In this document: in pieces, positions 1 to 64,000 of the stretch
How positions within the stretch are numbered: position 1 is the stretch's first letter
How the letters are laid out: each line of letters begins with the position of its first letter
From: a virus
Reading direction: 5' to 3' (one strand)
DNA: 64,000 nucleotides
Virus record (IMG/VR): IMGVR_UViG_3300029787_005452
Coordinates: 64,001 to 128,000 of that record
Made by a program: the position numbers and the translations under genes
Notes under the pieces: model-generated
What the model was told of the DNA's origin: nothing
The model's database searches: none
Seen by the model: the letters and a program-made list of their open reading frames with translations, nothing else

Positions 1-403
1 CAGGCTGATCTGTATTAACATGATAATTATCTAACGTAAACATATAAGTACCTTTTACTATATCATGCGTCCTAGTAAAGACTTCAAAATCCATACTACC
101 TATAAATTGTTTATATAAACAAGTAACACCATAATCCATACAATTCCAAAATTGCAAATTAGGTAAATCATAATCAGGTGTTGGTGTTTCTGGAGAAGAA
201 ACAAAAGCAGTAATAGGAAGTTTATCAAAAACTGCCCCGTATTCAGGTAAAAAAGTTTCAAAGTAAAAAGCTCTACCTGGAATACTTTTCGCAGTTACCC
301 AATGACCTTCTACAAATTCTCCATGACCGTCTTTTCCATCTCGTAAAAATTCTTTTCTTACATAAACTTTTGTATTTGGTAAATTACATATTAATTGTGA
401 CAT
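1..403 (-). CDS. Conserved marine T4-like phage hypothetical protein (3'-truncated by window edge)
   Basis: Manual translation from ATG at 403: MSQLICNLPNTKVYVRKEFL...SIPGRAFYFETFLPEYGAVFDKLPITAFVSSPETP...NLQFWNCMDYGV, open to position 1; resembles a hypothetical family I recall from cyanophages/pelagiphages; not in ORF track. Confidence 0.75.
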   Translation of the reverse strand, partial: MSQLICNLPNTKVYVRKEFLRDGKDGHGEFVEGHWVTAKSIPGRAFYFETFLPEYGAVFDKLPITAFVSSPETPTPDYDLPNLQFWNCMDYGVTCLYKQFIGSMDFEVFTRTHDIVKGTYMFTLDNYHVNTDQP

Positions 404-1216
404 TTAATTACTTACTCCGTTTGGTAATAAAAAACTACTGCTATGAATAAATTCATTATAATATTTTAAATTTTTTATTTCATTTTTATTATTATCAATT
501 GGTAAATAATTACCATCTGAACAAAAATGAAAACCAATAGTACCAGAAGGGTAGGTTGGTACTAAAGTATAATAGTATCTTACCGCATTAAAATATTTCT
601 TTTTAAAATTATACATATCATTAATAAGATCATTATTATAAAACATACTTTCAGATTGTGAAACTACTATACCGTTTTTCTTTAATGCTTTCTTTAAATT
701 AGAATAAAAATTTTCTTTAAATAAAGATGCACCTACGCTAAAAGGATCAGTTGAGTCAATTATTATTATATCATAAAGATTTGTACAATTTTTAATATAT
801 TCAGCACCGTCGTAATTCATAATAGTTACTCTACTATCTTTTAAACCGCATGATATATTTGGAAAATATTTTTTAGATATTTCTATAACATCATTATCTA
901 TTTCTACAAGATTTATAGATTTAACCTTTTTATGTTTGACTACTTCTCTTACTATACCCCCATCTCCACCGCCTATAATTAATACATTATCTGGTTTATT
1001 ATGTACATTTAAAGGTACATGGGTTAACATTTCATGATAATTAGCTTCATCAAATTCGGTTAATTGAATGACACCGTCTAATTTTAAAAGTTTACCAAAA
1101 CGTTTAGTATCGTAAACTTCTATACGTTGATATTTAGAATTAATTAATTCAATTAATTCTCCTTCTATATAAATAGTACTACCGTTTTTTCTATCCCAAC
1201 TATCGTCTATATTCAT
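404..1216 (-). CDS. speE: Spermidine synthase
   Basis: LDGVIQLTEFDEANYHEML, VLIIGGGDGG, IIIDSTDP motifs. Confidence 0.95.
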   Translation of the reverse strand: MNIDDSWDRKNGSTIYIEGELIELINSKYQRIEVYDTKRFGKLLKLDGVIQLTEFDEANYHEMLTHVPLNVHNKPDNVLIIGGGDGGIVREVVKHKKVKSINLVEIDNDVIEISKKYFPNISCGLKDSRVTIMNYDGAEYIKNCTNLYDIIIIDSTDPFSVGASLFKENFYSNLKKALKKNGIVVSQSESMFYNNDLINDMYNFKKKYFNAVRYYYTLVPTYPSGTIGFHFCSDGNYLPIDNNKNEIKNLKYYNEFIHSSSFLLPNGVSN

Positions 1217-1593
1217 TTACGTTTACACATTTTATATAAAACTGTTTCAGCTTTAAAAAAACTTTTACTAAATTCTGCCATTTTTTCTACGTCATACCAT
1301 TTGCATGAAAAAATATCTAAATATGCAGCATTAGTATTATTAGCAAAATGACCTGATACTAAAGAAGTTTCAATTAATTGTGTCATAGAAAACCCTGATA
1401 CTTTAGGATCATCCCCAAAATGGACTACTTGACATTCTCCAAACATTTTCATATCAATAACATCGTTACATAAAGTATTAACATACTCTTTTATTTTATC
1501 TGCATCTCTAATAATATCAGGATTACATTTATATAAATCTACAGAAGTAGACATACCCCATAATTTAGTATCTATAAATTTTTTTTCGTTCAT
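1213..1593 (-). CDS. Divergent S-adenosylmethionine decarboxylase-family (pyruvoyl) proenzyme
   Basis: SpeD-like fold motifs: DLYKCNPDII, GFSMTQLIETSLVSGHF, AYLDIFSCK; lacks canonical ESH cleavage motif. Confidence 0.8.
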   Translation of the reverse strand: MNEKKFIDTKLWGMSTSVDLYKCNPDIIRDADKIKEYVNTLCNDVIDMKMFGECQVVHFGDDPKVSGFSMTQLIETSLVSGHFANNTNAAYLDIFSCKWYDVEKMAEFSKSFFKAETVLYKMCKRK

Positions 1594-1935
1594 TTAACCT
1601 CTATTTATAATTTTTGTATAAACCTCTTTACTATTTAATTCTTTTTCTAAAATATCTTTAATTTTATTACCATCTAATTTATTATCACAGCTAAAAACAT
1701 CAACAGCTGCATAATTAAACTCTGGCCAAGTATGAATACTTAAATGACTTTCAGTTATTACTAAAACCCCAGTTAAACCATGAGGGTTAAATTCATGAAA
1801 TAAATCATTAACTATAGTTGCTTTACCTTTTTTTGCAGCTTTTATAAAAATATCTTTTACTTGATTAGAATCATTTAAAATTTTTGAATCACAATCAAAC
1901 AGTTCAATTAATAAATGAGTTGCTAAAGGTTTCAT
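1594..1935 (-). CDS. speD: S-adenosylmethionine decarboxylase proenzyme
   Basis: HLLIELFDCD, GLTGVLVITESHLSIHTWPE, AAVDVFSC; start corrected to ATG 1935 (TAATG overlap with queE stop). Confidence 0.92.
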   Translation of the reverse strand: MKPLATHLLIELFDCDSKILNDSNQVKDIFIKAAKKGKATIVNDLFHEFNPHGLTGVLVITESHLSIHTWPEFNYAAVDVFSCDNKLDGNKIKDILEKELNSKEVYTKIINRG

Positions 1936-2675
1936 TATACTTTCAATGCCATATCCCAAATGACTAATTGCAATCTTGGACTAAATTTAAAGTTATGTTT
2001 CTTACATAACTCAGCCACCATAGCTGATTTCTGAGTATGTTCCTCTCTACTACCACAACAAGGCATTAACCACACATTTTCAGGATTAACCAGTCCGTTA
2101 TCGATATACTTTTCAAAAAGTTCCTTTTCATCTTCTTTAGAATCGATAACAAATTTAAAACATTCATTATTACTATTATGATGAGCTATAACATCAGGTT
2201 TATATCGACGTTTTTCTGGATCACCATTATTACTCATTTTCGGTGATAAGGTAAAATCTGCATTAAAATCATCATACCACCTATCCATAGGTTTAAGAGT
2301 ACTATTAGATTCAAAATCTATTTTAGGTATAAACCCAAATCTTTCAACAAATGTATCCATCCATAATAATAATCTTTTCTGCTGTAAAAGAGGTTCACCA
2401 CCAGTAATTTTTAATAATGCACCTCTTTTTAACTCTTTATCAAAACCATTTTTTTCATAAAAATCATTAAGCTGGTCAAATGTATATCGATTTTTAATAG
2501 ACCAGGATACAAATGAATCACAACCATGGGGTGAATCTGGAGATGCAAAACCTTGACAAGTTAAATTACACATTGCAAGCCTCATAAAGACTGACGGCCA
2601 ACCAATATATTTACCTTCTCCTTCCACGGTATAAAATACATGATCATCACTTAAAGATAAAATATCGCTACTCAT
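1935..2675 (-). CDS. queE: 7-carboxy-7-deazaguanine synthase-like radical SAM enzyme
   Basis: FYTVEGEGKYIGWPSVFMRLAMCNLTC-x11-CD, ITGGEPLLQQ, TLSPK, KFVI, SPRLQLVIW. Confidence 0.85.
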   Translation of the reverse strand: MSSDILSLSDDHVFYTVEGEGKYIGWPSVFMRLAMCNLTCQGFASPDSPHGCDSFVSWSIKNRYTFDQLNDFYEKNGFDKELKRGALLKITGGEPLLQQKRLLLWMDTFVERFGFIPKIDFESNSTLKPMDRWYDDFNADFTLSPKMSNNGDPEKRRYKPDVIAHHNSNNECFKFVIDSKEDEKELFEKYIDNGLVNPENVWLMPCCGSREEHTQKSAMVAELCKKHNFKFSPRLQLVIWDMALKV

Positions 2676-2681
2676 AGTATA

Positions 2682-2710
2682 ATTATAGTATAGTTCCTCA
2701 TTATTATCAA
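2682..2710 (-). promoter_or_regulatory. Sigma70-like early promoter, TTGATA-N17-TATAAT-N6-ATG of queE
   Basis: Motifs read directly from the sequence. Confidence 0.65.
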
Positions 2711-2775
2711 GATGGAGTATATTATTTATTGATTTTAACCTAATTTTTTTATGTAGTATTTTTTAAATATAGTGT

Positions 2776-2783
2776 TATAAATA
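2776..2783 (+). promoter_or_regulatory. T4-type late promoter TATAAATA, 6 nt before phoH ATG
   Basis: Perfect gp55 consensus; gp55 is encoded in the window. Confidence 0.6.
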
Positions 2784-2789
2784 TTTTAT

Positions 2790-3560
2790 ATGTCAAAAAC
2801 AACCACTACCCGTAAAAGGGTAAAATCAGTGAAGAAACGAGTAAATCTTGTTGATTCGGTCTTAGATAGAACAGTCGAAGCTCCAGTTAATAATTGGGAT
2901 CTTGACTTTAAAATAAATGAAGAGTATAAATTAACTCCTAATCAGGTTGATTTTTTAGTAAAAGCTTTGCAAAAAACGACACGAATGTGTATGATTGACG
3001 GTCCAGCTGGGACAGCTAAGACTTATTTGGCTGTATTAACTGCTTTAAAAATGTTAAATAGAAAACAAATAGATAATATAATTTATATAAGATCTATAGT
3101 TGAAAGTGCTTCTCGGAGTATGGGAGCATTGCCTGGTGAACTAGAAGAAAAATTTGCACCATGGTCAATGCCTTTGATTGATAAACTAGAAGAAATAACA
3201 ACTGCAGGGGCTGGTGGTAATCTAATAAATAAAGGCTATATTAAATGTATACCGGTTAACTTTACAAGAGGTTTAACTTTTAAAAATGCTTGCGTTATTA
3301 TTGATGAAGCTCAAAACATGACTAACCCTGAATTAACTACTATTTTAACACGTTTCGGCGAGGATAGTAAATATCTTGTCGTTGGTGATACTCATCAAGC
3401 TGATATCGGGGTAAAAAGTGGGTTTAAAAACATATTAGAAGCTTTTAATGACCCTATATGTGAAGATGAAGGTATATTGACATTTAAATTTGATGAAGAA
3501 GATATAGTAAGAAGTAAAATTCTAAGATTTATCGTCGAGAGACTCAACACCGTTCAATAA
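2790..3560 (+). CDS. phoH: PhoH-family ATPase
   Basis: GPAGTAKTYLA, LPGELEEKFAPW, RGLTF, IIDEAQN, GDTHQAD, DIVRS. Confidence 0.95.
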   Translation: MSKTTTTRKRVKSVKKRVNLVDSVLDRTVEAPVNNWDLDFKINEEYKLTPNQVDFLVKALQKTTRMCMIDGPAGTAKTYLAVLTALKMLNRKQIDNIIYIRSIVESASRSMGALPGELEEKFAPWSMPLIDKLEEITTAGAGGNLINKGYIKCIPVNFTRGLTFKNACVIIDEAQNMTNPELTTILTRFGEDSKYLVVGDTHQADIGVKSGFKNILEAFNDPICEDEGILTFKFDEEDIVRSKILRFIVERLNTVQ

Positions 3561-3791
3561 TTCCCTCATAGCTTGAGCAAGACCTACTTGTTGAATACTA
3601 ATATTAGGTAAATCTTTTTTTGGTTCCTGTTCTTTAGGTTGAGATACTTCTACCATTTTAGAAAATACATCTTGTTCCAGTTTAACTTGTTGCGGATCAC
3701 GTTCTCTAGTAGAAGGTACACCAGTTGATATACCAGTTTGTATGACAGGAGTTTTGTTTACATTATTCTGATAAACATCCCCTATATCCAT
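3522..3791 (-). CDS. Hypothetical protein
   Basis: Likely start MDIGDVYQNN at 3791, just after the queD stop. Confidence 0.55.
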   Translation of the reverse strand: MDIGDVYQNNVNKTPVIQTGISTGVPSTRERDPQQVKLEQDVFSKMVEVSQPKEQEPKKDLPNISIQQVGLAQAMRELLNGVESLDDKS

Positions 3792-3792
3792 T

Positions 3793-4446
3793 TTAATTAC
3801 CCCATGATGTACCGGCAAATGGATTACCAATACCTTTTGATGTTTTATTATATAAAGGTGGTGTTTGTGGGCCCTGATCTGCTATTGGTTCATTTTTAAC
3901 TTCATCATTAATAATAGCTGAAGCTTCTATTTCCTTTTCTTTTAGGTCATGCAAATTTTTTGCAGTATCTTCATTTTGAATATGGCCTTGATCTTTAATA
4001 GTATTCAATAATTCTTCATATATTGCACTATTACCTTCATGCTCCCAAACTTCTACTTTAATAATTCTAACACGATTATTAGTTTGCTCAGTTACAAATT
4101 TATTAGCATTTTCATATACCCATTCTGCAGTTCTTTCAATACCAACACCTTTTTCTGCAATGCGTAAATCAATCATACCCTTTTCAGACATTAACTTAAA
4201 TGTATCTAACTCTGGATCATCAGCAGCTACTACAGTTGTATGGTCATATTGCTTCTCTAAGAGATTTTTAATCTCTTTACAGCCACCGAAATCATAAATC
4301 CAATTTTTATCATCTAATTCTTCTGCTGTAAACCATAACTTACATTGTAATCTATAGCCATGAATTAATTTACAATGACTATCTGCTCTCCACTGACGAA
4401 AGGCTGTACTACCCATCGGTATAATTTTTGTTGATACATATCTCAT
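3793..4446 (-). CDS. queD: 6-carboxy-5,6,7,8-tetrahydropterin synthase (QueD/PTPS family) with C-terminal extension
   Basis: AFRQWRADSHCKLIHGY, DFGG, YDHTTVVAADDP, VEVWEHEGNSAIY. Confidence 0.88.
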   Translation of the reverse strand: MRYVSTKIIPMGSTAFRQWRADSHCKLIHGYRLQCKLWFTAEELDDKNWIYDFGGCKEIKNLLEKQYDHTTVVAADDPELDTFKLMSEKGMIDLRIAEKGVGIERTAEWVYENANKFVTEQTNNRVRIIKVEVWEHEGNSAIYEELLNTIKDQGHIQNEDTAKNLHDLKEKEIEASAIINDEVKNEPIADQGPQTPPLYNKTSKGIGNPFAGTSWGN

Positions 4447-4452
4447 ACTATT

Positions 4453-4480
4453 ATTATGATAACAATTTAATGAAAATCAA
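4453..4480 (-). promoter_or_regulatory. Early promoter TTGATT-N16-CATAAT-N6-ATG of queD
   Basis: Motifs read directly; its -35 forms an inverted repeat with a divergent -35 at 4499. Confidence 0.6.
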
Positions 4481-4498
4481 CTTTTTTAAAAATAATAG

Positions 4499-4526
4499 TT
4501 GATTTTATAAAAAATAATTTTAAAAT
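4499..4526 (+). promoter_or_regulatory. Orphan early-type promoter TTGATT-N16-TAAAAT with no downstream start codon
   Basis: Same geometry as other early promoters, but predicted +1 (4533) begins AGATAAGAGAGAAGGGACGAGG. Confidence 0.45.
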
Positions 4527-4557
4527 ATCTTTAGATAAGAGAGAAGGGACGAGGTAA

Positions 4558-5643
4558 TCATCTATATCTTTTTACGATCTGCTCGAAACTTTCTTCGTTT
4601 GAATCTAATTTAAATTCTTTTTGATATATCTTCAAATCTCTAGCAAATTTTTTCGTCGTTTTTGGTTGTTTAGTTTGCGATCTTACCACTACAGTACCAG
4701 TTTTTCCATCTTTACCAGTTACTTTATGCAGACCACCAGCAGGACCGACAACTATTATACCAGTTTTAAATTTATCTGCTTCTTTATTTAATTTTATTAA
4801 TAAATCTTTAATTGGAATTCCTTCTTGTTTTGACATATTTTTTAAGTCTTGTTTTAAATCTTCATCCGCAACTTTTTTTCTAGTAGCTATTTTAGGTAAA
4901 TAATCTATAAATGATGCTTTATCCCCGTCAGATGCTTTACCATTTTTATTTATAACATCTTTAATACCAGCTAATTCTTTTTTATCATGCTGGGTTGTAC
5001 TAGTAATAGTTAAAGCTAAGGCTTTTAAAACATCTTGGGACAATTCATCACCAAGCATAAATTTTATAAAATTATCTTTTTGACCCTTTTGTCCTAATAA
5101 TGCTTTTTCAGTTTTTGGAGCTTTTTGTTTAATAAGATCGTCTATATCAGTAATAGCTTTATTTCTTATTTTTTCTTCAGCAGCTTTATCAATAGTACCC
5201 TTTTCAATATTAGCTTCTATTTGGTTATAATAATCAATATCTGAAGCTGATACATCTCTTTCTTTACCTTGTTTATATGCATCCCAAACTCTTTTATATC
5301 TAGCATCATTTTCATATCTTTGTTTTCTTACTGGATCTGTAGGTGTATCACCTTTAACACCATACTTTAAATCTTTTTCTGCTTGTTGAGCTTTTAGTTC
5401 TTCTTGTCTTGCTAAAGCTTCTTGTTTTCTGGCTTCAGCACTTCTCATTCTATAACCTCTCGTACCTGGAATAGCTGCAGCAGCTCTACTTAAAAAACCA
5501 CCAACATTAGCTCCCGGTGCTCGAGGCCCTCTTACTTCATTTAAAACTTTTTGAAAATTAGTTTTTTTAAATCTTTCTAATTTAAGAGATCTTTCAGGTA
5601 AAAATTCTTTTTCAACTTTTTCAAATAATTCTTTATCGGTCAT
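4558..5643 (-). CDS. Lys-rich hypothetical protein, putative late/internal head protein
   Basis: 361 aa ORF; TAAATA-N5-ATG; N-terminus MTDKELFEKVEKE. Confidence 0.7.
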   Translation of the reverse strand: MTDKELFEKVEKEFLPERSLKLERFKKTNFQKVLNEVRGPRAPGANVGGFLSRAAAAIPGTRGYRMRSAEARKQEALARQEELKAQQAEKDLKYGVKGDTPTDPVRKQRYENDARYKRVWDAYKQGKERDVSASDIDYYNQIEANIEKGTIDKAAEEKIRNKAITDIDDLIKQKAPKTEKALLGQKGQKDNFIKFMLGDELSQDVLKALALTITSTTQHDKKELAGIKDVINKNGKASDGDKASFIDYLPKIATRKKVADEDLKQDLKNMSKQEGIPIKDLLIKLNKEADKFKTGIIVVGPAGGLHKVTGKDGKTGTVVVRSQTKQPKTTKKFARDLKIYQKEFKLDSNEESFEQIVKRYR

Positions 5644-5670
5644 TGAAATATTTAATCTATATGGTATAAT
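5643..5670 (+). promoter_or_regulatory. Early promoter TTGAAA-N16-TATAAT-N6-ATG of folE2, overlapping divergent late TAAATA (5649-5654, minus)
   Basis: Motifs read directly; extended -10 TGG TATAAT. Confidence 0.7.
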
Positions 5671-5676
5671 AGATAT

Positions 5677-6729
5677 ATGTCCGAAAAAAATAAAAGTTAT
5701 GAATGGTTAGGTGATGATGTAAGTGAAAGTGAACTTACCGGTGAAAAGGATATTATTGCAAAAGAACTAATGGGAGAAGAATATAGTAAAAGTTACTTTC
5801 CACCTATTAGAGTTTATGATAATAAAGTTAAAGCAGATAGAAAATATATTTCATCATTACCTGACTTACAAAACGGTCCATCAAGTTTAATTCAAGGTGC
5901 TGCGGTGCCTATTCAGCAAGTAGGTATACATAATTTTAAGTTACCTCTTACTTATAAAAAGAGAGACGGTAAGACTATTAATCTTGAAACTAGTGTAACT
6001 GGTAGTGTTAGTTTAGAAGCTCATAAGAAAGGTATTAATATGTCTCGTATTATGAGAAGTTTTTATGATCATAAGGATGATCTATTTAGTATTGATAATA
6101 TTAAAGATGTATTAGAATCATATAGAGAAAATCTTAAATGTTTTGATTCAAGAATTATGCTTAAGATTTCATACCCTATAAAGCAAACAAGTTTACGTAG
6201 TGGTTTAGAAGGTTATCAATATTACGATGTAGTGTTTGAAGGTGATATTACTAAGGATGGTGAGTTTAAGAAGTATATTCACTTTGATTTTGTATATTCA
6301 TCTGCATGCCCTTGTAGTTTTGAATTAAGTGAGCATGCTGAAAAGTATCGTAATCGTGCTACTGTACCTCATAGTCAACGTAGTGTTGCAAGAGTTAGTG
6401 TTAAGTTTGACGATATGTTATGGGTAGAAGATATACAAGAGTTATGTTTAGCTGCTTTGCAAACTGAGACCCAAGTTATGGTTAAGAGAGAAGATGAGCA
6501 AGCATTTGCTGAACTGAATGGTTCTAATCTAAAGTTTGTTGAAGATGCGGTACGTTTAATGTATGAAAAGCTTAGTAGTGAGTCTCGTATTAAAGACTTT
6601 AAGATTGTAGCATCTCATAATGAAAGTCTTCATAGCCATAACGCTATATCAGTTATAGTTAAAGGAGTTAAAGATGGCTTCTCTGCTGGAGTTGCTAGAG
6701 ATGTATTTGAAACTACAGGTTTAAGATAA
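5677..6729 (+). CDS. folE2: GTP cyclohydrolase IB
   Basis: PDLQN, IQQVGI, KGINMSRI, SACPCS, PHSQRS, VKREDEQ, FVEDAVR, ESLHSHNA. Confidence 0.95.
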   Translation: MSEKNKSYEWLGDDVSESELTGEKDIIAKELMGEEYSKSYFPPIRVYDNKVKADRKYISSLPDLQNGPSSLIQGAAVPIQQVGIHNFKLPLTYKKRDGKTINLETSVTGSVSLEAHKKGINMSRIMRSFYDHKDDLFSIDNIKDVLESYRENLKCFDSRIMLKISYPIKQTSLRSGLEGYQYYDVVFEGDITKDGEFKKYIHFDFVYSSACPCSFELSEHAEKYRNRATVPHSQRSVARVSVKFDDMLWVEDIQELCLAALQTETQVMVKREDEQAFAELNGSNLKFVEDAVRLMYEKLSSESRIKDFKIVASHNESLHSHNAISVIVKGVKDGFSAGVARDVFETTGLR

Positions 6730-7161
6730 TTAGTCTAAATTACCTTCTTTACTTACATCAATTAAACCACCTAATTGTTCAATAAATTCTTTACCGACTA
6801 GTATTTTATATTCATTGTCTTCTCTTGAACCTATAGAAAATTTAGTATTAGGGTAAGTCTTACCACCTATTTCAATATCAAATTCGACAACAGGTCGATT
6901 ATCAATAGTAGGCTCTCCATCTGGACCTGAACCTACATTGATATCAATATATTCTTTAATAGGTTTAGTAACAGTTTTATTATTAACTGTATCGAAAGTT
7001 ACCTGTTCTTTATTGTCTTGAATATTAATACCGTGCAAGACATTATAAGCCCCATTACCGCTATCAATTTTAGCTTCAATGGGACCTAATTCTTCAAATG
7101 TTATAGTTTCTATTAAACCGAGAGGTTTATTAGACTCAAAGAATTTTTTAAAGGTAATCAC
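6730..7161 (-). CDS. Retropepsin-like (RimK-associated 'ATP-dependent Zn protease' family) protease
   Basis: IEAKIDSGNGAYNVLH, RPVV, ILVGKEFI; GTG start 5 nt after TAAATA; N-terminus MITFKKFFES. Confidence 0.8.
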   Translation of the reverse strand: MITFKKFFESNKPLGLIETITFEELGPIEAKIDSGNGAYNVLHGINIQDNKEQVTFDTVNNKTVTKPIKEYIDINVGSGPDGEPTIDNRPVVEFDIEIGGKTYPNTKFSIGSREDNEYKILVGKEFIEQLGGLIDVSKEGNLD

Positions 7162-7169
7162 ATTATTAT

Positions 7170-7358
7170 TTATGCTTTACCAGCGTTCTTTACATCTTGT
7201 ATATCTTTTCTAATAGCTTTTGTTAATTTAGCTATTTCCAATAATGCTTTTCTTGCTCGAGTACCTGCAGCTGCGATACCCTTTTCATTAAATTTTTGAA
7301 TTTCTTCTTCAAAAGAATTAAACTGCTCAGTTATATTTTTAATATTTTCTTCATTCAT
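7170..7358 (-). CDS. Histone H1-like Hc1-family small protein
   Basis: KFNEKGIAAAGTRARKALLEIAKLTKAIRKDIQ matches the short Hc1-like family as I recall it. Confidence 0.75.
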   Translation of the reverse strand: MNEENIKNITEQFNSFEEEIQKFNEKGIAAAGTRARKALLEIAKLTKAIRKDIQDVKNAGKA

Positions 7359-7368
7359 AATAATCTAT

Positions 7369-8112
7369 TTAACCATTATAGTTAAAAATACCATACCATG
7401 AGTTTCTATAATCTCCTAAAAAACCATTTTTATACAAATAACATATATCGTGATCGGGATTATAACTTGAAAAAATATCAATTTCATAATCTCTGTATAA
7501 GTTGGTAATTTCATCTAAAATAGGTATAAATACTTTTCTATTAATATTTAAGTTTTCTTTACTTAAAGTATATGAATTTTCTGCTTGAAAATCTTTATAA
7601 AAAATACCATTTTTAATTTTTTCATTTATATATTTTTTATGTTTTACAGTTCCACAAAAAGCTAAATTTGTAACTATAGTTATTTTTGAAAATTTATTAG
7701 TTTTAATTTTTTCATTTATTTTCTTTTTATAATTAAAAAATAAATTGTTTTTTAATTTATTACTATACCAATTAACAATATGGTCTCCTAGTCTAAAATA
7801 AATTACTAATTCATTATCATCAGGTAATTGTAAACTATTTAAATTATTTTTAATATATTTATCAATACATAGTTTAAGTATAGGTCCTGAATAACCTGGT
7901 TCATATAATTTTTTCAATATATATGGATGTCTAAAATATATACCTAAAATAGTATTTTTATATTCCTCATTATATGCTAAATTTTTTCTATTTATTTTAG
8001 TATATGGATCGTAAGTTTTATTAAAATCACCTATCAATATATTAGCCACATTATAATCTAACATATCTTCAGTAATTTTAATTTTATTAAATAATTCTTC
8101 GCTTTTTTTCAT
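7369..8112 (-). CDS. Putative glycosyltransferase (GT11/fucosyltransferase-like motif)
   Basis: LVIYFRLGDH resembles HxRxGD; start corrected to ATG 8112 (ATGA overlap). Confidence 0.45.
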   Translation of the reverse strand: MKKSEELFNKIKITEDMLDYNVANILIGDFNKTYDPYTKINRKNLAYNEEYKNTILGIYFRHPYILKKLYEPGYSGPILKLCIDKYIKNNLNSLQLPDDNELVIYFRLGDHIVNWYSNKLKNNLFFNYKKKINEKIKTNKFSKITIVTNLAFCGTVKHKKYINEKIKNGIFYKDFQAENSYTLSKENLNINRKVFIPILDEITNLYRDYEIDIFSSYNPDHDICYLYKNGFLGDYRNSWYGIFNYNG

Positions 8113-8738
8113 ACTACCCAATTATTATCACATAAATGTATTCCGTAAATATTTTTATAAAAATTTTTATTTTTATTAGTTACTATTTTATTTTCAACCA
8201 ATAAAGTATCTTTATTTTCTTTATAATTATTTGTTAAAAAAGCTGGACCTGCTACTTCCATATTATCATATATATTATCATATTTTTTATTATCATAATT
8301 ATGCAATTTTTTAATTAATTTTTCTATAAATTTATTTTTAGGTGGAGAATATATTAACATAGGATCTATATATTTTTTATAATTTTTATTAGAAAAATAA
8401 TCATTTATTGCATTTTGAGAAAAAAGACAACATTTATTTTCAGACAATAAATTAGTTATATCTTTTTTAAAAATTATATCTAAATCCATATATAAACCAC
8501 CATACTCATACAAATAAAAATATCTAACTGCATCTACTTTATTAATATAATGATTATAACTTTCATAAATTTTATAAAAAGAAGGGTATTTACTTTTTAT
8601 AAAAAAATTATTTTCATCGTCAGTCCATAATTTATATTCCCAACCTTTAAAAAATTTTTTATTTTTTATTTTTAAAGTTAAATATTTCACTGGTAAAGTT
8701 TCAGTAGACCAACTTTGATGTATGGTTTTATATATCAT
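8109..8738 (-). CDS. GT32/OCH1-like DxD glycosyltransferase
   Basis: IHQSW, KLWTD, KVDAVRYFYLYEYGGLYMDLD, AGPAFLT. Confidence 0.88.
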   Translation of the reverse strand: MIYKTIHQSWSTETLPVKYLTLKIKNKKFFKGWEYKLWTDDENNFFIKSKYPSFYKIYESYNHYINKVDAVRYFYLYEYGGLYMDLDIIFKKDITNLLSENKCCLFSQNAINDYFSNKNYKKYIDPMLIYSPPKNKFIEKLIKKLHNYDNKKYDNIYDNMEVAGPAFLTNNYKENKDTLLVENKIVTNKNKNFYKNIYGIHLCDNNWVV

Positions 8739-9264
8739 TTATATCAATCCTTTCTGAACCATAAAAATTTTTAATACCTTTATTACTTAATATTTCTCTA
8801 TATAAAGGAGTTTCATAATTATAAGGAAAACAAAAACTATCAGGAATAAAATTTAAATTTTTTAAAAAATTATTATTCATTAACCTATTATCCTCTATAA
8901 TACATTCAACACAATCAGCAGTTTTTATTTTATGAAAATGACTATGACATCCAATATAACAATTTTTATAATTTAAAATATTTTTTATTTGAGACCATTT
9001 CATATAATTAGTAAAATTATTTTTAAAAGCTTTTTTATGAGCATTATAACATGTTATAAAGGTATCATTTTGTATTTTATCTTCTTCACAAACTATACCA
9101 CTACTAATAAAAAAATATTTTTCAGTTTTAATTTTTAATATATCTTCCAAAAAAAGATATTGAGTATATAACCCATCATCAAATGTTAAAATATAATCTT
9201 CTAATGGTAAATTTAAAAACGATTCTTTAAATTCATGAATCATTAAAATTTTTTTACTACTCAT
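8728..9264 (-). CDS. Polysaccharide deacetylase-family protein
   Basis: LTFDDGL, IGCHSHFH, FCFPYN. Confidence 0.85.
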   Translation of the reverse strand: MSSKKILMIHEFKESFLNLPLEDYILTFDDGLYTQYLFLEDILKIKTEKYFFISSGIVCEEDKIQNDTFITCYNAHKKAFKNNFTNYMKWSQIKNILNYKNCYIGCHSHFHKIKTADCVECIIEDNRLMNNNFLKNLNFIPDSFCFPYNYETPLYREILSNKGIKNFYGSERIDINDI

Positions 9265-9911
9265 ACTCTATTAAAAATACAAATAAAGGGTTCAGCTTGT
9301 CTATAACCTGAAATACTTCCGTAATATAAATCTCTATATTTAATATATTCAATACTAAGAGGATCAGGAGACTGTTTCAATTCAGTTGAATATCTATTAA
9401 TACATTTATATTTTACATTTATATTTTTTTCAATATTTACATATGTATTATAATCTATACCTTGAAAATTCCATTCACCGCTACCGGGTATAGAAAATTC
9501 ATATAACGTTGTAACAGGGCTATTATGTCTTGGTCTGCATGCAACTCTCACAGATTTAGATACTATTTGATGATCTATATGTATATCATTACTATAATTT
9601 GTATAAACTATATTCGGTTGTACCTGATTTATTATAGATGATATATAACTATTAATAGATAAATTAGAATGTTTATCTAGACTTACATCATCATATACAT
9701 GTTGAATTAATTTGGTAATACCTAAACTTTTAATATTTTCGTTAAGAGCATTTTTACGTAAATTTTCTACATTTAAATTACTACCTGGTCTATTACCTCT
9801 ACATAATACACATAATGTTATATTATTATCTTTAGATAATTTTGATATTGTACCACCCATACCAAACTCTGCATCGTCTGGATGGGCTGCGATTATTAAA
9901 ATTTTTTTCAT
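9261..9911 (-). CDS. PIG-L/LmbE-family deacetylase
   Basis: IIAAHPDDAEFGMGGTI, DIHIDHQ. Confidence 0.9.
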   Translation of the reverse strand: MKKILIIAAHPDDAEFGMGGTISKLSKDNNITLCVLCRGNRPGSNLNVENLRKNALNENIKSLGITKLIQHVYDDVSLDKHSNLSINSYISSIINQVQPNIVYTNYSNDIHIDHQIVSKSVRVACRPRHNSPVTTLYEFSIPGSGEWNFQGIDYNTYVNIEKNINVKYKCINRYSTELKQSPDPLSIEYIKYRDLYYGSISGYRQAEPFICIFNRV

Positions 9912-10495
9912 GTATATAACTTTTTAATATTAGTGATTGTTTCACACTTTAAATTATTATAATTATAAATTATATTTTGACTATTTACAACGTCTAAAGT
10001 TTGATTTATAAAACTATTTAAAGTTATAAATTTAATTTTTTTATCTAAATCTTTATCTGGAATATCATTTAATCTTATTTTTTTCATTAAACCTTTATTC
10101 CTGGTTTTATCATACACTCTAGGTATTCTCAATATTACCCAATTATCATAATTATTTTTTACATATTCCTCTATTAAAAATTTACTAGTGCAATATATGT
10201 TTTCAGTAGGAGTTTCAACACCTAATGTACTAGCAAATATAAATTTAGAATTATTTTTTTTAGCTAAATTTAATACATTTATAGTTCCATTAATAATAGT
10301 TTTTATAGTTTTAGTTTCATCTATAAAATCATAATCATCACTAGGACCAGCAAAATGAAAAACATTATCAATTTTTGAAGGTAAATAAAAATTATCAATT
10401 AAAATATCCCCATAATCGACATTCCAACCATTTATTTCCTTTTTAAGATTACTACCTAAAAATCCTTTTTCAGCCCCTGTAAATACATTTACCAT
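9908..10495 (-). CDS. NAD-dependent epimerase/dehydratase (short)
   Basis: TGAEKGFLGS, FHFAG, FASTLG, YCTSK, LRIPRVY. Confidence 0.8.
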   Translation of the reverse strand: MVNVFTGAEKGFLGSNLKKEINGWNVDYGDILIDNFYLPSKIDNVFHFAGPSDDYDFIDETKTIKTIINGTINVLNLAKKNNSKFIFASTLGVETPTENIYCTSKFLIEEYVKNNYDNWVILRIPRVYDKTRNKGLMKKIRLNDIPDKDLDKKIKFITLNSFINQTLDVVNSQNIIYNYNNLKCETITNIKKLYT

Positions 10496-10965
10496 TTACA
10501 ATCATCCCAACCTAATCTAATATAATATGAACCATTTTTTCTAATACAATTGCATAATATACTTATAAATTCTTTACCGGTATTAGGTTCAAATAAAGGT
10601 ATATCTAATAATTCCATTATTTCTTTATCATCATCTAGGGTATGTCCAACACCTAAATGATCATAACAACCGTTTGCACCGGCATTTACAAAAATTAAAT
10701 TATCACCAAAAGTTTTTCTATAAAATTTTAATTGTTCATAACCTTTATATATATTAAATCCAGCAACACCATATATAATAACTTTTTTACCTTGACTTGC
10801 TAAACCTAAAGCTATATTAATCATGTTAGGTTCTTGTACACCGACATTTATACATCTATTAGTATTTTTTTCGTTAAACAATTCAAATCTCCACATATCA
10901 GCATGCAGAAAATACAAGCTATCATTATTATATTTTTTTAAAAATCTGTCAAGTATTTTTCTCAT
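10489..10965 (-). CDS. Transketolase pyrimidine-binding domain protein (split transketolase, second subunit)
   Basis: RCINVGVQEPNMINIALGLA, LGVGH, YYIRLG. Confidence 0.8.
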   Translation of the reverse strand: MRKILDRFLKKYNNDSLYFLHADMWRFELFNEKNTNRCINVGVQEPNMINIALGLASQGKKVIIYGVAGFNIYKGYEQLKFYRKTFGDNLIFVNAGANGCYDHLGVGHTLDDDKEIMELLDIPLFEPNTGKEFISILCNCIRKNGSYYIRLGWDDCKW

Positions 10966-10970
10966 TTTAA

Positions 10971-11642
10971 TTATATTTTTTTATAGTGCCACTCATGGGG
11001 GTTTTCTTCCATTTCTTTTATACCATAACCTTTTATTGTGTTATAAAAGATAACAGTAGGTTTTTTATAATTTATTTTTTTAAAATTATTTTTAATTTCA
11101 TTATAATTATGACCATTAACAATGTGAACTTCCCAATTATAATTTCTAAACATATCTATTACTGGTTTAACATCTATAATATCATTTACATTACCGGTTA
11201 CCTGACTGTTATTATAATCGACTGTTACTAAAATATTTTTTATTTGTTTTTGGCCGATAAATTGTATACCTTCTAATTCACTACCCATTTGCAAAGCAGC
11301 ATCAGATAAATTAACCCAAGTAATTTTATCGCTAGCTAAAGATATACCAGCAGCAACCCCTAATGTATTTCCTAAAGATTCACCGGAAAAATTTACAAAA
11401 TCTATTTCTGAATGTTTTAAAATATTATGATATTCATTAATGTTTTTATCAAGATAACCTAGTTTTTTCCAAGGTATATAATATGCCTGGCTACCAAAAG
11501 GCTTACCTATAACAAAATTATGTTTATATGGTTTAATAAATTTTTCATTAAATAAACATTCTATATAAGTAGACATTGATAATGCAGATGGTATATGTTT
11601 AAAACCGTATTTTTTAGATTCATTATATATTTCATTAAACAT
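10971..11642 (-). CDS. Transketolase N-terminal TPP-binding subunit
   Basis: HIPSALS, SLGNTLGVAAG, LSDAALQMG, VDYNNSQ, VNGHN, TIKGYG. Confidence 0.82.
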   Translation of the reverse strand: MFNEIYNESKKYGFKHIPSALSMSTYIECLFNEKFIKPYKHNFVIGKPFGSQAYYIPWKKLGYLDKNINEYHNILKHSEIDFVNFSGESLGNTLGVAAGISLASDKITWVNLSDAALQMGSELEGIQFIGQKQIKNILVTVDYNNSQVTGNVNDIIDVKPVIDMFRNYNWEVHIVNGHNYNEIKNNFKKINYKKPTVIFYNTIKGYGIKEMEENPHEWHYKKI

Positions 11643-12751
11643 TATACTTTTATTTTTTTATGATTTAACATTAAATCACATCTACATCCATTACTGACTG
11701 GACATATAACACAATCATTAAATTTTTTATTTAATAAATCTAGTTCTTCGTTAGTACAATCGTGGGTAAATTTACCCTTTGGATCAATTCCCCATACTTT
11801 AGCAGTACATTTCCAACCTTTAAATCTATCTAACTTTAATGATCTTAAAAAAATTTCAGGTATATATACTGTGTTGTTATCTTTATCTTTTAATCTTATT
11901 TGTCTTTGTATATTATTTTCTAATAAATTAAAACCTTTATAATTTTTTGAATAGTTTATAATTTTTTTTAATATTTCGATAGTTTTATTAGTATCAGTTT
12001 TAAAATTAAAACCATTATAAGTAGATGTAGGGTGTAACAAATTTATATGAAATATTAAGTTATTTTTATTTAATTCTTCCATGAAACTAAATATTTTATC
12101 CCATTTTTCTTCTTCTGCCGGAAAATTTATATTTGTATAAAAATTACAATTTTTCATGTTGTGAAGTTCAATACATTTTTTTAAAAATATATCATTTTTA
12201 GCATATTCATTATGATAAGAACCACTAATATAAAGTTTATTGTATTTTTGATTATCAAATTTTTTATAAAATGAAGCAGGTTTTGTCAAATTAGTAACTA
12301 ATTCAACCCTTTTACATTTTTTATTTTTATTTAATTCCTCAATAATATTAAAAATTTTTGGATGAGTCGTTGGCTCTCCACCTAAAACCTCTACATTAAA
12401 ATTTGGAGTATTTCTTAATTTTAGTTTATTAAGTACAATTTTATAATGATTTAATAGAGAATTATCAAATTTATCTGTAAGTGTATCTTCCATATAACAG
12501 TAAGAACATCTATATTGACAAAAATAAGTTACTTCCCAACATAAATTTAACAATTCTCTATCTTTTTCATCTCCAGCTTCAATAAAATTATCTATAGATA
12601 AATTTTTATTTGTTTTTAAAAAATTTTCAAAACTATTAAAATTATTATACGCAAAACTATTAAAACTACCCTCATTGTATATTTTTCTTGTATTTGTCAA
12701 CATTGATATCGTTGGCGCGCTACTTAGGATTTTATTATCTGTGGTGTTCAT
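11642..12751 (-). CDS. Radical SAM protein with Cys-rich C-terminus
   Basis: WEVTYFCQYRCSYC, LGGEPTTHP, TNL; C-terminal CTAK...C...CPVSNGCRCD. Confidence 0.92.
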   Translation of the reverse strand: MNTTDNKILSSAPTISMLTNTRKIYNEGSFNSFAYNNFNSFENFLKTNKNLSIDNFIEAGDEKDRELLNLCWEVTYFCQYRCSYCYMEDTLTDKFDNSLLNHYKIVLNKLKLRNTPNFNVEVLGGEPTTHPKIFNIIEELNKNKKCKRVELVTNLTKPASFYKKFDNQKYNKLYISGSYHNEYAKNDIFLKKCIELHNMKNCNFYTNINFPAEEEKWDKIFSFMEELNKNNLIFHINLLHPTSTYNGFNFKTDTNKTIEILKKIINYSKNYKGFNLLENNIQRQIRLKDKDNNTVYIPEIFLRSLKLDRFKGWKCTAKVWGIDPKGKFTHDCTNEELDLLNKKFNDCVICPVSNGCRCDLMLNHKKIKV

Positions 12752-13259
12752 ATTTTTTTATTATTTTATTAATAATTCTTTTTATCTTATTTTCTTTTCT
12801 TATTAATTTTTGGCTACTACCATCAAAAGAAATATATATATTTTTTGAATCTCTATAAATTATATTTATATTTTTTGTTTTGAATATAAACTTACTACTA
12901 ATTTTACTAATATTGTTTTTATATATTTTAAAAGCTTTTATTAAACCGGAATTTCTATTTATTAAGTAAATTTTAAATGATAAAATTTTACCTATATGGT
13001 TTAGATCTATACCAACAAGAATATAGTTACTACCTATATCAAATAATCTATAGTAAAATATTAATTTATTTTTTTGTATACTAAAATGAAAATATTTTGT
13101 TTTATAAAAAAATTTTTGATAATTATAAAAATTTTTTTTATCTATATAATTTTTTATTAAATTATATTTAAAGTTATCTAAATTATAATATTCATATGAA
13201 TAATAAAAATTACCATTATCATAATCAATAGTGGTTGTATCTTGATATAAATCTATCAT
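12735..13259 (-). CDS. Hypothetical protein
   Basis: ORF overlaps both neighbours in operon fashion. Confidence 0.55.
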   Translation of the reverse strand: MIDLYQDTTTIDYDNGNFYYSYEYYNLDNFKYNLIKNYIDKKNFYNYQKFFYKTKYFHFSIQKNKLIFYYRLFDIGSNYILVGIDLNHIGKILSFKIYLINRNSGLIKAFKIYKNNISKISSKFIFKTKNINIIYRDSKNIYISFDGSSQKLIRKENKIKRIINKIIKKYEHHR

Positions 13260-13687
13260 ATATATTTTTGTATTATTTTATCTAGGTCCGAAAAACTATT
13301 AAAAATAATAGAATCCTTATTTAAATACCAAGTGATTAATGTTATATCATTGTGAAAAAAATCATTACCTTTTTTTCTATCATTTAGTATTTTTTCTAGA
13401 TTGTCTCTAGATAATTTATAATTACCAATTATTTTAAGTTGATATTTTTCGGCTTGAATAGGGTGATTAGTTAATAAAATTAATTCATCATTTAAATTTT
13501 TTATTCTATTTTTAAGAATATTATATTCTTTTTCTAAATGTTTTTCAAAATTACCATTTATAAAATGTTTTTTTAAAAAAATTTTTTCATTTTTTGTTAA
13601 TAAACTATCTATATCAATTAATTTTTTATATTTTTTACTTAGAGTAGTTTTACCGCAACCAGGAGATATTATTATAGTTTTTTTCAT
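13256..13687 (-). CDS. P-loop (nucleotide kinase-like) protein
   Basis: IIISPGCGKTTLSKK, IDID. Confidence 0.55.
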   Translation of the reverse strand: MKKTIIISPGCGKTTLSKKYKKLIDIDSLLTKNEKIFLKKHFINGNFEKHLEKEYNILKNRIKNLNDELILLTNHPIQAEKYQLKIIGNYKLSRDNLEKILNDRKKGNDFFHNDITLITWYLNKDSIIFNSFSDLDKIIQKYI

Positions 13688-14277
13688 TAAAAAATTAAAG
13701 TAGGTTTATCTGTAGATGGTATAACTAAATTCATATCAATAAAATTTAATTTATCGCTATCATAACAAAAAGAATTAACATTAACTTGGTTTATAAATAG
13801 ATTTTGTTTAGGTTCAATTATTTTACTATAATAAATACTACTTATTTCATGTTTTAATTTATTATATATGTTATTATAAATTTTTTTATTAGTGTTTAAT
13901 AACATATTTTGTAATATACATTTTTTAGTTAAGAAATAATTTATATCAGTTATATTTATTTCTTTAACAGACAATTCAAAAATAAAAATATTATTATGTC
14001 TAGAAATACATTTTGGAAAAAAATAATGCTTTAAATTGAAATAATTGTATATTTTTTTATAATATTCAAGTGATTTATATTTACCGAATATATTAAGTAA
14101 TTCTGGGTCTATTTTATCAATATAAAATATTAGATATAATTTTTTATTACTCTTTATTATATATGATAAAGACTTTTGATAATTACTATTTTTAAGATTA
14201 TCAATAATTTTTACTATTTTATAATTTTTATAAATTTTATGTGTAAAATTATATAATTCTTTATAAATTTTATCCAT
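13687..14277 (-). CDS. Hypothetical protein, possibly kinase-like
   Basis: Operonic ORF; weak similarity to a kinase C-lobe (NVNSF...LNFIDM). Confidence 0.5.
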   Translation of the reverse strand: MDKIYKELYNFTHKIYKNYKIVKIIDNLKNSNYQKSLSYIIKSNKKLYLIFYIDKIDPELLNIFGKYKSLEYYKKIYNYFNLKHYFFPKCISRHNNIFIFELSVKEINITDINYFLTKKCILQNMLLNTNKKIYNNIYNKLKHEISSIYYSKIIEPKQNLFINQVNVNSFCYDSDKLNFIDMNLVIPSTDKPTLIF

Positions 14278-15262
14278 CTATTGGTCTTTTAGGGTATTTA
14301 AACATTGAATTACATGTACAACCACCCTTTACAGGGCAAATAATTTCTTTACCGCAATTTCTAAATAAAGGGTCTAAAACTTCTCCTGAACAAACGTTTT
14401 TAAAAATTCCTAAATGATCAACATTCCATGACCAAGCAGGGCAATAAAATTTATTATAAAAATTATCTAAATGATTGCCTCTTATTTCTAATTCATTTAA
14501 ATAATGCTCTTTACCGCATTTTTCTACATATTTAATTTTGTCTTTAATACTATATTTTTCGTAAAAATCATTTAAACCAAATTTATCTAAAAAATTATAA
14601 ACTATATTCATTTGTTTTTTACTTTCTTCGATAGTATTTTTTGGTATATTACCCATATTAAAACCTTCATAATTTTTTGTACTTTGTAAAAGATTTAAAT
14701 CAAATACTATACCCTCATGAAGTAATTGTTTCATTAAATTAGCAGTTTGTTCGTGATATTTTTCTTCATTTATTATATTAACATTAACATAGAATTGTAA
14801 ATCATTTTTAAATAATTCTACACATTTATTTCCAAACTTTCCATCTTTATCGTATTGAGGGTGGTATGAAAACCCTCCATATATTCTTTTTTTTATATCT
14901 AAATCATTTATTTTTAAATAAAAATCAATTGGAGCGGTTAAATTGGTGTAATATATACTTTCATGTAATTTATCTAACTTTGATATTTCTTCAATTATAT
15001 CTAAAAAATTAGGATGTAAGGTAGGTTCCCCTCCTAATATTTCTAATTTAAATAATGGAGTATTTTTTAGTTTAAGTCTTTTTATTACCGTTTTCCACAT
15101 ATGGTAATAATTATTTTTTATATCAGATCTAATATAATCATAAGCATAGCAATACTTACACCTATAATTACATTTGTGCAATAAACTCCACCATATTTCT
15201 AAACATTCAAAATCTTCTTCCCCAGTAAATTTTACATTATTTAATTTAAGTTTAGAAGACAT
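14270..15262 (-). CDS. Radical SAM protein, paralog of 11642..12751
   Basis: CNYRCKYC, LGGEPTLHP, YTNL; C-terminal CPAW...C...CPVKGGCTCN. Confidence 0.92.
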   Translation of the reverse strand: MSSKLKLNNVKFTGEEDFECLEIWWSLLHKCNYRCKYCYAYDYIRSDIKNNYYHMWKTVIKRLKLKNTPLFKLEILGGEPTLHPNFLDIIEEISKLDKLHESIYYTNLTAPIDFYLKINDLDIKKRIYGGFSYHPQYDKDGKFGNKCVELFKNDLQFYVNVNIINEEKYHEQTANLMKQLLHEGIVFDLNLLQSTKNYEGFNMGNIPKNTIEESKKQMNIVYNFLDKFGLNDFYEKYSIKDKIKYVEKCGKEHYLNELEIRGNHLDNFYNKFYCPAWSWNVDHLGIFKNVCSGEVLDPLFRNCGKEIICPVKGGCTCNSMFKYPKRPIDG

Positions 15263-15267
15263 AATGT

Positions 15268-15275
15268 TATTTATA
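15268..15275 (-). promoter_or_regulatory. Late promoter TATAAATA-N5-ATG (radical SAM gene ending at 14270)
   Basis: Perfect consensus at conserved spacing. Confidence 0.7.
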
Positions 15276-15909
15276 AACTAATATTATCATTACCATCTGT
15301 TGTCTGTATATAACAACTATCTTTAATATAATTTATTTTACAATTTTTTAAACATTTTAAAAAAAATATTTCATCATTTTCGACATAATTATCATCTATT
15401 ATGTATTTGTTTATTAAATTATAGTTTATAATTTTTTTATCAAAAATTATTTGAGATAACTGAAAATCTATAAAATTATTATTAATAATAAAATCATTAT
15501 AGTATTTATATGGTTTTTTGCAGCATGATTTAACATATTCTTTCATAGAATTTTCATTTATATATTTGCGTATAAATTTTTTATCTTTTTCATATTCTAT
15601 AAAATTTAAATCATAATTTAAATCTATATTTTTAAAAAACTTAGGGGTTATATAATCATCATCTTCTAAAAAAAAGACTTTATTATAGTTAGATAAATTT
15701 ATTAACTTAAAATATAAATTTTTTAAAGTATCTTTAATATAAAAATACTTTATTTCCACGTTTTTATTGTAAATTTCTTCTATATCGTTACTATCATTAT
15801 TGACTATTATTTCTATATTGTTATTTTTACAGTTATCTATAACACTTTCAATACATCTTTTAAAAAGTTTAGGTCTTTTATGGGTTAAAATTAAAATTGA
15901 TAAATTCAT
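15271..15909 (-). CDS. GT2-family glycosyltransferase
   Basis: LSILILTHKRPKLFKRCIESV, FFLEDDD. Confidence 0.8.
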   Translation of the reverse strand: MNLSILILTHKRPKLFKRCIESVIDNCKNNNIEIIVNNDSNDIEEIYNKNVEIKYFYIKDTLKNLYFKLINLSNYNKVFFLEDDDYITPKFFKNIDLNYDLNFIEYEKDKKFIRKYINENSMKEYVKSCCKKPYKYYNDFIINNNFIDFQLSQIIFDKKIINYNLINKYIIDDNYVENDEIFFLKCLKNCKINYIKDSCYIQTTDGNDNISL

Positions 15910-16871
15910 ATTTTTTTCTTTAAAATATCAATAATTTTATCGTTTTTCTTTAATATTATACTATTAAAATCGTTTTCTATGTCTAATTTTCTATATTTTA
16001 AACCAGTATCTACGTTTAAATAGTTTTTATCAATATTATGGTATATAATATCTTTATTATAATACTTACATTCAGCTATAAATCTTGGACTGCAGTCAAA
16101 ACAACCTAATTCTTGTTTAGTTACCGAATATGTTGGGGTATATATGTAAGAATCAAACTTTTCAAATATATTATCCAAGGGCATAGCTGGAAAAGTTACA
16201 TTTTTTATATTTTTAAATTGTTCCCTATACAATTCTGGCTGATTAGTTAAAATTATATAATTTTTAAACTTATACTGCATAACTACATCAAGTAAATAAT
16301 TACTACACAGTTTTCTACAGTTTGTAGTTACATATAATAGTGCAGTTTCAGTTTTTACCTTTTTTATATCATTATAGATGTCAAACTTTATTTTTTTCTT
16401 ATAATCTATGGCTATTTCATTATCTTTATCATTATAAACCCTTTGATCTTGCAGTAAAGTTATATTTTTATAAGGTAAATTATAGTGAAAATCTTTATTT
16501 GAACATCTAAATGAAAATATATTATCAAAAGATATAACTATACCATCTCTTAATGAGGTTCTAGTAAACCCTCCATCGACAAATAATATATTTTTACCTG
16601 ATATAAACTTAGGTCGGTGATGAAAAATGGTATTATCTTTAATTTCATTAATTATATTATTTTTTATATTATATTTCGATATAATAGCTTTTTCTATTAT
16701 ATTCCAATCCATATCTTCGCATATTAATATACCAATTTTCATATGCTGGCTTAATAACAAGTAATATTCTAATATTTCATATAAATGACCAGATATTCCG
16801 TGATTATTATCATTATTCCATGTCATTGTTAAGAATAAATCATAACTTTTATCCAATTTTAAATATCTCAC
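15906..16871 (-). CDS. Putative glycosyltransferase-like protein
   Basis: GT-B-like C-terminal FDSYIYTP...SPRFIAECKYYNK; GTG start overlapping upstream stop. Confidence 0.45.
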   Translation of the reverse strand: MRYLKLDKSYDLFLTMTWNNDNNHGISGHLYEILEYYLLLSQHMKIGILICEDMDWNIIEKAIISKYNIKNNIINEIKDNTIFHHRPKFISGKNILFVDGGFTRTSLRDGIVISFDNIFSFRCSNKDFHYNLPYKNITLLQDQRVYNDKDNEIAIDYKKKIKFDIYNDIKKVKTETALLYVTTNCRKLCSNYLLDVVMQYKFKNYIILTNQPELYREQFKNIKNVTFPAMPLDNIFEKFDSYIYTPTYSVTKQELGCFDCSPRFIAECKYYNKDIIYHNIDKNYLNVDTGLKYRKLDIENDFNSIILKKNDKIIDILKKKI

Positions 16872-17896
16872 AAGTAAAAATCTTTCCTATAATGGTTAAC
16901 ATCACGTATTTTATCACCAGGTTCAGGATATACTTCCATATCTAATTGTTTTTCGATACCATCACAAATATAAAAATATTTGCACTTAAAACATGCTAAA
17001 GATTTTTTATAATCAGTGAGTCTATCATGTCTAGCTTTAGCATACCCTAATTCTATTTTTTGATTGTGTGTATATGTCTTAGTTACATCAATATCATAGT
17101 CATATATTTCTTTATTCCAGTCATATACATCATATACATGTTGATATTGGTTACATACATATTTTTCATAACCTTTCATAAAGCAATAAGGTGTGTATCT
17201 AACGTTAATATATTTTACATCGTCGACTATTAAATCTATACATTTTTTTATATTATCAGTTAGTTTATTATAGTCATCTATAGGTTCAAATGTTTTATTA
17301 TCATCCCAATAGTTTAAAGTTAAAAAGTTTACTTGAAAAGGTTTAATTTTTTTAATAATATCAGCATAAGCTACTAAACCTGAATAATTTTTTTGATAAA
17401 CTGTACAGTTAATTCTAACTCGTATGTTATGTTTGTTACAAAGGTCTATTGCTTTATTGATTTTCTTCCAACCATTCTTTCTCCCTACTATATCATCATG
17501 AACTTCTTCATTATAACCATGTAAACTAAATAAAATTTCTTTTAACCCGTGTTCTTTTGATTTTAATAAAAACTTTTCATTAGAAAATACTGAACCGTTA
17601 CTTAAACAGCTTATATTTTTAAATTTATCATTACAATAATCTAATATTTTAAACCAATCTTTATGTATGGAGCTTTCTCCTCCTGATAAATCTACTTCAT
17701 CTATACCATATGAGTGCAAAATATCTATACGCTTTTTAATAGTGTCGTATGACGTTTTCTGGTCTAATTTATCAAGATAATAACAAAATTCACAATGGTA
17801 ATTACAATGAAACCCGGTATCTAACTTTGCTCTATTATTTCTTTTAGTGGTATAATCAACATTAAATCTATTGATACTAATTTTATTAATATCCAT
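16868..17896 (-). CDS. Radical SAM protein with C-terminal CxxC-x4-C
   Basis: CNYHCEFCYY, LSGGE, SNG, CFKCKYFYICDGI. Confidence 0.92.
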   Translation of the reverse strand: MDINKISINRFNVDYTTKRNNRAKLDTGFHCNYHCEFCYYLDKLDQKTSYDTIKKRIDILHSYGIDEVDLSGGESSIHKDWFKILDYCNDKFKNISCLSNGSVFSNEKFLLKSKEHGLKEILFSLHGYNEEVHDDIVGRKNGWKKINKAIDLCNKHNIRVRINCTVYQKNYSGLVAYADIIKKIKPFQVNFLTLNYWDDNKTFEPIDDYNKLTDNIKKCIDLIVDDVKYINVRYTPYCFMKGYEKYVCNQYQHVYDVYDWNKEIYDYDIDVTKTYTHNQKIELGYAKARHDRLTDYKKSLACFKCKYFYICDGIEKQLDMEVYPEPGDKIRDVNHYRKDFYL

Positions 17897-17908
17897 TGTA
17901 TAATTTGT

Positions 17909-18775
17909 TTATTGATTATTTTTATCAAGAATTTCTTTTATTTTGTTTATTACTTTTGTAACAACATAATTTGTATCCTTTATTTCAGATATTTCATCAT
18001 AAATTTCCTTTAACTCATCGTATGTCATCGTTTCAACCAGTGAAAGAGCAGCATCTAAGGTATTATCATCATTACCATTAATTTTATCTTTAATACTTGT
18101 CAATTCATCAGGTAATGGTAAGAGCAGTGGTGGGTAAGTATCGATTACATCGATTAAATTCTTACAATCGGTCAAATCTATATCATTAAGTGTTTCGCAA
18201 AACATTTCTATAATAGAATTAATATCTTCTATATCTTCCTCATCAGATTCTTTTTTAATTTCATTTAATTCATTAATATTTTCATCTATTTTATGTTTTA
18301 CTATTTTATTCCAAACTTTTGATATATTATTTTTATTAGAAATAGTATTTGCTTTTATTTCATAATCTCTTACAGTAAATTCAAATTTTTTACATATATC
18401 AAATATTTCTTTTTCTGAATTAACTTTATAAACTTCGTTTTTTAAATAGTATTCTAATAATTCTTCTTTAGATATATATTCTAAACTACAATCTTCTAAA
18501 TCTGAATTTATTTTATCAATATAGCCTAAATTAATTTCTATATTATTATCTACCCCATGGACTGTTATTTCTTGAATTTCACTATATAATATGTTTTCTA
18601 TTTTTTTTGATAATATATTATATACCCTTATTTTATCAATTTTATCAGAATTTTTTATTGTTATTTTACAGATATCTTTTAAAGTGGTATATGGTTTACT
18701 AATTCCTTCAATTTTCAGAAAACATATATTATCAGATAGTTGTTTTATGGTATAATTTTTAGTTTCGCTATCCAT
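17909..18775 (-). CDS. Acidic hypothetical protein (possible fibre chaperone-like)
   Basis: TAAATA-N5-ATG; YPPLLLPLP motif weakly recalls Tfa-type chaperone C-termini. Confidence 0.55.
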   Translation of the reverse strand: MDSETKNYTIKQLSDNICFLKIEGISKPYTTLKDICKITIKNSDKIDKIRVYNILSKKIENILYSEIQEITVHGVDNNIEINLGYIDKINSDLEDCSLEYISKEELLEYYLKNEVYKVNSEKEIFDICKKFEFTVRDYEIKANTISNKNNISKVWNKIVKHKIDENINELNEIKKESDEEDIEDINSIIEMFCETLNDIDLTDCKNLIDVIDTYPPLLLPLPDELTSIKDKINGNDDNTLDAALSLVETMTYDELKEIYDEISEIKDTNYVVTKVINKIKEILDKNNQ

Positions 18776-18780
18776 TTACT

Positions 18781-18786
18781 TATTTA
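18781..18786 (-). promoter_or_regulatory. Late promoter TAAATA-N5-ATG
   Basis: CATAAATA AGTAA ATG. Confidence 0.6.
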
Positions 18787-19515
18787 TGGGTAAGTCATTG
18801 AAGGTCCATAGGTTCTACCACTAGGATCTTGTATACCCTGTAACAAATATAATGCGTTAGATGTTTTACCTCTACCAGCACCTCCTGAATATGTAAAATT
18901 TATAGAGGTGGTATCACCAAATGAACCGACCCCGGTGGCATTCATACCTCTAACTTTTGCAGCTCCATCATATCCAGGTGTTATTCTAAATCGTGCCTCC
19001 GGTTGAGCGTTGGTTGTTTTTGGTGTTAGCTGATCGAAATCAAGAGTTTTAAAGGCCTGAACTGTAACAGTATATTCAGTACCACCGTTTAAACCAGTGA
19101 AAGTTACACTTTCTCCATGAGCAGCGAGTTTACTTTGATTATTCATTTCATACCTGTATGAGTTTTTTTCACTAAATATACCTTGTAGTGAGACTTTTGC
19201 ATTATTATTAGTACCATATGTAGAAGATGTTTCATTTATAGTAGAAACTCCTATTCCAAGAATAGTTGTACCATGGAAATCACTTAAATTAATTTGTTGA
19301 CCAGAACTTTTTTTATTACTAAAATTACCTGTTGTACCTACATAAGTTCTAAACCAATTTCTTAAAGAATTTATACTACTATTAACTTCAGTTCGACTAG
19401 TACTAGTTTTTATATTTTTAAGCAAATTTATACTTCTATCTTCCCCAGTATTTCCAGGGCTTACTTCTCCTGATGTTGGTATTCCTTTGGGTGCTGAACT
19501 ATCATTTACGGCCAT
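18784..19515 (-). CDS. Ser/Thr/Gly/Asn-rich putative virion protein with FN3-like segment
   Basis: GIPTSGEVS, INLSDFHG, VTFTGLNGGTEYTVTVQA (FN3 signature); TAAATA-N5-ATG. Confidence 0.6.
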   Translation of the reverse strand: MAVNDSSAPKGIPTSGEVSPGNTGEDRSINLLKNIKTSTSRTEVNSSINSLRNWFRTYVGTTGNFSNKKSSGQQINLSDFHGTTILGIGVSTINETSSTYGTNNNAKVSLQGIFSEKNSYRYEMNNQSKLAAHGESVTFTGLNGGTEYTVTVQAFKTLDFDQLTPKTTNAQPEARFRITPGYDGAAKVRGMNATGVGSFGDTTSINFTYSGGAGRGKTSNALYLLQGIQDPSGRTYGPSMTYP

Positions 19516-19520
19516 ACTAT

Positions 19521-19526
19521 TATTTA
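19521..19526 (-). promoter_or_regulatory. Late promoter TAAATA-N5-ATG
   Basis: TTAAATA ATAGT ATG. Confidence 0.6.
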
Positions 19527-19527
19527 A

Positions 19528-19803
19528 TTATTTACCTTTTTTCTTCCATGATACCCGTTTAGAGCTTTTCTTTTTATACATTTTACCTTTTATTTTATTA
19601 CAAGCTGCTTTCGTAGGTCTACATGCTGGGTAACTACCGCCTGATTTTTTGGATTTTCTACCACAAGGTCCACCGGTTTTACAATTTATCCAACCGCTAA
19701 ACTTTTTACCCGTCTTAGGGTCTTTACCACCGCGTTTAAACCATTGATGGAGACCATCACTAGCTTCATTTACATAAAACTCAAATAGGTCATCAAATTT
19801 CAT
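19528..19803 (-). CDS. Small basic Cys-containing hypothetical protein
   Basis: GLHQWFK...GPCGRKS...YPACRPTKAAC; marine phage family (DUF5872-like from memory). Confidence 0.8.
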   Translation of the reverse strand: MKFDDLFEFYVNEASDGLHQWFKRGGKDPKTGKKFSGWINCKTGGPCGRKSKKSGGSYPACRPTKAACNKIKGKMYKKKSSKRVSWKKKGK

Positions 19804-19970
19804 TACTTTCCTTTTGCTTCTTTAGATGCGTGTAATTTATCACCAGCTTTTTTTGCTGCTTTATAGGCTTTACTACCTTTTCTAGCTGATTTATGTCCAG
19901 ATTTTTTCTTTTTATTAATATTTGCCCATAAGCTTTCAACTAATTGATCAAATGTTATTTTTTCTTCCAT
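19803..19970 (-). CDS. 55-aa basic protein missed by ORF track
   Basis: Manual translation MEEKITFDQLVESLWANINKKKKSGHKSARKGSKAYKAAKKAGDKLHASKEAKGK*; TAATG coupling to next gene. Confidence 0.75.
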   Translation of the reverse strand: MEEKITFDQLVESLWANINKKKKSGHKSARKGSKAYKAAKKAGDKLHASKEAKGK

Positions 19971-20275
19971 ATTTTACCTTTCCTGCATCTTACTATAGCA
20001 CCTGACTTATATGCAGAAGTTTTTTTACCATAAACTTGATCAGCTTTACGTTTACATCTATCTTGAGCATCTTCTTCTTTTTTAGGTGAATAACTTTCAA
20101 GATCATGTTGACGGAGACCTATTAATTTTGTTGCTTTACCCCTAAGCATCTGTACATATTTGTCACCACCGTACATAGCAACCATTCTAGGATCAGGATC
20201 TTTAATCATAGCTTGTAATTCTTTAATTTGTTTTACACGCTCAGCATTTTCATAATATAGTTTAAATGTTTTCAT
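19955..20275 (-). CDS. Small basic hypothetical protein
   Basis: MKTFKLYYE; C-terminal DRCKRKADQVYGKKTSAYKSGAIVRCRKG. Confidence 0.8.
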   Translation of the reverse strand: MKTFKLYYENAERVKQIKELQAMIKDPDPRMVAMYGGDKYVQMLRGKATKLIGLRQHDLESYSPKKEEDAQDRCKRKADQVYGKKTSAYKSGAIVRCRKGKIWKKK

Positions 20276-20281
20276 AATAAA

Positions 20282-20602
20282 TTACCATTTTCTGCAAGAC
20301 CAATATCTAGCTTTTGTTTTAGGACCAGGATTATCACAATTATGTCTAGCTCTAAAAGATTTACGAGCTTTAGGATTACTTTTTCTTATTTTCATAGTTT
20401 TTTCACCGCGTCGTTTAGCTGATGAACCACCATGTCCAAAATTAACTTTTCTTACATTACCTGACTTAGGATCTTTTACGTATACTTTAAATTTTTTTAC
20501 ATCCCCTCGAGTCGGTTTATTAAGAGTTACTTTTCTACCTCTGTATTCAGCATCTTCATCAAATGCTTCCATAAGAGAAGAGTATAGTTTATCGAATGTC
20601 AT
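20282..20602 (-). CDS. Small basic hypothetical protein
   Basis: EYRGRKVTLNKPTRGDVKKFKVYVK...VNFG...RKSFRARHNCD...ARYWSCRKW (DUF6321-like from memory). Confidence 0.8.
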   Translation of the reverse strand: MTFDKLYSSLMEAFDEDAEYRGRKVTLNKPTRGDVKKFKVYVKDPKSGNVRKVNFGHGGSSAKRRGEKTMKIRKSNPKARKSFRARHNCDNPGPKTKARYWSCRKW

Positions 20603-20607
20603 GTAAT

Positions 20608-20620
20608 TATTTATTAAATA
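20608..20620. promoter_or_regulatory. Back-to-back late promoters (TAAATA minus 20608-13; plus 20615-20), each 5 nt before an ATG
   Basis: Only 23 nt separate divergent ATGs at 20602 and 20626. Confidence 0.7.
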
Positions 20621-20625
20621 TTAAT

Positions 20626-21213
20626 ATGGATAATGAATCTAATCTAATATTTGAACAATATAAATCTGTAAACGAAATGATTGGTCTCGGACCTAGGGTC
20701 AGTAAAATGGTAAAAATACCTGGTCCTGGTTCTCAAAATGCTACCCCTAAAGTAGTAATAATGAAAATAAGTGACGAAGAATCTTGTAGTAATGAAGAGT
20801 TACCTAATGAACAAGAAATTGTTCGAATACAAGCTGGTGAACCAGAAGAATCAGATTGCGGAGGTGATGATTGTGGCTGCAATAAAGAAGGGGACAGTAG
20901 TGGTAAAACAATTTATGATGGTGAATTAGATATGGCTAGATTAGAATTATTAAAAGCTAATGAATATGCTGCTAAATTATTTCATCATATAGGTAATCAT
21001 CCTGAAAGTGATTATTTAGAAGGTTGGGTAGCAAGTAAAATAACTAAAGCAGCTGATTACCTATCATCAGTTTATCATTATCTAGATTATGAAGATAATT
21101 TTCCTACCAGAGAACCTTGCTATAGTGATGAAGAAGATAAAGAGGATGAAAGTATAGAATTAGATGATGATGAAATGACTAAAACTGCTAAAGAGACCGG
21201 TTTTGGAGCTTAA
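20626..21213 (+). CDS. Acidic hypothetical protein, putative head protein
   Basis: Start corrected to MDNESNLIFEQY; LEGWVASKITKAADYLSSVYHYLDYE motif. Confidence 0.75.
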   Translation: MDNESNLIFEQYKSVNEMIGLGPRVSKMVKIPGPGSQNATPKVVIMKISDEESCSNEELPNEQEIVRIQAGEPEESDCGGDDCGCNKEGDSSGKTIYDGELDMARLELLKANEYAAKLFHHIGNHPESDYLEGWVASKITKAADYLSSVYHYLDYEDNFPTREPCYSDEEDKEDESIELDDDEMTKTAKETGFGA

Positions 21214-23207
21214 ACTAATTTATTATCAAATATACGTTTAACTTCTTCGTCCATCGAACCATATAGATCTTGTATAAGATCTTTTCTTTCTTGTTCATCT
21301 AAACTTTTGTATAATTCTCTTATTTGAGATGCACTTCTAATATCTTTACCAAGAATACTAAAATCCATAGTAGGTAAAGTTGTTATATAACCATGTTTAC
21401 TACCGCTAGTTATTTTTTTAGACTTATCATATGGTTGAAAATAACTTGGCGTACCATCTTTTTTTAAACCGAATTTAAAGCGAGGTTTATCACCTTCCAT
21501 ATCTTTTTCAGAAACTGCAAATATAACTTTAGTTTTATCTAAATCATATCTTTCAGTAATCTCATTAGCTAAATATGGATTTTTTGTCATTTCTACAAAA
21601 CTAGGATCAATACCAGCACTTTGAATCATTTTTTTCTTTTCTTCAAATTCAAATGGGGAATTATCGTCATTAGTTTTACCAGATGTAGAAATAAATATAT
21701 CAGCTGTTGGAAATTGTTGTTTTAATTTATTGTAAACCGATGCATGTCCTTTATGAAATGGGTGAAATCTACCTGGGTATATAACTACCGTTTTTGTTAA
21801 ATCTTCTGCCTCTTCAAATTCATTTAACATTTCATACATTTCATTAAAAGCTCCAATTTTTTTACTTCCTGTTGGGTGGGTTTGTAATCTTGTACCTTCA
21901 CCTTTATTAAACACTGGTGGGTTATTAATATATGATTCTTGATTCTCAGGTGTTGAGGGTTTACCAGTTCCAAAATTAGCGCGACTAAATTCTTCTCTAT
22001 CAACTAATTTAGTAATTTCTGCCCCTGCTGCTGTAACTTTAGATAATGCAAAACCTTCAGGAGCAGTTGTTTGCCAATTGTTAGAGCTTTCTTCTAGATA
22101 TGTACCTAATAGATCATTTTTTGTTATTTCATTAAAAATTTTAATTAAATTATTTTTTAAATTAGCTATAATTTTAGTAATTTCAAAAGCATTTTTTATA
22201 GAAGGTTTAAGCTTTTGTAAAGCTTTTAAAGTTACTTTCATTTGCTCAGTTTTTTTAGCTTTACCTTTTTCACTTTTCAGCTTTTCTAACTCTTTTGTAA
22301 AACGATTTGAAATATAATTAACATATTCTTCGGTAGACATCGATGTATCTTGCAAAAATCTCCCAGATCTTATTTCAGAGTTTATATAAGATTTTAAAGT
22401 ACTAGTGTAATCATCTAACGCACTAAAATCGACTTTATCAGCTAACTTAAGTACTTGCTTCTTTTTAACCTTAACATCTTTTAAAAGTAATTTACTAAAG
22501 GATGATTTACTATTTTTAGGCTTATTAGCTAATACATTAAAAACAAATACTGTATTTGATGAGGTAAACTCATCGGGGGAAGAAGTGTATTTTTTTACTT
22601 TTAATATACCGTTACGTACCATATATTCAATATGAACTGCAACTCCTATTTTTGATTTAGCTATTTGATCACCATAAGGGCTATTTTCGGTAACTGCATA
22701 CTTAATAGTATTAGGGGTAAAAGTTAAAAATTTATTTTCATTTTTTACACCATCGATAGTTTCTGGAGTTTCAAAAGTTTTCATTTGCGGATCAAACATA
22801 TAATCCATTTGATAAATACCTTTAAGATTTAAAGATGGTAAATAACGTAAAGCTAATTTTAATTTATCTGCTAAACCACCAGTACCGTGATTTGTGGCAA
22901 TATCCTCCTCAGTATAATTTATTTTAGGGTTTTTAGCAAAAGCTGATTTACTTGCTACAAAAAATTTATTATTAGTATCTATACCCGCAACAATAGCAGG
23001 TGCCCCATCAAACTTTGTAGATATTTTATAATCAGATTCATCTACAAAATACGATATAGAAGATTCTATTTGGTTAATAGCTTCTATAACACCTTGCTTA
23101 CCTTTATTAAGTATATTTTCTTCTAAATGATCAATATGCTTTACTGCCCCATCAATTGCATCAAAGAATTCTAATAATACTTTATGGTGTTGTTTAAAGT
23201 TTATCAT
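21210..23207 (-). CDS. Fusion: ligase-like nucleotidyltransferase (DUF6267-like) + HIGH-family nucleotidyltransferase
   Basis: STKFDGAPAI, FFVASKS, PEGFAL, KLVDREEFSRANF; C-terminal IYPGRFHPFHKGH...IRSASQIR. Confidence 0.7.
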   Translation of the reverse strand: MINFKQHHKVLLEFFDAIDGAVKHIDHLEENILNKGKQGVIEAINQIESSISYFVDESDYKISTKFDGAPAIVAGIDTNNKFFVASKSAFAKNPKINYTEEDIATNHGTGGLADKLKLALRYLPSLNLKGIYQMDYMFDPQMKTFETPETIDGVKNENKFLTFTPNTIKYAVTENSPYGDQIAKSKIGVAVHIEYMVRNGILKVKKYTSSPDEFTSSNTVFVFNVLANKPKNSKSSFSKLLLKDVKVKKKQVLKLADKVDFSALDDYTSTLKSYINSEIRSGRFLQDTSMSTEEYVNYISNRFTKELEKLKSEKGKAKKTEQMKVTLKALQKLKPSIKNAFEITKIIANLKNNLIKIFNEITKNDLLGTYLEESSNNWQTTAPEGFALSKVTAAGAEITKLVDREEFSRANFGTGKPSTPENQESYINNPPVFNKGEGTRLQTHPTGSKKIGAFNEMYEMLNEFEEAEDLTKTVVIYPGRFHPFHKGHASVYNKLKQQFPTADIFISTSGKTNDDNSPFEFEEKKKMIQSAGIDPSFVEMTKNPYLANEITERYDLDKTKVIFAVSEKDMEGDKPRFKFGLKKDGTPSYFQPYDKSKKITSGSKHGYITTLPTMDFSILGKDIRSASQIRELYKSLDEQERKDLIQDLYGSMDEEVKRIFDNKLV

Positions 23208-24286
23208 GATATTTTTAAATCCTTTTTAAACTTTGCATTTACATTACTTCCTGGATAACCTATATAAACCCCATCACCATCAAAATCAAAAGCTATAAAA
23301 TTATTATTAATAGCATTTAAAATATTTGAATAACTAGTAACATTTAAATAACGAGCTTTGTCAAATGTACCTTCACCAGCAACACTTCCTGCTTTTCTAG
23401 TAAAACCTTTTTGATAAACATATAATACAATATCAAAACCTTCGCTACCGTATTCATTTAACATTATACCTGCAAAATGCTGCATACGTTTAACTGGATC
23501 AGTAATATTTTGATCAATAAACTGTTGTAAAACAGAACTATTAGCAAAAGCTTTTTTCATTACATCGCCGGTAAATTTAGCTTGTTGTAAATCTTCTATA
23601 GATAAATCAGGTTTAGCTGCAAACTCTTTGAGTTTATTAAGATCATTTTTAAACCCTCCACCTCTAGCGCTAATAATTCTTCCTTTACCTACTTTTAATT
23701 CAATATTTAACCCGCTTGGAGTTTTTAAATCTCCAACATCTCCTTTAAAACATTCAGTAAATAAACTTAATAGTAACTCACCATCACCAACACTAACATT
23801 GCCTTCAGAAAAACTTTTAACAAATAATGAATTATAAAACTGTTCTAATTTTTCTGGTGTTTCGTTAGCTAATATTTTTTTTAAGACTGGAAAAACTGCT
23901 TCATGTAAACTTAACTCTCCTTGAACACTACTTATTTTACCGGTAATACTATTTAATTTTTGCTTAATTTGTGATAACATTTCTATTTCACCATAATTTA
24001 CATCAAAATCAGCAAAATAGTTTTTAATATAGCGAGTTTGATCTTCAAAACCAGATTGTCGAACGAGGTCTTCAACTGATTTATTACCTTCCTTTTTAAC
24101 TATATTAACTATCTTTCTATAATCTTTATCATCAACAGCACCTACAAATTCATAATTATTATCTTGATCACCTCTAAACAAATTAGTATCTTCATAAAAC
24201 AAATTTATCTTTTGACGGGGTAGTTTTCCTACCTTTTTATTAGCAGATTCATTTAAGTATACTTGATCTAATGGTTTCCAGCTCAT
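23204..24286 (-). CDS. Hypothetical protein with possible PD-(D/E)xK nuclease motif
   Basis: VGDGELLL...GDLKTPSGLNIELKVGKGR. Confidence 0.55.
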   Translation of the reverse strand: MSWKPLDQVYLNESANKKVGKLPRQKINLFYEDTNLFRGDQDNNYEFVGAVDDKDYRKIVNIVKKEGNKSVEDLVRQSGFEDQTRYIKNYFADFDVNYGEIEMLSQIKQKLNSITGKISSVQGELSLHEAVFPVLKKILANETPEKLEQFYNSLFVKSFSEGNVSVGDGELLLSLFTECFKGDVGDLKTPSGLNIELKVGKGRIISARGGGFKNDLNKLKEFAAKPDLSIEDLQQAKFTGDVMKKAFANSSVLQQFIDQNITDPVKRMQHFAGIMLNEYGSEGFDIVLYVYQKGFTRKAGSVAGEGTFDKARYLNVTSYSNILNAINNNFIAFDFDGDGVYIGYPGSNVNAKFKKDLKIS

Positions 24287-24609
24287 GTTGCAACATCAAT
24301 ATCTTGTGAATATTTTTTCATCATATTAATTAATTTTTCTAAAGAAGCTTTAGCATTTACTTCATTAATATCTGATAATTCACTTAACGTATCAATATCA
24401 CTTGGCTCTATTTTTGTAACTAAAGCTTTTTTAATTAACCTTATAAGCAATACTTCACCTTCAGGGGATAATTTTTGAACTTCAGGTTCAGGCTCTGGAG
24501 CTGGTTCTGGTTCCGCTACCGGTTCTTCAACTGGTGCTTCAACCGGAGCCTCCATTTCTGTTTCATCTTGTTCTAAGATATTATTATATGCTTTTAAAAA
24601 TTTTTTCAT
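24283..24609 (-). CDS. Hypothetical protein with Pro/Glu-rich linker
   Basis: MKKFLKAYNNILE; EAPVEAPVEEPVAEPEPAPEPEPE. Confidence 0.7.
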   Translation of the reverse strand: MKKFLKAYNNILEQDETEMEAPVEAPVEEPVAEPEPAPEPEPEVQKLSPEGEVLLIRLIKKALVTKIEPSDIDTLSELSDINEVNAKASLEKLINMMKKYSQDIDVAT

Positions 24610-24626
24610 TTTATATATTTAAGAGA

Positions 24627-25508
24627 TTATTTCTGAGGTTTAGATAGTGCTGCATAAGCATCTGCCATATCTTTGGTAGCTTTATTATATGCAGGAATAG
24701 CTTGCAAATAGACTTTAGATCGAGCTTTTAAAGCTTTTTTAGCTTGTCTTGCTGAACGATTCATAAGTTTACCTATAGGTCCCACCATAACATCATCTGC
24801 AGTAGCGGCCAAACGCGTAAGACCTTTTTCAGCGTCAGCTAAACTAACATTTAATTTACCTTCTTGATCTTCTATACTACTTCCTCTCATAGAATTAATT
24901 TTGTTATACAGATTTTCAAGCTCTTTAAATTCATCGCTTCCATCATTAACTATTTCACCTTGTTCAATAGGTCTATTATGATATTCGTGAACATCTGCAT
25001 CTTCTTTCTTATATAGAGCTCTTCTTGCTTCAGCATATTCACTGTTATTTCTGAAAGCATTCTTTTTTTGTCTTAATTCAGCTTTTTTTTCAGGGTCATC
25101 TTCTGTCATACTTTGACGAAATAAATCTCTACGTTCTTTTTCCCTTTCAAGATGACCTTCATAATCATACTTGTTTTTAAACTCATCAGTTTCTGCTGCT
25201 CCTGAACGTAATTTTGTAATATCCTGATTAACGTAATCTCCAAACTTAGATAAAAATCTACTTAGTAGTACTGCAGGGGCTTCTGGTGAGTTCTTATTAC
25301 CACCTATACCGTGCATGTTCATAGAATATAATCTTGCAAAACTTCCTGAATCTAAAATATCTTTTCTAGACTTACCTACAAGACTTCTTAAAAAATCTCC
25401 AAATGATTTTCCTGATTTCATTTGTACCATTATTTCATTATCTTCTTTAATAGTAACGCTATCTATTTTTTTCAAGATACTATTAGCTAGCTGGTTAAAC
25501 ATGTCCAT
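24627..25508 (-). CDS. Hypothetical late protein
   Basis: 293 aa; TAAATA-N5-ATG. Confidence 0.7.
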   Translation of the reverse strand: MDMFNQLANSILKKIDSVTIKEDNEIMVQMKSGKSFGDFLRSLVGKSRKDILDSGSFARLYSMNMHGIGGNKNSPEAPAVLLSRFLSKFGDYVNQDITKLRSGAAETDEFKNKYDYEGHLEREKERRDLFRQSMTEDDPEKKAELRQKKNAFRNNSEYAEARRALYKKEDADVHEYHNRPIEQGEIVNDGSDEFKELENLYNKINSMRGSSIEDQEGKLNVSLADAEKGLTRLAATADDVMVGPIGKLMNRSARQAKKALKARSKVYLQAIPAYNKATKDMADAYAALSKPQK

Positions 25509-25516
25509 ATTATTAT

Positions 25517-26077
25517 TTATCTAATTAGAAGTAGTTTTGTAGATAGTCTATTAAAGTAATCCTTATTTAAAAAAGTTAATTCATAACGTTTAGTAAATTT
25601 CTTCACACCAGAAAACGTATATTTACCAATATCCATATTATTGATCTTGCTTATCATAGAATTTATAGTAGTTTGGGCCTTACCATCGTTAATATCAATA
25701 AGGTGGTCTAGATATATTAATGAATATTTACTAATGAATATTTTTATTGGTAATATTTTATCCACTCTACGTAAAAAATTAGTAAAAAACACTAATATTT
25801 CATTTTCCTTAAAGTATTTTGTTAGTTCGCAGTCATCTAACTGGGTATTATTAAAGTATATAATAGATTTTGACTTACAGTTAAGTAATCTTTGACATAT
25901 ATTGTATATAGTATAGTGATATATGAACTTCTTTACTTGTAAATTATTAATACTCTTATCTAATAGGTTAAATTCATGTAATGAATTAATTATTTGAGGT
26001 TGTATGTCGTTTATTAATAACTCATTAAAGTCAATTATAGTAAAATCATAATTTTCTATATGTAAGTCAGCCATCAT
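25517..26077 (-). CDS. Hypothetical protein
   Basis: 186 aa ORF coupled to upstream gene. Confidence 0.65.
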   Translation of the reverse strand: MMADLHIENYDFTIIDFNELLINDIQPQIINSLHEFNLLDKSINNLQVKKFIYHYTIYNICQRLLNCKSKSIIYFNNTQLDDCELTKYFKENEILVFFTNFLRRVDKILPIKIFISKYSLIYLDHLIDINDGKAQTTINSMISKINNMDIGKYTFSGVKKFTKRYELTFLNKDYFNRLSTKLLLIR

Positions 26078-26501
26078 TACCTTTATTATAGTACTGTTCC
26101 AAAAACAACTTTGGTGCTTTACCTATTCTACAGTTTATAATACCATTATAATAATTTTCACTTAATAGGACATCCATTTCGAACTGCATTTTAGCTTCAA
26201 AATATGATAATTCAAATTTACTATTGCAAAATTTTAATATTTTAAATATAAATTTATCTAAACCTAATAAAGATATATCATTATTCAAAGCATCGGACGA
26301 ACCTGTATATGTTTTCCAGTCACTTTCAATAAAATCAATACGTTTACGTTTTTTACCTTTTAAAGGTTTACGTCTAATTTTGCGGACCATTTGTTTTTTA
26401 CCAATATATTTTTTACCACTAATGGTATTAGTAATTTCATATATAAAACCGAAAGAGTCTTTAGGTATCGGTTTACATACTTCCCATATACCTGTATCCA
26501 T
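26067..26501 (-). CDS. GIY-YIG (Seg-like) endonuclease domain protein
   Basis: FGFIYEITNTISGKKYIGKK, ESDWKTYTGSS, YYNGII. Confidence 0.8.
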   Translation of the reverse strand: MDTGIWEVCKPIPKDSFGFIYEITNTISGKKYIGKKQMVRKIRRKPLKGKKRKRIDFIESDWKTYTGSSDALNNDISLLGLDKFIFKILKFCNSKFELSYFEAKMQFEMDVLLSENYYNGIINCRIGKAPKLFLEQYYNKGNDG

Positions 26502-26509
26502 TAAGATAT

Positions 26510-26776
26510 TTACTTTTTATTTTTTAATTTTCTAGTTTTTTTCTTCTTACCCACTTTACCTTTTCTAGAATACATTGCACCTAAGGCTGTAGGTCTTCTA
26601 AAATCACCAGGTGCATACGCATCAGTACCCGGTGTACCACTTACTGTCGTGCCATAGCCAGTAGCAGCTGCAGAGCCTAGCACCCCTCCACCGACTGTAT
26701 TTTCATCTTCTTCTGGTGGTTTTTTCTTTTTAAGGCTTTTTTTAAATGCTTTTTCAAATAAAGTTGTTTTCTTCAT
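26510..26776 (-). CDS. Small basic/Gly-rich hypothetical protein
   Basis: TATAAATA-N5-ATG; MKKTTLFEKAF. Confidence 0.7.
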   Translation of the reverse strand: MKKTTLFEKAFKKSLKKKKPPEEDENTVGGGVLGSAAATGYGTTVSGTPGTDAYAPGDFRRPTALGAMYSRKGKVGKKKKTRKLKNKK

Positions 26777-26791
26777 ATTAGTATTTATAAT
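26764..26791. promoter_or_regulatory. Overlapping divergent promoters: early TTGTTT-N16-TATAAT-N6-GTG (uvsY) and late TATAAATA (minus, 26782-89)
   Basis: Read directly from the sequence. Confidence 0.65.
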
Positions 26792-26797
26792 TAATAT

Positions 26798-27193
26798 GTG
26801 AGTTTATTAGATCAATATATAGATGAAATAGAAAAAGATTTACAAATTAATGAATTTAATCTTAAAGACTCATCGATGAAAACCCCGGCTCGTAAACATT
26901 ACTGGGTAGCTAAATTAATAAGACATAAACAAAATCTATTGAAACTTAGAATACTTAGAGATTCAGTAAAGAAAGAAGTAGTTCAAAAAATTGTTGAAGA
27001 AAGCCCAGTTAAAGTAACTATACCAGTAGCAGAAAAAGCAAGTTATAAGCATGAAAAAATGAAAGAGATATCTGAAAAAATTAGCAATGAAGAGTTAATT
27101 ATTGAGTTTTTAGAAAAAACTGAAAAAACATTTAGTGCTGTTGGGTTTGATATAAAAAATATTATTGAAATAATGAAAATGGAACAATTATAA
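26798..27193 (+). CDS. uvsY: UvsY recombination mediator
   Basis: Size, position directly before uvsW, helical content, final IKNIIE motif. Confidence 0.75.
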   Translation: MSLLDQYIDEIEKDLQINEFNLKDSSMKTPARKHYWVAKLIRHKQNLLKLRILRDSVKKEVVQKIVEESPVKVTIPVAEKASYKHEKMKEISEKISNEELIIEFLEKTEKTFSAVGFDIKNIIEIMKMEQL

Positions 27194-28611
27194 TGAAATT
27201 TGAATTAGCTAAGGAAAAAATTAGATTAATAACAGATGATTTAGACAATATACGAGAACATTTTAGTGTTAAAGATGAAACAGCTCGTTTTCGAATGAGG
27301 GGGAGGGCAAGATTTTATTCTAATCCTCGTATATACGGTATCACACCGACAGGTCTGTTTGAACCAGGTCTTTTTTTTGATATTTTAAGTCATATAAAAC
27401 TAGAATATCCAAATACAGATTATCAAATAGATCAAGATATTTTACCTATAGTCAAACCGACATATAATGAAGAAAGAGCATATGATAATCTAAAATTTCC
27501 ATTAAGAGATTATCAATTAGATTCAGTAAAAGAAGCATTAAAATTTGGAAGAGGTATTATAAAACTAGGTACAGGTGGAGGTAAAACTTTAACGATTGCA
27601 TCATTGTTAATGAGTTTATATTCTAATAACCCTAAAATTAAAATTTTAATATTGGTACCTGACCTAGGACTAGTTAATCAAACTTATAATGATTTTATAG
27701 AATATAATGTATTATTTAAATTTACAAGGTGGACAGGAAAAATAAAACCTGATTTAACTGCTAACTGTATTATAGCTAATAGAGGTATATTACAGAGTCA
27801 GTTTGATAATAATGATTGGATTCAATATATCGACGTTTTAGTGGTTGACGAATGCCATACGATTAAAAAATCTAATAAAGTAAGTAAGATGGTTAATAAA
27901 ATCCATACTTTTAATAAATTTGGATTAACTGGTACTTTACCAGATGATAAACCAGAGCAATGGAATGTTATTGGTAAATTAGGTAAAGTCATATATGATA
28001 AGGATAGCTATCAACTTAGGTTAGAGAGCTATTTAACTAACGTAGACATTAAGGTTATTAACATAGGATATAAAGATAAACCTCTTGTAGTAAGTGGTAG
28101 TAACAACTTTAAAACTGAATTAGATTTTATATATACAAATAATTTTAGAAATAATGTTATTAAGAATATATGTTCAAATTTTAACAATAATTCTCTTATA
28201 TTGGTTAACCATTTAGCTCATGGAGATGCATTATTTGATGACTTATCTCAAATTGAAAATAAAAAAGTTTATTTTGTTAAAGGAGAAGTAGAGGTGGAAG
28301 AAAGAGATAAAATTAAAAAGATAATGGAAACTAATAATGACGTTATCTGTATTGCAATGAGTTCTATTTTTAGTACTGGTATTAATATTAAAAATATACA
28401 TATGATTATGTTTGCCTCTGGTGGTAAAAGTTTTATAAGAACAATACAATCGATTGGTAGGGGTTTGCGACTGCATGAAAGCAAAAATAAACTAATTATT
28501 ATAGATCTTGCTGATAAGTTAAAATACGGTACACGTCATTCTGATAAAAGGAAAGAAATTTATAAATCAGAAAAAATAAATTTTACGTCAACTGATATAG
28601 TTGAAAAATAA
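27193..28611 (+). CDS. uvsW: UvsW SF2 DNA helicase
   Basis: LRDYQ, GTGGGKT, VDECH, GLTGT, FSTGINIKN, QSIGRGLR. Confidence 0.95.
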   Translation: MKFELAKEKIRLITDDLDNIREHFSVKDETARFRMRGRARFYSNPRIYGITPTGLFEPGLFFDILSHIKLEYPNTDYQIDQDILPIVKPTYNEERAYDNLKFPLRDYQLDSVKEALKFGRGIIKLGTGGGKTLTIASLLMSLYSNNPKIKILILVPDLGLVNQTYNDFIEYNVLFKFTRWTGKIKPDLTANCIIANRGILQSQFDNNDWIQYIDVLVVDECHTIKKSNKVSKMVNKIHTFNKFGLTGTLPDDKPEQWNVIGKLGKVIYDKDSYQLRLESYLTNVDIKVINIGYKDKPLVVSGSNNFKTELDFIYTNNFRNNVIKNICSNFNNNSLILVNHLAHGDALFDDLSQIENKKVYFVKGEVEVEERDKIKKIMETNNDVICIAMSSIFSTGINIKNIHMIMFASGGKSFIRTIQSIGRGLRLHESKNKLIIIDLADKLKYGTRHSDKRKEIYKSEKINFTSTDIVEK

Positions 28612-28628
28612 GTTTTATATATTATAAT
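28601..28628 (+). promoter_or_regulatory. Early promoter TTGAAA-N16-TATAAT-N6-ATG of gp55
   Basis: Read directly. Confidence 0.7.
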
Positions 28629-28634
28629 TAGTTT

Positions 28635-29108
28635 ATGGCTAATACTAAAAAAACTACTGGTAAGCGTAGAGGACCTAAACCTAAAAAGACAGAATACTAT
28701 GTAGATCCACGAGAATTAAAAAAAGAATTAATAGCATATTATAAAAGCGAAGATTGTACACCTGCATTAGGAGATATGATTCATAAAATTGCACACGGTT
28801 TAAGTTATTCATCTAATTTTATTAACTATACCTATCGCGACGAAATGGTAGGAGATGCTTTAGTTAAGATGTACACAGCAGTTACTAATAAAAAGTTTAA
28901 TGTAGATTCAGAATACAACCCTTTTTCGTATTTTACCACGATTGCCTTTCATGCCTTTATTAATAGAATTAAAAAAGAGAAAAAACATGCTGAAACCTTA
29001 AGTCAGTATAAAGAAAAAATATATGAGCAAGAAATGTTAGATTCGATGGACGGTAGAGTTTACGTTAAACCGATGAGTGATGATGTAGATACAGAGCCGA
29101 ATGAATAA
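28635..29108 (+). CDS. gp55: Late-transcription sigma factor gp55
   Basis: YVD, FINYTYRDEMVGDA, NPFSYFTTIAFHAFINRIKKEKK. Confidence 0.95.
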   Translation: MANTKKTTGKRRGPKPKKTEYYVDPRELKKELIAYYKSEDCTPALGDMIHKIAHGLSYSSNFINYTYRDEMVGDALVKMYTAVTNKKFNVDSEYNPFSYFTTIAFHAFINRIKKEKKHAETLSQYKEKIYEQEMLDSMDGRVYVKPMSDDVDTEPNE

Positions 29109-30141
29109 AATAGCTATATTTTCTGATATACATTTAGGTGTGCACCAGAATAATGATTTCTGGCTTGGTATAGCTAATAAGTGGGCTGATTGGTATATAA
29201 AAGAACTTAATGAAAAAAATATTACTGATATTATTTTTTGCGGAGACTTCTTTCATTATAGGGATGAAATTTCAGTAAAGACTTTAAATTTTGCTAAAGA
29301 TATTCTAGATAAATTTAAAGATTTTAAAATTACTATGATAACTGGTAACCACGACGCATGGTATAAAGACACATCAGAGATTAATAGTTTAAGTATCCTT
29401 AAAGGTTATAAAAATTTAACAGTATATGATAAACTTGCTACTGTAGATTATAAAGGTAAATTAATATCATTTTGCCCATGGGGTACAAAAATAGATGATA
29501 TACCGGATAGCGATTTAATATTTGGTCATTTTGAATTAGAAAATTTTAAAATGAATATGTTTAAAATATGTGACCATGGTGATGATCCAGATGTATTAGT
29601 TGAAAAATCTAAATTAATCTTTACCGGACACTTCCATGCAAGAGATGAAAAACATTATAAGAAGCAAGATAGTTCTATCATCTATGTTGGCAATCCATAC
29701 GAAATGGACTTTGGTGATACAATGCAAACGAAAGGGTATTATATTCTAGATCTAGATAATATGTCTTATGAATTTTTTGAAAATAATATTACCCCTAAAC
29801 ATATTAAAATAATTTTATCTAAACTAATCAATTTAACTGATGTTGAAAATGTCTTTAAAGGTTCGTTACCAGGCAATATTATTAAATTGATTATTGATAA
29901 AAATATTAGCACGGACCATTTAGATGCTTTAGTTACCAAATTGACTACGTATAAGCCAGTAGAATTAAGAATTGATTATGATGTAAATTATAATAAACTT
30001 AAGATAGAAAACGATGAAGATTATGATTTATCAGGAGTTGATATTAAACATGCGATAGAAGAGTTTGTTAATATGTTAGATATAGAAAATAAAAAAGATG
30101 TAGTAAATTATTCTACATCTTTATATGAAAGAGTTAAATGA
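29101..30141 (+). CDS. gp47: Recombination endonuclease subunit (Mre11/SbcD-like)
   Basis: SDIHLG, GDFFH, GNHD, GHFEL, TGHFH. Confidence 0.95.
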   Translation: MNKIAIFSDIHLGVHQNNDFWLGIANKWADWYIKELNEKNITDIIFCGDFFHYRDEISVKTLNFAKDILDKFKDFKITMITGNHDAWYKDTSEINSLSILKGYKNLTVYDKLATVDYKGKLISFCPWGTKIDDIPDSDLIFGHFELENFKMNMFKICDHGDDPDVLVEKSKLIFTGHFHARDEKHYKKQDSSIIYVGNPYEMDFGDTMQTKGYYILDLDNMSYEFFENNITPKHIKIILSKLINLTDVENVFKGSLPGNIIKLIIDKNISTDHLDALVTKLTTYKPVELRIDYDVNYNKLKIENDEDYDLSGVDIKHAIEEFVNMLDIENKKDVVNYSTSLYERVK

Positions 30142-31943
30142 AATACGTATGCTTTAAAGAGTTAAAGATAAAAAACTTCCTGTCTATTGGTGAGGAGTTT
30201 GTAACTGTAAATTTTGAAAAAGGTTTGCATATTGTAACAGGTATCAATAGAGATAAAGAAGATAGGAGAAACGGTGTCGGTAAAAGTACGATAGCTGATG
30301 GTTTATATTTTGCTATATTTGGTCAAACTTTAAGAGATATTAAGAAGAACTTTATAGCTAATAATTTAACTTCAGGCACATGCGAGGTGCAATTATCATT
30401 TACTGTTGATGACCCTAAGCATGGTGTAAATGAATTTGATATTATACGAACTTTAAATCCGAGTAAAGTTTATGTATATAAAAATGGTAATGATAAAACT
30501 CGAGATAGTATATCTAATACTAATGAATATATTAATACAGTTTTATCATCAACACCTGAAATATTTCAAAACTGTGTTATAATGACCCTTAATAATCATG
30601 TACCTTTTATGGGTAAGAGTAAAACAGAAAAACGTAAGTTTATAGAGCAAATATTTAACTTAGAAATTTTTAGTAAAATGTTAGGAGAGCTACGGAATGA
30701 ACATAATGAAATAAAACGTAATTTTGACATTGAAATAACTAGATTAGAAGAGACTAATAATCATTTAAATACCCAACAGCAGCAAGTTGATAATTTTGAA
30801 GAAAATAAAAATCAAAGAATTAATAGAATTAAAGATCAGATAAGTGCAAAAAATACAGACTTAAAAAATTATAAAGAAGAAAAAGATACAGTAGAATCGT
30901 TAGATGAAACCCCTTATGTTGATAAATCTGATAAACTAAACGATGAAATAGTAGATTTAAAAAATATTAAAAATGAAAAGTATGAAAAAATTGTACAATT
31001 AAAAACTAATTTAACTACTAATAAAAGTACATTAACAAAAATTGGTACGGATGAAGCTACATGTCCTATGTGTTTAAGACCTTTAGAAGACCATGATAAA
31101 GATTTAATTGAAGAAGAAAAAGGAAAAATTAATATTATATTAGACAATATTTTAAATGATATAAAATATAACAAAGAAGATTATGAAAATACAGTTAGAG
31201 AAATTAATAGTTATTCTGCGGCTAAAACAAAAATAGATAATAAACTTTTAAGTATAAAAACTCAGAAGGATAATATTTCTTATCTTGAACGCAATATATC
31301 TGATATTGAAAATATTATTAAACAATATCAAACTGATATTGATAGTATTAAAAATGAAACTAATTCCTTCGATGATCTAATAAGTAATACAACTGATAAG
31401 ATTAATAGTATTAAGCAAGAGATAGATTCTCTTAAAAAGGTTATAAATCTTATGGACGTGGTCAAGTTCGTAGTAAGTGAAGAAGGGGTAAAAAGTTTTA
31501 TTGTTAAAAAAATATTATCTCATTTTAACGGTAAGTTAACTCATTTCTTAAAAAAATTAGATAGTAATTGCGTATGCGTTTTTAATGAATATTTTGAAGA
31601 AGAAATTATAAATGAAAAAGGTAAGATTTGTTTATATAATAACTTCTCTGGAGCTGAAAGAAAGGCTATTGATTTAGCTTGTTTATTCTCATTTATGGAT
31701 ATGAGAAAGTCGCAGGGTGATGTATATTATAATATTAGTTTTTACGATGAATTATTTGATAGTAGCCTGGATGAAAAGGGGGTTGATTTAGTTCTAGAAA
31801 TATTAAATGAAAGAGTAGAAAAATATAACGAATGTGTTATGGTTATAAGTCACCGTAAAGAGAGTATAAAATCAGCTAACGGAGACGTTATATTTTTAGA
31901 AAAACACAATGGCATCACTAGAAGAGTAAATTTTATTGATTAA
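30138..31943 (+). CDS. gp46: Recombination endonuclease subunit (Rad50/SbcC-like)
   Basis: KNFLSIG, NGVGKST, CPMC hook, FSGAE, DELFDSSLD. Confidence 0.95.
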   Translation: MKYVCFKELKIKNFLSIGEEFVTVNFEKGLHIVTGINRDKEDRRNGVGKSTIADGLYFAIFGQTLRDIKKNFIANNLTSGTCEVQLSFTVDDPKHGVNEFDIIRTLNPSKVYVYKNGNDKTRDSISNTNEYINTVLSSTPEIFQNCVIMTLNNHVPFMGKSKTEKRKFIEQIFNLEIFSKMLGELRNEHNEIKRNFDIEITRLEETNNHLNTQQQQVDNFEENKNQRINRIKDQISAKNTDLKNYKEEKDTVESLDETPYVDKSDKLNDEIVDLKNIKNEKYEKIVQLKTNLTTNKSTLTKIGTDEATCPMCLRPLEDHDKDLIEEEKGKINIILDNILNDIKYNKEDYENTVREINSYSAAKTKIDNKLLSIKTQKDNISYLERNISDIENIIKQYQTDIDSIKNETNSFDDLISNTTDKINSIKQEIDSLKKVINLMDVVKFVVSEEGVKSFIVKKILSHFNGKLTHFLKKLDSNCVCVFNEYFEEEIINEKGKICLYNNFSGAERKAIDLACLFSFMDMRKSQGDVYYNISFYDELFDSSLDEKGVDLVLEILNERVEKYNECVMVISHRKESIKSANGDVIFLEKHNGITRRVNFID

Positions 31944-31951
31944 TTAATATT

Positions 31952-33160
31952 ATGCTAATACAAGGTAACAGACCATTCCAACAAGGTAACCCGTTTCAAC
32001 CGATGCAAAATCAACCGATACAGTTTCAGCAGCCGGCACCACCTCCGCAACCAAAAGAAAATGAATTACCGCGATTTTTAAATTATTATGCAGATTATTC
32101 TGGTTGCGGTCATTGGAGAATGATATGGCCTGAACAGATTATGAACGCTCATAGTAAAGCTTGTGTACACGGGACAACAGTGATGAATTTAGATGAGCGA
32201 TATTATGTTCAAACGAAAGGTGTTCGTATTCAAAGACAAGCTACTCCTCAGCAATTACAATTTGTAAAGTGGTTAAGACAATTAGCAGATAAAAATAATT
32301 TTAGATTAATTTATGAAATTGATGATATATGTTTTTCTGAAGATATACCAGACTATAACAAATATAAAACGGCATTTACCGACCCTACTATTAGACAATC
32401 AGCTCAAGAAATGATGTCTATATGCGATGAAATTACTGTTACATGCCCGTTTATGAGAGATTATTATAGAGATAAAACTGGTAATAAAAATGTTACAGTT
32501 GTACCAAATTTTATGCCAAAGTTTTGGATTGACAGATTCTATGATAATTCTAGATCAATGGAAAGCTATGATCGTAATAAAAGAAAACCGAGAATTTTAT
32601 ATGCAGGCTCCGGAGCTCATTTTGATGTTGAACAAAGAGTTAAATTTAAAGATGATTTCCACCATGTTAATGATGTTATAAGAAAAACAGTTGATAAGTT
32701 TCAATGGGTGTTTTTAGGGGCTCACCCTTTACCGTTGATAGATTTAGTTCGGTCTGGTAAAGTAGAATTCCATCCATGGAAAAAACTATATGAATACGGT
32801 AAAGGTTTATATGATTTAAATGTTAATATGTTAGTTGCGCCTTTACAAGATAATATTTTTAACCGTTCGAAATCAGATTTAAAATATATAGAATCTTGTG
32901 CATTAGGATTACCCATTGCTTGTCAAGATATGTGTACATATGAAAACGCTCCTATAAAATTTAAAACCGGAGATGAAATGATTAATCAAATAGAGCACAC
33001 TCTGCAAGATAGAAAACGTTATAAAGCTCTTTGCAGAAAAGGTCGTCAATATGCCGATACAAGGTGGTTGGAAGATGATAAAAATATTGATTGTTATTTA
33101 GAATTATATCAATATGGAGTTAATGACTCAAAAAGGGTTAATTTATCTAGATATAATTAG
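31952..33160 (+). CDS. GT-B glycosyltransferase
   Basis: GCGHWRMIWP, YEIDD, LVAPLQDNIFNRSKSDLKYIE. Confidence 0.85.
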   Translation: MLIQGNRPFQQGNPFQPMQNQPIQFQQPAPPPQPKENELPRFLNYYADYSGCGHWRMIWPEQIMNAHSKACVHGTTVMNLDERYYVQTKGVRIQRQATPQQLQFVKWLRQLADKNNFRLIYEIDDICFSEDIPDYNKYKTAFTDPTIRQSAQEMMSICDEITVTCPFMRDYYRDKTGNKNVTVVPNFMPKFWIDRFYDNSRSMESYDRNKRKPRILYAGSGAHFDVEQRVKFKDDFHHVNDVIRKTVDKFQWVFLGAHPLPLIDLVRSGKVEFHPWKKLYEYGKGLYDLNVNMLVAPLQDNIFNRSKSDLKYIESCALGLPIACQDMCTYENAPIKFKTGDEMINQIEHTLQDRKRYKALCRKGRQYADTRWLEDDKNIDCYLELYQYGVNDSKRVNLSRYN

Positions 33161-33175
33161 GAACTGTTATATAAT
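33148..33175 (+). promoter_or_regulatory. Early promoter TAGATA-N16-TATAAT-N6-GTG of gp43
   Basis: Read directly. Confidence 0.55.
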
Positions 33176-33181
33176 TAATGG

Positions 33182-35737
33182 GTGAGTTACCGTAATATAT
33201 ATTATGATCCCCGTGAAAGATGTATTAATTTATTTACCTGGGATACTGATGGTAAAAGAATTAAAGTAACTACATCTTATGATCCATATCTTTACGTTGA
33301 AGGTAAAGGTGAATATGAATCTATATTCGGTACTAAGTTAGTTAAAAAGAGTTTTAGAACTCAGTACGATAGATACAAGTATATTAAGGATACAGGAATT
33401 AAAAGGGTGTTTGAAAATCAACCTGCAGTCCAGCAATACTTGATTGATACATTTTGGAAGGTTAATGAAATGTCTGACTTTAGTAAGAATCCTATTAAAG
33501 TAATGTTTTTAGATATTGAGACTTATTCACCAGATGAATTTCCTAATCCTCAAGACCCGACCCATACTTGTAATGTTATAACTTGTTTTGATTCCCTAAA
33601 TCGTCATTATCATACGTTTGGTTTAGGTGAGTTTATTAATAAAGATACTGATGTAACTTATGTTAAATGCTCTTCTGAAAGGGAGTTATTTATGAAATTT
33701 GTTGAGTATGTTGAAAAGGATTACCCTGATATTATGTCAGGTTGGAATAGTGAGTTTTTTGATTTACCGTATATATTAAATAGATGTACTCGTATACTTG
33801 GAGAAGAATGGACTAATAGAATATCACCATCTGGTAATGTTTATAGTAGAACTATACGTGGTCAGTTTGGTCAAGAGCAAACAAGATGGTATGTTGAAGG
33901 TATTTCATTGATTGACTATTTAGACGTATATAAACGTTTCTCAGTAGGTATTAAAGAAAGTTATAAACTTGATGCAATTGGTGAGGCTGAGTTAGGTGAA
34001 AAGAAAGTAGATTTCGGTAATATGAATCTTGCAACTCTGGCTGATACTGATTGGCAAACGTTTGTTGAATATAATATTCAAGACGTTAGACTGCTAACTA
34101 ACTTAGAAGATAAACTAAAGTATACAGAACTAATCAAGATGTTAGCTTATGTAGGTTTAACTACCTTTGAAGCTGCTATGGGTTCTTTGTCAGTAATTAA
34201 TGGTGCAACTGCAGTTATATCAAGAAAGCGTGGTCAGTGTGTACCATCATTTATTAGGAATGAAGATACAGGTAAAAACCCCGGTGCTTTTGTTGGTGAA
34301 CCTTTAAAAGGTTTTCAAGAAAATATTATATCGTTTGATGCTAACTCTCTATATCCTAATGTTATGATATCTCTTAATATGTCTCCGGAGACTAAAGTGG
34401 GTAAGATTGAAGATAAGAATAATAATGAAATAGTTATACGACATGCCAATGGTCAGGTCTTTACTTTAACACATGAAAAGTTTTTAAAGTTCTGTAAAAA
34501 GGAAGAAATAGCTATTAGTAAAGCAAACGTATTATTTACTCAAAGGTTTAAAGGGGTAATGCCTGAAATTTTAGACTACTATTATGATAAGAGAGTTGCA
34601 GTTAAAACTAAACTCGGTAAACTAAAAAGACAATATAGTAAAAATAAAAATAAAGAACTTAAATTTGAGATAGAACAATTAGATGCAAAGCAGTTATGTA
34701 TTAAAGTTTTGATTAATTCTATTTACGGTTACTTTGGTAACAAGCATGCACCTTTTGGTGATGATGATATTGCAGCTTCAATTACATTGACCGGTCAAGC
34801 AGTTATTAAACAATCAAATGAATTACTAAAAAGGTACATAAAGGAAAAAGCTAATATTGAAGATGAAAAAACTCTTAATGATTGTATCATTTATAACGAT
34901 ACTGATAGTAGTTATATTTCAGTTAAACCTCTCGTTAAAGCAGGTTTAACTTTTACTGATGAAAATGGTAAATTAACTCAAGCATTTCATGATGAAGTAC
35001 AGAATATTGAAGATTTCTTAAATGATGAAATTAAAGTATGGGGTGGTAAAAACTTAAATTCTAAAGACTGTAGATTTATCTTTAAACGTGAGGTTATAGC
35101 TGATACCGGTATATTCTTACAGAAAAAACGTTACGTGATGCATATATTAGATGATGAAGGTATACCAATGGATAAGTATAAGTATACTGGGGTTGAGGTT
35201 GTTAGAAGTACAATGCCTGATGCTATTAAACCTCATGTAAAAGGTATAATTGAGACGATGCTATCAACTCAAAATATAGCTAAAACTAATGCTGTACTTG
35301 ATAAAACGTATAAAATATTTAAAGACTTACCAGTTGAAGATATTACGTTTGTATCAGGGTTAAAAGGTTATGAAAAATATGCAGGTCAATGTGATGGTTG
35401 GAAGACTGCAAAGGGTATGCCTATCCATGTTAAAGCTGCTTACTACCATAATTTGTTACTTGAAAAGTTTGATATAGAAAAAAAATATGAAACTATTAGT
35501 TCAGGTGATAAGGTTAGATACTTTTATTTACAACAACCAAACCCGTATAATTTACCAAGTTTAGCATACAAGTATTATTACCCAGAAGAGTTTAAAAAGA
35601 TATTTCACGTTGATTATGATAAAATGTTTGAAAAAAATTTATATGCAGTTATAGAAAGATTTTATGAAAACGTTAAATGGTCTATTCAAAAGCCAGGTAA
35701 TGCAGTTCAAACTAATTTATTTGATTTATTAAGTTGA
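33182..35737 (+). CDS. gp43: Family B DNA polymerase
   Basis: DIET, SFDANSLYP, KVLINSIYG, YNDTDS, KKRY; GTG start. Confidence 0.97.
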   Translation: MSYRNIYYDPRERCINLFTWDTDGKRIKVTTSYDPYLYVEGKGEYESIFGTKLVKKSFRTQYDRYKYIKDTGIKRVFENQPAVQQYLIDTFWKVNEMSDFSKNPIKVMFLDIETYSPDEFPNPQDPTHTCNVITCFDSLNRHYHTFGLGEFINKDTDVTYVKCSSERELFMKFVEYVEKDYPDIMSGWNSEFFDLPYILNRCTRILGEEWTNRISPSGNVYSRTIRGQFGQEQTRWYVEGISLIDYLDVYKRFSVGIKESYKLDAIGEAELGEKKVDFGNMNLATLADTDWQTFVEYNIQDVRLLTNLEDKLKYTELIKMLAYVGLTTFEAAMGSLSVINGATAVISRKRGQCVPSFIRNEDTGKNPGAFVGEPLKGFQENIISFDANSLYPNVMISLNMSPETKVGKIEDKNNNEIVIRHANGQVFTLTHEKFLKFCKKEEIAISKANVLFTQRFKGVMPEILDYYYDKRVAVKTKLGKLKRQYSKNKNKELKFEIEQLDAKQLCIKVLINSIYGYFGNKHAPFGDDDIAASITLTGQAVIKQSNELLKRYIKEKANIEDEKTLNDCIIYNDTDSSYISVKPLVKAGLTFTDENGKLTQAFHDEVQNIEDFLNDEIKVWGGKNLNSKDCRFIFKREVIADTGIFLQKKRYVMHILDDEGIPMDKYKYTGVEVVRSTMPDAIKPHVKGIIETMLSTQNIAKTNAVLDKTYKIFKDLPVEDITFVSGLKGYEKYAGQCDGWKTAKGMPIHVKAAYYHNLLLEKFDIEKKYETISSGDKVRYFYLQQPNPYNLPSLAYKYYYPEEFKKIFHVDYDKMFEKNLYAVIERFYENVKWSIQKPGNAVQTNLFDLLS

Positions 35738-35761
35738 TTTATATAAAATAGATAATAAAAT
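35734..35761 (+). promoter_or_regulatory. Early promoter TTGATT-N16-TAAAAT-N6-ATG
   Basis: Read directly. Confidence 0.55.
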
Positions 35762-35767
35762 ATTGGT

Positions 35768-36145
35768 ATGGCAGAAAAAAATTATATTACATTTATTGAT
35801 AACGCTGGTCGAGCTATTTTTGGCGAGGTAGATACTGAAACTGATGTTTCATTGAAGGTTAAAAACCCTGTTATGATTACAGTTCAACAGCAACAAAACG
35901 GTCAAATGGCAGTACAGCTATTTCCATTATTTTTCCAAGAATTTGTAGTACCAGGTGAAGGAGACGTTAGAAATAATTTCTTCACATATCCAAAGAGTGG
36001 TATTGCAGTGGGTTCAGATTTTGAAATCGAACCAAGAATCGTTGAGCAATATCAACGTATTGTAACACCACAATTGGTAGCAGCAGATACTCCTAATAAC
36101 GAAGGTGGGGAACCGGAAGTCATTAAGCTTTTTGATGACGAATAA
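35768..36145 (+). CDS. Hypothetical protein, possibly Sm-like fold
   Basis: beta-rich GRAIFGEV...LKVKNPV...LFP pattern. Confidence 0.6.
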   Translation: MAEKNYITFIDNAGRAIFGEVDTETDVSLKVKNPVMITVQQQQNGQMAVQLFPLFFQEFVVPGEGDVRNNFFTYPKSGIAVGSDFEIEPRIVEQYQRIVTPQLVAADTPNNEGGEPEVIKLFDDE

Positions 36146-36169
36146 AAGAAATAAAATGTAATTATTATT

Positions 36170-36198
36170 AGCCTCTCATATTAAAAGTATGAGAGGCT
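36170..36198. terminator. Perfect 11-bp hairpin (AGCCTCTCATA-7nt-TATGAGAGGCT), putative terminator or processing site
   Basis: Inverted repeat in intergenic gap; weak U-tract. Confidence 0.55.
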
Positions 36199-36206
36199 TA
36201 CTATGT

Positions 36207-36431
36207 ATGACTCCTCAAGAAATATTTGATTATAAATTAGGATGGAAATCTTATGGTTTTTCCATCCCATTTCATTCTGATTGGGAAATGGAATATACGG
36301 ATTTTTGTAAAGAAAATTTTAATAAATGGCAATGGGATATATACAGATGGACAAATGTTTATGAGCATACAATGTTGTTTGAAAAAATAAAAGATGCTGA
36401 TAAGTTTAAGGAATTCATTGATAAACGTTAA
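36207..36431 (+). CDS. Hypothetical protein
   Basis: Start moved to ATG 36207 because track start 36189 lies inside the hairpin. Confidence 0.6.
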   Translation: MTPQEIFDYKLGWKSYGFSIPFHSDWEMEYTDFCKENFNKWQWDIYRWTNVYEHTMLFEKIKDADKFKEFIDKR

Positions 36432-36445
36432 ACATATACTATAAT
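36418..36445 (+). promoter_or_regulatory. Early promoter TTGATA-N16-TATAAT-N7-ATG (uvsX-queC)
   Basis: Read directly. Confidence 0.65.
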
Positions 36446-36452
36446 AGTATAT

Positions 36453-37553
36453 ATGAGTAAAGAAATTGATGATATTTTATCTGTAATTGATAAATCTAAT
36501 CCTTATGCATCTTTCTTAAACGAAAGTGCTATTAGTAATGTAGATGGTTGGTTAGATACTGGATCGATGGTACTAAATGGTATCGTATCAGGTTCATTAT
36601 TTGGTGGTATACCTAAAAATAGAATGACCTTATTAGCTGGTCCAAGTATGACGGGTAAGAGTTTTATATTACAGAAAATATTAGCTAATGCTCAAAAGGA
36701 AGGTTTAATACCAGTTATATTTGATAGTGAAAATGCTATTGATAGAGATGGTGCTGCTGCTTTGGGGTTAGATGTTAGTAAAGTAAAATATGTACCTGTA
36801 TTTAGTATTGAAGAATGTCGTAATACTATTTTTGACTTCTTAACTAAAGTGAAAGAAAATGGTCAAGAAGGTAAATTTATTATAGCTATTGATTCATTAG
36901 GTAATATGGAAAGTCAATTACAAATTAATCGCCAGACTAAGGGTAATGTAAGTGCTGATATGGGTAGTAGAGCTAAAGCTATGAAATCTTTATTACGTAC
37001 CTTAACCCAGTTATCAGGGTTAACCAAAACTACTATTTTAGCCACTAATCATATATATGAAGATCCAGCTGCATTATTTCCTTCTTTAGTTAAAGCAATG
37101 CCTGGTGGTACCGCTACCGTTTACCTACCTTCAGTAACTATTCAGTTGGCTCGTAAACCTGTTAAAGAAGATAAAAATACCGATGGTAAGTTAGCCGTAG
37201 GTCAGAAAAATTATTCAGGAGTTATTCTGAGAGCGTTAACTGTAAAGAATAGATTTGTTAAGCAATACTTGCAAGGTGAAATGTATCTATCATTCGATAA
37301 AGGTCTAAACAAGTATTATGGTTTATTAGATCTTGCAGTAGGTTTAGGTGCAGTTATACAAACAGGATCTACTTATACGTTACCAGATGGTAAAAAACTT
37401 GGATATTATAGTAAGTGGAAAGATGATACGGAACTTTGGGATAATACTATTATACCGGTAGTTGAAGAAAAAATTAAGCAAGAATGGAAATATAGTAATA
37501 AGTCATATGAAGAAGAAATTATACCAGACGAAGTAAATGATGAAGAAGACTAA
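36453..37553 (+). CDS. uvsX: RecA-like recombinase UvsX
   Basis: LDTGS, AGPSMTGKS, FDSE, IDSLGN, NHIY, VKNRF. Confidence 0.93.
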   Translation: MSKEIDDILSVIDKSNPYASFLNESAISNVDGWLDTGSMVLNGIVSGSLFGGIPKNRMTLLAGPSMTGKSFILQKILANAQKEGLIPVIFDSENAIDRDGAAALGLDVSKVKYVPVFSIEECRNTIFDFLTKVKENGQEGKFIIAIDSLGNMESQLQINRQTKGNVSADMGSRAKAMKSLLRTLTQLSGLTKTTILATNHIYEDPAALFPSLVKAMPGGTATVYLPSVTIQLARKPVKEDKNTDGKLAVGQKNYSGVILRALTVKNRFVKQYLQGEMYLSFDKGLNKYYGLLDLAVGLGAVIQTGSTYTLPDGKKLGYYSKWKDDTELWDNTIIPVVEEKIKQEWKYSNKSYEEEIIPDEVNDEED

Positions 37554-38286
37554 AATAGTAATAACATTATCAGGCGGTATGGATTCGTCTGTACTATTAT
37601 ATAAAGCAGCTAAACAATATAAAGAAGTTCATACTGTAACGTTCGATTACGGTCAAAGACATGATTTAGAGTTGCAAGCAGCAGAAAGACAATTAGTTAA
37701 TGTTAAGCATGATTTTCCTAATGTATTATTTACTAATAAATTATTAGATGTAAAATATATTAAGGATATAGCTGATACATCTTCTTTAACTAATGATAAT
37801 ATTGATACACCCGACGTAAAAGATGTAATGGGCGAAGCTCAACCTAAGTCATATGTACCTTTTCGTAACATGATGTTTTTAAGTATCTTACTATCGTATG
37901 CTGAAAAATTAAAAGCTGAAGAAGTATGGTATGGTGCTGCTGAAGCAGATAGTTTAGCAGGTTACTGGGATGGTTCAGTACAATTTGTAGATAAAATGAA
38001 TCAAATATGTTTGTTAAATAGGGAAATTGATGTAAGTGTTAGAGCCCCTCTTCTAGAAATGAGTAAAAAAGATATTATTTTACATGGAGTTGAATTAGGA
38101 GTTAATTTTGGTGATACTTATACTTGTTATTCCGGAGAATATCCGTGTGATGCAAATAGTGCAAGCAGTGCATTAAGATTAAAGGGGTTTGTAGATGCGG
38201 GTTTACGAGACCCGTTACCTTATAAACAGCAAGACAAATTAGATTCAGTTTATAGGGATAATAACTGTAAGTCTATTATAGCCTAA
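37537..38286 (+). CDS. queC: 7-cyano-7-deazaguanine (preQ0) synthase with degenerate Zn site
   Basis: LSGGMDS, FDYGQRH, YVPFRNMMFLS, YWDGS, APLL, TYTCY; CGxCxxC replaced by CDANSASS. Confidence 0.9.
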   Translation: MMKKTKIVITLSGGMDSSVLLYKAAKQYKEVHTVTFDYGQRHDLELQAAERQLVNVKHDFPNVLFTNKLLDVKYIKDIADTSSLTNDNIDTPDVKDVMGEAQPKSYVPFRNMMFLSILLSYAEKLKAEEVWYGAAEADSLAGYWDGSVQFVDKMNQICLLNREIDVSVRAPLLEMSKKDIILHGVELGVNFGDTYTCYSGEYPCDANSASSALRLKGFVDAGLRDPLPYKQQDKLDSVYRDNNCKSIIA

Positions 38287-38299
38287 TAAAAATACCTTA

Positions 38300-39667
38300 C
38301 TAGCTACCCGTAGCTGCTGCTTTTGCAAGCTTTAAATATTTTCTATAAGCAGTAGCGTCTTTACCACTTAACCTATTAATAGCTGATCTAGTCATATTTG
38401 CAAATTTTCTACCAAGCATATCTTGACCTCTTTCAGCAGCACCTTGTACAGTTCTAGCACTTGGCATTGTATCTTTTATATCTTTTATACGTTGAGCTTG
38501 GTCAGCAGCCATTTGTGTTGTTTGTTTAACTGCATCAGCATTAGCTGCTACCTCTTTAGCTGCTGAAGCAGCTTGTAATTTATTCGTTATAGCTCCAGTT
38601 ACTCCACCAGCAACACCACCAGCAGCTGCGCCTGCTAATCCTTTGGTTAATGCCCCTTTACCGGCTGCTTTTGCAACTGCTTTAAATCTATCCTTTCCTG
38701 TCAATTCACCTTTAGTATCTTTCATACCTTTAATCGTACCGGTTACAGCTCCAGTTGCTGCACCAATACCACCGCCTTTTAATGCACCGGCTAAAATCAT
38801 TGGTGCAACTGCTGGCGCTGCCGCGGCTACTACACCTAGAATTGCTAAAGCACCAACTGATGTTTTTATTGGATTTGCTTTTACATAATTATATGCTTTC
38901 TTAATAAACCCACCAACGTCAACGGTTTTGCTACCTAAACCGGTTTTGAACCCATCCCCTTGTTGTGGTTGAGCAGGTGCTTGTTGTGGTTGCGCCCCAC
39001 CTTGTTGTGGTTGAGCAGGTGCTTGTTGAGCTGCAGCAAAATTTTGTGCAATACTCTTACTAGGATCATAATTTACAATTTTAGCTTTATCTGGATTTTT
39101 TTGAAAGTATTGTGCTACACCACCAGCTTGACGATATGCATTTCTAAATTCATCTCTATTTTTAAAACCTAAACTTTTAGCATAACTAGCCTCGCTATCT
39201 TCATCATTATATTTTTCTATAATTAAATTTGCTTTATCTTCTGATACAATACCTTCATTAAATACAATTTGTGAAAATATATAATGATTGGTATAATATT
39301 CATTACTTTCATTTGTTGTACTAATACCTTGTTGAATTTTTTGTTGCTCTTGTTTACCTTGAGCTAAAATAGCATCCATTGCAGCTTTATCACCTTGTGC
39401 TGCTTGAAGTTTCTTTAAGGTTTCAGGGTCATTTTTAGATAAAAACTGTATTGCTTTATTAATTATAGGTTGTAATAATTTTTTAGTTGCAAAATCTTTA
39501 ACCCCTTTACCAGCAGCGGCCGCTTTTTGTTTAAATTTATCAAAAAGACCTTCTTTAATAAGAAATTTTTCAAATTCAACTAGATCAGCTTCTAATAAAG
39601 ATTCTAGATCATTATTATGTATTTTTTTAAAATAATTTTCAAAAATTAATTCAGTATCTTTATTCAT
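38300..39667 (-). CDS. Late hypothetical protein with Gln-rich repeat and long Gly/Ala hydrophobic segments
   Basis: TAAATA-N5-ATG; MNKDTELIFENY; VGALAILGVVAAAAPAVAPMILAGALKGGGIGAATGAVTG. Confidence 0.7.
   Translation of the reverse strand: MNKDTELIFENYFKKIHNNDLESLLEADLVEFEKFLIKEGLFDKFKQKAAAAGKGVKDFATKKLLQPIINKAIQFLSKNDPETLKKLQAAQGDKAAMDAILAQGKQEQQKIQQGISTTNESNEYYTNHYIFSQIVFNEGIVSEDKANLIIEKYNDEDSEASYAKSLGFKNRDEFRNAYRQAGGVAQYFQKNPDKAKIVNYDPSKSIAQNFAAAQQAPAQPQQGGAQPQQAPAQPQQGDGFKTGLGSKTVDVGGFIKKAYNYVKANPIKTSVGALAILGVVAAAAPAVAPMILAGALKGGGIGAATGAVTGTIKGMKDTKGELTGKDRFKAVAKAAGKGALTKGLAGAAAGGVAGGVTGAITNKLQAASAAKEVAANADAVKQTTQMAADQAQRIKDIKDTMPSARTVQGAAERGQDMLGRKFANMTRSAINRLSGKDATAYRKYLKLAKAAATGS
38958..39028. 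repeat. 29-bp direct repeat, two copies 42 bp apart (encodes QQAPAQPQQG)
   Basis: ccttgttgtggttgagcaggtgcttgttg at 38958 and 39000. Confidence 0.85.
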
Positions 39668-39675
39668 AATATTAT

Positions 39676-40902
39676 TTAATACCCGTGTCTATAATTTCTT
39701 TCGTGGGTATGAGCATTTTGCATTCTTTGTCTGTACTGATTAAGCAGGTAATTATTTATTTCTTGTTGAGACATTGCAACTTGCTCTTCTTCTTCTGATT
39801 CTGATTTTTTTCTAAGCTTACCTGTAACTGGGCATCTTTCTGCATCTTCAGCAGGTTCGTCTTCATCCTCATAATGATCAGCAACTGCTCTTGCATGAGC
39901 TTGACCAGCTCTTTCTTGCTCTTTCTTCATAGCGTTATCAATAGCCTCTTTTCTTGCTTTTCCATATTCTTTAATTTCACCATCATCATCTAAATCTTTA
40001 TCTAAAGGATGAACTTGTTTTGGATCATTTTCCTCATCACTCATTGGGCAGTCTTCAGCATCTTCATCATCATCATCTCCGAAAGCTGCTTTAGCACGAG
40101 CATGTTCATATTCAGAAACTTTACCATCTTTATCAAGATCAGCTTTCTTATAATCTATTTCATCTTCAGGAGCTACACCAAACTGATCTCTTTGACTCAT
40201 ATGCATAACAGCGTTTATTGCATTTGACATACCATCTTCCTCACCTTCAGGAAAATCAGCAACTAATTTTTCTCTATCACCCATTTCAATTTCACCACCA
40301 AATTTATCAACTTTTTCCGTTTCACTAGGTTTGACAATAACAACCGATACTACATCATCTTGGGATATATCGTCTAAATTAATTTTAGTACCTTTAAAAG
40401 TATTAAGTGTAACTCTATACTTTAAACCATCACTCACGACTGTATAAAGATCATTATCACCGACACCGCCCTCAGATTTTAATGTTGTATCATCACCTAA
40501 ATTTAATTGTAACGTCTCAAAACCAGTATCACCTTTCTTGAGACCTTCTTTAGCAGCCCCTCTTTCTCTTGTTGTAATTTTTACATCTGATCTACCTGCT
40601 AAAGGTTTAGAAACTTGTGAGACTACATTTATTGCATTTTGAATATCATCATTTGATAAATTTTCTAAGTCTAATTCAGGGTTTTCTTTTTGTAAAAATC
40701 TAATTACTTTAGTTGCAAAATATCTAGGTGTCATTGTACCTTTTAAATCCCGGATATCTTCCATTCCCATTAGTTTAGCTCTAATAGGGTCCACAATTTT
40801 TTTACCCCTAGCTTCTTCAACGATATCAAAATCTTCATTATCCATGTAACTTGATGTATTTTCAGTTATTATTTTTCTATTTGACCAGTTATTTAAACTC
40901 AT
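39676..40902 (-). CDS. Acidic late hypothetical protein with two DxDxDG motifs
   Basis: DLDKDGKVSEYE and DLDDDGEIKEYG; TAAATA-N5-ATG. Confidence 0.7.
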   Translation of the reverse strand: MSLNNWSNRKIITENTSSYMDNEDFDIVEEARGKKIVDPIRAKLMGMEDIRDLKGTMTPRYFATKVIRFLQKENPELDLENLSNDDIQNAINVVSQVSKPLAGRSDVKITTRERGAAKEGLKKGDTGFETLQLNLGDDTTLKSEGGVGDNDLYTVVSDGLKYRVTLNTFKGTKINLDDISQDDVVSVVIVKPSETEKVDKFGGEIEMGDREKLVADFPEGEEDGMSNAINAVMHMSQRDQFGVAPEDEIDYKKADLDKDGKVSEYEHARAKAAFGDDDDEDAEDCPMSDEENDPKQVHPLDKDLDDDGEIKEYGKARKEAIDNAMKKEQERAGQAHARAVADHYEDEDEPAEDAERCPVTGKLRKKSESEEEEQVAMSQQEINNYLLNQYRQRMQNAHTHERNYRHGY

Positions 40903-40913
40903 ATTATTATTTA

Positions 40914-40941
40914 TTGATTTTTTTTAATTTTATACTATAAT
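40914..40941 (+). promoter_or_regulatory. Early promoter TTGATT-N16-TATAAT ahead of the GATase operon
   Basis: Read directly; back-to-back with late TAAATA (minus, 40908-13). Confidence 0.65.
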
Positions 40942-40949
40942 ATAGATAT

Positions 40950-41621
40950 ATGTGTGGTATTTACTGTAGTAATGATTTAACTTCTTTTGAAGTCTTACAA
41001 CAAGCTAATAAAGAAAGGGGTAACTTTTCCTCAGGTATATTTTATTGTTATAATAAAGCAAATTATAATATAGTCAAAGAAAAAGGTAATATAGACTGGG
41101 AAAAAACTGTATTACCTAGTGAAAAAGGACATTTATATCTTGGCCATAATCAGGCCCCGACGGAAACCGGTAGGGACTGGGAAGAAGAAACATCTCACCC
41201 GTTCTGGATCGGGGATTGGATAGTAGCTCATAACGGTGTATTAACAAATTTTAATGAATTAATCGATGAATATGTACCTATGCATGATAACCCTGTTGAT
41301 AGTAGTATAATACCAGCATTATTGGATGAATTCGAATATACGCACGGTCCTTGTGAGGATGCTGAAACTGAAGTACAGAATATTTTATACACTATAGAAA
41401 AACTTAAAGGTACTTTTGCTCTTTGGATAGTAAACATAAAAACGATGAATGTTTATATAGCAAGACAAGGTAGTACGTTGTTTTATAAAGACGCTAATAT
41501 ATCATCAATTAAAGGTCAAGGTTATAAAGAAGTATTACAGGGTGTGCTTTATAACTTTTCATATGAAGGTCTAACAGAGTTAGATGGATTCGTATATGAC
41601 TCACCATTTTTAACATTATGA
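40950..41621 (+). CDS. Class II (Ntn) glutamine amidotransferase
   Basis: N-terminal MCG, GHNQAPT, HPF, VAHNGVLTN, VDS. Confidence 0.85.
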   Translation: MCGIYCSNDLTSFEVLQQANKERGNFSSGIFYCYNKANYNIVKEKGNIDWEKTVLPSEKGHLYLGHNQAPTETGRDWEEETSHPFWIGDWIVAHNGVLTNFNELIDEYVPMHDNPVDSSIIPALLDEFEYTHGPCEDAETEVQNILYTIEKLKGTFALWIVNIKTMNVYIARQGSTLFYKDANISSIKGQGYKEVLQGVLYNFSYEGLTELDGFVYDSPFLTL

Positions 41622-42094
41622 ATATAAATTACGTTACAATTAATGAATTAACTGAAATAGATAAGTTAAGATTTATAAAATTTATCTATGATAATACTAA
41701 TTCTTTTATTTTAAATACTTTTGGACATACTTGGTCAGGTAGAGACTGGTGGTCAAAGTATCCGATTGAAGTATGTGTTGATGATGAAGGTAAAGTACTA
41801 GGTTTACATGCATATACAGTGAATGATAAATTTGAAGATACTTTAAAGACTTATTATATAGTAACTTCTAAAGGTAGTAGAGGTAAAGGTATTGCTAAAA
41901 TATTAATAAAAAATGCTATCTATAAAAATAAAGATAAAATAAATTTTTATTATGTTAATTCAGATACAAAAAGCGAAGGGGCTATTTTTTATAAAAAATG
42001 GTTAGGTGAAAATTTTACTCTTGAAGATAATGATTTTAATTCCCAAGATATAATCTTTAAGGAACCTATTTATAATATAATAGATGAAGTATAG
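41618..42094 (+). CDS. GNAT-family acetyltransferase
   Basis: IVTSKGSRGKGIAKILI (motif A), AIFYKKWLG. Confidence 0.75.
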   Translation: MNINYVTINELTEIDKLRFIKFIYDNTNSFILNTFGHTWSGRDWWSKYPIEVCVDDEGKVLGLHAYTVNDKFEDTLKTYYIVTSKGSRGKGIAKILIKNAIYKNKDKINFYYVNSDTKSEGAIFYKKWLGENFTLEDNDFNSQDIIFKEPIYNIIDEV

Positions 42095-42431
42095 CAAACA
42101 ACTTAAAAAAACCGGTAAACCTCGTCAATTTGAAACTGGTGCCCAAAGAGATAATGCAGATAATAAGTTACGTATGAGTTTAGTACCTCATAAAGCTTTA
42201 AATGACGTAATGGTTAGATATCTGCAAGGTGCAGATGCTTACGGAGAAAATAATTGGAAGAAAGGTATGAAGCATTCAGTCTTATATGATAGTACTATGA
42301 GACATTTAATGCAAGATTTTACAGGTGATAATACAGAAGATCATTTAGGAGCAGCTTTATGGAATATTATGGGTATGATTTGGAATAGAGATAATAAACC
42401 AGAAATGGATGATAGAAAAGATTATAAATGA
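42084..42431 (+). CDS. dATP/dGTP diphosphohydrolase-domain protein (DUF5664)
   Basis: FETGAQRD, LVP, GADAYGENNWKKGM, RHL, EDHLGAALWN. Confidence 0.8.
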   Translation: MKYSKQLKKTGKPRQFETGAQRDNADNKLRMSLVPHKALNDVMVRYLQGADAYGENNWKKGMKHSVLYDSTMRHLMQDFTGDNTEDHLGAALWNIMGMIWNRDNKPEMDDRKDYK

Positions 42432-43084
42432 AATGCAAAATATATACAGCTACAAAAGGGTTAAAAGAAGATACGTTACTATATAAATCCCTTAATATAA
42501 AATATTACGATATACCAGTACATTATGAAGAAAAAAATACTAAAAGTTTGCAAAGCTGTTATAACAGCTTTTTGGAGGACGCTCGTAATAATAACGTTGA
42601 TATCTGCGTATTTGTTCATGATGACGTTTTTATTAATTGCAGGGATTTGTTGCATAGGTTGGACGATTATGGAAAAATGTATACAGTTTTTGGTCTCGCA
42701 GGGGCTAGCACATGCAAGGTTAAAGAACCTGCTTTATGGCATCTTATGTCCGAAAGAAAAGACCAAAGAGGAAATGTTGCTCACGGACATCCTGTCCAAT
42801 ATCAGTATACTTCGTTTGGTCCTATTCCAGGTCGTGTTTTGGTTATTGATGGGGTCTTTATCGGTATTAATATACGAAATTTACCAACTAATGTAAAATT
42901 TGATGAGTCTTACCCGTCTAAGTTTCATTACTATGATTTAGATTTTAGTCTGGAATGCAATAAAAATAGTGTTAAAATAGGTGTAGTGGATATACCAATA
43001 ATACATTCAAGTCCAGGGTTAACTAACCCTACCAAAGAATTCTATGAAGGTCAAAAATATTTTATAAACAAATGGAAGAAGTAG
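42428..43084 (+). CDS. GT-A glycosyltransferase
   Basis: SLQSCYN, VFVHDDV, VIDGVFIG, FHYYDLDFSL. Confidence 0.82.
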   Translation: MKCKIYTATKGLKEDTLLYKSLNIKYYDIPVHYEEKNTKSLQSCYNSFLEDARNNNVDICVFVHDDVFINCRDLLHRLDDYGKMYTVFGLAGASTCKVKEPALWHLMSERKDQRGNVAHGHPVQYQYTSFGPIPGRVLVIDGVFIGINIRNLPTNVKFDESYPSKFHYYDLDFSLECNKNSVKIGVVDIPIIHSSPGLTNPTKEFYEGQKYFINKWKK

Positions 43085-44412
43085 GAAGATTAAATTTAGA
43101 TTATTATGAGCAGGTTATAATTTATAAGAGTTTAACTAATGAAAGTTATTTAACTCAAATTATAGAACACGTAAAACCTGAATATTTTAATGATAAAAAT
43201 ATTAAGACTGTATTTAGTTTAATAACTAATTTCTATATTAAGAGGCAGAGTATACCTACTATTACTGAATTAAAATCATACTTAATTAATGATGAACTTA
43301 AGGAAAGTTTTAGATCAGTTGTAAAGAATTTTCCTAATATTGATAAGAATTTTAATGATGAAGAATTAACTTCTAATACTGAACGTTTCTTAAAAGAAAG
43401 GGCAATTTATAATACAATGTTATCTGTTGCTGAGGATGTCAGTAAAGGTGAAGTAAACACGAGTTTTATTTTAGATAGTTTCGAAAAAAGTTGTAATGTT
43501 AATTTAAAGGAAGATATAGGTTTAGATTTATTTGAAAATATTGATAAAGTCGTAGAAGATCTAAATATAGATCAACCTACTATACCTTCAGGTTGGAAAT
43601 GGTTAGATGATAAAATAGATGGAGGTTTCTTAGAAAATGGTAGGTCGTTATATGTATTTGCTGGTGAATCAAACGTCGGTAAATCTATATTTTTAGGTAA
43701 TATAGCCTGTAATATAGCCTCTAAAGGTAAGACAGTTTTAGTTATAAGTCTTGAAATGTCAGAGATGATATATGCAAGAAGATTATCATCTAATATAACT
43801 AGAATACCGATGAAAGAGTTAAAAGGAGCTGGTCAATCTTTATCAGCTCAAATAAAAAGTTACAATAATGGTAAACCTAATAGTAAAATTTTAATTAAAG
43901 AGTTTCCTCCTAGTACTGTTACACCGCAGAATATACAAGGTTATATTACTGAACTAAAAAATAGAGGTATTAAAGTAGATGCAGTAGTTCTTGATTATTT
44001 AAATCTATTAAAAAGTCCTCTCGGTGATAATTCTTATGAAAGGGTAAAGCATGTTGCTGAAGGTATACGAGCATTGAGTTATGTTTTTGAATGTCCGTTT
44101 ATTTCTGCTACTCAGTTAAATAGATCTGGTTATGATGAAGAGAATCCTGGTTTAGATACTATATCTGAATCTATTGGAATGGCTGCTACTGCTGACTGTA
44201 TCTTTAGTATATTTCAAGATGATGAAGATAAGGAGTTAGGTATAGTTAAAATGGGTATGATGAAAAATAGATATGGTGCTAATTATGGTTATACCGCATT
44301 AAGGTTAAATTACGATACGTTGACTATTTCAGAAGATGAAACGTTAAACGTTGATGATGAAGGTAGCGAGATGTCTGATTTAACTAATACTCTTAACTTG
44401 TTGAGTAATTAA
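43072..44412 (+). CDS. gp41: Replicative DnaB-like helicase
   Basis: AGESNVGKS, SLEMSE, LDYLNL, SATQLNR, ISESIG, KNRYG. Confidence 0.95.
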   Translation: MEEVGRLNLDYYEQVIIYKSLTNESYLTQIIEHVKPEYFNDKNIKTVFSLITNFYIKRQSIPTITELKSYLINDELKESFRSVVKNFPNIDKNFNDEELTSNTERFLKERAIYNTMLSVAEDVSKGEVNTSFILDSFEKSCNVNLKEDIGLDLFENIDKVVEDLNIDQPTIPSGWKWLDDKIDGGFLENGRSLYVFAGESNVGKSIFLGNIACNIASKGKTVLVISLEMSEMIYARRLSSNITRIPMKELKGAGQSLSAQIKSYNNGKPNSKILIKEFPPSTVTPQNIQGYITELKNRGIKVDAVVLDYLNLLKSPLGDNSYERVKHVAEGIRALSYVFECPFISATQLNRSGYDEENPGLDTISESIGMAATADCIFSIFQDDEDKELGIVKMGMMKNRYGANYGYTALRLNYDTLTISEDETLNVDDEGSEMSDLTNTLNLLSN

Positions 44413-44434
44413 AAAGAGGAACTAAATAAAATAA

Positions 44435-45310
44435 ATGCCTAAGATCCATATAATTACAGATGCAGATCTCGATGGAGCTGGTTCATACCTTTGTTTAAAG
44501 CAAGCATATAAAGATACTACATTAACATATTCAGTAACTACAGAAAAAAAGTTTATTAATGATATAGCATACTTTAAATTTGAAGATTACGATCTAGTAA
44601 TTATTAGTGATTTAAATTTAAAAGAAAGTGAAATTAGACTATGTGATCTTAAAAATGTAATTGTAATAGACCATCATGCTGAACATATGCAGCTAATAGA
44701 TAATTATAAAAATGCAAAACCTATAATAAAAGATTATACATCTTGTACAAAATTAATATATGATACTTTTAAGTTAGAAAATAAGTTAAATAAAAATCAA
44801 AAATTATTGGTCAAATTAGTTGATGATTATGACAGTTATACTCTAAATTTACCATTTAGTAAACCATTAAATCAAGTATTTTGGTCTTATACTGGTGATA
44901 GAGTTAGTAAATTTGAAAATGATTTTAAAAATGGTTTCTTTGGTTTTAATCAGTTTCAAAAAAATGCTTTAAAAATTATAGAAAATAAAATTGAAAGGTT
45001 TTTTAAAGAAGAAACGATACATAGAGGTAACTTAAAAATAGGCGACAAAAATTATGACGTTGCAGGGGTTGTGGTAACTTTTAGTCCTAATGAAATAGCA
45101 GAGCGAATAATTAATAATTATGGGGTAGATTTTGTAATAATGGTCAACCTTGCTGGTAAAAGTGTTTATATGAGACGTAGTGAGTGTTGCTCTTTAAATA
45201 TGGGTAAAATAGCTGCAAAATTGATGAACGGTGGAGGTCATGCAGATGCTGCTGGGGGAACTTTAAATGATACGGTCATTAATATTACTAAATTACTTAA
45301 TAAAATTTAA
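44435..45310 (+). CDS. DHH/DHHA1 phosphoesterase
   Basis: DADLDG, SDL, IDHH, GGGHADAAG. Confidence 0.88.
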   Translation: MPKIHIITDADLDGAGSYLCLKQAYKDTTLTYSVTTEKKFINDIAYFKFEDYDLVIISDLNLKESEIRLCDLKNVIVIDHHAEHMQLIDNYKNAKPIIKDYTSCTKLIYDTFKLENKLNKNQKLLVKLVDDYDSYTLNLPFSKPLNQVFWSYTGDRVSKFENDFKNGFFGFNQFQKNALKIIENKIERFFKEETIHRGNLKIGDKNYDVAGVVVTFSPNEIAERIINNYGVDFVIMVNLAGKSVYMRRSECCSLNMGKIAAKLMNGGGHADAAGGTLNDTVINITKLLNKI

Positions 45311-45595
45311 ATGCGAAATAATATACCATACGAGAGAATACAGGTAAATGAATATGAACGTTCTTTTTATTCATTTTGTACTTTTGTTGCTCTTTTACAC
45401 GATAAAAAGATGAATTTTGCAACTGTTTTTCTTAAAATACTTGAAAATAAAGCTTTACGTGATATATTCATTAGTATTATAGAAGAAGAAAATGAATTTA
45501 CTGCTATAAAAAAATATATAGAGACTGAACCTTCAGTTACTAAAAGTAAGTACGTTACTAAATTTTTAAATAGGTTCGACGGGTTTGATGACTGA
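45311..45595 (+). CDS. Hypothetical protein
   Basis: Operonic ORF. Confidence 0.6.
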   Translation: MRNNIPYERIQVNEYERSFYSFCTFVALLHDKKMNFATVFLKILENKALRDIFISIIEEENEFTAIKKYIETEPSVTKSKYVTKFLNRFDGFDD

Positions 45596-46220
45596 AATAC
45601 AAAAAATAATTTATAATAATTTTTTAGAAGTTAGTAAAAAGATCAATAACAAACCAGTAAAGTATAGAAAGAATTTTGATAATTTTCCGGATGAAAATTA
45701 TATTATTATCAATAAATTAAGTAATTTTTTCTATAAATTTAAACATTTAAAAATAAAAGATTTTTTTGAAGCTCCATATTTTGTATATGATGAAAATTAT
45801 TTTGATTTAAAATTTTATTTAGGACCTAAAGCAATAAAAGCTTATACTCTATACAATGATAAGTTTCTTTTAAATAATCCAGATGATGATAAAACATTAT
45901 CTAAAATGCAAGAATCGATAAAATTTATTTACAATTACTGTAAAGATAAAAATATTAATATTAAAGATTACCTTACAATAAAAGAAGGTGAATATAACGT
46001 TTTTCTTAAACATATTAAAAATAGAGATATTATAATCTTTATATTATTTGCTTTTAGTAATTTTGAAAAGGTAATTGGTTCTATAGATACCGAGATAAAA
46101 ACTATGTATAGTTCTAATTTTTCTCGTTTAAATTATATTAGAACAAAATACTATTCTAGCTCTAAAGCAAAGAAAATAATTAATAATTTTAGAATATTCG
46201 TTGATAATCAAAAAGTATAG
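45585..46220 (+). CDS. Hypothetical protein, possible gp59-like helicase loader
   Basis: Size and position directly upstream of gp32 only. Confidence 0.4.
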   Translation: MMTEIQKIIYNNFLEVSKKINNKPVKYRKNFDNFPDENYIIINKLSNFFYKFKHLKIKDFFEAPYFVYDENYFDLKFYLGPKAIKAYTLYNDKFLLNNPDDDKTLSKMQESIKFIYNYCKDKNINIKDYLTIKEGEYNVFLKHIKNRDIIIFILFAFSNFEKVIGSIDTEIKTMYSSNFSRLNYIRTKYYSSSKAKKIINNFRIFVDNQKV

Positions 46221-46228
46221 TCTATAAT
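46201..46228 (+). promoter_or_regulatory. Early promoter TTGATA-N16-TATAAT-N6-ATG of gp32
   Basis: Read directly. Confidence 0.7.
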
Positions 46229-46234
46229 AAAAAT

Positions 46235-47092
46235 ATGAGTAATATAACAAGTTCAATGTTCGATAGTATTAAGTCTGCATTAGCAGCAGATAATGATAAT
46301 AATAAAAGTGCAATAGGTGATATCTTAAAGACGCCTCCTGGTAATACCTTTACTGTAAGGCTACTACCATATGCTAAAGATCCTTCTAAGACGTTCTTTC
46401 ATTATTATCAGCATGGTTGGAATAGTTTTGCTACTGGTCAATATACTAGTGCAATCTCTCTTCAAACCTTTGGTGAAAGGGATCCAATAGCTGAAGAACG
46501 TTATAAGATTCTTCGTACTGGTAATGAAGAAGAAAAAGAAAAGGCTAAGGCAATTGTGCGTTCTGAGAAATGGTTAGTTAACGTATATGTTGTTAATGAC
46601 CCTGTTAATCCTGAAAATAATGGTAAGGTTAAAATGCTTCGTTATGGTAAGCAAATTCATAATATTATTACCGATGCAATTGAAGGTGAAGATGCAGCTG
46701 AATTAGGTCCTCGTATATTTGATCTAGGTCCAGACGGAGTTAACTTTAGAGTTAAGGTTGAGAAGCAAGGTGACTTTCCGACTTATGTATCTTCTAAGTT
46801 TGGTATGCCGAGTGCAATTGATAATCTAGATGAAGATCGTCATAACGAAATTTATAAAAATGTATTCGAACTATCTAGTGTATTTAGCGTTAAGAGTGCA
46901 AATGAACTCAAGACGATGATGGATGAGCATTATTATGTTAGAGATTCATCAACTGATAATAACGTAGTTGTTGATAATCCTATAGAAGAAACCCCGGCGA
47001 CGACTCCGGTGGCAGCTCCTGTTGTTGAAACTAAAAAGGATGATAACGAAGATGAAGTTCTGAAAGAATTGCTTGAAGGTTTAGACGTTTAG
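46235..47092 (+). CDS. gp32: Single-stranded DNA-binding protein
   Basis: VRLLP, NVYVVNDPVNPENNGKV, YGKQI, GVNFRVKV, acidic tail. Confidence 0.9.
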   Translation: MSNITSSMFDSIKSALAADNDNNKSAIGDILKTPPGNTFTVRLLPYAKDPSKTFFHYYQHGWNSFATGQYTSAISLQTFGERDPIAEERYKILRTGNEEEKEKAKAIVRSEKWLVNVYVVNDPVNPENNGKVKMLRYGKQIHNIITDAIEGEDAAELGPRIFDLGPDGVNFRVKVEKQGDFPTYVSSKFGMPSAIDNLDEDRHNEIYKNVFELSSVFSVKSANELKTMMDEHYYVRDSSTDNNVVVDNPIEETPATTPVAAPVVETKKDDNEDEVLKELLEGLDV

Positions 47093-47096
47093 TAAA

Positions 47097-47678
47097 ATGA
47101 GCGATCAAATGCCAGAAATGATTCCTGTACCCGAGAATCAACCTTCAGGTGAGGCTGTTCCTGAAATGACCAGGCAACTATCACCTGACGAGGAAAGAGC
47201 TACATTACTTAATTTTATGGGTAATATGTATGGGGAAGCTAAAAAAATGGATAGCAATATTATTGCACCCTCTACTACTTTACAAAGAGGTAAAAGTGAG
47301 GAGTTAAAAAAACAAATTGAACAAGTTTATACTCAGCCTCAGCAATCTGCGCAACCAGCCCCATTGGAAGCGCAGGTTGCTAAACATGAACCTTTACAAT
47401 CAAATCCTAATGAAGCTCAACCTAATAAAGTAACTATAAATCAACCTGTTGATACACTTATTGAAACTCCTGTTGATATAAATCAACTAACTTTAAATTT
47501 TAACACTAGTGAAAAAGATGAATTATTTTTAATGGTAGAAAAAATGTTGAATAGATTAGATAAGTTGCATATAAAAGTTGATAATATAAGCAAAAGTATT
47601 GAAAATAATAATGTAACATCCTTACCAATTAAAAAGATTGCAAAAAAAAAATCAGTTAAATCGAAAGAGGAAATATAA
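47097..47678 (+). CDS. Hypothetical Pro/Gln-rich protein
   Basis: 193 aa ORF. Confidence 0.65.
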   Translation: MSDQMPEMIPVPENQPSGEAVPEMTRQLSPDEERATLLNFMGNMYGEAKKMDSNIIAPSTTLQRGKSEELKKQIEQVYTQPQQSAQPAPLEAQVAKHEPLQSNPNEAQPNKVTINQPVDTLIETPVDINQLTLNFNTSEKDELFLMVEKMLNRLDKLHIKVDNISKSIENNNVTSLPIKKIAKKKSVKSKEEI

Positions 47679-47695
47679 TATAATAGACTTAGTAT

Positions 47696-48430
47696 ATGGG
47701 TTATTTAAAAATAAAAAATAAAAAAGATTTCGTTTCTAACTTTCTTGTACCGGTATCAAATTTAAATGATGCATGTATTCTATCGATAGAAGGTGATAAT
47801 ATTTGTTGTACGTTGGCATCAGCAGATGCAACTATTGTGTGTAAGACTAGTATTGCAATAGATACAGATTTAAAAGATAGTATGACTTTAAACTTACCGG
47901 ATATTAAAAAACTTATTCGGGTTTTAGATATTATACCTTCTGTTGATATTGAATTACAAATTAATGAAAATAATATTTCTTTCAATAAAGATGGTTATAA
48001 ATTTAAGTATCATTTATTAGATGATGGTATAATTAAGCAACCTTCGTTAAATGTAGAAAAAATTAAAAAGTTAGAATTTAATACTAAGTTTGTAGTAAAA
48101 GAAAAAGAGTTAAATACTCTATTTAAAGGTAGTACGTTTGCTACTGAAACATCAAAGGTCTATCTTTTCGAGGAAGGTAATAAAATTTTTAGTGAATTAG
48201 GGGATAGATCTAGACATAATTCAGATAACTTTGTTTGTCTATTAAGTGATACCTATCAAGGTAATATACAAAAGCCGTTACCAGTTAATTTTGATTCATT
48301 TAGACTTGTTAGTTTTAATGGCAGTAATGAAGTAAATTTCAGTATTAATACTGATATGGGTGTTATAACTTGTAACTTTGAAAAAGGTGAAACCCAATTG
48401 ATTTATATTATTTCTGCATTAATTAATTAA
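47696..48430 (+). CDS. gp45: Sliding clamp
   Basis: Size about 240 aa, repeated beta/alpha pattern, replication context. Confidence 0.7.
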   Translation: MGYLKIKNKKDFVSNFLVPVSNLNDACILSIEGDNICCTLASADATIVCKTSIAIDTDLKDSMTLNLPDIKKLIRVLDIIPSVDIELQINENNISFNKDGYKFKYHLLDDGIIKQPSLNVEKIKKLEFNTKFVVKEKELNTLFKGSTFATETSKVYLFEEGNKIFSELGDRSRHNSDNFVCLLSDTYQGNIQKPLPVNFDSFRLVSFNGSNEVNFSINTDMGVITCNFEKGETQLIYIISALIN

Positions 48431-48431
48431 T

Positions 48432-48785
48432 ATGAAAGATTGGTCAGAACATAAAGTAAAAAATAAAATTAAGACCCCTGGTTATTTTATAAAAAGGTTA
48501 AAAGATAGTGGTTTCGTAGTTTTAAAAATGTTTAATGCTTATAGTCAAGCTGACCCGAGAAGATGGTCATGTTTGATCGACCCCGGGGTATCGAGTGTTT
48601 ACGTTACATGTTTTACTAATAAGGATGAAAAAGGTGAAGTTTTATTTGAATTTGATGATGGTGGTAATAACTTTAAAAAAGGATTTTATTTAAAAACTGA
48701 TAGCATTGAAGTAATAATTAATCAATTAATTGAAAAAGGTATAAGTAATGACCCCAAAGAAAACCCATTTGGTAGACTTAAATAA
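48432..48785 (+). CDS. Hypothetical protein
   Basis: 117 aa ORF. Confidence 0.65.
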   Translation: MKDWSEHKVKNKIKTPGYFIKRLKDSGFVVLKMFNAYSQADPRRWSCLIDPGVSSVYVTCFTNKDEKGEVLFEFDDGGNNFKKGFYLKTDSIEVIINQLIEKGISNDPKENPFGRLK

Positions 48786-48789
48786 TATT

Positions 48790-49098
48790 ATGAATGAGGA
48801 TAGTAAAGACGATAAAAAAGAAGAAGAAATCGTCAATAAGTCTATTGATCTACAAACTGAAAAGGTGATAAGAGAAGCTCTAAAAACGTTTGTAAATGAA
48901 AAATTAAAAGATAGAAAAACTGATGATGAGATTGAAGCTATGGTTTCTACTTGTGCAGAGTTTATGAAATGTTTTGTAATTATGGGTTATGATTTTGAAG
49001 GTAAAGCTATTAAACCTATTTTTTATGCTAAAAATGATTTGGATGGAGATGCTTTAGGTCAGTACATTCAAAAGTTTATAATGAATTCTATATATTGA
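48790..49098 (+). CDS. Hypothetical protein
   Basis: Start corrected to ATG 48790 (TAAATA-N5-ATG). Confidence 0.6.
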   Translation: MNEDSKDDKKEEEIVNKSIDLQTEKVIREALKTFVNEKLKDRKTDDEIEAMVSTCAEFMKCFVIMGYDFEGKAIKPIFYAKNDLDGDALGQYIQKFIMNSIY

Positions 49099-49122
49099 TT
49101 TTTAGATTTTATAAGCTAAAAT
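49095..49122 (+). promoter_or_regulatory. Early promoter TTGATT-N16-TAAAAT-N6-ATG of NDP-sugar operon
   Basis: Read directly. Confidence 0.65.
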
Positions 49123-49128
49123 ATATAT

Positions 49129-50001
49129 ATGAATGTATTAATTCTTGGGAAGGGTTATGTAGGTAATCATCTTAAAAAATATCTATCTGAGCAATGGTTA
49201 CCAGATAATGATATATTTTTTAAATCAAAAAAAGATTTAGACTATACAAACCCGGAAGTGTTATATAACTTTTGTCTTTCTGAAGATATCGATACAGTAA
49301 TTAATACATCAGGTTATACAGGTGCACCTAATGTAGATGGTTGTGAAGATAATAAAGAAGATTGTTTTTATTATAATGTAAATGTACCGGTAACCGTGGA
49401 AGGCATTTGCAAATCTTTAGATATAAATTTTATCCATATAGGGTCAGGTTGTATTTATGGTGGTTATGATAAAGAATATACCGAAGATGATAAACCTAAT
49501 TTTGGTGTATTTGAAAAAGAATCAAGTTTTTATAGTAAAACGAAACATATATCTGAAATGTTGCTTGATACAAATTTTACTAATATTATTAGAATTAGAA
49601 TGCCGATTGAAAGTAAATTAACTAAGAAAAATTTGTTAACTAAACTTATTAATTACCCAAATTTAGTTGATTTTGTTAATAGTAAAACAGATATGGTAGT
49701 TTTATGTAAATTTATTGAAACTGTAATAAAAAATTTTAAAGCTGGTATATATAATGCAGTTCACCATGGTTCATTAGGTACCGATGAAGTTATTGACATT
49801 TTAAAAGAATACGGTATTCAAAATAATAATTGGAAGTTTATACCTTACGATGAATTAGAAATAAAATGCAATAGGAGTAATTGTATATTATCTAATCAAA
49901 AAGCCAAAGATGATTTTAATTTTGACTTTGGTGATGAAGAATACTATTTAAGATTAAACGCATCTTTAATTGAGAAGGAATCAAAATGGAAAAAGAATTA
50001 G
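49129..50001 (+). CDS. RmlD-like NDP-4-keto-sugar reductase
   Basis: LGKGYVG, GYTGAPNVDGCE, GSGCIY, YSKTK, RIRMP. Confidence 0.8.
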   Translation: MNVLILGKGYVGNHLKKYLSEQWLPDNDIFFKSKKDLDYTNPEVLYNFCLSEDIDTVINTSGYTGAPNVDGCEDNKEDCFYYNVNVPVTVEGICKSLDINFIHIGSGCIYGGYDKEYTEDDKPNFGVFEKESSFYSKTKHISEMLLDTNFTNIIRIRMPIESKLTKKNLLTKLINYPNLVDFVNSKTDMVVLCKFIETVIKNFKAGIYNAVHHGSLGTDEVIDILKEYGIQNNNWKFIPYDELEIKCNRSNCILSNQKAKDDFNFDFGDEEYYLRLNASLIEKESKWKKN

Positions 50002-50429
50002 TGGGGTTTACAGCTGGTAACTTTGATTTATTACACCCAGGTTACATATACACTTTTGAAGAAGCAAAAAAACACTGTGATAGATTTTTAGTTTTCTTGC
50101 AAAAAGATCCATCAGCTACAAGATACACAAAATATAAACCTGTTATACCTTATTATGAAAGATATAAGACTTTAATGGCAATTCAGTATGTCGACGATGT
50201 TTATATGTACCAAACAGAAGAAGAATTAATAGAATTAATTAAATTCTTCAAACCTGATATCAGAATATTAGGTGAAGATTACATCGGTAAATCATTTACA
50301 GGGGATGACCTACCACCAAAAGTTATATATACAACTCGTTCACATGAATGGTCCACGACTAGAATAAAAGATTTAATTACTAAGCAAACAATTAAACAGA
50401 ATCCTAATATTATTAATAATGGAAAATAA
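49986..50429 (+). CDS. TagD-like cytidylyltransferase
   Basis: TAGNFDLLHPGY, ILGEDY, STT. Confidence 0.85.
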   Translation: MEKELVGFTAGNFDLLHPGYIYTFEEAKKHCDRFLVFLQKDPSATRYTKYKPVIPYYERYKTLMAIQYVDDVYMYQTEEELIELIKFFKPDIRILGEDYIGKSFTGDDLPPKVIYTTRSHEWSTTRIKDLITKQTIKQNPNIINNGK

Positions 50430-51282
50430 AAAAGTTTTAGTAACAGGAGGGGCTGGGTTTATAGGTAGTCATTTATGTGAAAGACTAGTAAATGATGGGA
50501 ATGAAGTAACTTCACTTGATAATTATTTTACAGGGGATTATAACAATCACATTAAAGGGGTTAATTATATTGACGCGCCAACAAATGATATACGTTGGTG
50601 TGTTGAAGAAAAACCTGAAATTGTGTATCACTTAGGAGAGTACTCACGGGTAGAACAAAGCTTTGATGATGTGAGTCTTGTCCATGAATATAATACTCAA
50701 GGTACATTTCAAGTATTAGAATTTATTAAAGAAACTGGTGCTAAGCTTATTTACGCTGGTAGTAGTACAAAGTTTAGTGACAATGGTGCAGATGCATCTC
50801 CTTATGCCTTTACAAAGGCTCAGAATACACAACTTGTTATGAACTATGGTGAATGGTTTAACATTGATTATGCAATCACTTATTTTTATAATGTTTATGG
50901 TGGAAGAGAAATTTCAGAAGGTAAGTACGCTACATTAATTGCTTTGTTCAAAGAAAAAGTTAAAAAGGGTGAAAATTTACAGGTTGTTTTACCCGGTACG
51001 CAGCAAAGAAATTTTACACACGTGGATGATATAGTAGATGGCTTAATATTAGTTGGAGATAACGGTAGCGGTGATGGATATGGTATAGGCCATGATGAAT
51101 CTTATTCAGTTATTGACGTCGCTATGATGTTTTCAAATTATGGTAAAGTACAAATAGATGAATTGCCTGAAAGAAAGGGTAATAGAATGTCTGGTAATTT
51201 AATTACTAAAGATATAAAACTTTTAGGGTGGTCTCCTAAGAAAAATTTAAAAGACTATATAAAAAATGAAACAAAAAAGTAA
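50419..51282 (+). CDS. NAD-dependent sugar epimerase/dehydratase
   Basis: VTGGAGFIGSHL, YAFTK, FYNVYG, RNFTHVDDIV. Confidence 0.9.
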   Translation: MENKKVLVTGGAGFIGSHLCERLVNDGNEVTSLDNYFTGDYNNHIKGVNYIDAPTNDIRWCVEEKPEIVYHLGEYSRVEQSFDDVSLVHEYNTQGTFQVLEFIKETGAKLIYAGSSTKFSDNGADASPYAFTKAQNTQLVMNYGEWFNIDYAITYFYNVYGGREISEGKYATLIALFKEKVKKGENLQVVLPGTQQRNFTHVDDIVDGLILVGDNGSGDGYGIGHDESYSVIDVAMMFSNYGKVQIDELPERKGNRMSGNLITKDIKLLGWSPKKNLKDYIKNETKK

Positions 51283-52219
51283 AAATATTTTAGTAACAGG
51301 TGGTTACGGGTTTATAGGTGGAAATTTTATACGATTCTTAAGAGATAACTTTCCGCAGCATAAGATAACATGTATAGATAAGGATGGTTATGCTTCAAAT
51401 AAAGACTATGTAAAGGGTTTATGTGATAAAGAGTATAAATTAGATATTTCAAAAAGTTTAGAGCTAGAAAATGTATTTCTTACAAATAATAAGTTTGATT
51501 ATATCTTTCATTTTGCGGCTGAATCCCATGTGGATAATAGTATTAGTGGTCCTAAAGTTTTTATTGAATCTAATGTATTAGGGACACAAAATATGTTAGA
51601 ATGCTTCCGGAAAATTAATAACAATTACGGTAGATTTATACATATTAGTACTGATGAAGTTTATGGACATTTAGGGTTTAACGACCCCTCATTTACTGAG
51701 TTAACCCCTATTGCACCTCGTTCTCCCTATGCTGCAAGTAAAGCATCAAGCGATCTCTTATGTATGTCATACATTAAAACATTCGATAGTAATATAAGTA
51801 TAACCAGGTGTTGTAATAACTACGGTCCTAATCAGCATAGTGAAAAATTTATACCTACAATTATAAAATCTTTAAGTGCTGGTAAAAAAGTTCCCATATA
51901 TGGGGAAGGTTTAAACATACGTGAATGGATTCATGTATATGATCATATTTTAGCAGTATGGGCCGTAGCAACAAAAGGTAAAAATGAAGTATATAACATA
52001 GGTTCTGGTTTAGAATTATCAAATATTGAGTTAGTGGATAAGATATGTTCAATAATGGGTAAAGATTTAGATAAAAATGCTATATTTGTTAAAGATCGAT
52101 TAGGTCATGACTTTAGATATAGTATCAATAGTAGTAAAATAGAAAATGAATTATTGTATGAACCATTATATAAAGATTTTGATGAACAATTAATTGAATT
52201 AGTAAAAATTTATGAGTAA
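51266..52219 (+). CDS. rmlB: dTDP-glucose 4,6-dehydratase
   Basis: HFAAESHVDNSI, ISTDEVYG, YAASKAS, NNYGP, REWIHVYDH, DRLGHDFRY. Confidence 0.93.
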   Translation: MKQKSKNILVTGGYGFIGGNFIRFLRDNFPQHKITCIDKDGYASNKDYVKGLCDKEYKLDISKSLELENVFLTNNKFDYIFHFAAESHVDNSISGPKVFIESNVLGTQNMLECFRKINNNYGRFIHISTDEVYGHLGFNDPSFTELTPIAPRSPYAASKASSDLLCMSYIKTFDSNISITRCCNNYGPNQHSEKFIPTIIKSLSAGKKVPIYGEGLNIREWIHVYDHILAVWAVATKGKNEVYNIGSGLELSNIELVDKICSIMGKDLDKNAIFVKDRLGHDFRYSINSSKIENELLYEPLYKDFDEQLIELVKIYE

Positions 52220-52490
52220 AGCTAAGATTAGAGTAGGAGAAATATATGCATGCCATCACGGTGAGTATGCCGGTCAATTATTTGCATTTATTTGCCGAGA
52301 TAAAAAGGAACTGACGTATAATTTTCTTAGAATGCCTGAAATGATTACAACTAAAATACCTCAAAAAGATTTCGATGAAGGTTTAGATAGAGATATAATT
52401 AAATTTGTTGAAAAGGTTCCAAAATACGTCCATAAAGTTATAATGGCACAATATAAAAAGAATGAAATTACTAACGATAGACGGAAATAA
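52212..52490 (+). CDS. Hypothetical protein
   Basis: 92 aa operonic ORF. Confidence 0.6.
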   Translation: MSKAKIRVGEIYACHHGEYAGQLFAFICRDKKELTYNFLRMPEMITTKIPQKDFDEGLDRDIIKFVEKVPKYVHKVIMAQYKKNEITNDRRK

Positions 52491-53346
52491 TTTAGTACAT
52501 CGAGTGTATTGGGTTGCAAATAACATTAAAAATGTTTCTGAAAACTACCATGTTTATATGTTTCTCAATAGTGTTAAGAGTTATGTGGAAATGTACCAAC
52601 CAGATAAAGTCATATGCGTGTGGGATGAAAAACCTGATTATAGACCCAATAAACGTAAGGAACTTTTAGAAGAATATAAAGGAAATCGTGACCCTGAGTA
52701 TGGTAAAGAAGTACATGGTAAGAATGAAATAATAAAAGAGATGCTTAATACAATAGGTATACCATCAATATTCCCTAGATCATATGAAGCTGATGATGTT
52801 ATCAAGATTGTTAACGATGCATATGATAAAATGAGCACAACTAAATTTTATTTAACTAAAAAATTATTCAGACATGTCATTGTTACTGTAGATAAAGACT
52901 TATGCCAGTTAATTTCTAGTAAAGTTTCGGTATACGACCCTATAAGAAAGGTGGAAATTAATAAAGAAAACTTTAATGAAATATTAAAATATAATAAAAA
53001 AGATTTTATTAAAGTAAAAGCGTTAACTGGTGATAAAAGTGATAATATTCCCGGCTTAAAAGGTTTTGGTAAAGTAAAAATAGATAAGTTCCTTAACGGT
53101 GAAGTAGTTTTAACAGAAGAAGAAAACGTTATATATAATAGAAATTTAGATTTAGTCACGTTAACTAATGATAAAGATGAAAAGGAGTATGTTATGAATC
53201 AATTATCAGAAATTAAAAATGAAACTGACTATGAACAGTTTAAAAAATTAAGTAAAGATTATAATTTAAGTCAAATTGTTAAAAATGATACTAAATGGTA
53301 TACTACATTTTTCCAGAAAAATAGATTATTAGAGTTACTATCTTAA
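52462..53346 (+). CDS. rnh: T4 RNase H-like 5'-3' exonuclease
   Basis: IDGNN, EADD, TVDKDL, GDKSDNIPG. Confidence 0.92.
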   Translation: MKLLTIDGNNLVHRVYWVANNIKNVSENYHVYMFLNSVKSYVEMYQPDKVICVWDEKPDYRPNKRKELLEEYKGNRDPEYGKEVHGKNEIIKEMLNTIGIPSIFPRSYEADDVIKIVNDAYDKMSTTKFYLTKKLFRHVIVTVDKDLCQLISSKVSVYDPIRKVEINKENFNEILKYNKKDFIKVKALTGDKSDNIPGLKGFGKVKIDKFLNGEVVLTEEENVIYNRNLDLVTLTNDKDEKEYVMNQLSEIKNETDYEQFKKLSKDYNLSQIVKNDTKWYTTFFQKNRLLELLS

Positions 53347-53354
53347 ATATTAAT

Positions 53355-53600
53355 ATGGAAGATCAATTTATTAATCCTCAGCAAATACGTTCCCCATATA
53401 CCGGGGAAACAGTTAGACCAGTTTTTAATACCTACGTTAATAATGGTAAAACGTATGAACAAGCAGTTATGTCTGACCCAGTTACAGGTCATATAATTAA
53501 AAAAGGTTTAGTATCTATTAAAGATTCTAAAACTGGTGAAGTAATACAAGATTATAATTCAGCACTATCTCAAAGTAATACTACTCAAAGTAGAGGTTAG
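53355..53600 (+). CDS. Hypothetical protein
   Basis: TAAATA-N5-ATG. Confidence 0.65.
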   Translation: MEDQFINPQQIRSPYTGETVRPVFNTYVNNGKTYEQAVMSDPVTGHIIKKGLVSIKDSKTGEVIQDYNSALSQSNTTQSRG

Positions 53601-53602
53601 GC

Positions 53603-53630
53603 TTGAAATATAGTATATTGCATTTATAAT
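53603..53630 (+). promoter_or_regulatory. Early promoter TTGAAA-N16-TATAAT-N6-GTG of primase
   Basis: Read directly. Confidence 0.7.
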
Positions 53631-53636
53631 TATAAT

Positions 53637-54671
53637 GTGATAATTATACCAGAGCAGTATGTTGTAAACGTTTTGTATGAGAATGTCTATAAAATCTCAT
53701 ATAATAAATATACAAAAACGTATAATGGTTGCTGCCCTATCTGTAAAGAAGGTGGTTCATGGGGTAAGAAAAAGCGATTTTATTATATACCGAATAAAGA
53801 GTTGGCTTATTGTCATAACTGCGGTTATAGTAAAAAGGCTCTTACCTTTATAACTGAGGTAACTAATAAACCGTTACATACTATTGTTAATGATATAAAA
53901 GGTTTTGATGTTGAAATCTTACCTACCGAAGAACCAAAGGAAGTTAAAAAAGTTATAGATAAAAGTTTACCTGAAGATTGTATTAATTTATCTGATATTA
54001 GTCAAATAGAATACTATAAAGATAATACTACAGTAAAACTAGCTTTACAGTTAATTAAAGATAGAAAACTAGATAAAGGTGTTAATAAACCTAAAACGTT
54101 TTATTTATCTTTAAAAGACCCGGTGCATAAGAATAGATTAATATTACCATTCTACGATGAAAATGATGATATTATATTTTATCAATCAAGAGGGTTAACT
54201 AAAAAGGATTTGTTTGAAAGACCAAAATATCTTAGTAAGGTAGGTGCAGAAAGAAGCTTATACGGTATGCAAAATATAAATTCAGATTTAGATAACGTGT
54301 TTATATTTGAAGGACCTATTGACAGTTACTTTGTTGAAAATGGTTTAGCTACTTGTGGTATTACTGAAAAGAGTAATAAGATGTTTACAACATTACAATT
54401 ACAACAGATCAATAAACTAAACTTATATGAAAAGGTTTATGTATTAGATAACCAGTACTGTGATAAAGCTGCTTTAAGTAAAAGTATTATATTAGCTGAT
54501 AATAATGAAAAGGTTTTTATATGGCCTAAAGAGTTAAAGCGTTTTAAAGACTTTAACGATATATGCGTAGCTGGTAATAAAGACAAAATAAAACCTGAAT
54601 TTATATTAAAAAATACTCATTCAGGTCTTAAAGCTAAATTATTATTAACTGATATTAAAAATAATAGTTAA
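53637..54671 (+). CDS. gp61: DNA primase
   Basis: CPIC...CHNC Zn finger, RLILPF, KY, FEGPIDS, LDN, KDFND. Confidence 0.93.
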   Translation: MIIIPEQYVVNVLYENVYKISYNKYTKTYNGCCPICKEGGSWGKKKRFYYIPNKELAYCHNCGYSKKALTFITEVTNKPLHTIVNDIKGFDVEILPTEEPKEVKKVIDKSLPEDCINLSDISQIEYYKDNTTVKLALQLIKDRKLDKGVNKPKTFYLSLKDPVHKNRLILPFYDENDDIIFYQSRGLTKKDLFERPKYLSKVGAERSLYGMQNINSDLDNVFIFEGPIDSYFVENGLATCGITEKSNKMFTTLQLQQINKLNLYEKVYVLDNQYCDKAALSKSIILADNNEKVFIWPKELKRFKDFNDICVAGNKDKIKPEFILKNTHSGLKAKLLLTDIKNNS

Positions 54672-54946
54672 GATTTTGTTACACCACCGGCAAATCCTTG
54701 AGCTCTTGTACCAGTTGTCATAAAATCAGCATACTGATTTAAAGTTTTCAATTCATCTGCAATTCTTTCTAAAGATGCTTCTATTTTAGATAAATCGTTT
54801 TCTTCATTTTCTCCGTCTAAAGGTTCCATTTCACCTAATTGATCATCGGCCGCGGCTTCTTCAGGAGCAAACTCATCATTATCATCTTGTTCAACTTCAT
54901 CATTATTAATGTATGCTTCAAAAATTAAATCTTGGTCTGTTTTCAT
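54668..54946 (-). CDS. Acidic late hypothetical protein
   Basis: MKTDQDLIFEAY; TAAATA-N5-ATG. Confidence 0.7.
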   Translation of the reverse strand: MKTDQDLIFEAYINNDEVEQDDNDEFAPEEAAADDQLGEMEPLDGENEENDLSKIEASLERIADELKTLNQYADFMTTGTRAQGFAGGVTKS

Positions 54947-54954
54947 ATTATTAT

Positions 54955-55371
54955 TTAGTTAAATTTGTATTTAGGGTCATTTGCACCTGCTAAATAACCT
55001 TTAAGTATTTCACTTAATGAAGAAACTTCCATTGCTACTCTTGCAATCTTTTTAGTTTCAGCATTTGAAATACTATCAAAGATTGTATCTGGTTCAGCAG
55101 AGTTTAAAGAAGTTTGAATACTATCAGTAGTTCCATTTAAGTAATCACCAAATTCATCCATTTTATCAATCCAGCTACTTAACTCTTCAAACATTTGCCT
55201 TGATTGAGAACTAACTGGATCTTCACCACCTGCTGGTGCATCAACATCAAAATCTTCTGGAGATGTCTCAGGCTCTAAAGTAGAAGCCATTGCTTCTTGG
55301 TCAGTTAACTCGGTATTTTCATCATCTTGTTCAGATAGAAATTTTTTAAATCGTTTTTGGTATAAGCTCAT
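54955..55371 (-). CDS. Acidic late hypothetical protein
   Basis: MSLYQKRFKKFLSE; TATAAATA-N5-ATG. Confidence 0.7.
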   Translation of the reverse strand: MSLYQKRFKKFLSEQDDENTELTDQEAMASTLEPETSPEDFDVDAPAGGEDPVSSQSRQMFEELSSWIDKMDEFGDYLNGTTDSIQTSLNSAEPDTIFDSISNAETKKIARVAMEVSSLSEILKGYLAGANDPKYKFN

Positions 55372-55376
55372 ACTAT

Positions 55377-55388
55377 TATTTATAAATA
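55377..55388. promoter_or_regulatory. Palindromic bidirectional late promoter TATTTATAAATA
   Basis: TATAAATA on both strands, each exactly 5 nt from a divergent ATG (55371, 55394). Confidence 0.8.
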
Positions 55389-55393
55389 TTTAT

Positions 55394-55774
55394 ATGCAAT
55401 CTACCACAAAATTTGAAGACTTCGTAAAAGTACTTGAAGAAGACTATGGACAAGAAATGATGCCTGATGTTGTTAGAGACCAATCTGGCCAAAAAACAGA
55501 GTATCCATCTGAACCATCAAGTGTTAGAGACATATTTAATAAACAGAATAGAACAGATATAGCTCCTGAAAATATACCATACCCGTTAAATGAATTTGAC
55601 GACGTTGTTGCTAATGCATTTGTAAATTTACAAAATTTAGAAGAGTTATTAAAGCATGCAGGAACTAACACAGTTATTAAAGATAAAAAACCATTAGATA
55701 GTATCGGTAAAGAAATTGTTGAATTAAAAGGTAAGCTAGTTGATATTAGTAGGAAAGTTAGTAAAATAAAATAA
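55394..55774 (+). CDS. Late hypothetical protein
   Basis: MQSTTKFEDFVKVLEE. Confidence 0.7.
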   Translation: MQSTTKFEDFVKVLEEDYGQEMMPDVVRDQSGQKTEYPSEPSSVRDIFNKQNRTDIAPENIPYPLNEFDDVVANAFVNLQNLEELLKHAGTNTVIKDKKPLDSIGKEIVELKGKLVDISRKVSKIK

Positions 55775-56160
55775 TGAAGAAAGTTTTATTATCCTTATCA
55801 TTAACTTTATTAGTTAGTGGTTTATTTGGTATAATTTTTAGAGATTGGTTAGTGTTTGGTCTTGCAACTATATTACAAATTTTATTTTTTTATTTTTTTA
55901 ATACAGTTTATGAAAATTTTCTCATAAAAAGAGCAGTCGAACTAAATGGAGAAATAGAAAAAGAAATTTTAAAAAATACTGTACAGGTTACATGCCCGTG
56001 CGGAGCAAAACAAGATGTTGTACTTTCAATGACTGAAGATACGATATATCGTTGTAAAGAGTGTAAGAATGAAATTAGAGCCACGACCAATATTGGTACC
56101 GCATTAGTTACCACGCCTATAAGTACAGCAGCAACTGCTCCAACTATATCTAAAGTATAA
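55774..56160 (+). CDS. Membrane protein with C-terminal zinc ribbon
   Basis: Two hydrophobic N-terminal helices; CPCG...CKEC. Confidence 0.65.
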   Translation: MKKVLLSLSLTLLVSGLFGIIFRDWLVFGLATILQILFFYFFNTVYENFLIKRAVELNGEIEKEILKNTVQVTCPCGAKQDVVLSMTEDTIYRCKECKNEIRATTNIGTALVTTPISTAATAPTISKV

Positions 56161-56555
56161 TGGACAAATTAAAAGATATTACTAAAGAGGTAGATAATAG
56201 CCTAAAAGAAGATAATACAATTAAAGAAATTAGTATAGAAGACGTAATAAAGTATATAGTTAATAATGATACCGATACAAAAGCTCGGGTTACAGCTGGT
56301 AGAGTTTTTCAGACCAATAAAAACCCTAATTTTATAGAAACTTTATTTAAATTAATAGAAGAAGAAATAGGAAAGATGGAATCTAAAAATAATAGAGATT
56401 CTGATAATTCATTTTTTAGTTTAAATAAAAAAATTCTTTCTAATAATTTATTCATTATAAAGGAAATTATTAAACAATATAATTTAGATGAAAAAAGAAT
56501 ATCAGATTTTGTTTTAGGAACTCTGATACAATCTATATATGATTCAAAAAGATAG
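56160..56555 (+). CDS. Hypothetical protein
   Basis: Coupled ORF. Confidence 0.6.
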   Translation: MDKLKDITKEVDNSLKEDNTIKEISIEDVIKYIVNNDTDTKARVTAGRVFQTNKNPNFIETLFKLIEEEIGKMESKNNRDSDNSFFSLNKKILSNNLFIIKEIIKQYNLDEKRISDFVLGTLIQSIYDSKR

Positions 56556-56805
56556 AGATATTATTCAAGAGTATGGTATAGATTTTGTTGCAAGATTTGC
56601 ATGCTTATATGAAGGAGTTAACGTAGCTTGTAGTAGAGCTGAAAGAATAGGTTATGATACTGAGCATAGTACTGCATGGGTTAAACCTACAGCTTTTCAA
56701 AAATATGTCGATGAACGATATTTAGATATGAAGCACGATATACAGCTTTATTTAAAAGGAATAGACACTGATGAAATTTATCCCTGGGACGAAATTTATA
56801 AATAA
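56539..56805 (+). CDS. Hypothetical protein
   Basis: Coupled ORF. Confidence 0.6.
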   Translation: MIQKDRDIIQEYGIDFVARFACLYEGVNVACSRAERIGYDTEHSTAWVKPTAFQKYVDERYLDMKHDIQLYLKGIDTDEIYPWDEIYK

Positions 56806-56980
56806 TACAATGACTAACACCAAACTCTTTAAAAGAGGTGTATTATATACGTTGAACAATATTAAACCATTAGAGGGTAATATTGTGTATACATTTAAAG
56901 TTGGTAATAAACTAAAAGAAGTGACGTTTAAGAACGTAGAACAAGCAGATCAATGGTTAGAAAAAATTATAGTAAATTAA
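56771..56980 (+). CDS. Hypothetical protein
   Basis: Coupled ORF. Confidence 0.55.
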   Translation: MKFIPGTKFINNTMTNTKLFKRGVLYTLNNIKPLEGNIVYTFKVGNKLKEVTFKNVEQADQWLEKIIVN

Positions 56981-57765
56981 TAATAATCCCCATATACATC
57001 AGTATCGTTTACTGACATATCAAAAACATCTTTCTTACTAATAGCGTCAACGTCATATTGGTTATAGTTATCTTTTTTACCTTGACTTTCTTCATTGGCT
57101 CCTCCAGATAATCTACCTGCAAACGATTCTTCATAAATTTGACTATTGCCTGATATACCACTAGTTAAATTATTGAAAGGTATATTAGGTTCAAAGCTAT
57201 AATCTAATCGTTTTGCTTTTATTAAAAATACATAATGACCTTGTAAAGGGTTAATTTGAGCTATATCTTGATCTAATTTTTCAGTTATTTCAAAATATTT
57301 CGGTTGTCTATCACTAGGTCTATCATCTCCATACTCACTTAACTGGAATACATCACCGGCCTTAGGTTCTATAACATTAAATTGCTTTTCATATACTGAA
57401 CTTAAAGTAAAGAAGTTATCATAGAATGAAGATATATGAATATAAGCAGTTACCTCATCATCACTTTCAAAACCAAATTTAGAAAGCTGTATTGCATTTT
57501 CATTTAAAGTTACTGCTAAAATAATTTCTCTTGGTTGAGCAAATATTTTAGTGGTTTCTTCTCCGTAAAAATTATCAGCACTTAATAAGTTGTATGTATT
57601 AACAAAGTAATTTACTTTAGTTCCGTATAAATTTATTTGCTCTCTCCAATAATTAGAAAAAAGAGTACGTTCATTCGATTGTATAGACTTATCTGTGAAT
57701 CTAAAACAAGTTTCATCAGTCTGTACAATTCCTGGAAAATCACAATTATAATTAGGTTGACTCAT
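56977..57765 (-). CDS. gp14: Neck/head-closure protein gp14-like
   Basis: EQINLYGTKVNY, NFYGEE, LSKFG...DE, EPKAGD. Confidence 0.75.
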   Translation of the reverse strand: MSQPNYNCDFPGIVQTDETCFRFTDKSIQSNERTLFSNYWREQINLYGTKVNYFVNTYNLLSADNFYGEETTKIFAQPREIILAVTLNENAIQLSKFGFESDDEVTAYIHISSFYDNFFTLSSVYEKQFNVIEPKAGDVFQLSEYGDDRPSDRQPKYFEITEKLDQDIAQINPLQGHYVFLIKAKRLDYSFEPNIPFNNLTSGISGNSQIYEESFAGRLSGGANEESQGKKDNYNQYDVDAISKKDVFDMSVNDTDVYGDYY

Positions 57766-58103
57766 TTTTCAATAACGAATTTTTTTAATTTTTCATCAAA
57801 ATATAACTTAATACCAGTACTACCCAATTTTTTTACTTCACCTTTGAAAGGTATTACATTATATTCTTTTCTTATATATTCAAGATCAGGGGTACCGCAA
57901 ACTTTTTTACCTGAGCCTTGTCTTAAAAGTTCAATATTTGAATTTTTAGTTGGGTCTGTTTTAACATAATCAGGTACTATGTTTTGATGAATTCTCATAT
58001 AATGGGGATCACCAGCACCTGGTATAGCCCTTCTATGTCTATGATTTATTCCAGGTTTAGCCCCCTGATATTTATTTTCATAAAATTTGCAAAATCTTAA
58101 CAT
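57762..58103 (-). CDS. Late hypothetical protein
   Basis: MLRFCKFYE; TAAATA-N5-ATG. Confidence 0.7.
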   Translation of the reverse strand: MLRFCKFYENKYQGAKPGINHRHRRAIPGAGDPHYMRIHQNIVPDYVKTDPTKNSNIELLRQGSGKKVCGTPDLEYIRKEYNVIPFKGEVKKLGSTGIKLYFDEKLKKFVIEK

Positions 58104-58117
58104 AATTATATTTAAGC

Positions 58118-58149
58118 AAAAAAAAGCGCAACCAAATTAATGGTTACGC
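58118..58149 (-). terminator. Rho-independent terminator
   Basis: Minus strand GCGTAACCA-TTAATT-TGGTTGCGC-T8, 24 nt after stop at 58173. Confidence 0.85.
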
Positions 58150-58172
58150 AATTTAAATTGAAATCTAATCTT

Positions 58173-59063
58173 TTATTGTATGAAATCTGCCCCAGCTTGT
58201 AATGCTACTTTATTTGCTTTACTTTGGAGCTTGCCTTTAGCATCAGCTAATGGTTTTGGTTCTGCTTCAACATACTTCTTAGTTGAATCGGATGCTTTAC
58301 CACTTTTTGGTTTAACCTTACCAACTTTATTATTACCACCGTGTGTTAAACCTGAATCCTTTTGATTAACCAATGCGTGACCCATTTCTTCAGCATCTAC
58401 TGCTTCTTTATGTGTATCGTCTTCGTCTTCGTCTTCTCCATCTTCTTCAGCTTCTTCAAAGCTTTCAAATCCATTTTCTTCCATTTCAGCAGAATAATCT
58501 TCTTCACCATCTGCATCATCATCATCACCATCTTCTTCTTCGCCCATTGCTGCTTGCAGCATGTCGCAAAGTGACTTGGCCATATCACGATCTAACGTAA
58601 TTGTAACTTCGTCTGATTCGGTGTCTGCTACTTCGGTATCAATACCAAGTGCATCCAATTCTTGTGTTTCTTGATCTGAGTGCATTTCTTCACCCATAAC
58701 GTTTTCAAAGAGTTTGTCAAAAGTTGATTTCATATTATTATTTATACTCTCTTTTACCTTTTTCTCTAGTTTTTTATTTTTTTTGTTATATTCTTGTGAA
58801 GAATATATCTCACTATTATATAATTCATCTTCTACACCGTTATGTTTAGGGTCTATAACGTTGCTATATATTTCCCCCTTATCAGCATTTTCTGGACCAG
58901 AACTATTATCATTAGCAAAGCCATGTTTAACGTCGTTAGGTTTCACCGGCGGTTTACCTACTTTTGTTCCCATTTTAGCTGCTTTTACACCTGGTGCGTT
59001 TTCAGATAGAATGCTATTATTATATGTATTCCATATTTCGGTTAGAGTATTTGATCTAGACAT
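58173..59063 (-). CDS. Highly acidic late protein, prohead core/scaffold-like
   Basis: Start corrected to ATG 59063 (TATAAATA-N5); D/E-rich, many xxE sites; followed by terminator. Confidence 0.6.
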   Translation of the reverse strand: MSRSNTLTEIWNTYNNSILSENAPGVKAAKMGTKVGKPPVKPNDVKHGFANDNSSGPENADKGEIYSNVIDPKHNGVEDELYNSEIYSSQEYNKKNKKLEKKVKESINNNMKSTFDKLFENVMGEEMHSDQETQELDALGIDTEVADTESDEVTITLDRDMAKSLCDMLQAAMGEEEDGDDDDADGEEDYSAEMEENGFESFEEAEEDGEDEDEDDTHKEAVDAEEMGHALVNQKDSGLTHGGNNKVGKVKPKSGKASDSTKKYVEAEPKPLADAKGKLQSKANKVALQAGADFIQ

Positions 59064-59064
59064 G

Positions 59065-59076
59065 TAAATATTTATA
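59065..59076. promoter_or_regulatory. Overlapping divergent late promoters (minus TATAAATA 59069-76; plus TAAATA 59065-70)
   Basis: Between divergent ATGs 59063 and 59082. Confidence 0.65.
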
Positions 59077-59081
59077 GCAAA

Positions 59082-60767
59082 ATGCCTAAAGATAAACAAA
59101 ATTATATGAACAACCCAAATCTCCCTACAACTGGGGCTGAATTTGAATATACTCCAGCAATGGTAAAAGAGTTAAAAAAATGTGAAAAAAATATTTTACA
59201 TTTTGCTGAAAAGTTTTTTTACATTATATCATTAGATGAAGGTAAGAAGACTATCAACTTACATTATTGTCAAAAAAGAGCTTTACGTAAAATGAGAGAT
59301 AATAGATTTTTTATATTATTAGCTTCTAGACAGATTGGTAAGACCACAATGATGACGATATATGCTTTATGGGTTGCATGCTTTAATAATGACCAGCGCA
59401 TACTTATTGTAGCTAATAAGGAAGGTACTGCTTTAGAAATAATGAGTAGAATTAGACTAGCATATGAAGAATTACCAAATTGGTTGAAACCCGGTGTAAA
59501 AGAATATGGTAAAACATCTATTGTATTAGCTAACGGTACGAGAATAGGTATATCTACTACTACCGGTACAGCTGCTCGTGGTCAATCAGTTAACTGTTTA
59601 ATACTTGATGAGTTGGCGTTTATTGAACCTCATTTAGTGGAAGATTTCTGGAAATCAGTATACCCTATTGTTTCATCGTCTAAAAAATCAAAAATCTTTA
59701 TAGCATCTACCGCTAATGGTACTGATAACCTATTTTATAAATTATATTCAGGCGCTGAATCAGATGAAAACGGGTGGGCTTCAGATAAAATTTTATGGAA
59801 TGAAATACCTGGTAGAAATGAAAGATGGAAGCAAGAAACTATTAATAGCATTGGTAGTTTTGAAGCTTTTCAGCAAGAATTTAACTGTGAATTTATTTCT
59901 AATAGTGAAAGTTCATTGGATGATGAGCTTTTTCAAAAATTAAAGAGTAAAACCAATGAACCGGCATTTGTATTTGATGACGGTAAATATCTTTTATGGG
60001 ATGAACCTAAAGAAGATAGAATATATGTAGTAAGTGTAGATACTAGTGAGGGTCTAGGTAAAGATGCTTCAGTTGTACAAGTTTTAGATTATACTGATCT
60101 TACCCATATTAATCAAGTTGCAGTTTATCATAATAATGAAATATCTCCATATAATTTTACTGAAAAGGTTTATGAAATATTGCAACATTGGGGTAACCCT
60201 TTAGTTTGCGTTGAAAGAAATAATAGTGGTGGTCAAATAGTTGATATTTTAAAAAATACCCATGATTATGAAAATATAGTTTCATGGGGCGGTGCAATAG
60301 CAAATAGAAAAAAACAACAATTAGGTATAATATCTCATACTAATACTAAATATAAAGCAGTAACTAACATGAGGTATTGGATAAATGAGCTTGAGTCAGT
60401 TCAAATAAATGATTCAAGGACTATTAAAGAATTAAAAAACTATGTAAAGGCACCAAACGGTACATGGAATGCAAAGAAAGGTTATCATGATGATTTAGTC
60501 ACCTCTCTCATGTGGAACCTTATTATATTATTAGATGATATAGTTGAACAGTATTTTGAAGTAATAAAAAGAGACACAAATAATAGACCATTAGAGTTGC
60601 AACAAATGGATTTTGGTATTAAATATTTTATGAACCCGACTTCTATTTATACAAATGAAAAATCAGGTTCACCCAATACATTACCAGTTATTATAGGCAA
60701 CGCTTCAAATACAGATAGTGAAATAGATTATTTACAAAATCAAGGTTTTAAAATATGGCAGCAATAA
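59082..60767 (+). CDS. gp17: Terminase large subunit
   Basis: ASRQIGKTT, LDELAF, STANG, QEFNCEF, VDTSEG, HDDLV. Confidence 0.96.
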   Translation: MPKDKQNYMNNPNLPTTGAEFEYTPAMVKELKKCEKNILHFAEKFFYIISLDEGKKTINLHYCQKRALRKMRDNRFFILLASRQIGKTTMMTIYALWVACFNNDQRILIVANKEGTALEIMSRIRLAYEELPNWLKPGVKEYGKTSIVLANGTRIGISTTTGTAARGQSVNCLILDELAFIEPHLVEDFWKSVYPIVSSSKKSKIFIASTANGTDNLFYKLYSGAESDENGWASDKILWNEIPGRNERWKQETINSIGSFEAFQQEFNCEFISNSESSLDDELFQKLKSKTNEPAFVFDDGKYLLWDEPKEDRIYVVSVDTSEGLGKDASVVQVLDYTDLTHINQVAVYHNNEISPYNFTEKVYEILQHWGNPLVCVERNNSGGQIVDILKNTHDYENIVSWGGAIANRKKQQLGIISHTNTKYKAVTNMRYWINELESVQINDSRTIKELKNYVKAPNGTWNAKKGYHDDLVTSLMWNLIILLDDIVEQYFEVIKRDTNNRPLELQQMDFGIKYFMNPTSIYTNEKSGSPNTLPVIIGNASNTDSEIDYLQNQGFKIWQQ

Positions 60768-61369
60768 ATCAATCACAGTTTAATAAAAGTAGATTAGATA
60801 AGTTTTTACTTATATTAAATTTACCCCCTGTTCTTAAAGACATAAGTAAAAAAGATCTTGGAAGTAGAGATAATAAAGTTGTTATAGAAAATAGCTTACA
60901 ATTTTCAGTATACGGTGCTGTTGTACCATCTGTTCAAGTACCTGCTGAAGATCTTTTCTACGGGGGACAATCACTTAAAGTATCTAAACATACTAGACCG
61001 GTTTATGAAAACGTAACGGTAAATTTTACTGTAGATAATGAATTTAATAATTATTGGGTATTATATAAATGGTTAGATTTACTTAATGATGAAGAATTAT
61101 CTAAATTTAACGGTAAAGATGTAGCTAATACAGTTAAAATGGAGCCAGTAAATAATAGAAATGGTAAAAGTTTAAGTCCGCAATCATTATATCAAGCTGA
61201 TATAACTTTATTAGCATTAGACGAGTTTGATAAAAGTAAAGTAAAATTCATTTATACGAAAGCTTTTCCTATTAGTTTAGGAGGGCTTAATTTTAATTAT
61301 AGGACCGCAGGTGAAATTGAAACTACCTTTGAATTTGCGTTTTCTCAATTAAAAGTTGAACTGCTTTAG
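60755..61369 (+). CDS. gp3: Tail tube-fold protein, gp3-like tail completion/terminator
   Basis: VVPSVQVP, YENVTVNFTVDNEFNNYWVLYKW, AFPISLGGLNF. Confidence 0.65.
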   Translation: MAAINQSQFNKSRLDKFLLILNLPPVLKDISKKDLGSRDNKVVIENSLQFSVYGAVVPSVQVPAEDLFYGGQSLKVSKHTRPVYENVTVNFTVDNEFNNYWVLYKWLDLLNDEELSKFNGKDVANTVKMEPVNNRNGKSLSPQSLYQADITLLALDEFDKSKVKFIYTKAFPISLGGLNFNYRTAGEIETTFEFAFSQLKVELL

Positions 61370-61413
61370 TCTATATTTATAATTTCATTTAAAAAAAATA
61401 GCATTAAAACCAT

Positions 61414-61419
61414 TAAATA
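61414..61419 (+). promoter_or_regulatory. Late promoter TAAATA-N5-ATG of tail sheath
   Basis: Read directly. Confidence 0.65.
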
Positions 61420-61424
61420 ATTGT

Positions 61425-63824
61425 ATGCGTACGATACAATCTCCAGGGGTAGAAATAAAAGAAGTCGATTTAAGTTTGAGACCTGTTTTTCCAACAGGTA
61501 CAAACATTATGGTTGCTGGTTATTCTGATAAAGGTCCAACAGACGAAGTTATTCAAGTAACAAGTCAGAGTGAATTTGAACAGATTTATGGGGTTCCATC
61601 TACTCCAGCAGAAAGATATTTTTACCATACGGTAAGACCATTATTTCAATCTCCAGCTAACATTTTAACGTATAGATTACCATATGGTTCAGAATCCGGT
61701 AACGGTTTTGGTAACGATTACGGGGTTTTAGCCTATCCAGTAAGTGCTATTAATATTGGTAATACAATAACAGAAGGAGATGACATTCCATATGGTGGGG
61801 GCCTTAGAACATTGAATCAATCACCATCAGGGGTAATGTATACACTTGGTAGACCAAAACATTTCTCCTTAACACAAAAGCAATATAATCAGATTTTACA
61901 AAAAGATGGTTTTGATTTTAGTAATATCGGTACCAAAGCAGAAGAATTATCTTCATTTGAAACTTTAGGTAAAGCAGGTTTATTAGTCCTTAATAAAGGA
62001 CAAACTACAATTGATGAAAAATTCCAAGGTTTTTATATCGGGGCAGTTGATAACACTAATCTTAACCCAGCAACAGACTTTGACGGTATTTTAAATACAA
62101 AAACAATTGGGCAATCAGCTGAAGTTACGACAAATTACCTCTCGTTACCATCAACTAGATTAGACTTTACTCTATCGTCAATATCTGACAATAATACAAG
62201 TACTTTTGGTCAAGAAGATGATAGTGTTTCAGAAATAATGGAAAATCTTAGTAAATTTGATATTGCTACTAATGATTTTGATGATACAGTTTCGTTAGGG
62301 TTATTTAAACTAAGACAATCACCATTCTCACCTGATACAATTAAATTAAATTATGTATTAAGTGAATCTTATGTTGGTTCATTTGATAGCTTTAGACAAA
62401 TTAATACATCTGATGGTGGTGCCCCGGTAAGCTTTTATTTGGATACAAAAGAAAATGATTCACCAAATGTGCAGATCTTAACTAATAAGTATGTATCACA
62501 TGCAGAAGATGGTGGTACTTGGTTAGATATTAATGGTAAACCTTCTAATAAAGTAAGATTTACATCAACCAAATTTGCAACAGATACAAGTAGTATTAAG
62601 AATATAGAGACGTTATCAGCTTCATACGGGGCAACAACATTAGCTCAGGCAGCAGCGTTATCAGCTTCGTTGTTTCAAACAACGAATCAGCTTGGTGCCG
62701 CAGATAGTTTATTCCCACTAGGTTCATATGCAAGTCAAGATTCTAAAACCAAGGATCTTGGTAGTATACCTGCAAAACTTGATAGATTATTCGATACAGT
62801 CGAAAATATTGACTTATTTGATATCGACTTAACCTTAGATGGTGGTATTAGTACTATTAATGCAGTTTCTGAATTCTTAGAAAGAACAGGTCAAGGTAAG
62901 TATTTTGATGATACAGCACCGATTTCAGCTTTCGACGGTTTCTATACATCAGACATTGTTAATAATTTAACAACTGAAGCAAAAGCATTCAGAAGTGATT
63001 GGAAAACAATCTTTGATAGGTTTGCAGAATTTGCAGAGAAACGTAGAAAAGATCATATGTTTGTAGCGGACTTACCGAAACCAATTTTTATACAAGGTAA
63101 GAGTTTCTTAACATTAGATGATCCTAATAAAAACTTCTCACTCAATGTGCTTAAGCCAATCCAAGCTCATACTAGTATTGTTAATACAAGTTATGCAGCA
63201 ACTTATGCGCAGTGGGCACAAGTTTATGATTCATATTTAGATGATCAATGTTATGTACCGTTTTCAGGGTTTGCCGGTGCAGCAATGGCTAATACAGATG
63301 CTAATTTCCAACCTTGGTTTGCACCAGCTGGATTTACTAGAGGGGTTGTAACTGGTGTTAACGATCTTGCATTATATCCTAAGCAGAAGCAAAGAGATCA
63401 ACTTTATAAGATATCGACTAACCCAGTAGCATTCTTCCCAGGAGAAGGATTTGTAATATTTGGTCAGAAAACGTTACTCAAGAAACCAAGTGCATTTGAT
63501 AGAATTAATGTAAGACGTTTATTCTTAAATCTAGAAAAAGCTACTAGACAAACAGTTAAGTATTTTGTTTTTGAACCTAATACATTATTAACTCGTACGA
63601 GAGTGTTAAATACATTAACACCTATTTTTGATAATGCTAAAAATACTGAAGGGGTTTACGATTTCTTAGTAGTTTGTGATGAAAGAAATAATACACCAAC
63701 AGTAATTGATCAGAACGAGCTTATTGTTGATATATATCTCAAACCAGTAAGAGCTGCAGAATTTATTTTAGTTAATTTCTACGCAACCAAGACTGGAGCT
63801 GATTTCAATGAATTGGTTGGTTAA
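61425..63824 (+). CDS. gp18: Contractile tail sheath protein
   Basis: SPGVEIKEVDLS, WFAPAGFTRG, NPV, GQKT, SAFDRINVRRLF, NNTPTVIDQNE, KPVRAAEFI. Confidence 0.96.
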   Translation: MRTIQSPGVEIKEVDLSLRPVFPTGTNIMVAGYSDKGPTDEVIQVTSQSEFEQIYGVPSTPAERYFYHTVRPLFQSPANILTYRLPYGSESGNGFGNDYGVLAYPVSAINIGNTITEGDDIPYGGGLRTLNQSPSGVMYTLGRPKHFSLTQKQYNQILQKDGFDFSNIGTKAEELSSFETLGKAGLLVLNKGQTTIDEKFQGFYIGAVDNTNLNPATDFDGILNTKTIGQSAEVTTNYLSLPSTRLDFTLSSISDNNTSTFGQEDDSVSEIMENLSKFDIATNDFDDTVSLGLFKLRQSPFSPDTIKLNYVLSESYVGSFDSFRQINTSDGGAPVSFYLDTKENDSPNVQILTNKYVSHAEDGGTWLDINGKPSNKVRFTSTKFATDTSSIKNIETLSASYGATTLAQAAALSASLFQTTNQLGAADSLFPLGSYASQDSKTKDLGSIPAKLDRLFDTVENIDLFDIDLTLDGGISTINAVSEFLERTGQGKYFDDTAPISAFDGFYTSDIVNNLTTEAKAFRSDWKTIFDRFAEFAEKRRKDHMFVADLPKPIFIQGKSFLTLDDPNKNFSLNVLKPIQAHTSIVNTSYAATYAQWAQVYDSYLDDQCYVPFSGFAGAAMANTDANFQPWFAPAGFTRGVVTGVNDLALYPKQKQRDQLYKISTNPVAFFPGEGFVIFGQKTLLKKPSAFDRINVRRLFLNLEKATRQTVKYFVFEPNTLLTRTRVLNTLTPIFDNAKNTEGVYDFLVVCDERNNTPTVIDQNELIVDIYLKPVRAAEFILVNFYATKTGADFNELVG

Positions 63825-63849
63825 ACATTTATAGTTCATAAATATTATT

Positions 63850-64000
63850 ATGCCAGATACTAAATTAACAGATTTAGAGATAGTAACTCAACCTAAGGAT
63901 GGAGACATATTATATATTGTCGATATTAATCAAGATGCGTCTAAACAAATAACCTATAATAACCTAGTAGGTACTAAAATAGATTCTTTAAGTGCATCAT
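63850..64000 (+). CDS. Late virion (tail/baseplate fibre-type) protein, 5' fragment
   Basis: TAAATA-N5-ATG; MPDTKLTDLEIVTQPKDGDILYIVDINQDASKQITY open to window end. Confidence 0.65.
   Translation, partial: MPDTKLTDLEIVTQPKDGDILYIVDINQDASKQITYNNLVGTKIDSLSAS

Follow-up and report, generated by a model that had tools for sequence, protein, structure and literature searches.

Results and discussion

Leader-bearing genes in the window

The window analysed here is a 64,000-nt stretch (positions 64,001 to 128,000) of IMG/VR record IMGVR_UViG_3300029787_005452, an uncultured phage whose 185-kb, 28% GC genome is T4-like but distant, with a DNA polymerase only ~31% identical to those of its nearest isolates. 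Between positions 4558 and 59063, a set of proteins begins with short peptides for which the original prediction quoted 16 N-termini as capsid-targeting signals; all 16 were found at the genes named, including the incomplete ..YNNSILSE, which lies in the protein of 58173-59063 (MSRSNTLTEIWNTYNNSILSE↓NAPG; arrows mark putative cleavage sites, and genes of the window are on the minus strand unless noted). Late expression was also borne out: all 16 genes fall within late transcription units, 11 with their own TAAATA-N5 box directly 5′ of the start codon (GTG for 6730-7161) and 5 inside such operons. The member list itself was incomplete, missing three genes within the window (19803-19970, 24627-25508, and 26510-26776) and at least seven tagged members elsewhere in the same genome. 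The bodies, described as unrelated, indeed show no overall relationship by BLASTP, the one exception being 39676-40902 and 58173-59063, which are weak paralogues (24% over 219 aa, E 1e-4), and almost all tagged proteins are orphans with respect to PHROGs and Pfam families. A low-complexity acidic or basic stretch often directly follows the leader, and seven members combine a pI of 4.0-4.8 with 18-28% Asp+Glu and low-complexity stretches.

Judged by their residues, the leaders form two classes, one T4 internal-protein-like (M-K/I-T/N-F-K-x-F/Y-F/Y-E and longer forms) and one T4 Alt-like (D/K-x-x-L-I-F/A-E-x-Y; hereafter subtype 2). The 143-aa product of 6730-7161 (C1), whose start lies 5 nt after TAAATA, begins MITFKKFFE↓SNK, and a leader of the form M-x-x-F-K-x-[FY]-[FY]-(x)-E is present in 26 of 27 orthologues; its retropepsin-like body conserves a D-S-G motif and has a Pfam match (PF05618, 23 bits) below the cut-off. 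The mature parts of C3 (19528-19803; 91 aa; MKFDDLFEFYVNE↓ASDG) and of C17, one of the missed members (19803-19970; 55 aa; MEEKITFDQLVE↓SLW), are both very basic (pI 10.6). In G001, an independent complete relative, the C3 orthologue joins a 64% identical body to a different, T4-like leader (MITFAEFFTE↓), and C17 orthologues begin MNKFDTILE↓SLW and MEKEMNQFDTILE↓SLW. Two 106-aa proteins with basic mature parts are C2 (19955-20275; MKTFKLYYE↓NAER, a match to the strict pattern defined below) and C4 (20282-20602; own late promoter; MTFDKLYSSLME↓AFDED). Orthologues of C2 carry MKTFK[ITL][FY][FY]E, the C2 body type in the relative L018 has a C4-type leader (MKTFDKLYSSLME) instead, and a leader-bearing G001 protein of 490 aa ends in a counterpart of the C-terminal 41 aa of C4. 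C14 (20626-21213, plus strand; 195 aa; own late promoter) has a subtype 2 leader, MDNESNLIFE↓QYKSVNE↓MIGLGP, and an acidic mature part; around residue 17-19, its distant orthologues still have hydrophobic-x-E↓(M/L)-x-(L/I)-(G/S)-P.

Further tagged genes lie at 23204-26776. C7 (23204-24286; 360 aa; MSWKPLDQVYLNE↓SANKK) is a moderately supported candidate, with MSWKSLDQVYLQE↓SAG, MQWSLEKIYE↓S, and MEYNLTKLYE↓Q at the start of positional orthologues. In C6 (24283-24609; 108 aa; own late promoter; pI 4.2), the leader MKKFLKAYNNILE↓QDETE runs into an acidic proline-rich stretch; 24 of 25 orthologues keep the leader, and the linker varies. C18 (24627-25508; 293 aa; MDMFNQLANSILKK...TIKE↓DNE), absent from the earlier list, has orthologues beginning MD[KN]F[NT]QLANxxLxE↓, and in the window copy the residue-14 Glu is gone. 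Also absent was C19 (26510-26776; 88 aa; MKKTTLFE↓KAF...PPEEDE↓NTVGGG), with distant orthologues reading MSTFKDIFLKLIEE↓DN and MDSTSKFEKAFINILEE↓DT. Over 42 aa, its body is 55% identical to residues 85-126 of the major capsid protein, a copy of that protein's N-arm that suggests an assembly role.

Beyond these, C13 (38300-39667; subtype 2 leader MNKDTELIFE↓NY) is a 455-aa orphan for which Pfam, PHROGs, and the ESM Atlas gave nothing informative. C15 (54668-54946; 92 aa, very acidic) carries a subtype 2 leader, MKTDQDLIFE↓AY, and C8 (54955-55371; 138 aa, acidic) carries MSLYQKRFKKFLSE↓QDDE, its G001 orthologue (47% identity) having MSSFTKKFFTLLE↓QDEQD. The basic 113-aa C10 (57762-58103; own late promoter) begins MLRFCKFYE↓NKY, another strict pattern match. 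Four or five of the 16 quoted members look weak in pattern, namely the four that follow and in part C7. For these four, hydrophobic-x-E and a late promoter are the sole features. C11 (39676-40902; 408 aa, acidic; MSLNNWSNRKIITE↓NTSS, with the triplet at residue 14) is a weak candidate, as is C16 (4558-5643; MTDKELFE↓KVE), a 361-aa basic orphan that resembles T4 Alt (MELITELFDE↓) and has no orthologue in the relatives' DNA examined and no Pfam or PHROGs family. C9 (55394-55774, plus strand; 126 aa; MQSTTKFEDFVKVLEE↓DYG), for which the same DNA held no orthologue, and the 296-aa acidic C12 (58173-59063) are weak to moderate candidates; within C12, TFDKLFENVMGE↓E lies near residue 115, and the G001 orthologue of C12 has ...SVKVVEE↓KTL plus an internal IFDKLYENVMSD.

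Leaders on enzymes

C5 (21210-23207; 665 aa) joins a leader, MINFKQHHKVLLE↓FFD, to DUF6267, a disordered linker, and an NMN/NaMN-adenylyltransferase-like domain (Pfam; Foldseek match to NadD, E 9e-4). Across 29 orthologues, M1, F4, K5, E13, F14, and F15 are invariant, with F4, K5, E13, and F14 unchanged despite synonymous codon changes (TTT/TTC, AAA/AAG, GAA/GAG), which indicates that the leader is under protein-level selection. Cyanophage DUF6267 orthologues start after the leader and so lack it. AlphaFold2 models residues 1-26 as helix (DSSP helix 4-20), with pLDDT below 50. A leader-like segment within C5 (21819-21857, minus strand; IGAFNEMYEMLNE↓FEE, residues 451-463) lies just before the adenylyltransferase domain and is a probable cleavage junction. 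The equivalent place is occupied by KFKSLYDNIVNE↓, KFNELYNKIISE↓, and KFNDLYNKLIAE↓ in other fused orthologues, and where the second domain is a separate gene, that gene has its own leader in 14 of 14 relatives. This separate, cytidylyltransferase-like gene has no leader in P-HM2 and MITFHVFITE↓ in P-RSM6. Outside the window, about 16 aa of leader precede the LPY start of an Fe/Mn superoxide dismutase (SOD); the leader of its G001 orthologue is a different one. The suggestion that the set includes apparent enzymes was right and, with the SOD, NMNAT-like, DUF6267, and retropepsin-like proteins, stronger than first stated.

Motif frequency

Of the 231 N-termini, 5 fit a strict T4-like pattern with an aromatic residue in position 4, hydrophobic residues in positions 7-8, and Glu in position 9-10 (M-x-x-[FYW]-x-x-hyd-hyd-(x)-E). 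Shuffled sequences gave 0.35 (P<0.0005), an enrichment of about 14-fold; among non-gene ATG peptides, 0.22% fit. A looser pattern gave 14 matches against 5.0±2.1 expected, but it overcounts, since it also matches unpackaged T4 proteins (lysozyme, Dda, gp62, td) and gp46 here, and the loose core pattern has no N-terminal preference in six-frame translations. Comparison of late with early genes, which the original prediction had proposed as a check, gave a divided answer. Excess over shuffles is confined to late units (strict 4 vs 0.20 expected; looser 11 vs 3.15, P about 0.0003) and is not significant in early units (1 vs 0.12 and 3 vs 1.55), but a direct Fisher test does not separate the two (10/132 vs 3/71, p=0.27); a crude hydrophobic-x-E test finds 37% of late genes and 24% of other genes. 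The patterns, set beforehand, hold in G001 (strict 4 vs 0.47; looser 19 vs 6.8). Subtype 2 ([LIVM][IL][FA]E.Y; in leaders, L-I-F/A-E-x-Y) is almost exclusively N-terminal: its 5 matches in the six-frame genome translation include the N-termini of 38300-39667, 20626-21213, and 54668-54946, and all four matches in G001 are N-terminal. A T4-like cyanophage with the same protease has no significant tag excess, so the protease alone does not predict a tagged cargo set.

Head-maturation machinery and likeness to T4

The phage encodes a gp21-type serine protease (genome positions 17943-18611; Peptidase_S77, 114 bits; phrog_207, E 7e-56) that shares 39% identity with T4 gp21, ELNHP and SSR motifs included, as well as a scaffold homologue matching phrog_237. 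Its own protease, scaffold, and capsid protein have hydrophobic-x-Glu sites at T4-equivalent places: MSLNLIVE↓T in the protease (T4 MNEPQLLIE↓T), MDIKQILSE↓A in the scaffold (T4 MLKEQLIAE↓A), and WCLNE↓AGPN in the capsid protein, immediately ahead of the position that aligns with the cleavage region of T4 gp23.

In T4, the capsid targeting sequence is borne by internal proteins IPI, IPII, and IPIII and by Alt and is removed by prohead protease gp21 (PMC9026906; PMC3012670; also Repoila 1994, as cited in PMC12373910), which cleaves by the rule L/I-x-E (PMC9026906). The T4 leaders read from NC_000866 (MKTYQEFIAE, MKTFKEF..., MELITELFDE) closely resemble those found here. Both systems have leaders of ~9-13 residues with an aromatic at 4, hydrophobics at 7-8, and a terminal hydrophobic-x-Glu, attached to variable, otherwise unrelated, late-expressed bodies alongside homologous protease and scaffold. 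Some wording is nearly identical (MKTFK...; MKSFKQFILE here vs MKTYQEFIAE in T4), and an Alt-like second form occurs in both. A matrix trained solely on the marine leaders ranked ipIII third, ipII fifth, and gp22 seventh among 1580 T4 ATG peptides. T4 proteins with such N-termini are not all known to be packaged; 61.1 begins MKTFKEFIKE.

Interpretation

The leaders behave as modules: they are conserved across orthologues with synonymous changes, swapped between conserved bodies, added onto enzymes with leaderless homologues (Fe/Mn SOD, the NMNAT-like enzyme, DUF6267), and retained as tag-like segments inside fusions. This comparative evidence is stronger than the motif statistics. We consider it likely that the short N-terminal peptides are T4-type capsid-targeting propeptides, as originally proposed; that core reading fits every test run (machinery, T4 likeness, comparative evidence). 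By analogy with T4 (PMC9026906), the leader would attach tagged proteins to the scaffold core as the prohead assembles late in infection, its targeting residues being an aromatic one at position 3-4 and, some three residues on, a hydrophobic one. The protease would then cleave behind the Glu that closes a hydrophobic-x-Glu triplet (residue 8-17), freeing the mature protein inside the head, where it would probably remain with the packed DNA and exit with it at infection. Among the candidate cargo, the very basic small proteins are probably DNA-bound, the very acidic proteins may be core parts or DNA mimics, and the enzymes are the retropepsin-like protein, the DUF6267/NMN-adenylyltransferase-like fusion, which is probably also cut at its internal junction, and the SOD outside the window.

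A less probable reading, though one that deserves weight, accepts prohead targeting and holds that many members, especially the very acidic C6, C8, C14, C15, C11, and C12, are core components that are degraded and expelled rather than injected. T4 gp22, gp67, and gp68 are cut into fragments that mostly leave the head (PMC9026906), and the seven acidic, low-complexity members and the capsid-arm copy in C19 would suit such a role, but the SOD, adenylyltransferase-like, retropepsin-like, and very basic small proteins resemble retained cargo rather than scaffold, and the member set differs from genome to genome, unlike core assembly parts. For the very acidic members themselves, a fate as degraded prohead-core parts may apply. 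The propeptide reading is partly supported, because packaging, cleavage, and above all injection are carried over from T4, four or five members are weak, and the acidic members may be core parts. It is improbable that much of the list is coincidence, arising where an A+T-rich genome (Lys, Asn, Ile, Phe, Tyr, Glu) encodes ordinary N-terminal helices of folded proteins that often happen to have an aromatic residue close to the start and hydrophobic-x-Glu by residue 8-17. The roughly 5 looser matches per genome from shuffling, the hits to unpackaged T4 proteins, the crude test's 37% of late against 24% of other genes, and the loose core's lack of position specificity speak for it; it can apply to no more than the four or five weak members, given the strict enrichment with excess only in late units, replication in G001, and the N-terminal confinement of subtype 2, and composition cannot yield orthologue conservation, add-on leaders on enzymes, swaps, or internal relics.

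The side-by-side presence of two clearly distinct leader classes could mean that the leaders, or at least subtype 2, dock to another common partner (a chaperone, portal or neck, or other virion compartment) rather than the scaffold core. This seems quite unlikely, as subtype 2 ends I-F/A-E in keeping with the gp21 rule, resembles the propeptide of Alt, a packaged T4 protein, and occurs on late genes only. Less credible still is an RNA-level translation signal, which would be needed because late messages begin only about 5 nt 5′ of the ATG. Late genes do have TAAATA-N5-ATG, and A-rich second codons (Lys) are common in leaders, but this idea is largely refuted by synonymous variation at conserved residues, by most late structural genes with the same promoter, which start MA or MP without a leader, by leaders on operon-internal genes without their own promoter, and by motifs retained inside fusion proteins, far from start codons.

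As capsid-targeting propeptides, the tags would represent the targeting-sequence and internal-protein system already known in T4, extended, on sequence evidence, to enzymes as cargo and to a phage lineage far from T4. Differences from T4 include the phage's great distance from it (DNA polymerase about 31% identical), about 20-25 tagged genes in a single genome rather than three IPs plus Alt, leaders of 8 to about 22 residues, cargo that would include SOD, adenylyltransferase-like, DUF6267, and retropepsin-like proteins, and at least one tagged fusion with an internal leader-like junction. In giant phages phiKZ, 201phi2-1, and SPN3US, ejection or inner-body proteins are processed by gp21-like proteases (PMC9026906; PMC5694885), and, as proposed here, a diverged gp21 homologue cleaves many head proteins, enzymes included, on the C-terminal side of Glu, and propeptides may carry several redundant cleavage sites. 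Their cleavage motif is S/A-x-E rather than hydrophobic-x-E, and their propeptides are long and have no common short N-terminal tag; the phage described here, unlike them, has a true T4-type head module.

Leader peptides and the head machinery

We consider it likely that a T4-type capsid-targeting and cleavage system acts on some 20-25 proteins of this genome; by analogy with T4, these proteins would bind the prohead core, be cut after a glutamate in the prohead, stay in the head and be injected. The source, of which the window covers bases 64,001-128,000, is a T4-like myovirus (IMG/VR record of 185,197 bp, ~28% G+C) whose DNA polymerase is at most 32% (about 31%) identical to those of the nearest isolates, which are pelagiphage, cyanophage and Sinorhizobium T4-like phages. 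Its T4-type head module lies outside the window and includes a gp21-type prohead serine protease (genome 17943-18611; Peptidase_S77 PF03420, 113.7 bits; phrog_207, E 7e-56) that is 39% identical to T4 gp21 with the ELNHP and SSR motifs conserved, a gp22-like scaffold homologue (genome 18761-19624; weak match to head scaffolding protein phrog_237, E 4.6e-5) encoded between the protease and capsid genes, and a major capsid protein that shares 29% identity with T4 gp23. Where T4 proteins are known to be cut by gp21, alignment shows that their counterparts in this phage have kept the sites: the protease begins MSLNLIVE/T (slash, predicted cut after Glu), the scaffold begins MDIKQILSE/A, and the capsid protein carries WCLNE/AGPN just upstream of a glycine-rich arm matching the mature gp23 start in the alignment. 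A small late gene in the window (26510-26776 (-)), kept in relatives, encodes an 88-aa protein in which a leader precedes 42 aa that match residues 85-126 of the phage's major capsid protein at 55% identity. Those capsid residues form the glycine-rich N-arm directly behind the likely maturation cut, and the small protein may be a decoy or assembly accessory.

Membership of the leader-bearing set

All N-termini quoted in the original prediction were found in the sequence, and the 16 listed genes are all placed by promoter consensus in late transcription units, 11 with their own TAAATA five bases upstream of the start codon (including 6730-7161, with a GTG start) and five internal to operons behind such promoters. 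The claim of a shared leader held well for 12 of the 16 (6730-7161, 19528-19803, 19955-20275, 20282-20602, 20626-21213, 21210-23207, 23204-24286, 24283-24609, 38300-39667, 54668-54946, 54955-55371 and 57762-58103) and weakly for four (55394-55774, 39676-40902, 58173-59063 and 4558-5643), and the list itself was incomplete, lacking 19803-19970, 24627-25508 and 26510-26776 in the window and at least seven genes elsewhere in the genome. All listed leaders, 8-22 aa long, have a hydrophobic residue (L, I, V, F, Y or M) at P3. The bodies behind them are unrelated in all-against-all BLASTP, as had been proposed, save for weak paralogy between 39676-40902 and 58173-59063. Among the listed bodies, matches in PHROGs or Pfam were confined to 21210-23207 and 6730-7161 (a sub-threshold retropepsin-like match), and for most of the orphan bodies these two databases and the ESM Atlas yielded no useful clue to function.

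The predicted cargo falls into three groups: small proteins with very basic mature parts (pI >10; 19528-19803, 19803-19970, 19955-20275, 20282-20602, 26510-26776, 57762-58103), proteins with very acidic mature parts (pI 4.0-4.8; 24283-24609, 54668-54946, 54955-55371, 20626-21213, 39676-40902, 58173-59063, 6730-7161), and larger proteins, enzymes included. About 8 kb before the window, a late operon holds three consecutive leader-bearing genes (genome 55023-56192 (-)), the last encoding an Fe/Mn superoxide dismutase (SOD; genome 55023-55643; Sod_Fe_C, 126 bits) whose normal LPY start is preceded by a 13-aa leader, MNYDNLTDLLLEE/, which differs in its orthologue in G001, a complete relative (MDFNERVSLLIE/). 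The other two genes encode small, very basic proteins with the leaders MKFTTLVEKILLE/ and MINFSTYFE/.

Likeness to T4 leaders

As read from the T4 record, the T4 leaders are MKTYQEFIAE/A (ipII and ipIII), MKTFKEFTSTTTPVSTITE/A (ipI), MELITELFDE/D (Alt), MAKINELLRE/S (gp24), MLKEQLIAE/A (gp22) and MNEPQLLIE/T (gp21). Closely similar leaders occur in the window (MKTFKLYYE/N, MITFKKFFE/S, MLRFCKFYE/N) and in relatives (MKSFKQFILE/Q, MKTFKQFFE/K). Leaders of a second class (MNKDTELIFE/N, MTDKELFE/K) resemble that of T4 Alt. The residues for targeting (positions 4 and 7) and for processing (P3 L/I and P1 Glu) are strictly present in 6730-7161, 19955-20275 and 57762-58103, as well as in the ORFs elsewhere in the genome that begin MINFSTYFE and MQTFNEYVIEE, and the same layout with longer spacing is seen in 19528-19803, 20282-20602, 21210-23207, 24283-24609, 54955-55371, 19803-19970 and 24627-25508. 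A two-box matrix built from the marine leaders alone ranked ipIII 3rd, ipII 5th and gp22 7th among 1580 T4 ATG peptides, with weak scores (at most 6.7 bits in T4). With ipI placed 55th, gp24 110th and Alt 464th, the matrix picks up the IPII/III-like class only.

Patterns fixed beforehand gave an excess of leaders in late genes. The strict pattern, drawn from T4 mutational data (PMC9026906), asks for an aromatic residue at position 4, hydrophobic residues at 7-8 and Glu at 9-10; it matched five of 231 N-termini, against 0.35 in shuffles and a frequency of 0.22% among non-gene ATG peptides, and a looser pattern matched 14 (expected 5.0+-2.1), although it also matches T4 proteins that are not packaged, lysozyme and Dda among them, so that all looser-pattern counts are upper bounds. 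Late units held four strict (expected 0.20) and 11 looser matches (expected 3.15), early units one (expected 0.12) and three (expected 1.55), and G001 (184,542 bp and 35% G+C, with terminal repeats) held four (expected 0.47) and 19 (expected 6.8); the excess is thus located in late units and replicated in G001 with identical patterns. The hexapeptide of the second leader class, [LIVM][IL][FA]E.Y, has five occurrences in the six-frame translation of the genome, three of them as N-termini of listed genes, and four in G001, all N-terminal. A late-versus-early Fisher test on the looser pattern was not significant. The loose core of the main leader class ([FYW]-x-x-hyd-hyd-x?-E) lacked position-specificity in six-frame translation, with five of 146 matches at starts against ~4 expected. 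We discarded as too unspecific a crude motif, [LIVFYMW]-x-E at residues 8-17, found in 37% of late and 24% of other genes. In the T4-like cyanophage P-RSM6, which has the same protease, the tag excess was not significant, so the tag expansion is specific to this lineage and not universal.

Leaders across relatives

Among 63 related contigs retrieved via the DUF6267 protein, together with G001, leader conservation in orthologues extends down to ~50% body identity while adjoining linkers vary, and about 20 protein clusters of at least three members are consistently leader-positive, a few of them false positives such as a QueD-like cluster. Six members have no G001 orthologue. Leaders can also change on one body: the product of 19528-19803, 64% identical in G001, carries MKFDDLFEFYVNE/ in the window and MITFAEFFTE/ in G001, and another single body type is seen with MKTFKTFYE/ as well as with MKTFDKLYSSLME/. 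A leader-bearing G001 protein of 490 aa (124321-125793 (+)) ends in a stretch 56% identical to the last 41 aa of the 20282-20602 (-) product, which suggests domain shuffling among cargo genes.

A leader-bearing fusion with a probable internal junction

The 665-aa product of 21210-23207 (-) joins DUF6267 (268 bits) to a cytidylyltransferase-like domain (Pfam) resembling NaMN/NMN adenylyltransferases (Foldseek E 9e-4; phmmer 2qjt E 3e-4). These two parts, fused in the window, are adjacent separate genes in many relatives and cyanophages. The cyanophage DUF6267 homologues start just downstream of the leader position, and the neighboring cytidylyltransferase-like gene lacks a leader in P-HM2 and has MITFHVFITE/ in P-RSM6; among the relatives, this gene carries a leader in all 14 cases where it stands alone. 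In the fused proteins a leader-like segment lies between the domains (IGAFNEMYEMLNE/FEE in the window, 21819-21857; KFNELYNKIISE/DEN in relatives), which points to cleavage at this internal junction and so to a putative small polyprotein. An AlphaFold2 model of the protein is mediocre (pLDDT 58), with residues 1-26 below 50 and modeled as helix (DSSP helix 4-20), a fairly confident core at residues 30-380 and a disordered linker at 383-469. An invariant K-F-D-G motif in DUF6267 resembles motif I of ligase-type nucleotidyltransferases. DUF6267 had no match when PDB sequences were searched with a profile, and Foldseek and VIA-align returned helical-bundle noise plus the RNA-editing ligase REL1 (Z 5.7, rank 45); with that match so low-ranked, the invariant motif makes a ligase-like DUF6267 only a lead.

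A comparable segment, TFDKLFENVMGE/E, is seen near residue 115 of the 58173-59063 (-) product, closely similar to the N-terminal leader of 20282-20602 (MTFDKLYSSLME/) and with IFDKLYENVMSD at its position in the G001 orthologue; it may mark a second internal junction.

Alternative readings

We reject the reading of the leaders as a translation signal at the RNA level: M1, F4, K5, E13, F14 and F15 are invariant in 29 of 29 DUF6267 orthologues while their codons vary synonymously, indicating selection on peptide and not RNA, and leader-like segments are kept inside fusions. That the weakly supported members are chance matches is a concern for the four genes in which the P3 and P1 residues alone agree with T4 (55394-55774, 39676-40902, 58173-59063 and 4558-5643), though we think it quite improbable. 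Some other docking role for the second, Alt-like leader class seems still less probable. That some tagged members are core parts which get degraded we hold to be rather unlikely.

The targeting and cleavage system itself is the reading we favor, and its mechanism would not be new. T-even phages carry diverse internal proteins whose sole common feature is the leader, through which ip genes have been found (PMC3012670; PMC12373910), and the T4 system likewise combines protease, scaffold, ~10-aa leader, unrelated bodies, variable gene content and late expression. The leaders here do not match the S/A-x-E motif and long propeptides of phiKZ-like inner-body and ejection proteins. In the literature searched, a T4 review is the one paper that names both the capsid targeting sequence and cyanophages. 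New are the closeness to T4 wording in so distant a lineage, the number of tagged proteins, a second class of leader, the predicted enzyme cargo and the putative internal junction; a known mechanism is unchanged and its reach widened. Should the tags act as they do in T4, the head-carried, probably injected proteins of uncultured T4-like phages could be found by a very short sequence rule. This class, otherwise invisible to homology searches, includes anti-restriction proteins in T4 (PMC12373910), with Ip1-3 blocking GmrSD restriction enzymes (PMC12373910). An address code almost unchanged between T4 and a lineage with ~31% DNA polymerase identity may be portable between T4-type heads. SOD and the NAD-pathway-like adenylyltransferase seem to have become cargo simply through an added leader of ~12 residues, and the internal tag kept in fusions suggests that cargo can be delivered as a protease-cut polyprotein.

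More tentatively, and with doubt about the whole, the T4 address tag could be a general delivery code in an abundant uncultured lineage, by which ~25 proteins are shipped into the host with the DNA, among them working enzymes (Fe/Mn SOD and a two-enzyme DUF6267/NMN-adenylyltransferase-like polyprotein cut by the head protease at its internal tag). The phage would then arrive already equipped to meet, for instance, NAD+ depletion or oxidative stress, and the two tag classes would set differing copy numbers or places in the head.

Additional observations

Leader-like N-termini were also seen in isolates. The N-terminus of T4 gene 61.1 (NC_000866, 18966-19130 (-)), MKTFKEFIKE, comes very close to a perfect capsid-targeting sequence; read from an in-frame Met at T4 114210 (+), towards the 3' end of the uvsW region, the sequence is MLLEFKQFLYE/AS; and the cytidylyltransferase-like CPXG_00042 of P-RSM6 (3665-4762 (+)) has the T4-like N-terminus MITFHVFITE/AYD.

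Across the window, TAAATA in late genes lies only 5-6 nt upstream of the ATG (e.g. 20603-20625, 24610-24626, 55372-55393), so the 5' leader of late messages must be almost absent. TATAAT stands near the start of many early genes, some with GGAAC ~10 nt further upstream.

Follow-up and report, generated by a model that had tools for sequence, protein, structure and literature searches.

What is the function of an operon that joins an amidotransferase, an acyltransferase, a DUF5664 protein and a glycosyltransferase to the replicative helicase of a phage? We address this question for an uncultured, marine, T4-like phage with a 185-kb genome (record ~88% complete), of which the window analysed here covers 64,000 nucleotides. 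From a comparison of sequences and predicted models, which is the basis of the whole inference, we propose with a probability of roughly 55% that the five-gene operon does the tailoring within a DpdA3-type system of 7-deazaguanine DNA replacement, the acylation of preQ1 by its GNAT enzyme included.

The five overlapping ORFs described in the initial annotation are real. All lie on the plus strand and overlap successively by 4, 11, 4 and 13 nt: a stand-alone class-II (Ntn) glutamine amidotransferase (GAT, 40950..41621), a GNAT acyltransferase from a small family specific to phages (41618..42094), a DUF5664 protein (42084..42431; PF18909, 3e-19), a GT-A fold glycosyltransferase (GT, 42428..43084; PF13712 (Glyco_tranf_2_5), 6e-11) and a DnaB/gp41-like replicative helicase (43072..44412; PF03796 (DnaB_C); phrog_19, 3.5e-80). 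A DHH/DHHA1 phosphoesterase (44435..45310, plus strand; Pfam/PHROG) lies downstream. No close relatives of the operon came up when phage records were searched with megablast.

The operon had also been placed behind a single early promoter. A sigma-70-like promoter (TTGATT-16-TATAAT, 40914..40941, plus strand; motif scan, hexamer conservation) precedes GAT, and both hexamers are kept at this place in marine and freshwater relatives with a spacer of varying length. This conservation speaks for the promoter, whereas the mere occurrence of such a site does not: the AT-rich DNA holds 60 sigma-70-like sites where 52 are expected, which is no enrichment.

QueC (7-cyano-7-deazaguanine synthase; 37537..38286, plus strand; PF06508, 7e-52), which is overlapped by the gene for the UvsX recombinase (36453..37553, plus strand; PF00154; phrog_97), ends 2.66 kb upstream of the operon, and the two opposite-strand ORFs reported in between are indeed present. 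The first, of 455 aa (38300..39667, minus strand), matches no Pfam or PHROG family and is missing from most relatives, with tblastn matches only in loci L020 and L022. The second, of 408 aa (39676..40902, minus strand), has no Pfam or PHROG family match either and evolves fast (29-78% identity in relatives). It is possibly a fibre or adhesin; in relative L051, an 852-aa reverse-strand gene in the same QueC-GAT interval has a Laminin_G_3 match.

By homology, FolE2 GTP cyclohydrolase (5677..6729, plus strand; PF02649, 1e-72), QueD (PTPS family; 3793..4446, minus strand; PF01242, 8e-19; phrog_2389, 8e-36), a QueE-like radical SAM enzyme (CDG synthase; 1935..2675, minus strand; phrog_2076, 2e-43) and QueC are predicted to make preQ0, which the bimodular QueF encoded beside DpdA3 elsewhere in the genome would reduce to preQ1. 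QueC passes TIGR00364 (158.6 bits versus a curated cut-off of 150.3). Canonical QueC has a four-Cys zinc site near its C-terminus. Here this cluster appears to be replaced in part: C197 and a second Cys close to it are retained in the family consensus, and D/N/S/S follow at the next positions.

The DpdA3 transglycosylase and an adjoining AAA_28 kinase are found beyond the window (G000:21314-23577). DpdA3 is 51% identical to the DpdA of Flavobacterium phage immuto_2-6A, 49% to that of Campylobacter phage CP220 and 29% to phiST CGPG_00065 (phmmer 1.2e-15), and homology places it in the subfamily linked to complete G replacement. The Pfam TGT search gave no DpdA match in the genome, as expected for the distant DpdA3 subfamily. 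A 361-aa ORF between queD and folE2 was considered as DpdA and rejected, being K/E-rich and low-complexity and having no matches. No DpdA3 was found in the CP21 region around queE.

The closest known system is that of immuto_2-6A, whose DNA carries formyl-dPreQ1 and for which DpdN was described, its function being a prediction there (PMC10516641). The immuto operon has the order DpdA3-DpdN-kinase-QueF. Our phage has the same enzyme set in the same DpdA3-...-kinase-QueF order, and besides DpdA3 its QueF (46%) and kinase (33%) resemble their immuto counterparts. Complete replacement is expected: a preQ1-type 7-deazaguanine should take the place of every guanine in the DNA of the phage. The differences are that FolE2 stands for FolE and DUF5664 for a PRA-PH-type hydrolase, that a stand-alone GAT and an extra GT-A enzyme are present, and that DpdN is missing, with a GNAT found instead in a separate operon together with GAT. 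The order DpdA3-kinase-QueF without DpdN is shared by the ~50 close-clade loci that extend past DpdA3.

The GNAT protein scores 26.8 against Acetyltransf_1 (Pfam cut-off 20.7), and its acetyl-CoA motif R88-x-x-G91-x-A93 is conserved, R88 and G91 being invariant and A93 nearly so. The family is small (46 matches among 1.84 billion representatives), and tblastn with the GNAT of our phage found no match in phage records. The context of the family is informative. In two sister contigs (L015 and L019), the slot between GAT and DUF5664 is occupied by a PF00551 protein of 177-178 aa, which is a DpdN orthologue: the L015 protein aligns along its entire length with immuto DpdN YP_010114479, at 42% identity (E 2e-44).

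A gene-neighbourhood survey, suggested by the initial annotation as a check, links GNAT relatives to DpdA3, kinase and QueF in unrelated phage types. For example, a PolIII-alpha-type phage encodes a kinase::GNAT fusion immediately upstream of QueF, and a PolA-type phage has a kinase-GNAT pair. The gene order is DpdA3-GNAT-kinase in locus L144, with GAT-QueC alongside, and DpdA3-x-GNAT-x-kinase in L139. Two further members (P0214 and P0215) are on contigs too short to show context, and a related-loci search with member P0217 returned nothing useful on further contexts.

The slot exchange and these independent contexts support the earlier proposal that the operon belongs to a 7-deazaguanine pathway, and they sharpen it: an acetylated derivative is the best prediction for the product. 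Most likely, the GNAT is an N-acyltransferase for the preQ1 aminomethyl group, which predicts acetyl-dPreQ1. It would acylate, and most likely acetylate, preQ1 at its 7-aminomethyl nitrogen, whether preQ1 is present as base, as nucleotide or as a residue in DNA, and would fill the role that DpdN formyltransferase has in immuto-like phages. In virion DNA, G would then give way to 7-(acetylamino)methyl-7-deazaguanine. The GNAT gp48 of PaMx11, which acetylates 5-aminomethyl-dU in DNA (PMC8989533), offers a precedent for the predicted reaction: there, too, a modified base in DNA is acetylated at its aminomethyl substituent. In the case of gp48 the base is a pyrimidine and the pathway that of 5-hmdU.

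No DpdN orthologue was found in the genome; one could lie in the missing part, since the record is incomplete. The only PF00551 gene of the genome, a formyltransferase in a sugar island, was rejected as DpdN given its location and an identity of 22%. More distant relatives have an operon of GAT and GT with neither GNAT nor DpdN, so the GNAT is dispensable for the phage family.

The third gene had been annotated as a dGTP/dATP diphosphohydrolase. We found that the 115-aa protein matches only PF18909, the non-catalytic N-terminal domain of MazZ-2-type enzymes, and the identity is therefore unproven. Profile searches found neither the catalytic PF04447 domain nor MazG PF03819 in the protein or in the genome. 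This sets it apart from the MazZ/DUF550 (d)GTP diphosphohydrolases of Z-genome phages (PMC8342488), with which it shares a base-replacing phage setting and PF18909, a family that takes its name from the N-terminal portion of the long, MazZ-2-type enzyme. The fold was compared with the all-alpha NTP-pyrophosphatase type. The model has a pLDDT of 69; no Foldseek match is significant, and the weak ones include MazG-like chains, the top VIA match (2p06; Z 7.2, rmsd 4.3, 77 residues aligned) is not significant, and a PDB sequence search gave no match. PF18909-only proteins are common in actinophages. ORFs of 116-118 aa in loci L121 and L123, suspected to be MazG-like, have no Pfam match. DUF5664 nonetheless recurs in DpdA3 operons, and a 48%-identical homologue sits inside a DpdA3-DpdN-...-kinase-QueF operon. 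The protein would serve the same pathway, possibly acting on (d)GTP.

How every G might be replaced is a related question. The earlier idea of a modification at nucleotide level may hold: DpdA3 argues for base exchange, but kinase, purine PRTase and NTP-pyrophosphatase-like genes recur with it. A rather unlikely, tentatively held scheme is replacement via the nucleotide pool: an NTP-pyrophosphatase-like protein would convert dGTP to dGMP, DpdA3 or the PRTase would exchange the base or build it on the nucleotide, and the kinase would rephosphorylate the product, with acylation before polymerisation; a variable sugar added by GT might follow. In such a scheme, the dGTP to dGMP role would fall to DUF5664 here, to PRA-PH in immuto, to MazG in phiST and to a dUTPase-like protein in L136. 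The AAA_28 kinase that would rephosphorylate is the one fused to GNAT in one phage.

The fourth gene raises the question of whether the base is both acylated and glycosylated, GT adding to the deazaguanine in DNA a sugar that varies among relatives. The enzyme has a GT-A fold (model pLDDT 94), its structural match being majastridin (PDB 2qgi/2nxv; for 2qgi E 8e-12, TM 0.74) at a sequence identity of 16%, and its DxD motif H64-D65-D66 is invariant. In every family member, GAT-GT pairs included, translational coupling ties GT both to the operon and to the helicase, and sugar-nucleotide genes are inserted beside it in relatives (Gmd with an epimerase; a cytidylyltransferase-like gene; a PMI cupin). 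These observations speak for glycosylation of the base. Against it, N-acyl-preQ1 lacks an evident hydroxyl group that could accept the sugar, none of the other GNAT, DpdN and DpdA3 contexts contains GT, and a tblastn search of 50,697 phage records, among them the cultured DpdA3 phages, gave no match to it. The genome also has other glycan islands, one large sugar island among them, and the enzyme may thus act on glycans of the virion or host. We consider an acylated and glycosylated base unlikely, and the glycosylation suggested earlier is unsupported: GT is tied to the pathway only by synteny within one phage family. Sugar transfer to a putative acceptor is what we would assign to the enzyme. 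T4-style glycosylation of hmC or hmU was rejected for want of a hydroxymethylase (for a thymidylate-synthase-like enzyme, neither PF00303 nor PF02511 gave a match at E<=1 in the ~88% complete record); the T4 DNA glucosyltransferases are moreover GT-B enzymes, in contrast to the GT-A enzyme found here.

The first gene links the operon to preQ0 synthesis. GAT starts with Met-Cys, and all of 18 sequences share C2, R23, R75, N95, G96 and D117. Its score against GATase_6 is just below the Pfam cut-off (26.4 versus 27; GATase_7 is likewise under its cut-off), and an N-terminal Cys nucleophile with conserved Arg, Asn-Gly and Asp glutamine-site residues identifies it as class II (Ntn), the roles of these residues being ones that we take over from GlmS and PurF. 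Compared directly, GAT resembles the Gat domains of Gat-QueC only weakly (24.5% identity, E 4e-4), and a PDB sequence search gave weak GlmS rows only.

An association of GAT with QueC, claimed earlier, gains support from three sides. GAT adjoins QueC in two unrelated phages (L040 and L144); phrog_10428, which represents fused forms, matches both proteins; and a complex prediction points weakly the same way (score 0.44 versus 0.00 for the best control, contact agreement of at least 61%, partner pLDDT of at least 87). Of 80 solved complexes, 58 reached the mark for this score, as did 2 of 110 mismatched pairs, but only 7 of the 80 scored <=0.60. GAT is best read as a split Gat-QueC glutaminase and proposed partner of QueC. 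As in the archaeosine-forming Gat-QueC of phage 9g and Crenarchaeota, an N-terminal-Cys class-II GATase would work with a QueC-type PP-loop ATPase; here the two are encoded by separate, unfused genes 2.7 kb apart. As the detached glutaminase half, GAT would give QueC ammonia for nitrile synthesis and perhaps for some amidine.

Alternatively, the operon might belong to an amino-sugar or glycan pathway, in which GAT would aminate a sugar like GlmS, the GNAT or formyltransferase would N-acylate it and GT would pass it on to a virion or host glycan. The best curated matches of GAT are indeed the N-terminal domains of GlmS and PurF. An alternation of N-acetyl and N-formyl groups is known for amino sugars and would fit, as would the sugar-nucleotide genes flanking GT in relatives and the large sugar island. 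However, the L015 slot protein that is 42% identical to DpdN is only ~28% identical (over 64 residues) to the sugar-island formyltransferase, GNAT relatives accompany DpdA3, kinase and QueF where no GT exists, and GAT abuts QueC in the two unrelated phages, which together make an amino-sugar pathway improbable. As a counterpoint to the slot exchange, we note that such an acyl alternation is also typical of amino-sugar pathways.

Archaeosine as the final DNA base, with GNAT, DUF5664 and GT as unrelated accessories, has the precedent of Gat-QueC yielding dG+ in 9g (PMC6884629) as well as phrog_10428 and the weak complex prediction on its side, and it is very improbable because QueF, present here beside DpdA3 and also in Vibrio phage 2.275.O with its stand-alone GAT next to QueC, and the GNAT or, in the sister phages, DpdN, which requires preQ1, point to preQ0/preQ1 as the likely output and to preQ1 derivatives, not G+.

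Tailoring of preQ1 by acylation thus remains our preferred reading. The phage probably makes an acetylated DNA base so far undescribed, because a distinct acetyltransferase stands where related phages have a formyl-adding enzyme; we found no mention of acetyl-dPreQ1 in the literature searched. Eight 7-deazaguanine DNA bases are known, and the acetylated one, if true, would be the ninth; its candidate enzyme family is named and can be assayed on preQ1 substrates with acetyl-CoA. Likewise, the recurrence of kinase, purine PRTase and pyrophosphatase-like genes with DpdA3 makes the mode of replacement of every G directly testable. Finally, the exchange of GNAT and DpdN would suggest that phages vary the acyl group capping preQ1, much as T-even phages vary the sugars they place on hmC, which bears on restriction evasion and on the enzymes that recognise modified DNA.

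The viral record (185,197 bp, about 88% complete, GC near 28%), of which the window covers bases 64001-128000, belongs to a deep-branching T4-like phage. It encodes UvsX, gp32, a gp41-like helicase and a gp23 capsid protein whose best identity, 34%, is with cyanophages. The five overlapping ORFs of the operon lie exactly where the initial annotation had placed them, with overlaps of 4, 11, 4 and 13 nt. Based on family scans, they encode, all on the plus strand, a class-II glutamine amidotransferase with a Met-Cys N-terminus (GAT, 40950-41621), a GNAT acyltransferase (41618-42094), a PF18909 (DUF5664) protein (42084-42431), a PF13712 glycosyltransferase (GT, 42428-43084) and a DnaB-like helicase (43072-44412). 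The queC gene, which overlaps uvsX, ends 2.66 kb upstream, confirming the proposed spacing of about 2.7 kb with two opposite-strand genes between; neither reverse ORF has a match in family scans. A TTGATT-16-TATAAT site is found in the 47-bp gap preceding GAT, and sites of this type are not enriched in the phage's AT-rich DNA. Marine and freshwater relatives conserve both hexamers and the upstream ATTATTTA but differ in the spacer; the predicted promoter is therefore likely real.

The deazaguanine pathway genes are spread over the record. QueE, QueD and FolE2 are encoded at window positions 1935-6729, together with a Lys/Glu-rich, low-complexity 361-aa ORF between queD and folE2 (4558-5643, minus strand) that has no match in Pfam, PHROGs or phage records. 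Outside the window are a bimodular QueF (record positions 21314-22288) and a homologue of the DNA transglycosylase DpdA3 (22771-23577; phmmer 1.2e-15 against CGPG_00065, the DpdA3 described for Cellulophaga phage phiST). A Pfam TGT search of the genome for DpdA gave no match. This DpdA3 shares 51% identity with the protein annotated as DNA guanine transglycosylase in Flavobacterium phage immuto_2-6A, and 49% with the Campylobacter CP220 protein. Complete G replacement has been reported in DpdA3 phages (dDG, fdPreQ1, dADG), and DpdN is the predicted preQ1 formyltransferase (PMC10516641).

While the immuto operon runs DpdA3-small ORF-DpdN-kinase-QueF, the studied phage has DpdA3-kinase-QueF without DpdN. 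DpdN is likewise missing in roughly 50 close-clade IMG/VR loci (those extending past DpdA3) and retained in about 20 more distant ones. The genome's sole formyltransferase was rejected as DpdN, being 22% identical to it and having epimerases, a deacetylase and glycosyltransferases as neighbours. This formyltransferase, 230 aa long, lies in a sugar-nucleotide island on the minus strand, outside the window (record positions 42159-50252; L033:2159-10252), which also encodes two NAD epimerase/dehydratases, a UDP-glucose-dehydrogenase-like ORF, a PIG-L deacetylase, and transferases of GT7C-like and GT47-like type. Among relatives, a GIY-YIG homing endonuclease (L109:5853-6602) sits between DpdA3 and DpdN in one operon. 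In another, gene calling splits the DpdA3 homologue (L144:3474-4295) into two ORFs of the same frame; the in-frame stop that this implies may reflect an error, a pseudogene or recoding.

We found that GNAT and DpdN exchange places. In two relatives (L015 and L019) the position between GAT and DUF5664 is taken by a gene for a 177-178-aa PF00551 protein, which begins at GNAT's overlapping start junction; that of L015 is 42% identical to immuto DpdN over its full length (E 2e-44), within the range among DpdA3-linked DpdNs. A profile of the GNAT family, run against 1.84 billion representatives, matched only 46 proteins, so the family is small and distinct. Among its distant members, the one in a phage whose replication module is of PolIII-alpha/DnaG type (L136-L138) forms a fusion with an AAA_28 kinase, 34% identical to the kinase of the studied phage's DpdA3 operon; the fusion lies immediately 5′ of QueF and is followed by QueD, PRTase, dUTPase, FolE and QueE. 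L144 has the order GAT-QueC-endonuclease-QueE-DpdA3 (49% identical)-GNAT-kinase, with GNAT in the exact DpdN slot, and L139 the order DpdA3 (50% identical)-ORF-GNAT-glyoxalase-like-kinase. A PolA-type phage (L142/L143) carries kinase-GNAT close to a gene resembling queE.

The acetyl-CoA motif is conserved in the GNAT family, and PaMx11 gp48 provides a precedent, as this GNAT acetylates the aminomethyl group of a DNA base (PMC8989533). From the slot exchange, the distant DpdA3, kinase and QueF contexts, the motif and this precedent, we infer that GNAT is a non-homologous replacement of DpdN. Its acetylation would predict 7-(acetylamino)methyl-7-deazaguanine as the DNA base; our literature search found no paper pairing dPreQ1 with acetyl. 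The acetyl derivative suggested initially is well supported by independent genomic contexts.

The dGTP/dATP diphosphohydrolase label of the DUF5664 protein is unproven. The Pfam name is misleading for this 115-aa protein: PF18909 covers just the N-terminal domain of the long enzyme, and neither catalytic PF04447 nor MazG occurs in the protein or anywhere in the genome. PF18909-only proteins are common in actinophages; the fold model is of mediocre quality and structure searches gave no clear match. Context is suggestive of a link to DpdA3 operons: in L118/L119 a DpdA3-DpdN-...-kinase-QueF operon includes a DUF5664 of 48% identity, a PRA-PH-type hydrolase (immuto-like phages) or MazG (phiST) is found beside DpdA3, and an inorganic pyrophosphatase (L123:7256-7771) between kinase and QueF of a DpdA3 operon. 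A purine PRTase is also shared; the xanthine/guanine-type enzyme of the studied phage (record positions 3423-3887, plus strand, locus L031) has counterparts in immuto (gp211), phiST (CGPG_00045) and the L136 deazaguanine cluster. By analogy with S-2L MazZ, which converts dGTP to dGMP, DUF5664 may act on nucleotides, and a nucleotide-level route to the modified base is possible; the presence of DpdA3 fits base exchange on DNA equally well.

GT is confidently predicted to adopt a GT-A fold; its DxD motif is invariant, and majastridin is the closest structure. Genes inserted beside it differ among relatives (Gmd with a GDP-fucose-synthase-like epimerase, cytidylyltransferase-like proteins, a PMI cupin), which makes it very likely that GT truly transfers a sugar and that the donor varies. 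Glycosylation of the base is nevertheless not supported: GT is tied to deazaguanine only by synteny within one phage family, it was found in none of the distant GNAT contexts (L136-L138, L139, L142/L143, L144), and the record encodes no hydroxymethylase for a T4-style target. ThyA/ThyX have no match across the record; in relatives (L054 and the P0075 contig) ThyX lies downstream of gp32. Elsewhere in the window (11642-17896, minus strand), three radical SAM enzymes are encoded in a long co-directional ORF run with 18-24% GC.

Every canonical glutaminase residue is invariant in GAT, and its direct similarity to the Gat domains of Gat-QueC is weak. The N-terminal part of family phrog_10428 matches GAT and its C-terminal part QueC. 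Vibrio jumbo phage 2.275.O, which encodes QueF as well, carries a stand-alone GAT directly after QueC, and in L144 GAT precedes QueC. Complex prediction weakly supports QueC-GAT pairing, with a score of 0.44 against 0.00 for the best control, contact agreement of at least 61% and a partner pLDDT of 87 or more. Of 80 solved complexes 58 reached this mark, as did 2 of 110 mismatched pairs, but only 7 of the 80 scored 0.60 or less. Since preQ0/preQ1 is required by QueF and by DpdN or GNAT, glutamine-dependent preQ0 synthesis is favoured as the main output over the proposed archaeosine, which is not supported. QueC (37537-38286, plus strand) scores above the TIGR00364 cut-off. Canonical QueC has a Cys-rich zinc site; just two Cys are kept family-wide in that region. 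Taken with the use of FolE2, this may point to a zinc-sparing pathway.

The order UvsX-QueC-[variable reverse gene]-GAT-GNAT-DUF5664-GT-DnaB-DHH-gp32 is shared by 25 IMG/VR loci (GAT 65-92% identical) and, at 45-50% identity, by several further relatives; one lineage lacks DUF5664. A 402-aa ORF between gp46-like SbcC and DNA polymerase (31952-33160, plus strand) has no Pfam match, and an ORF of similar size occupies its position in the relatives L052 and L054. In more distant marine relatives GAT directly overlaps GT, without GNAT or DUF5664. Accordingly, gene order indicates that QueC...GAT-GT-DnaB is the core of the phage family and GNAT and DUF5664 are add-ons. Of the initial interpretation the acetyl derivative is the well-supported part, and the operon is best read as a variant, probably an acetylating one, of a known kind of deazaguanine DNA-modification system.
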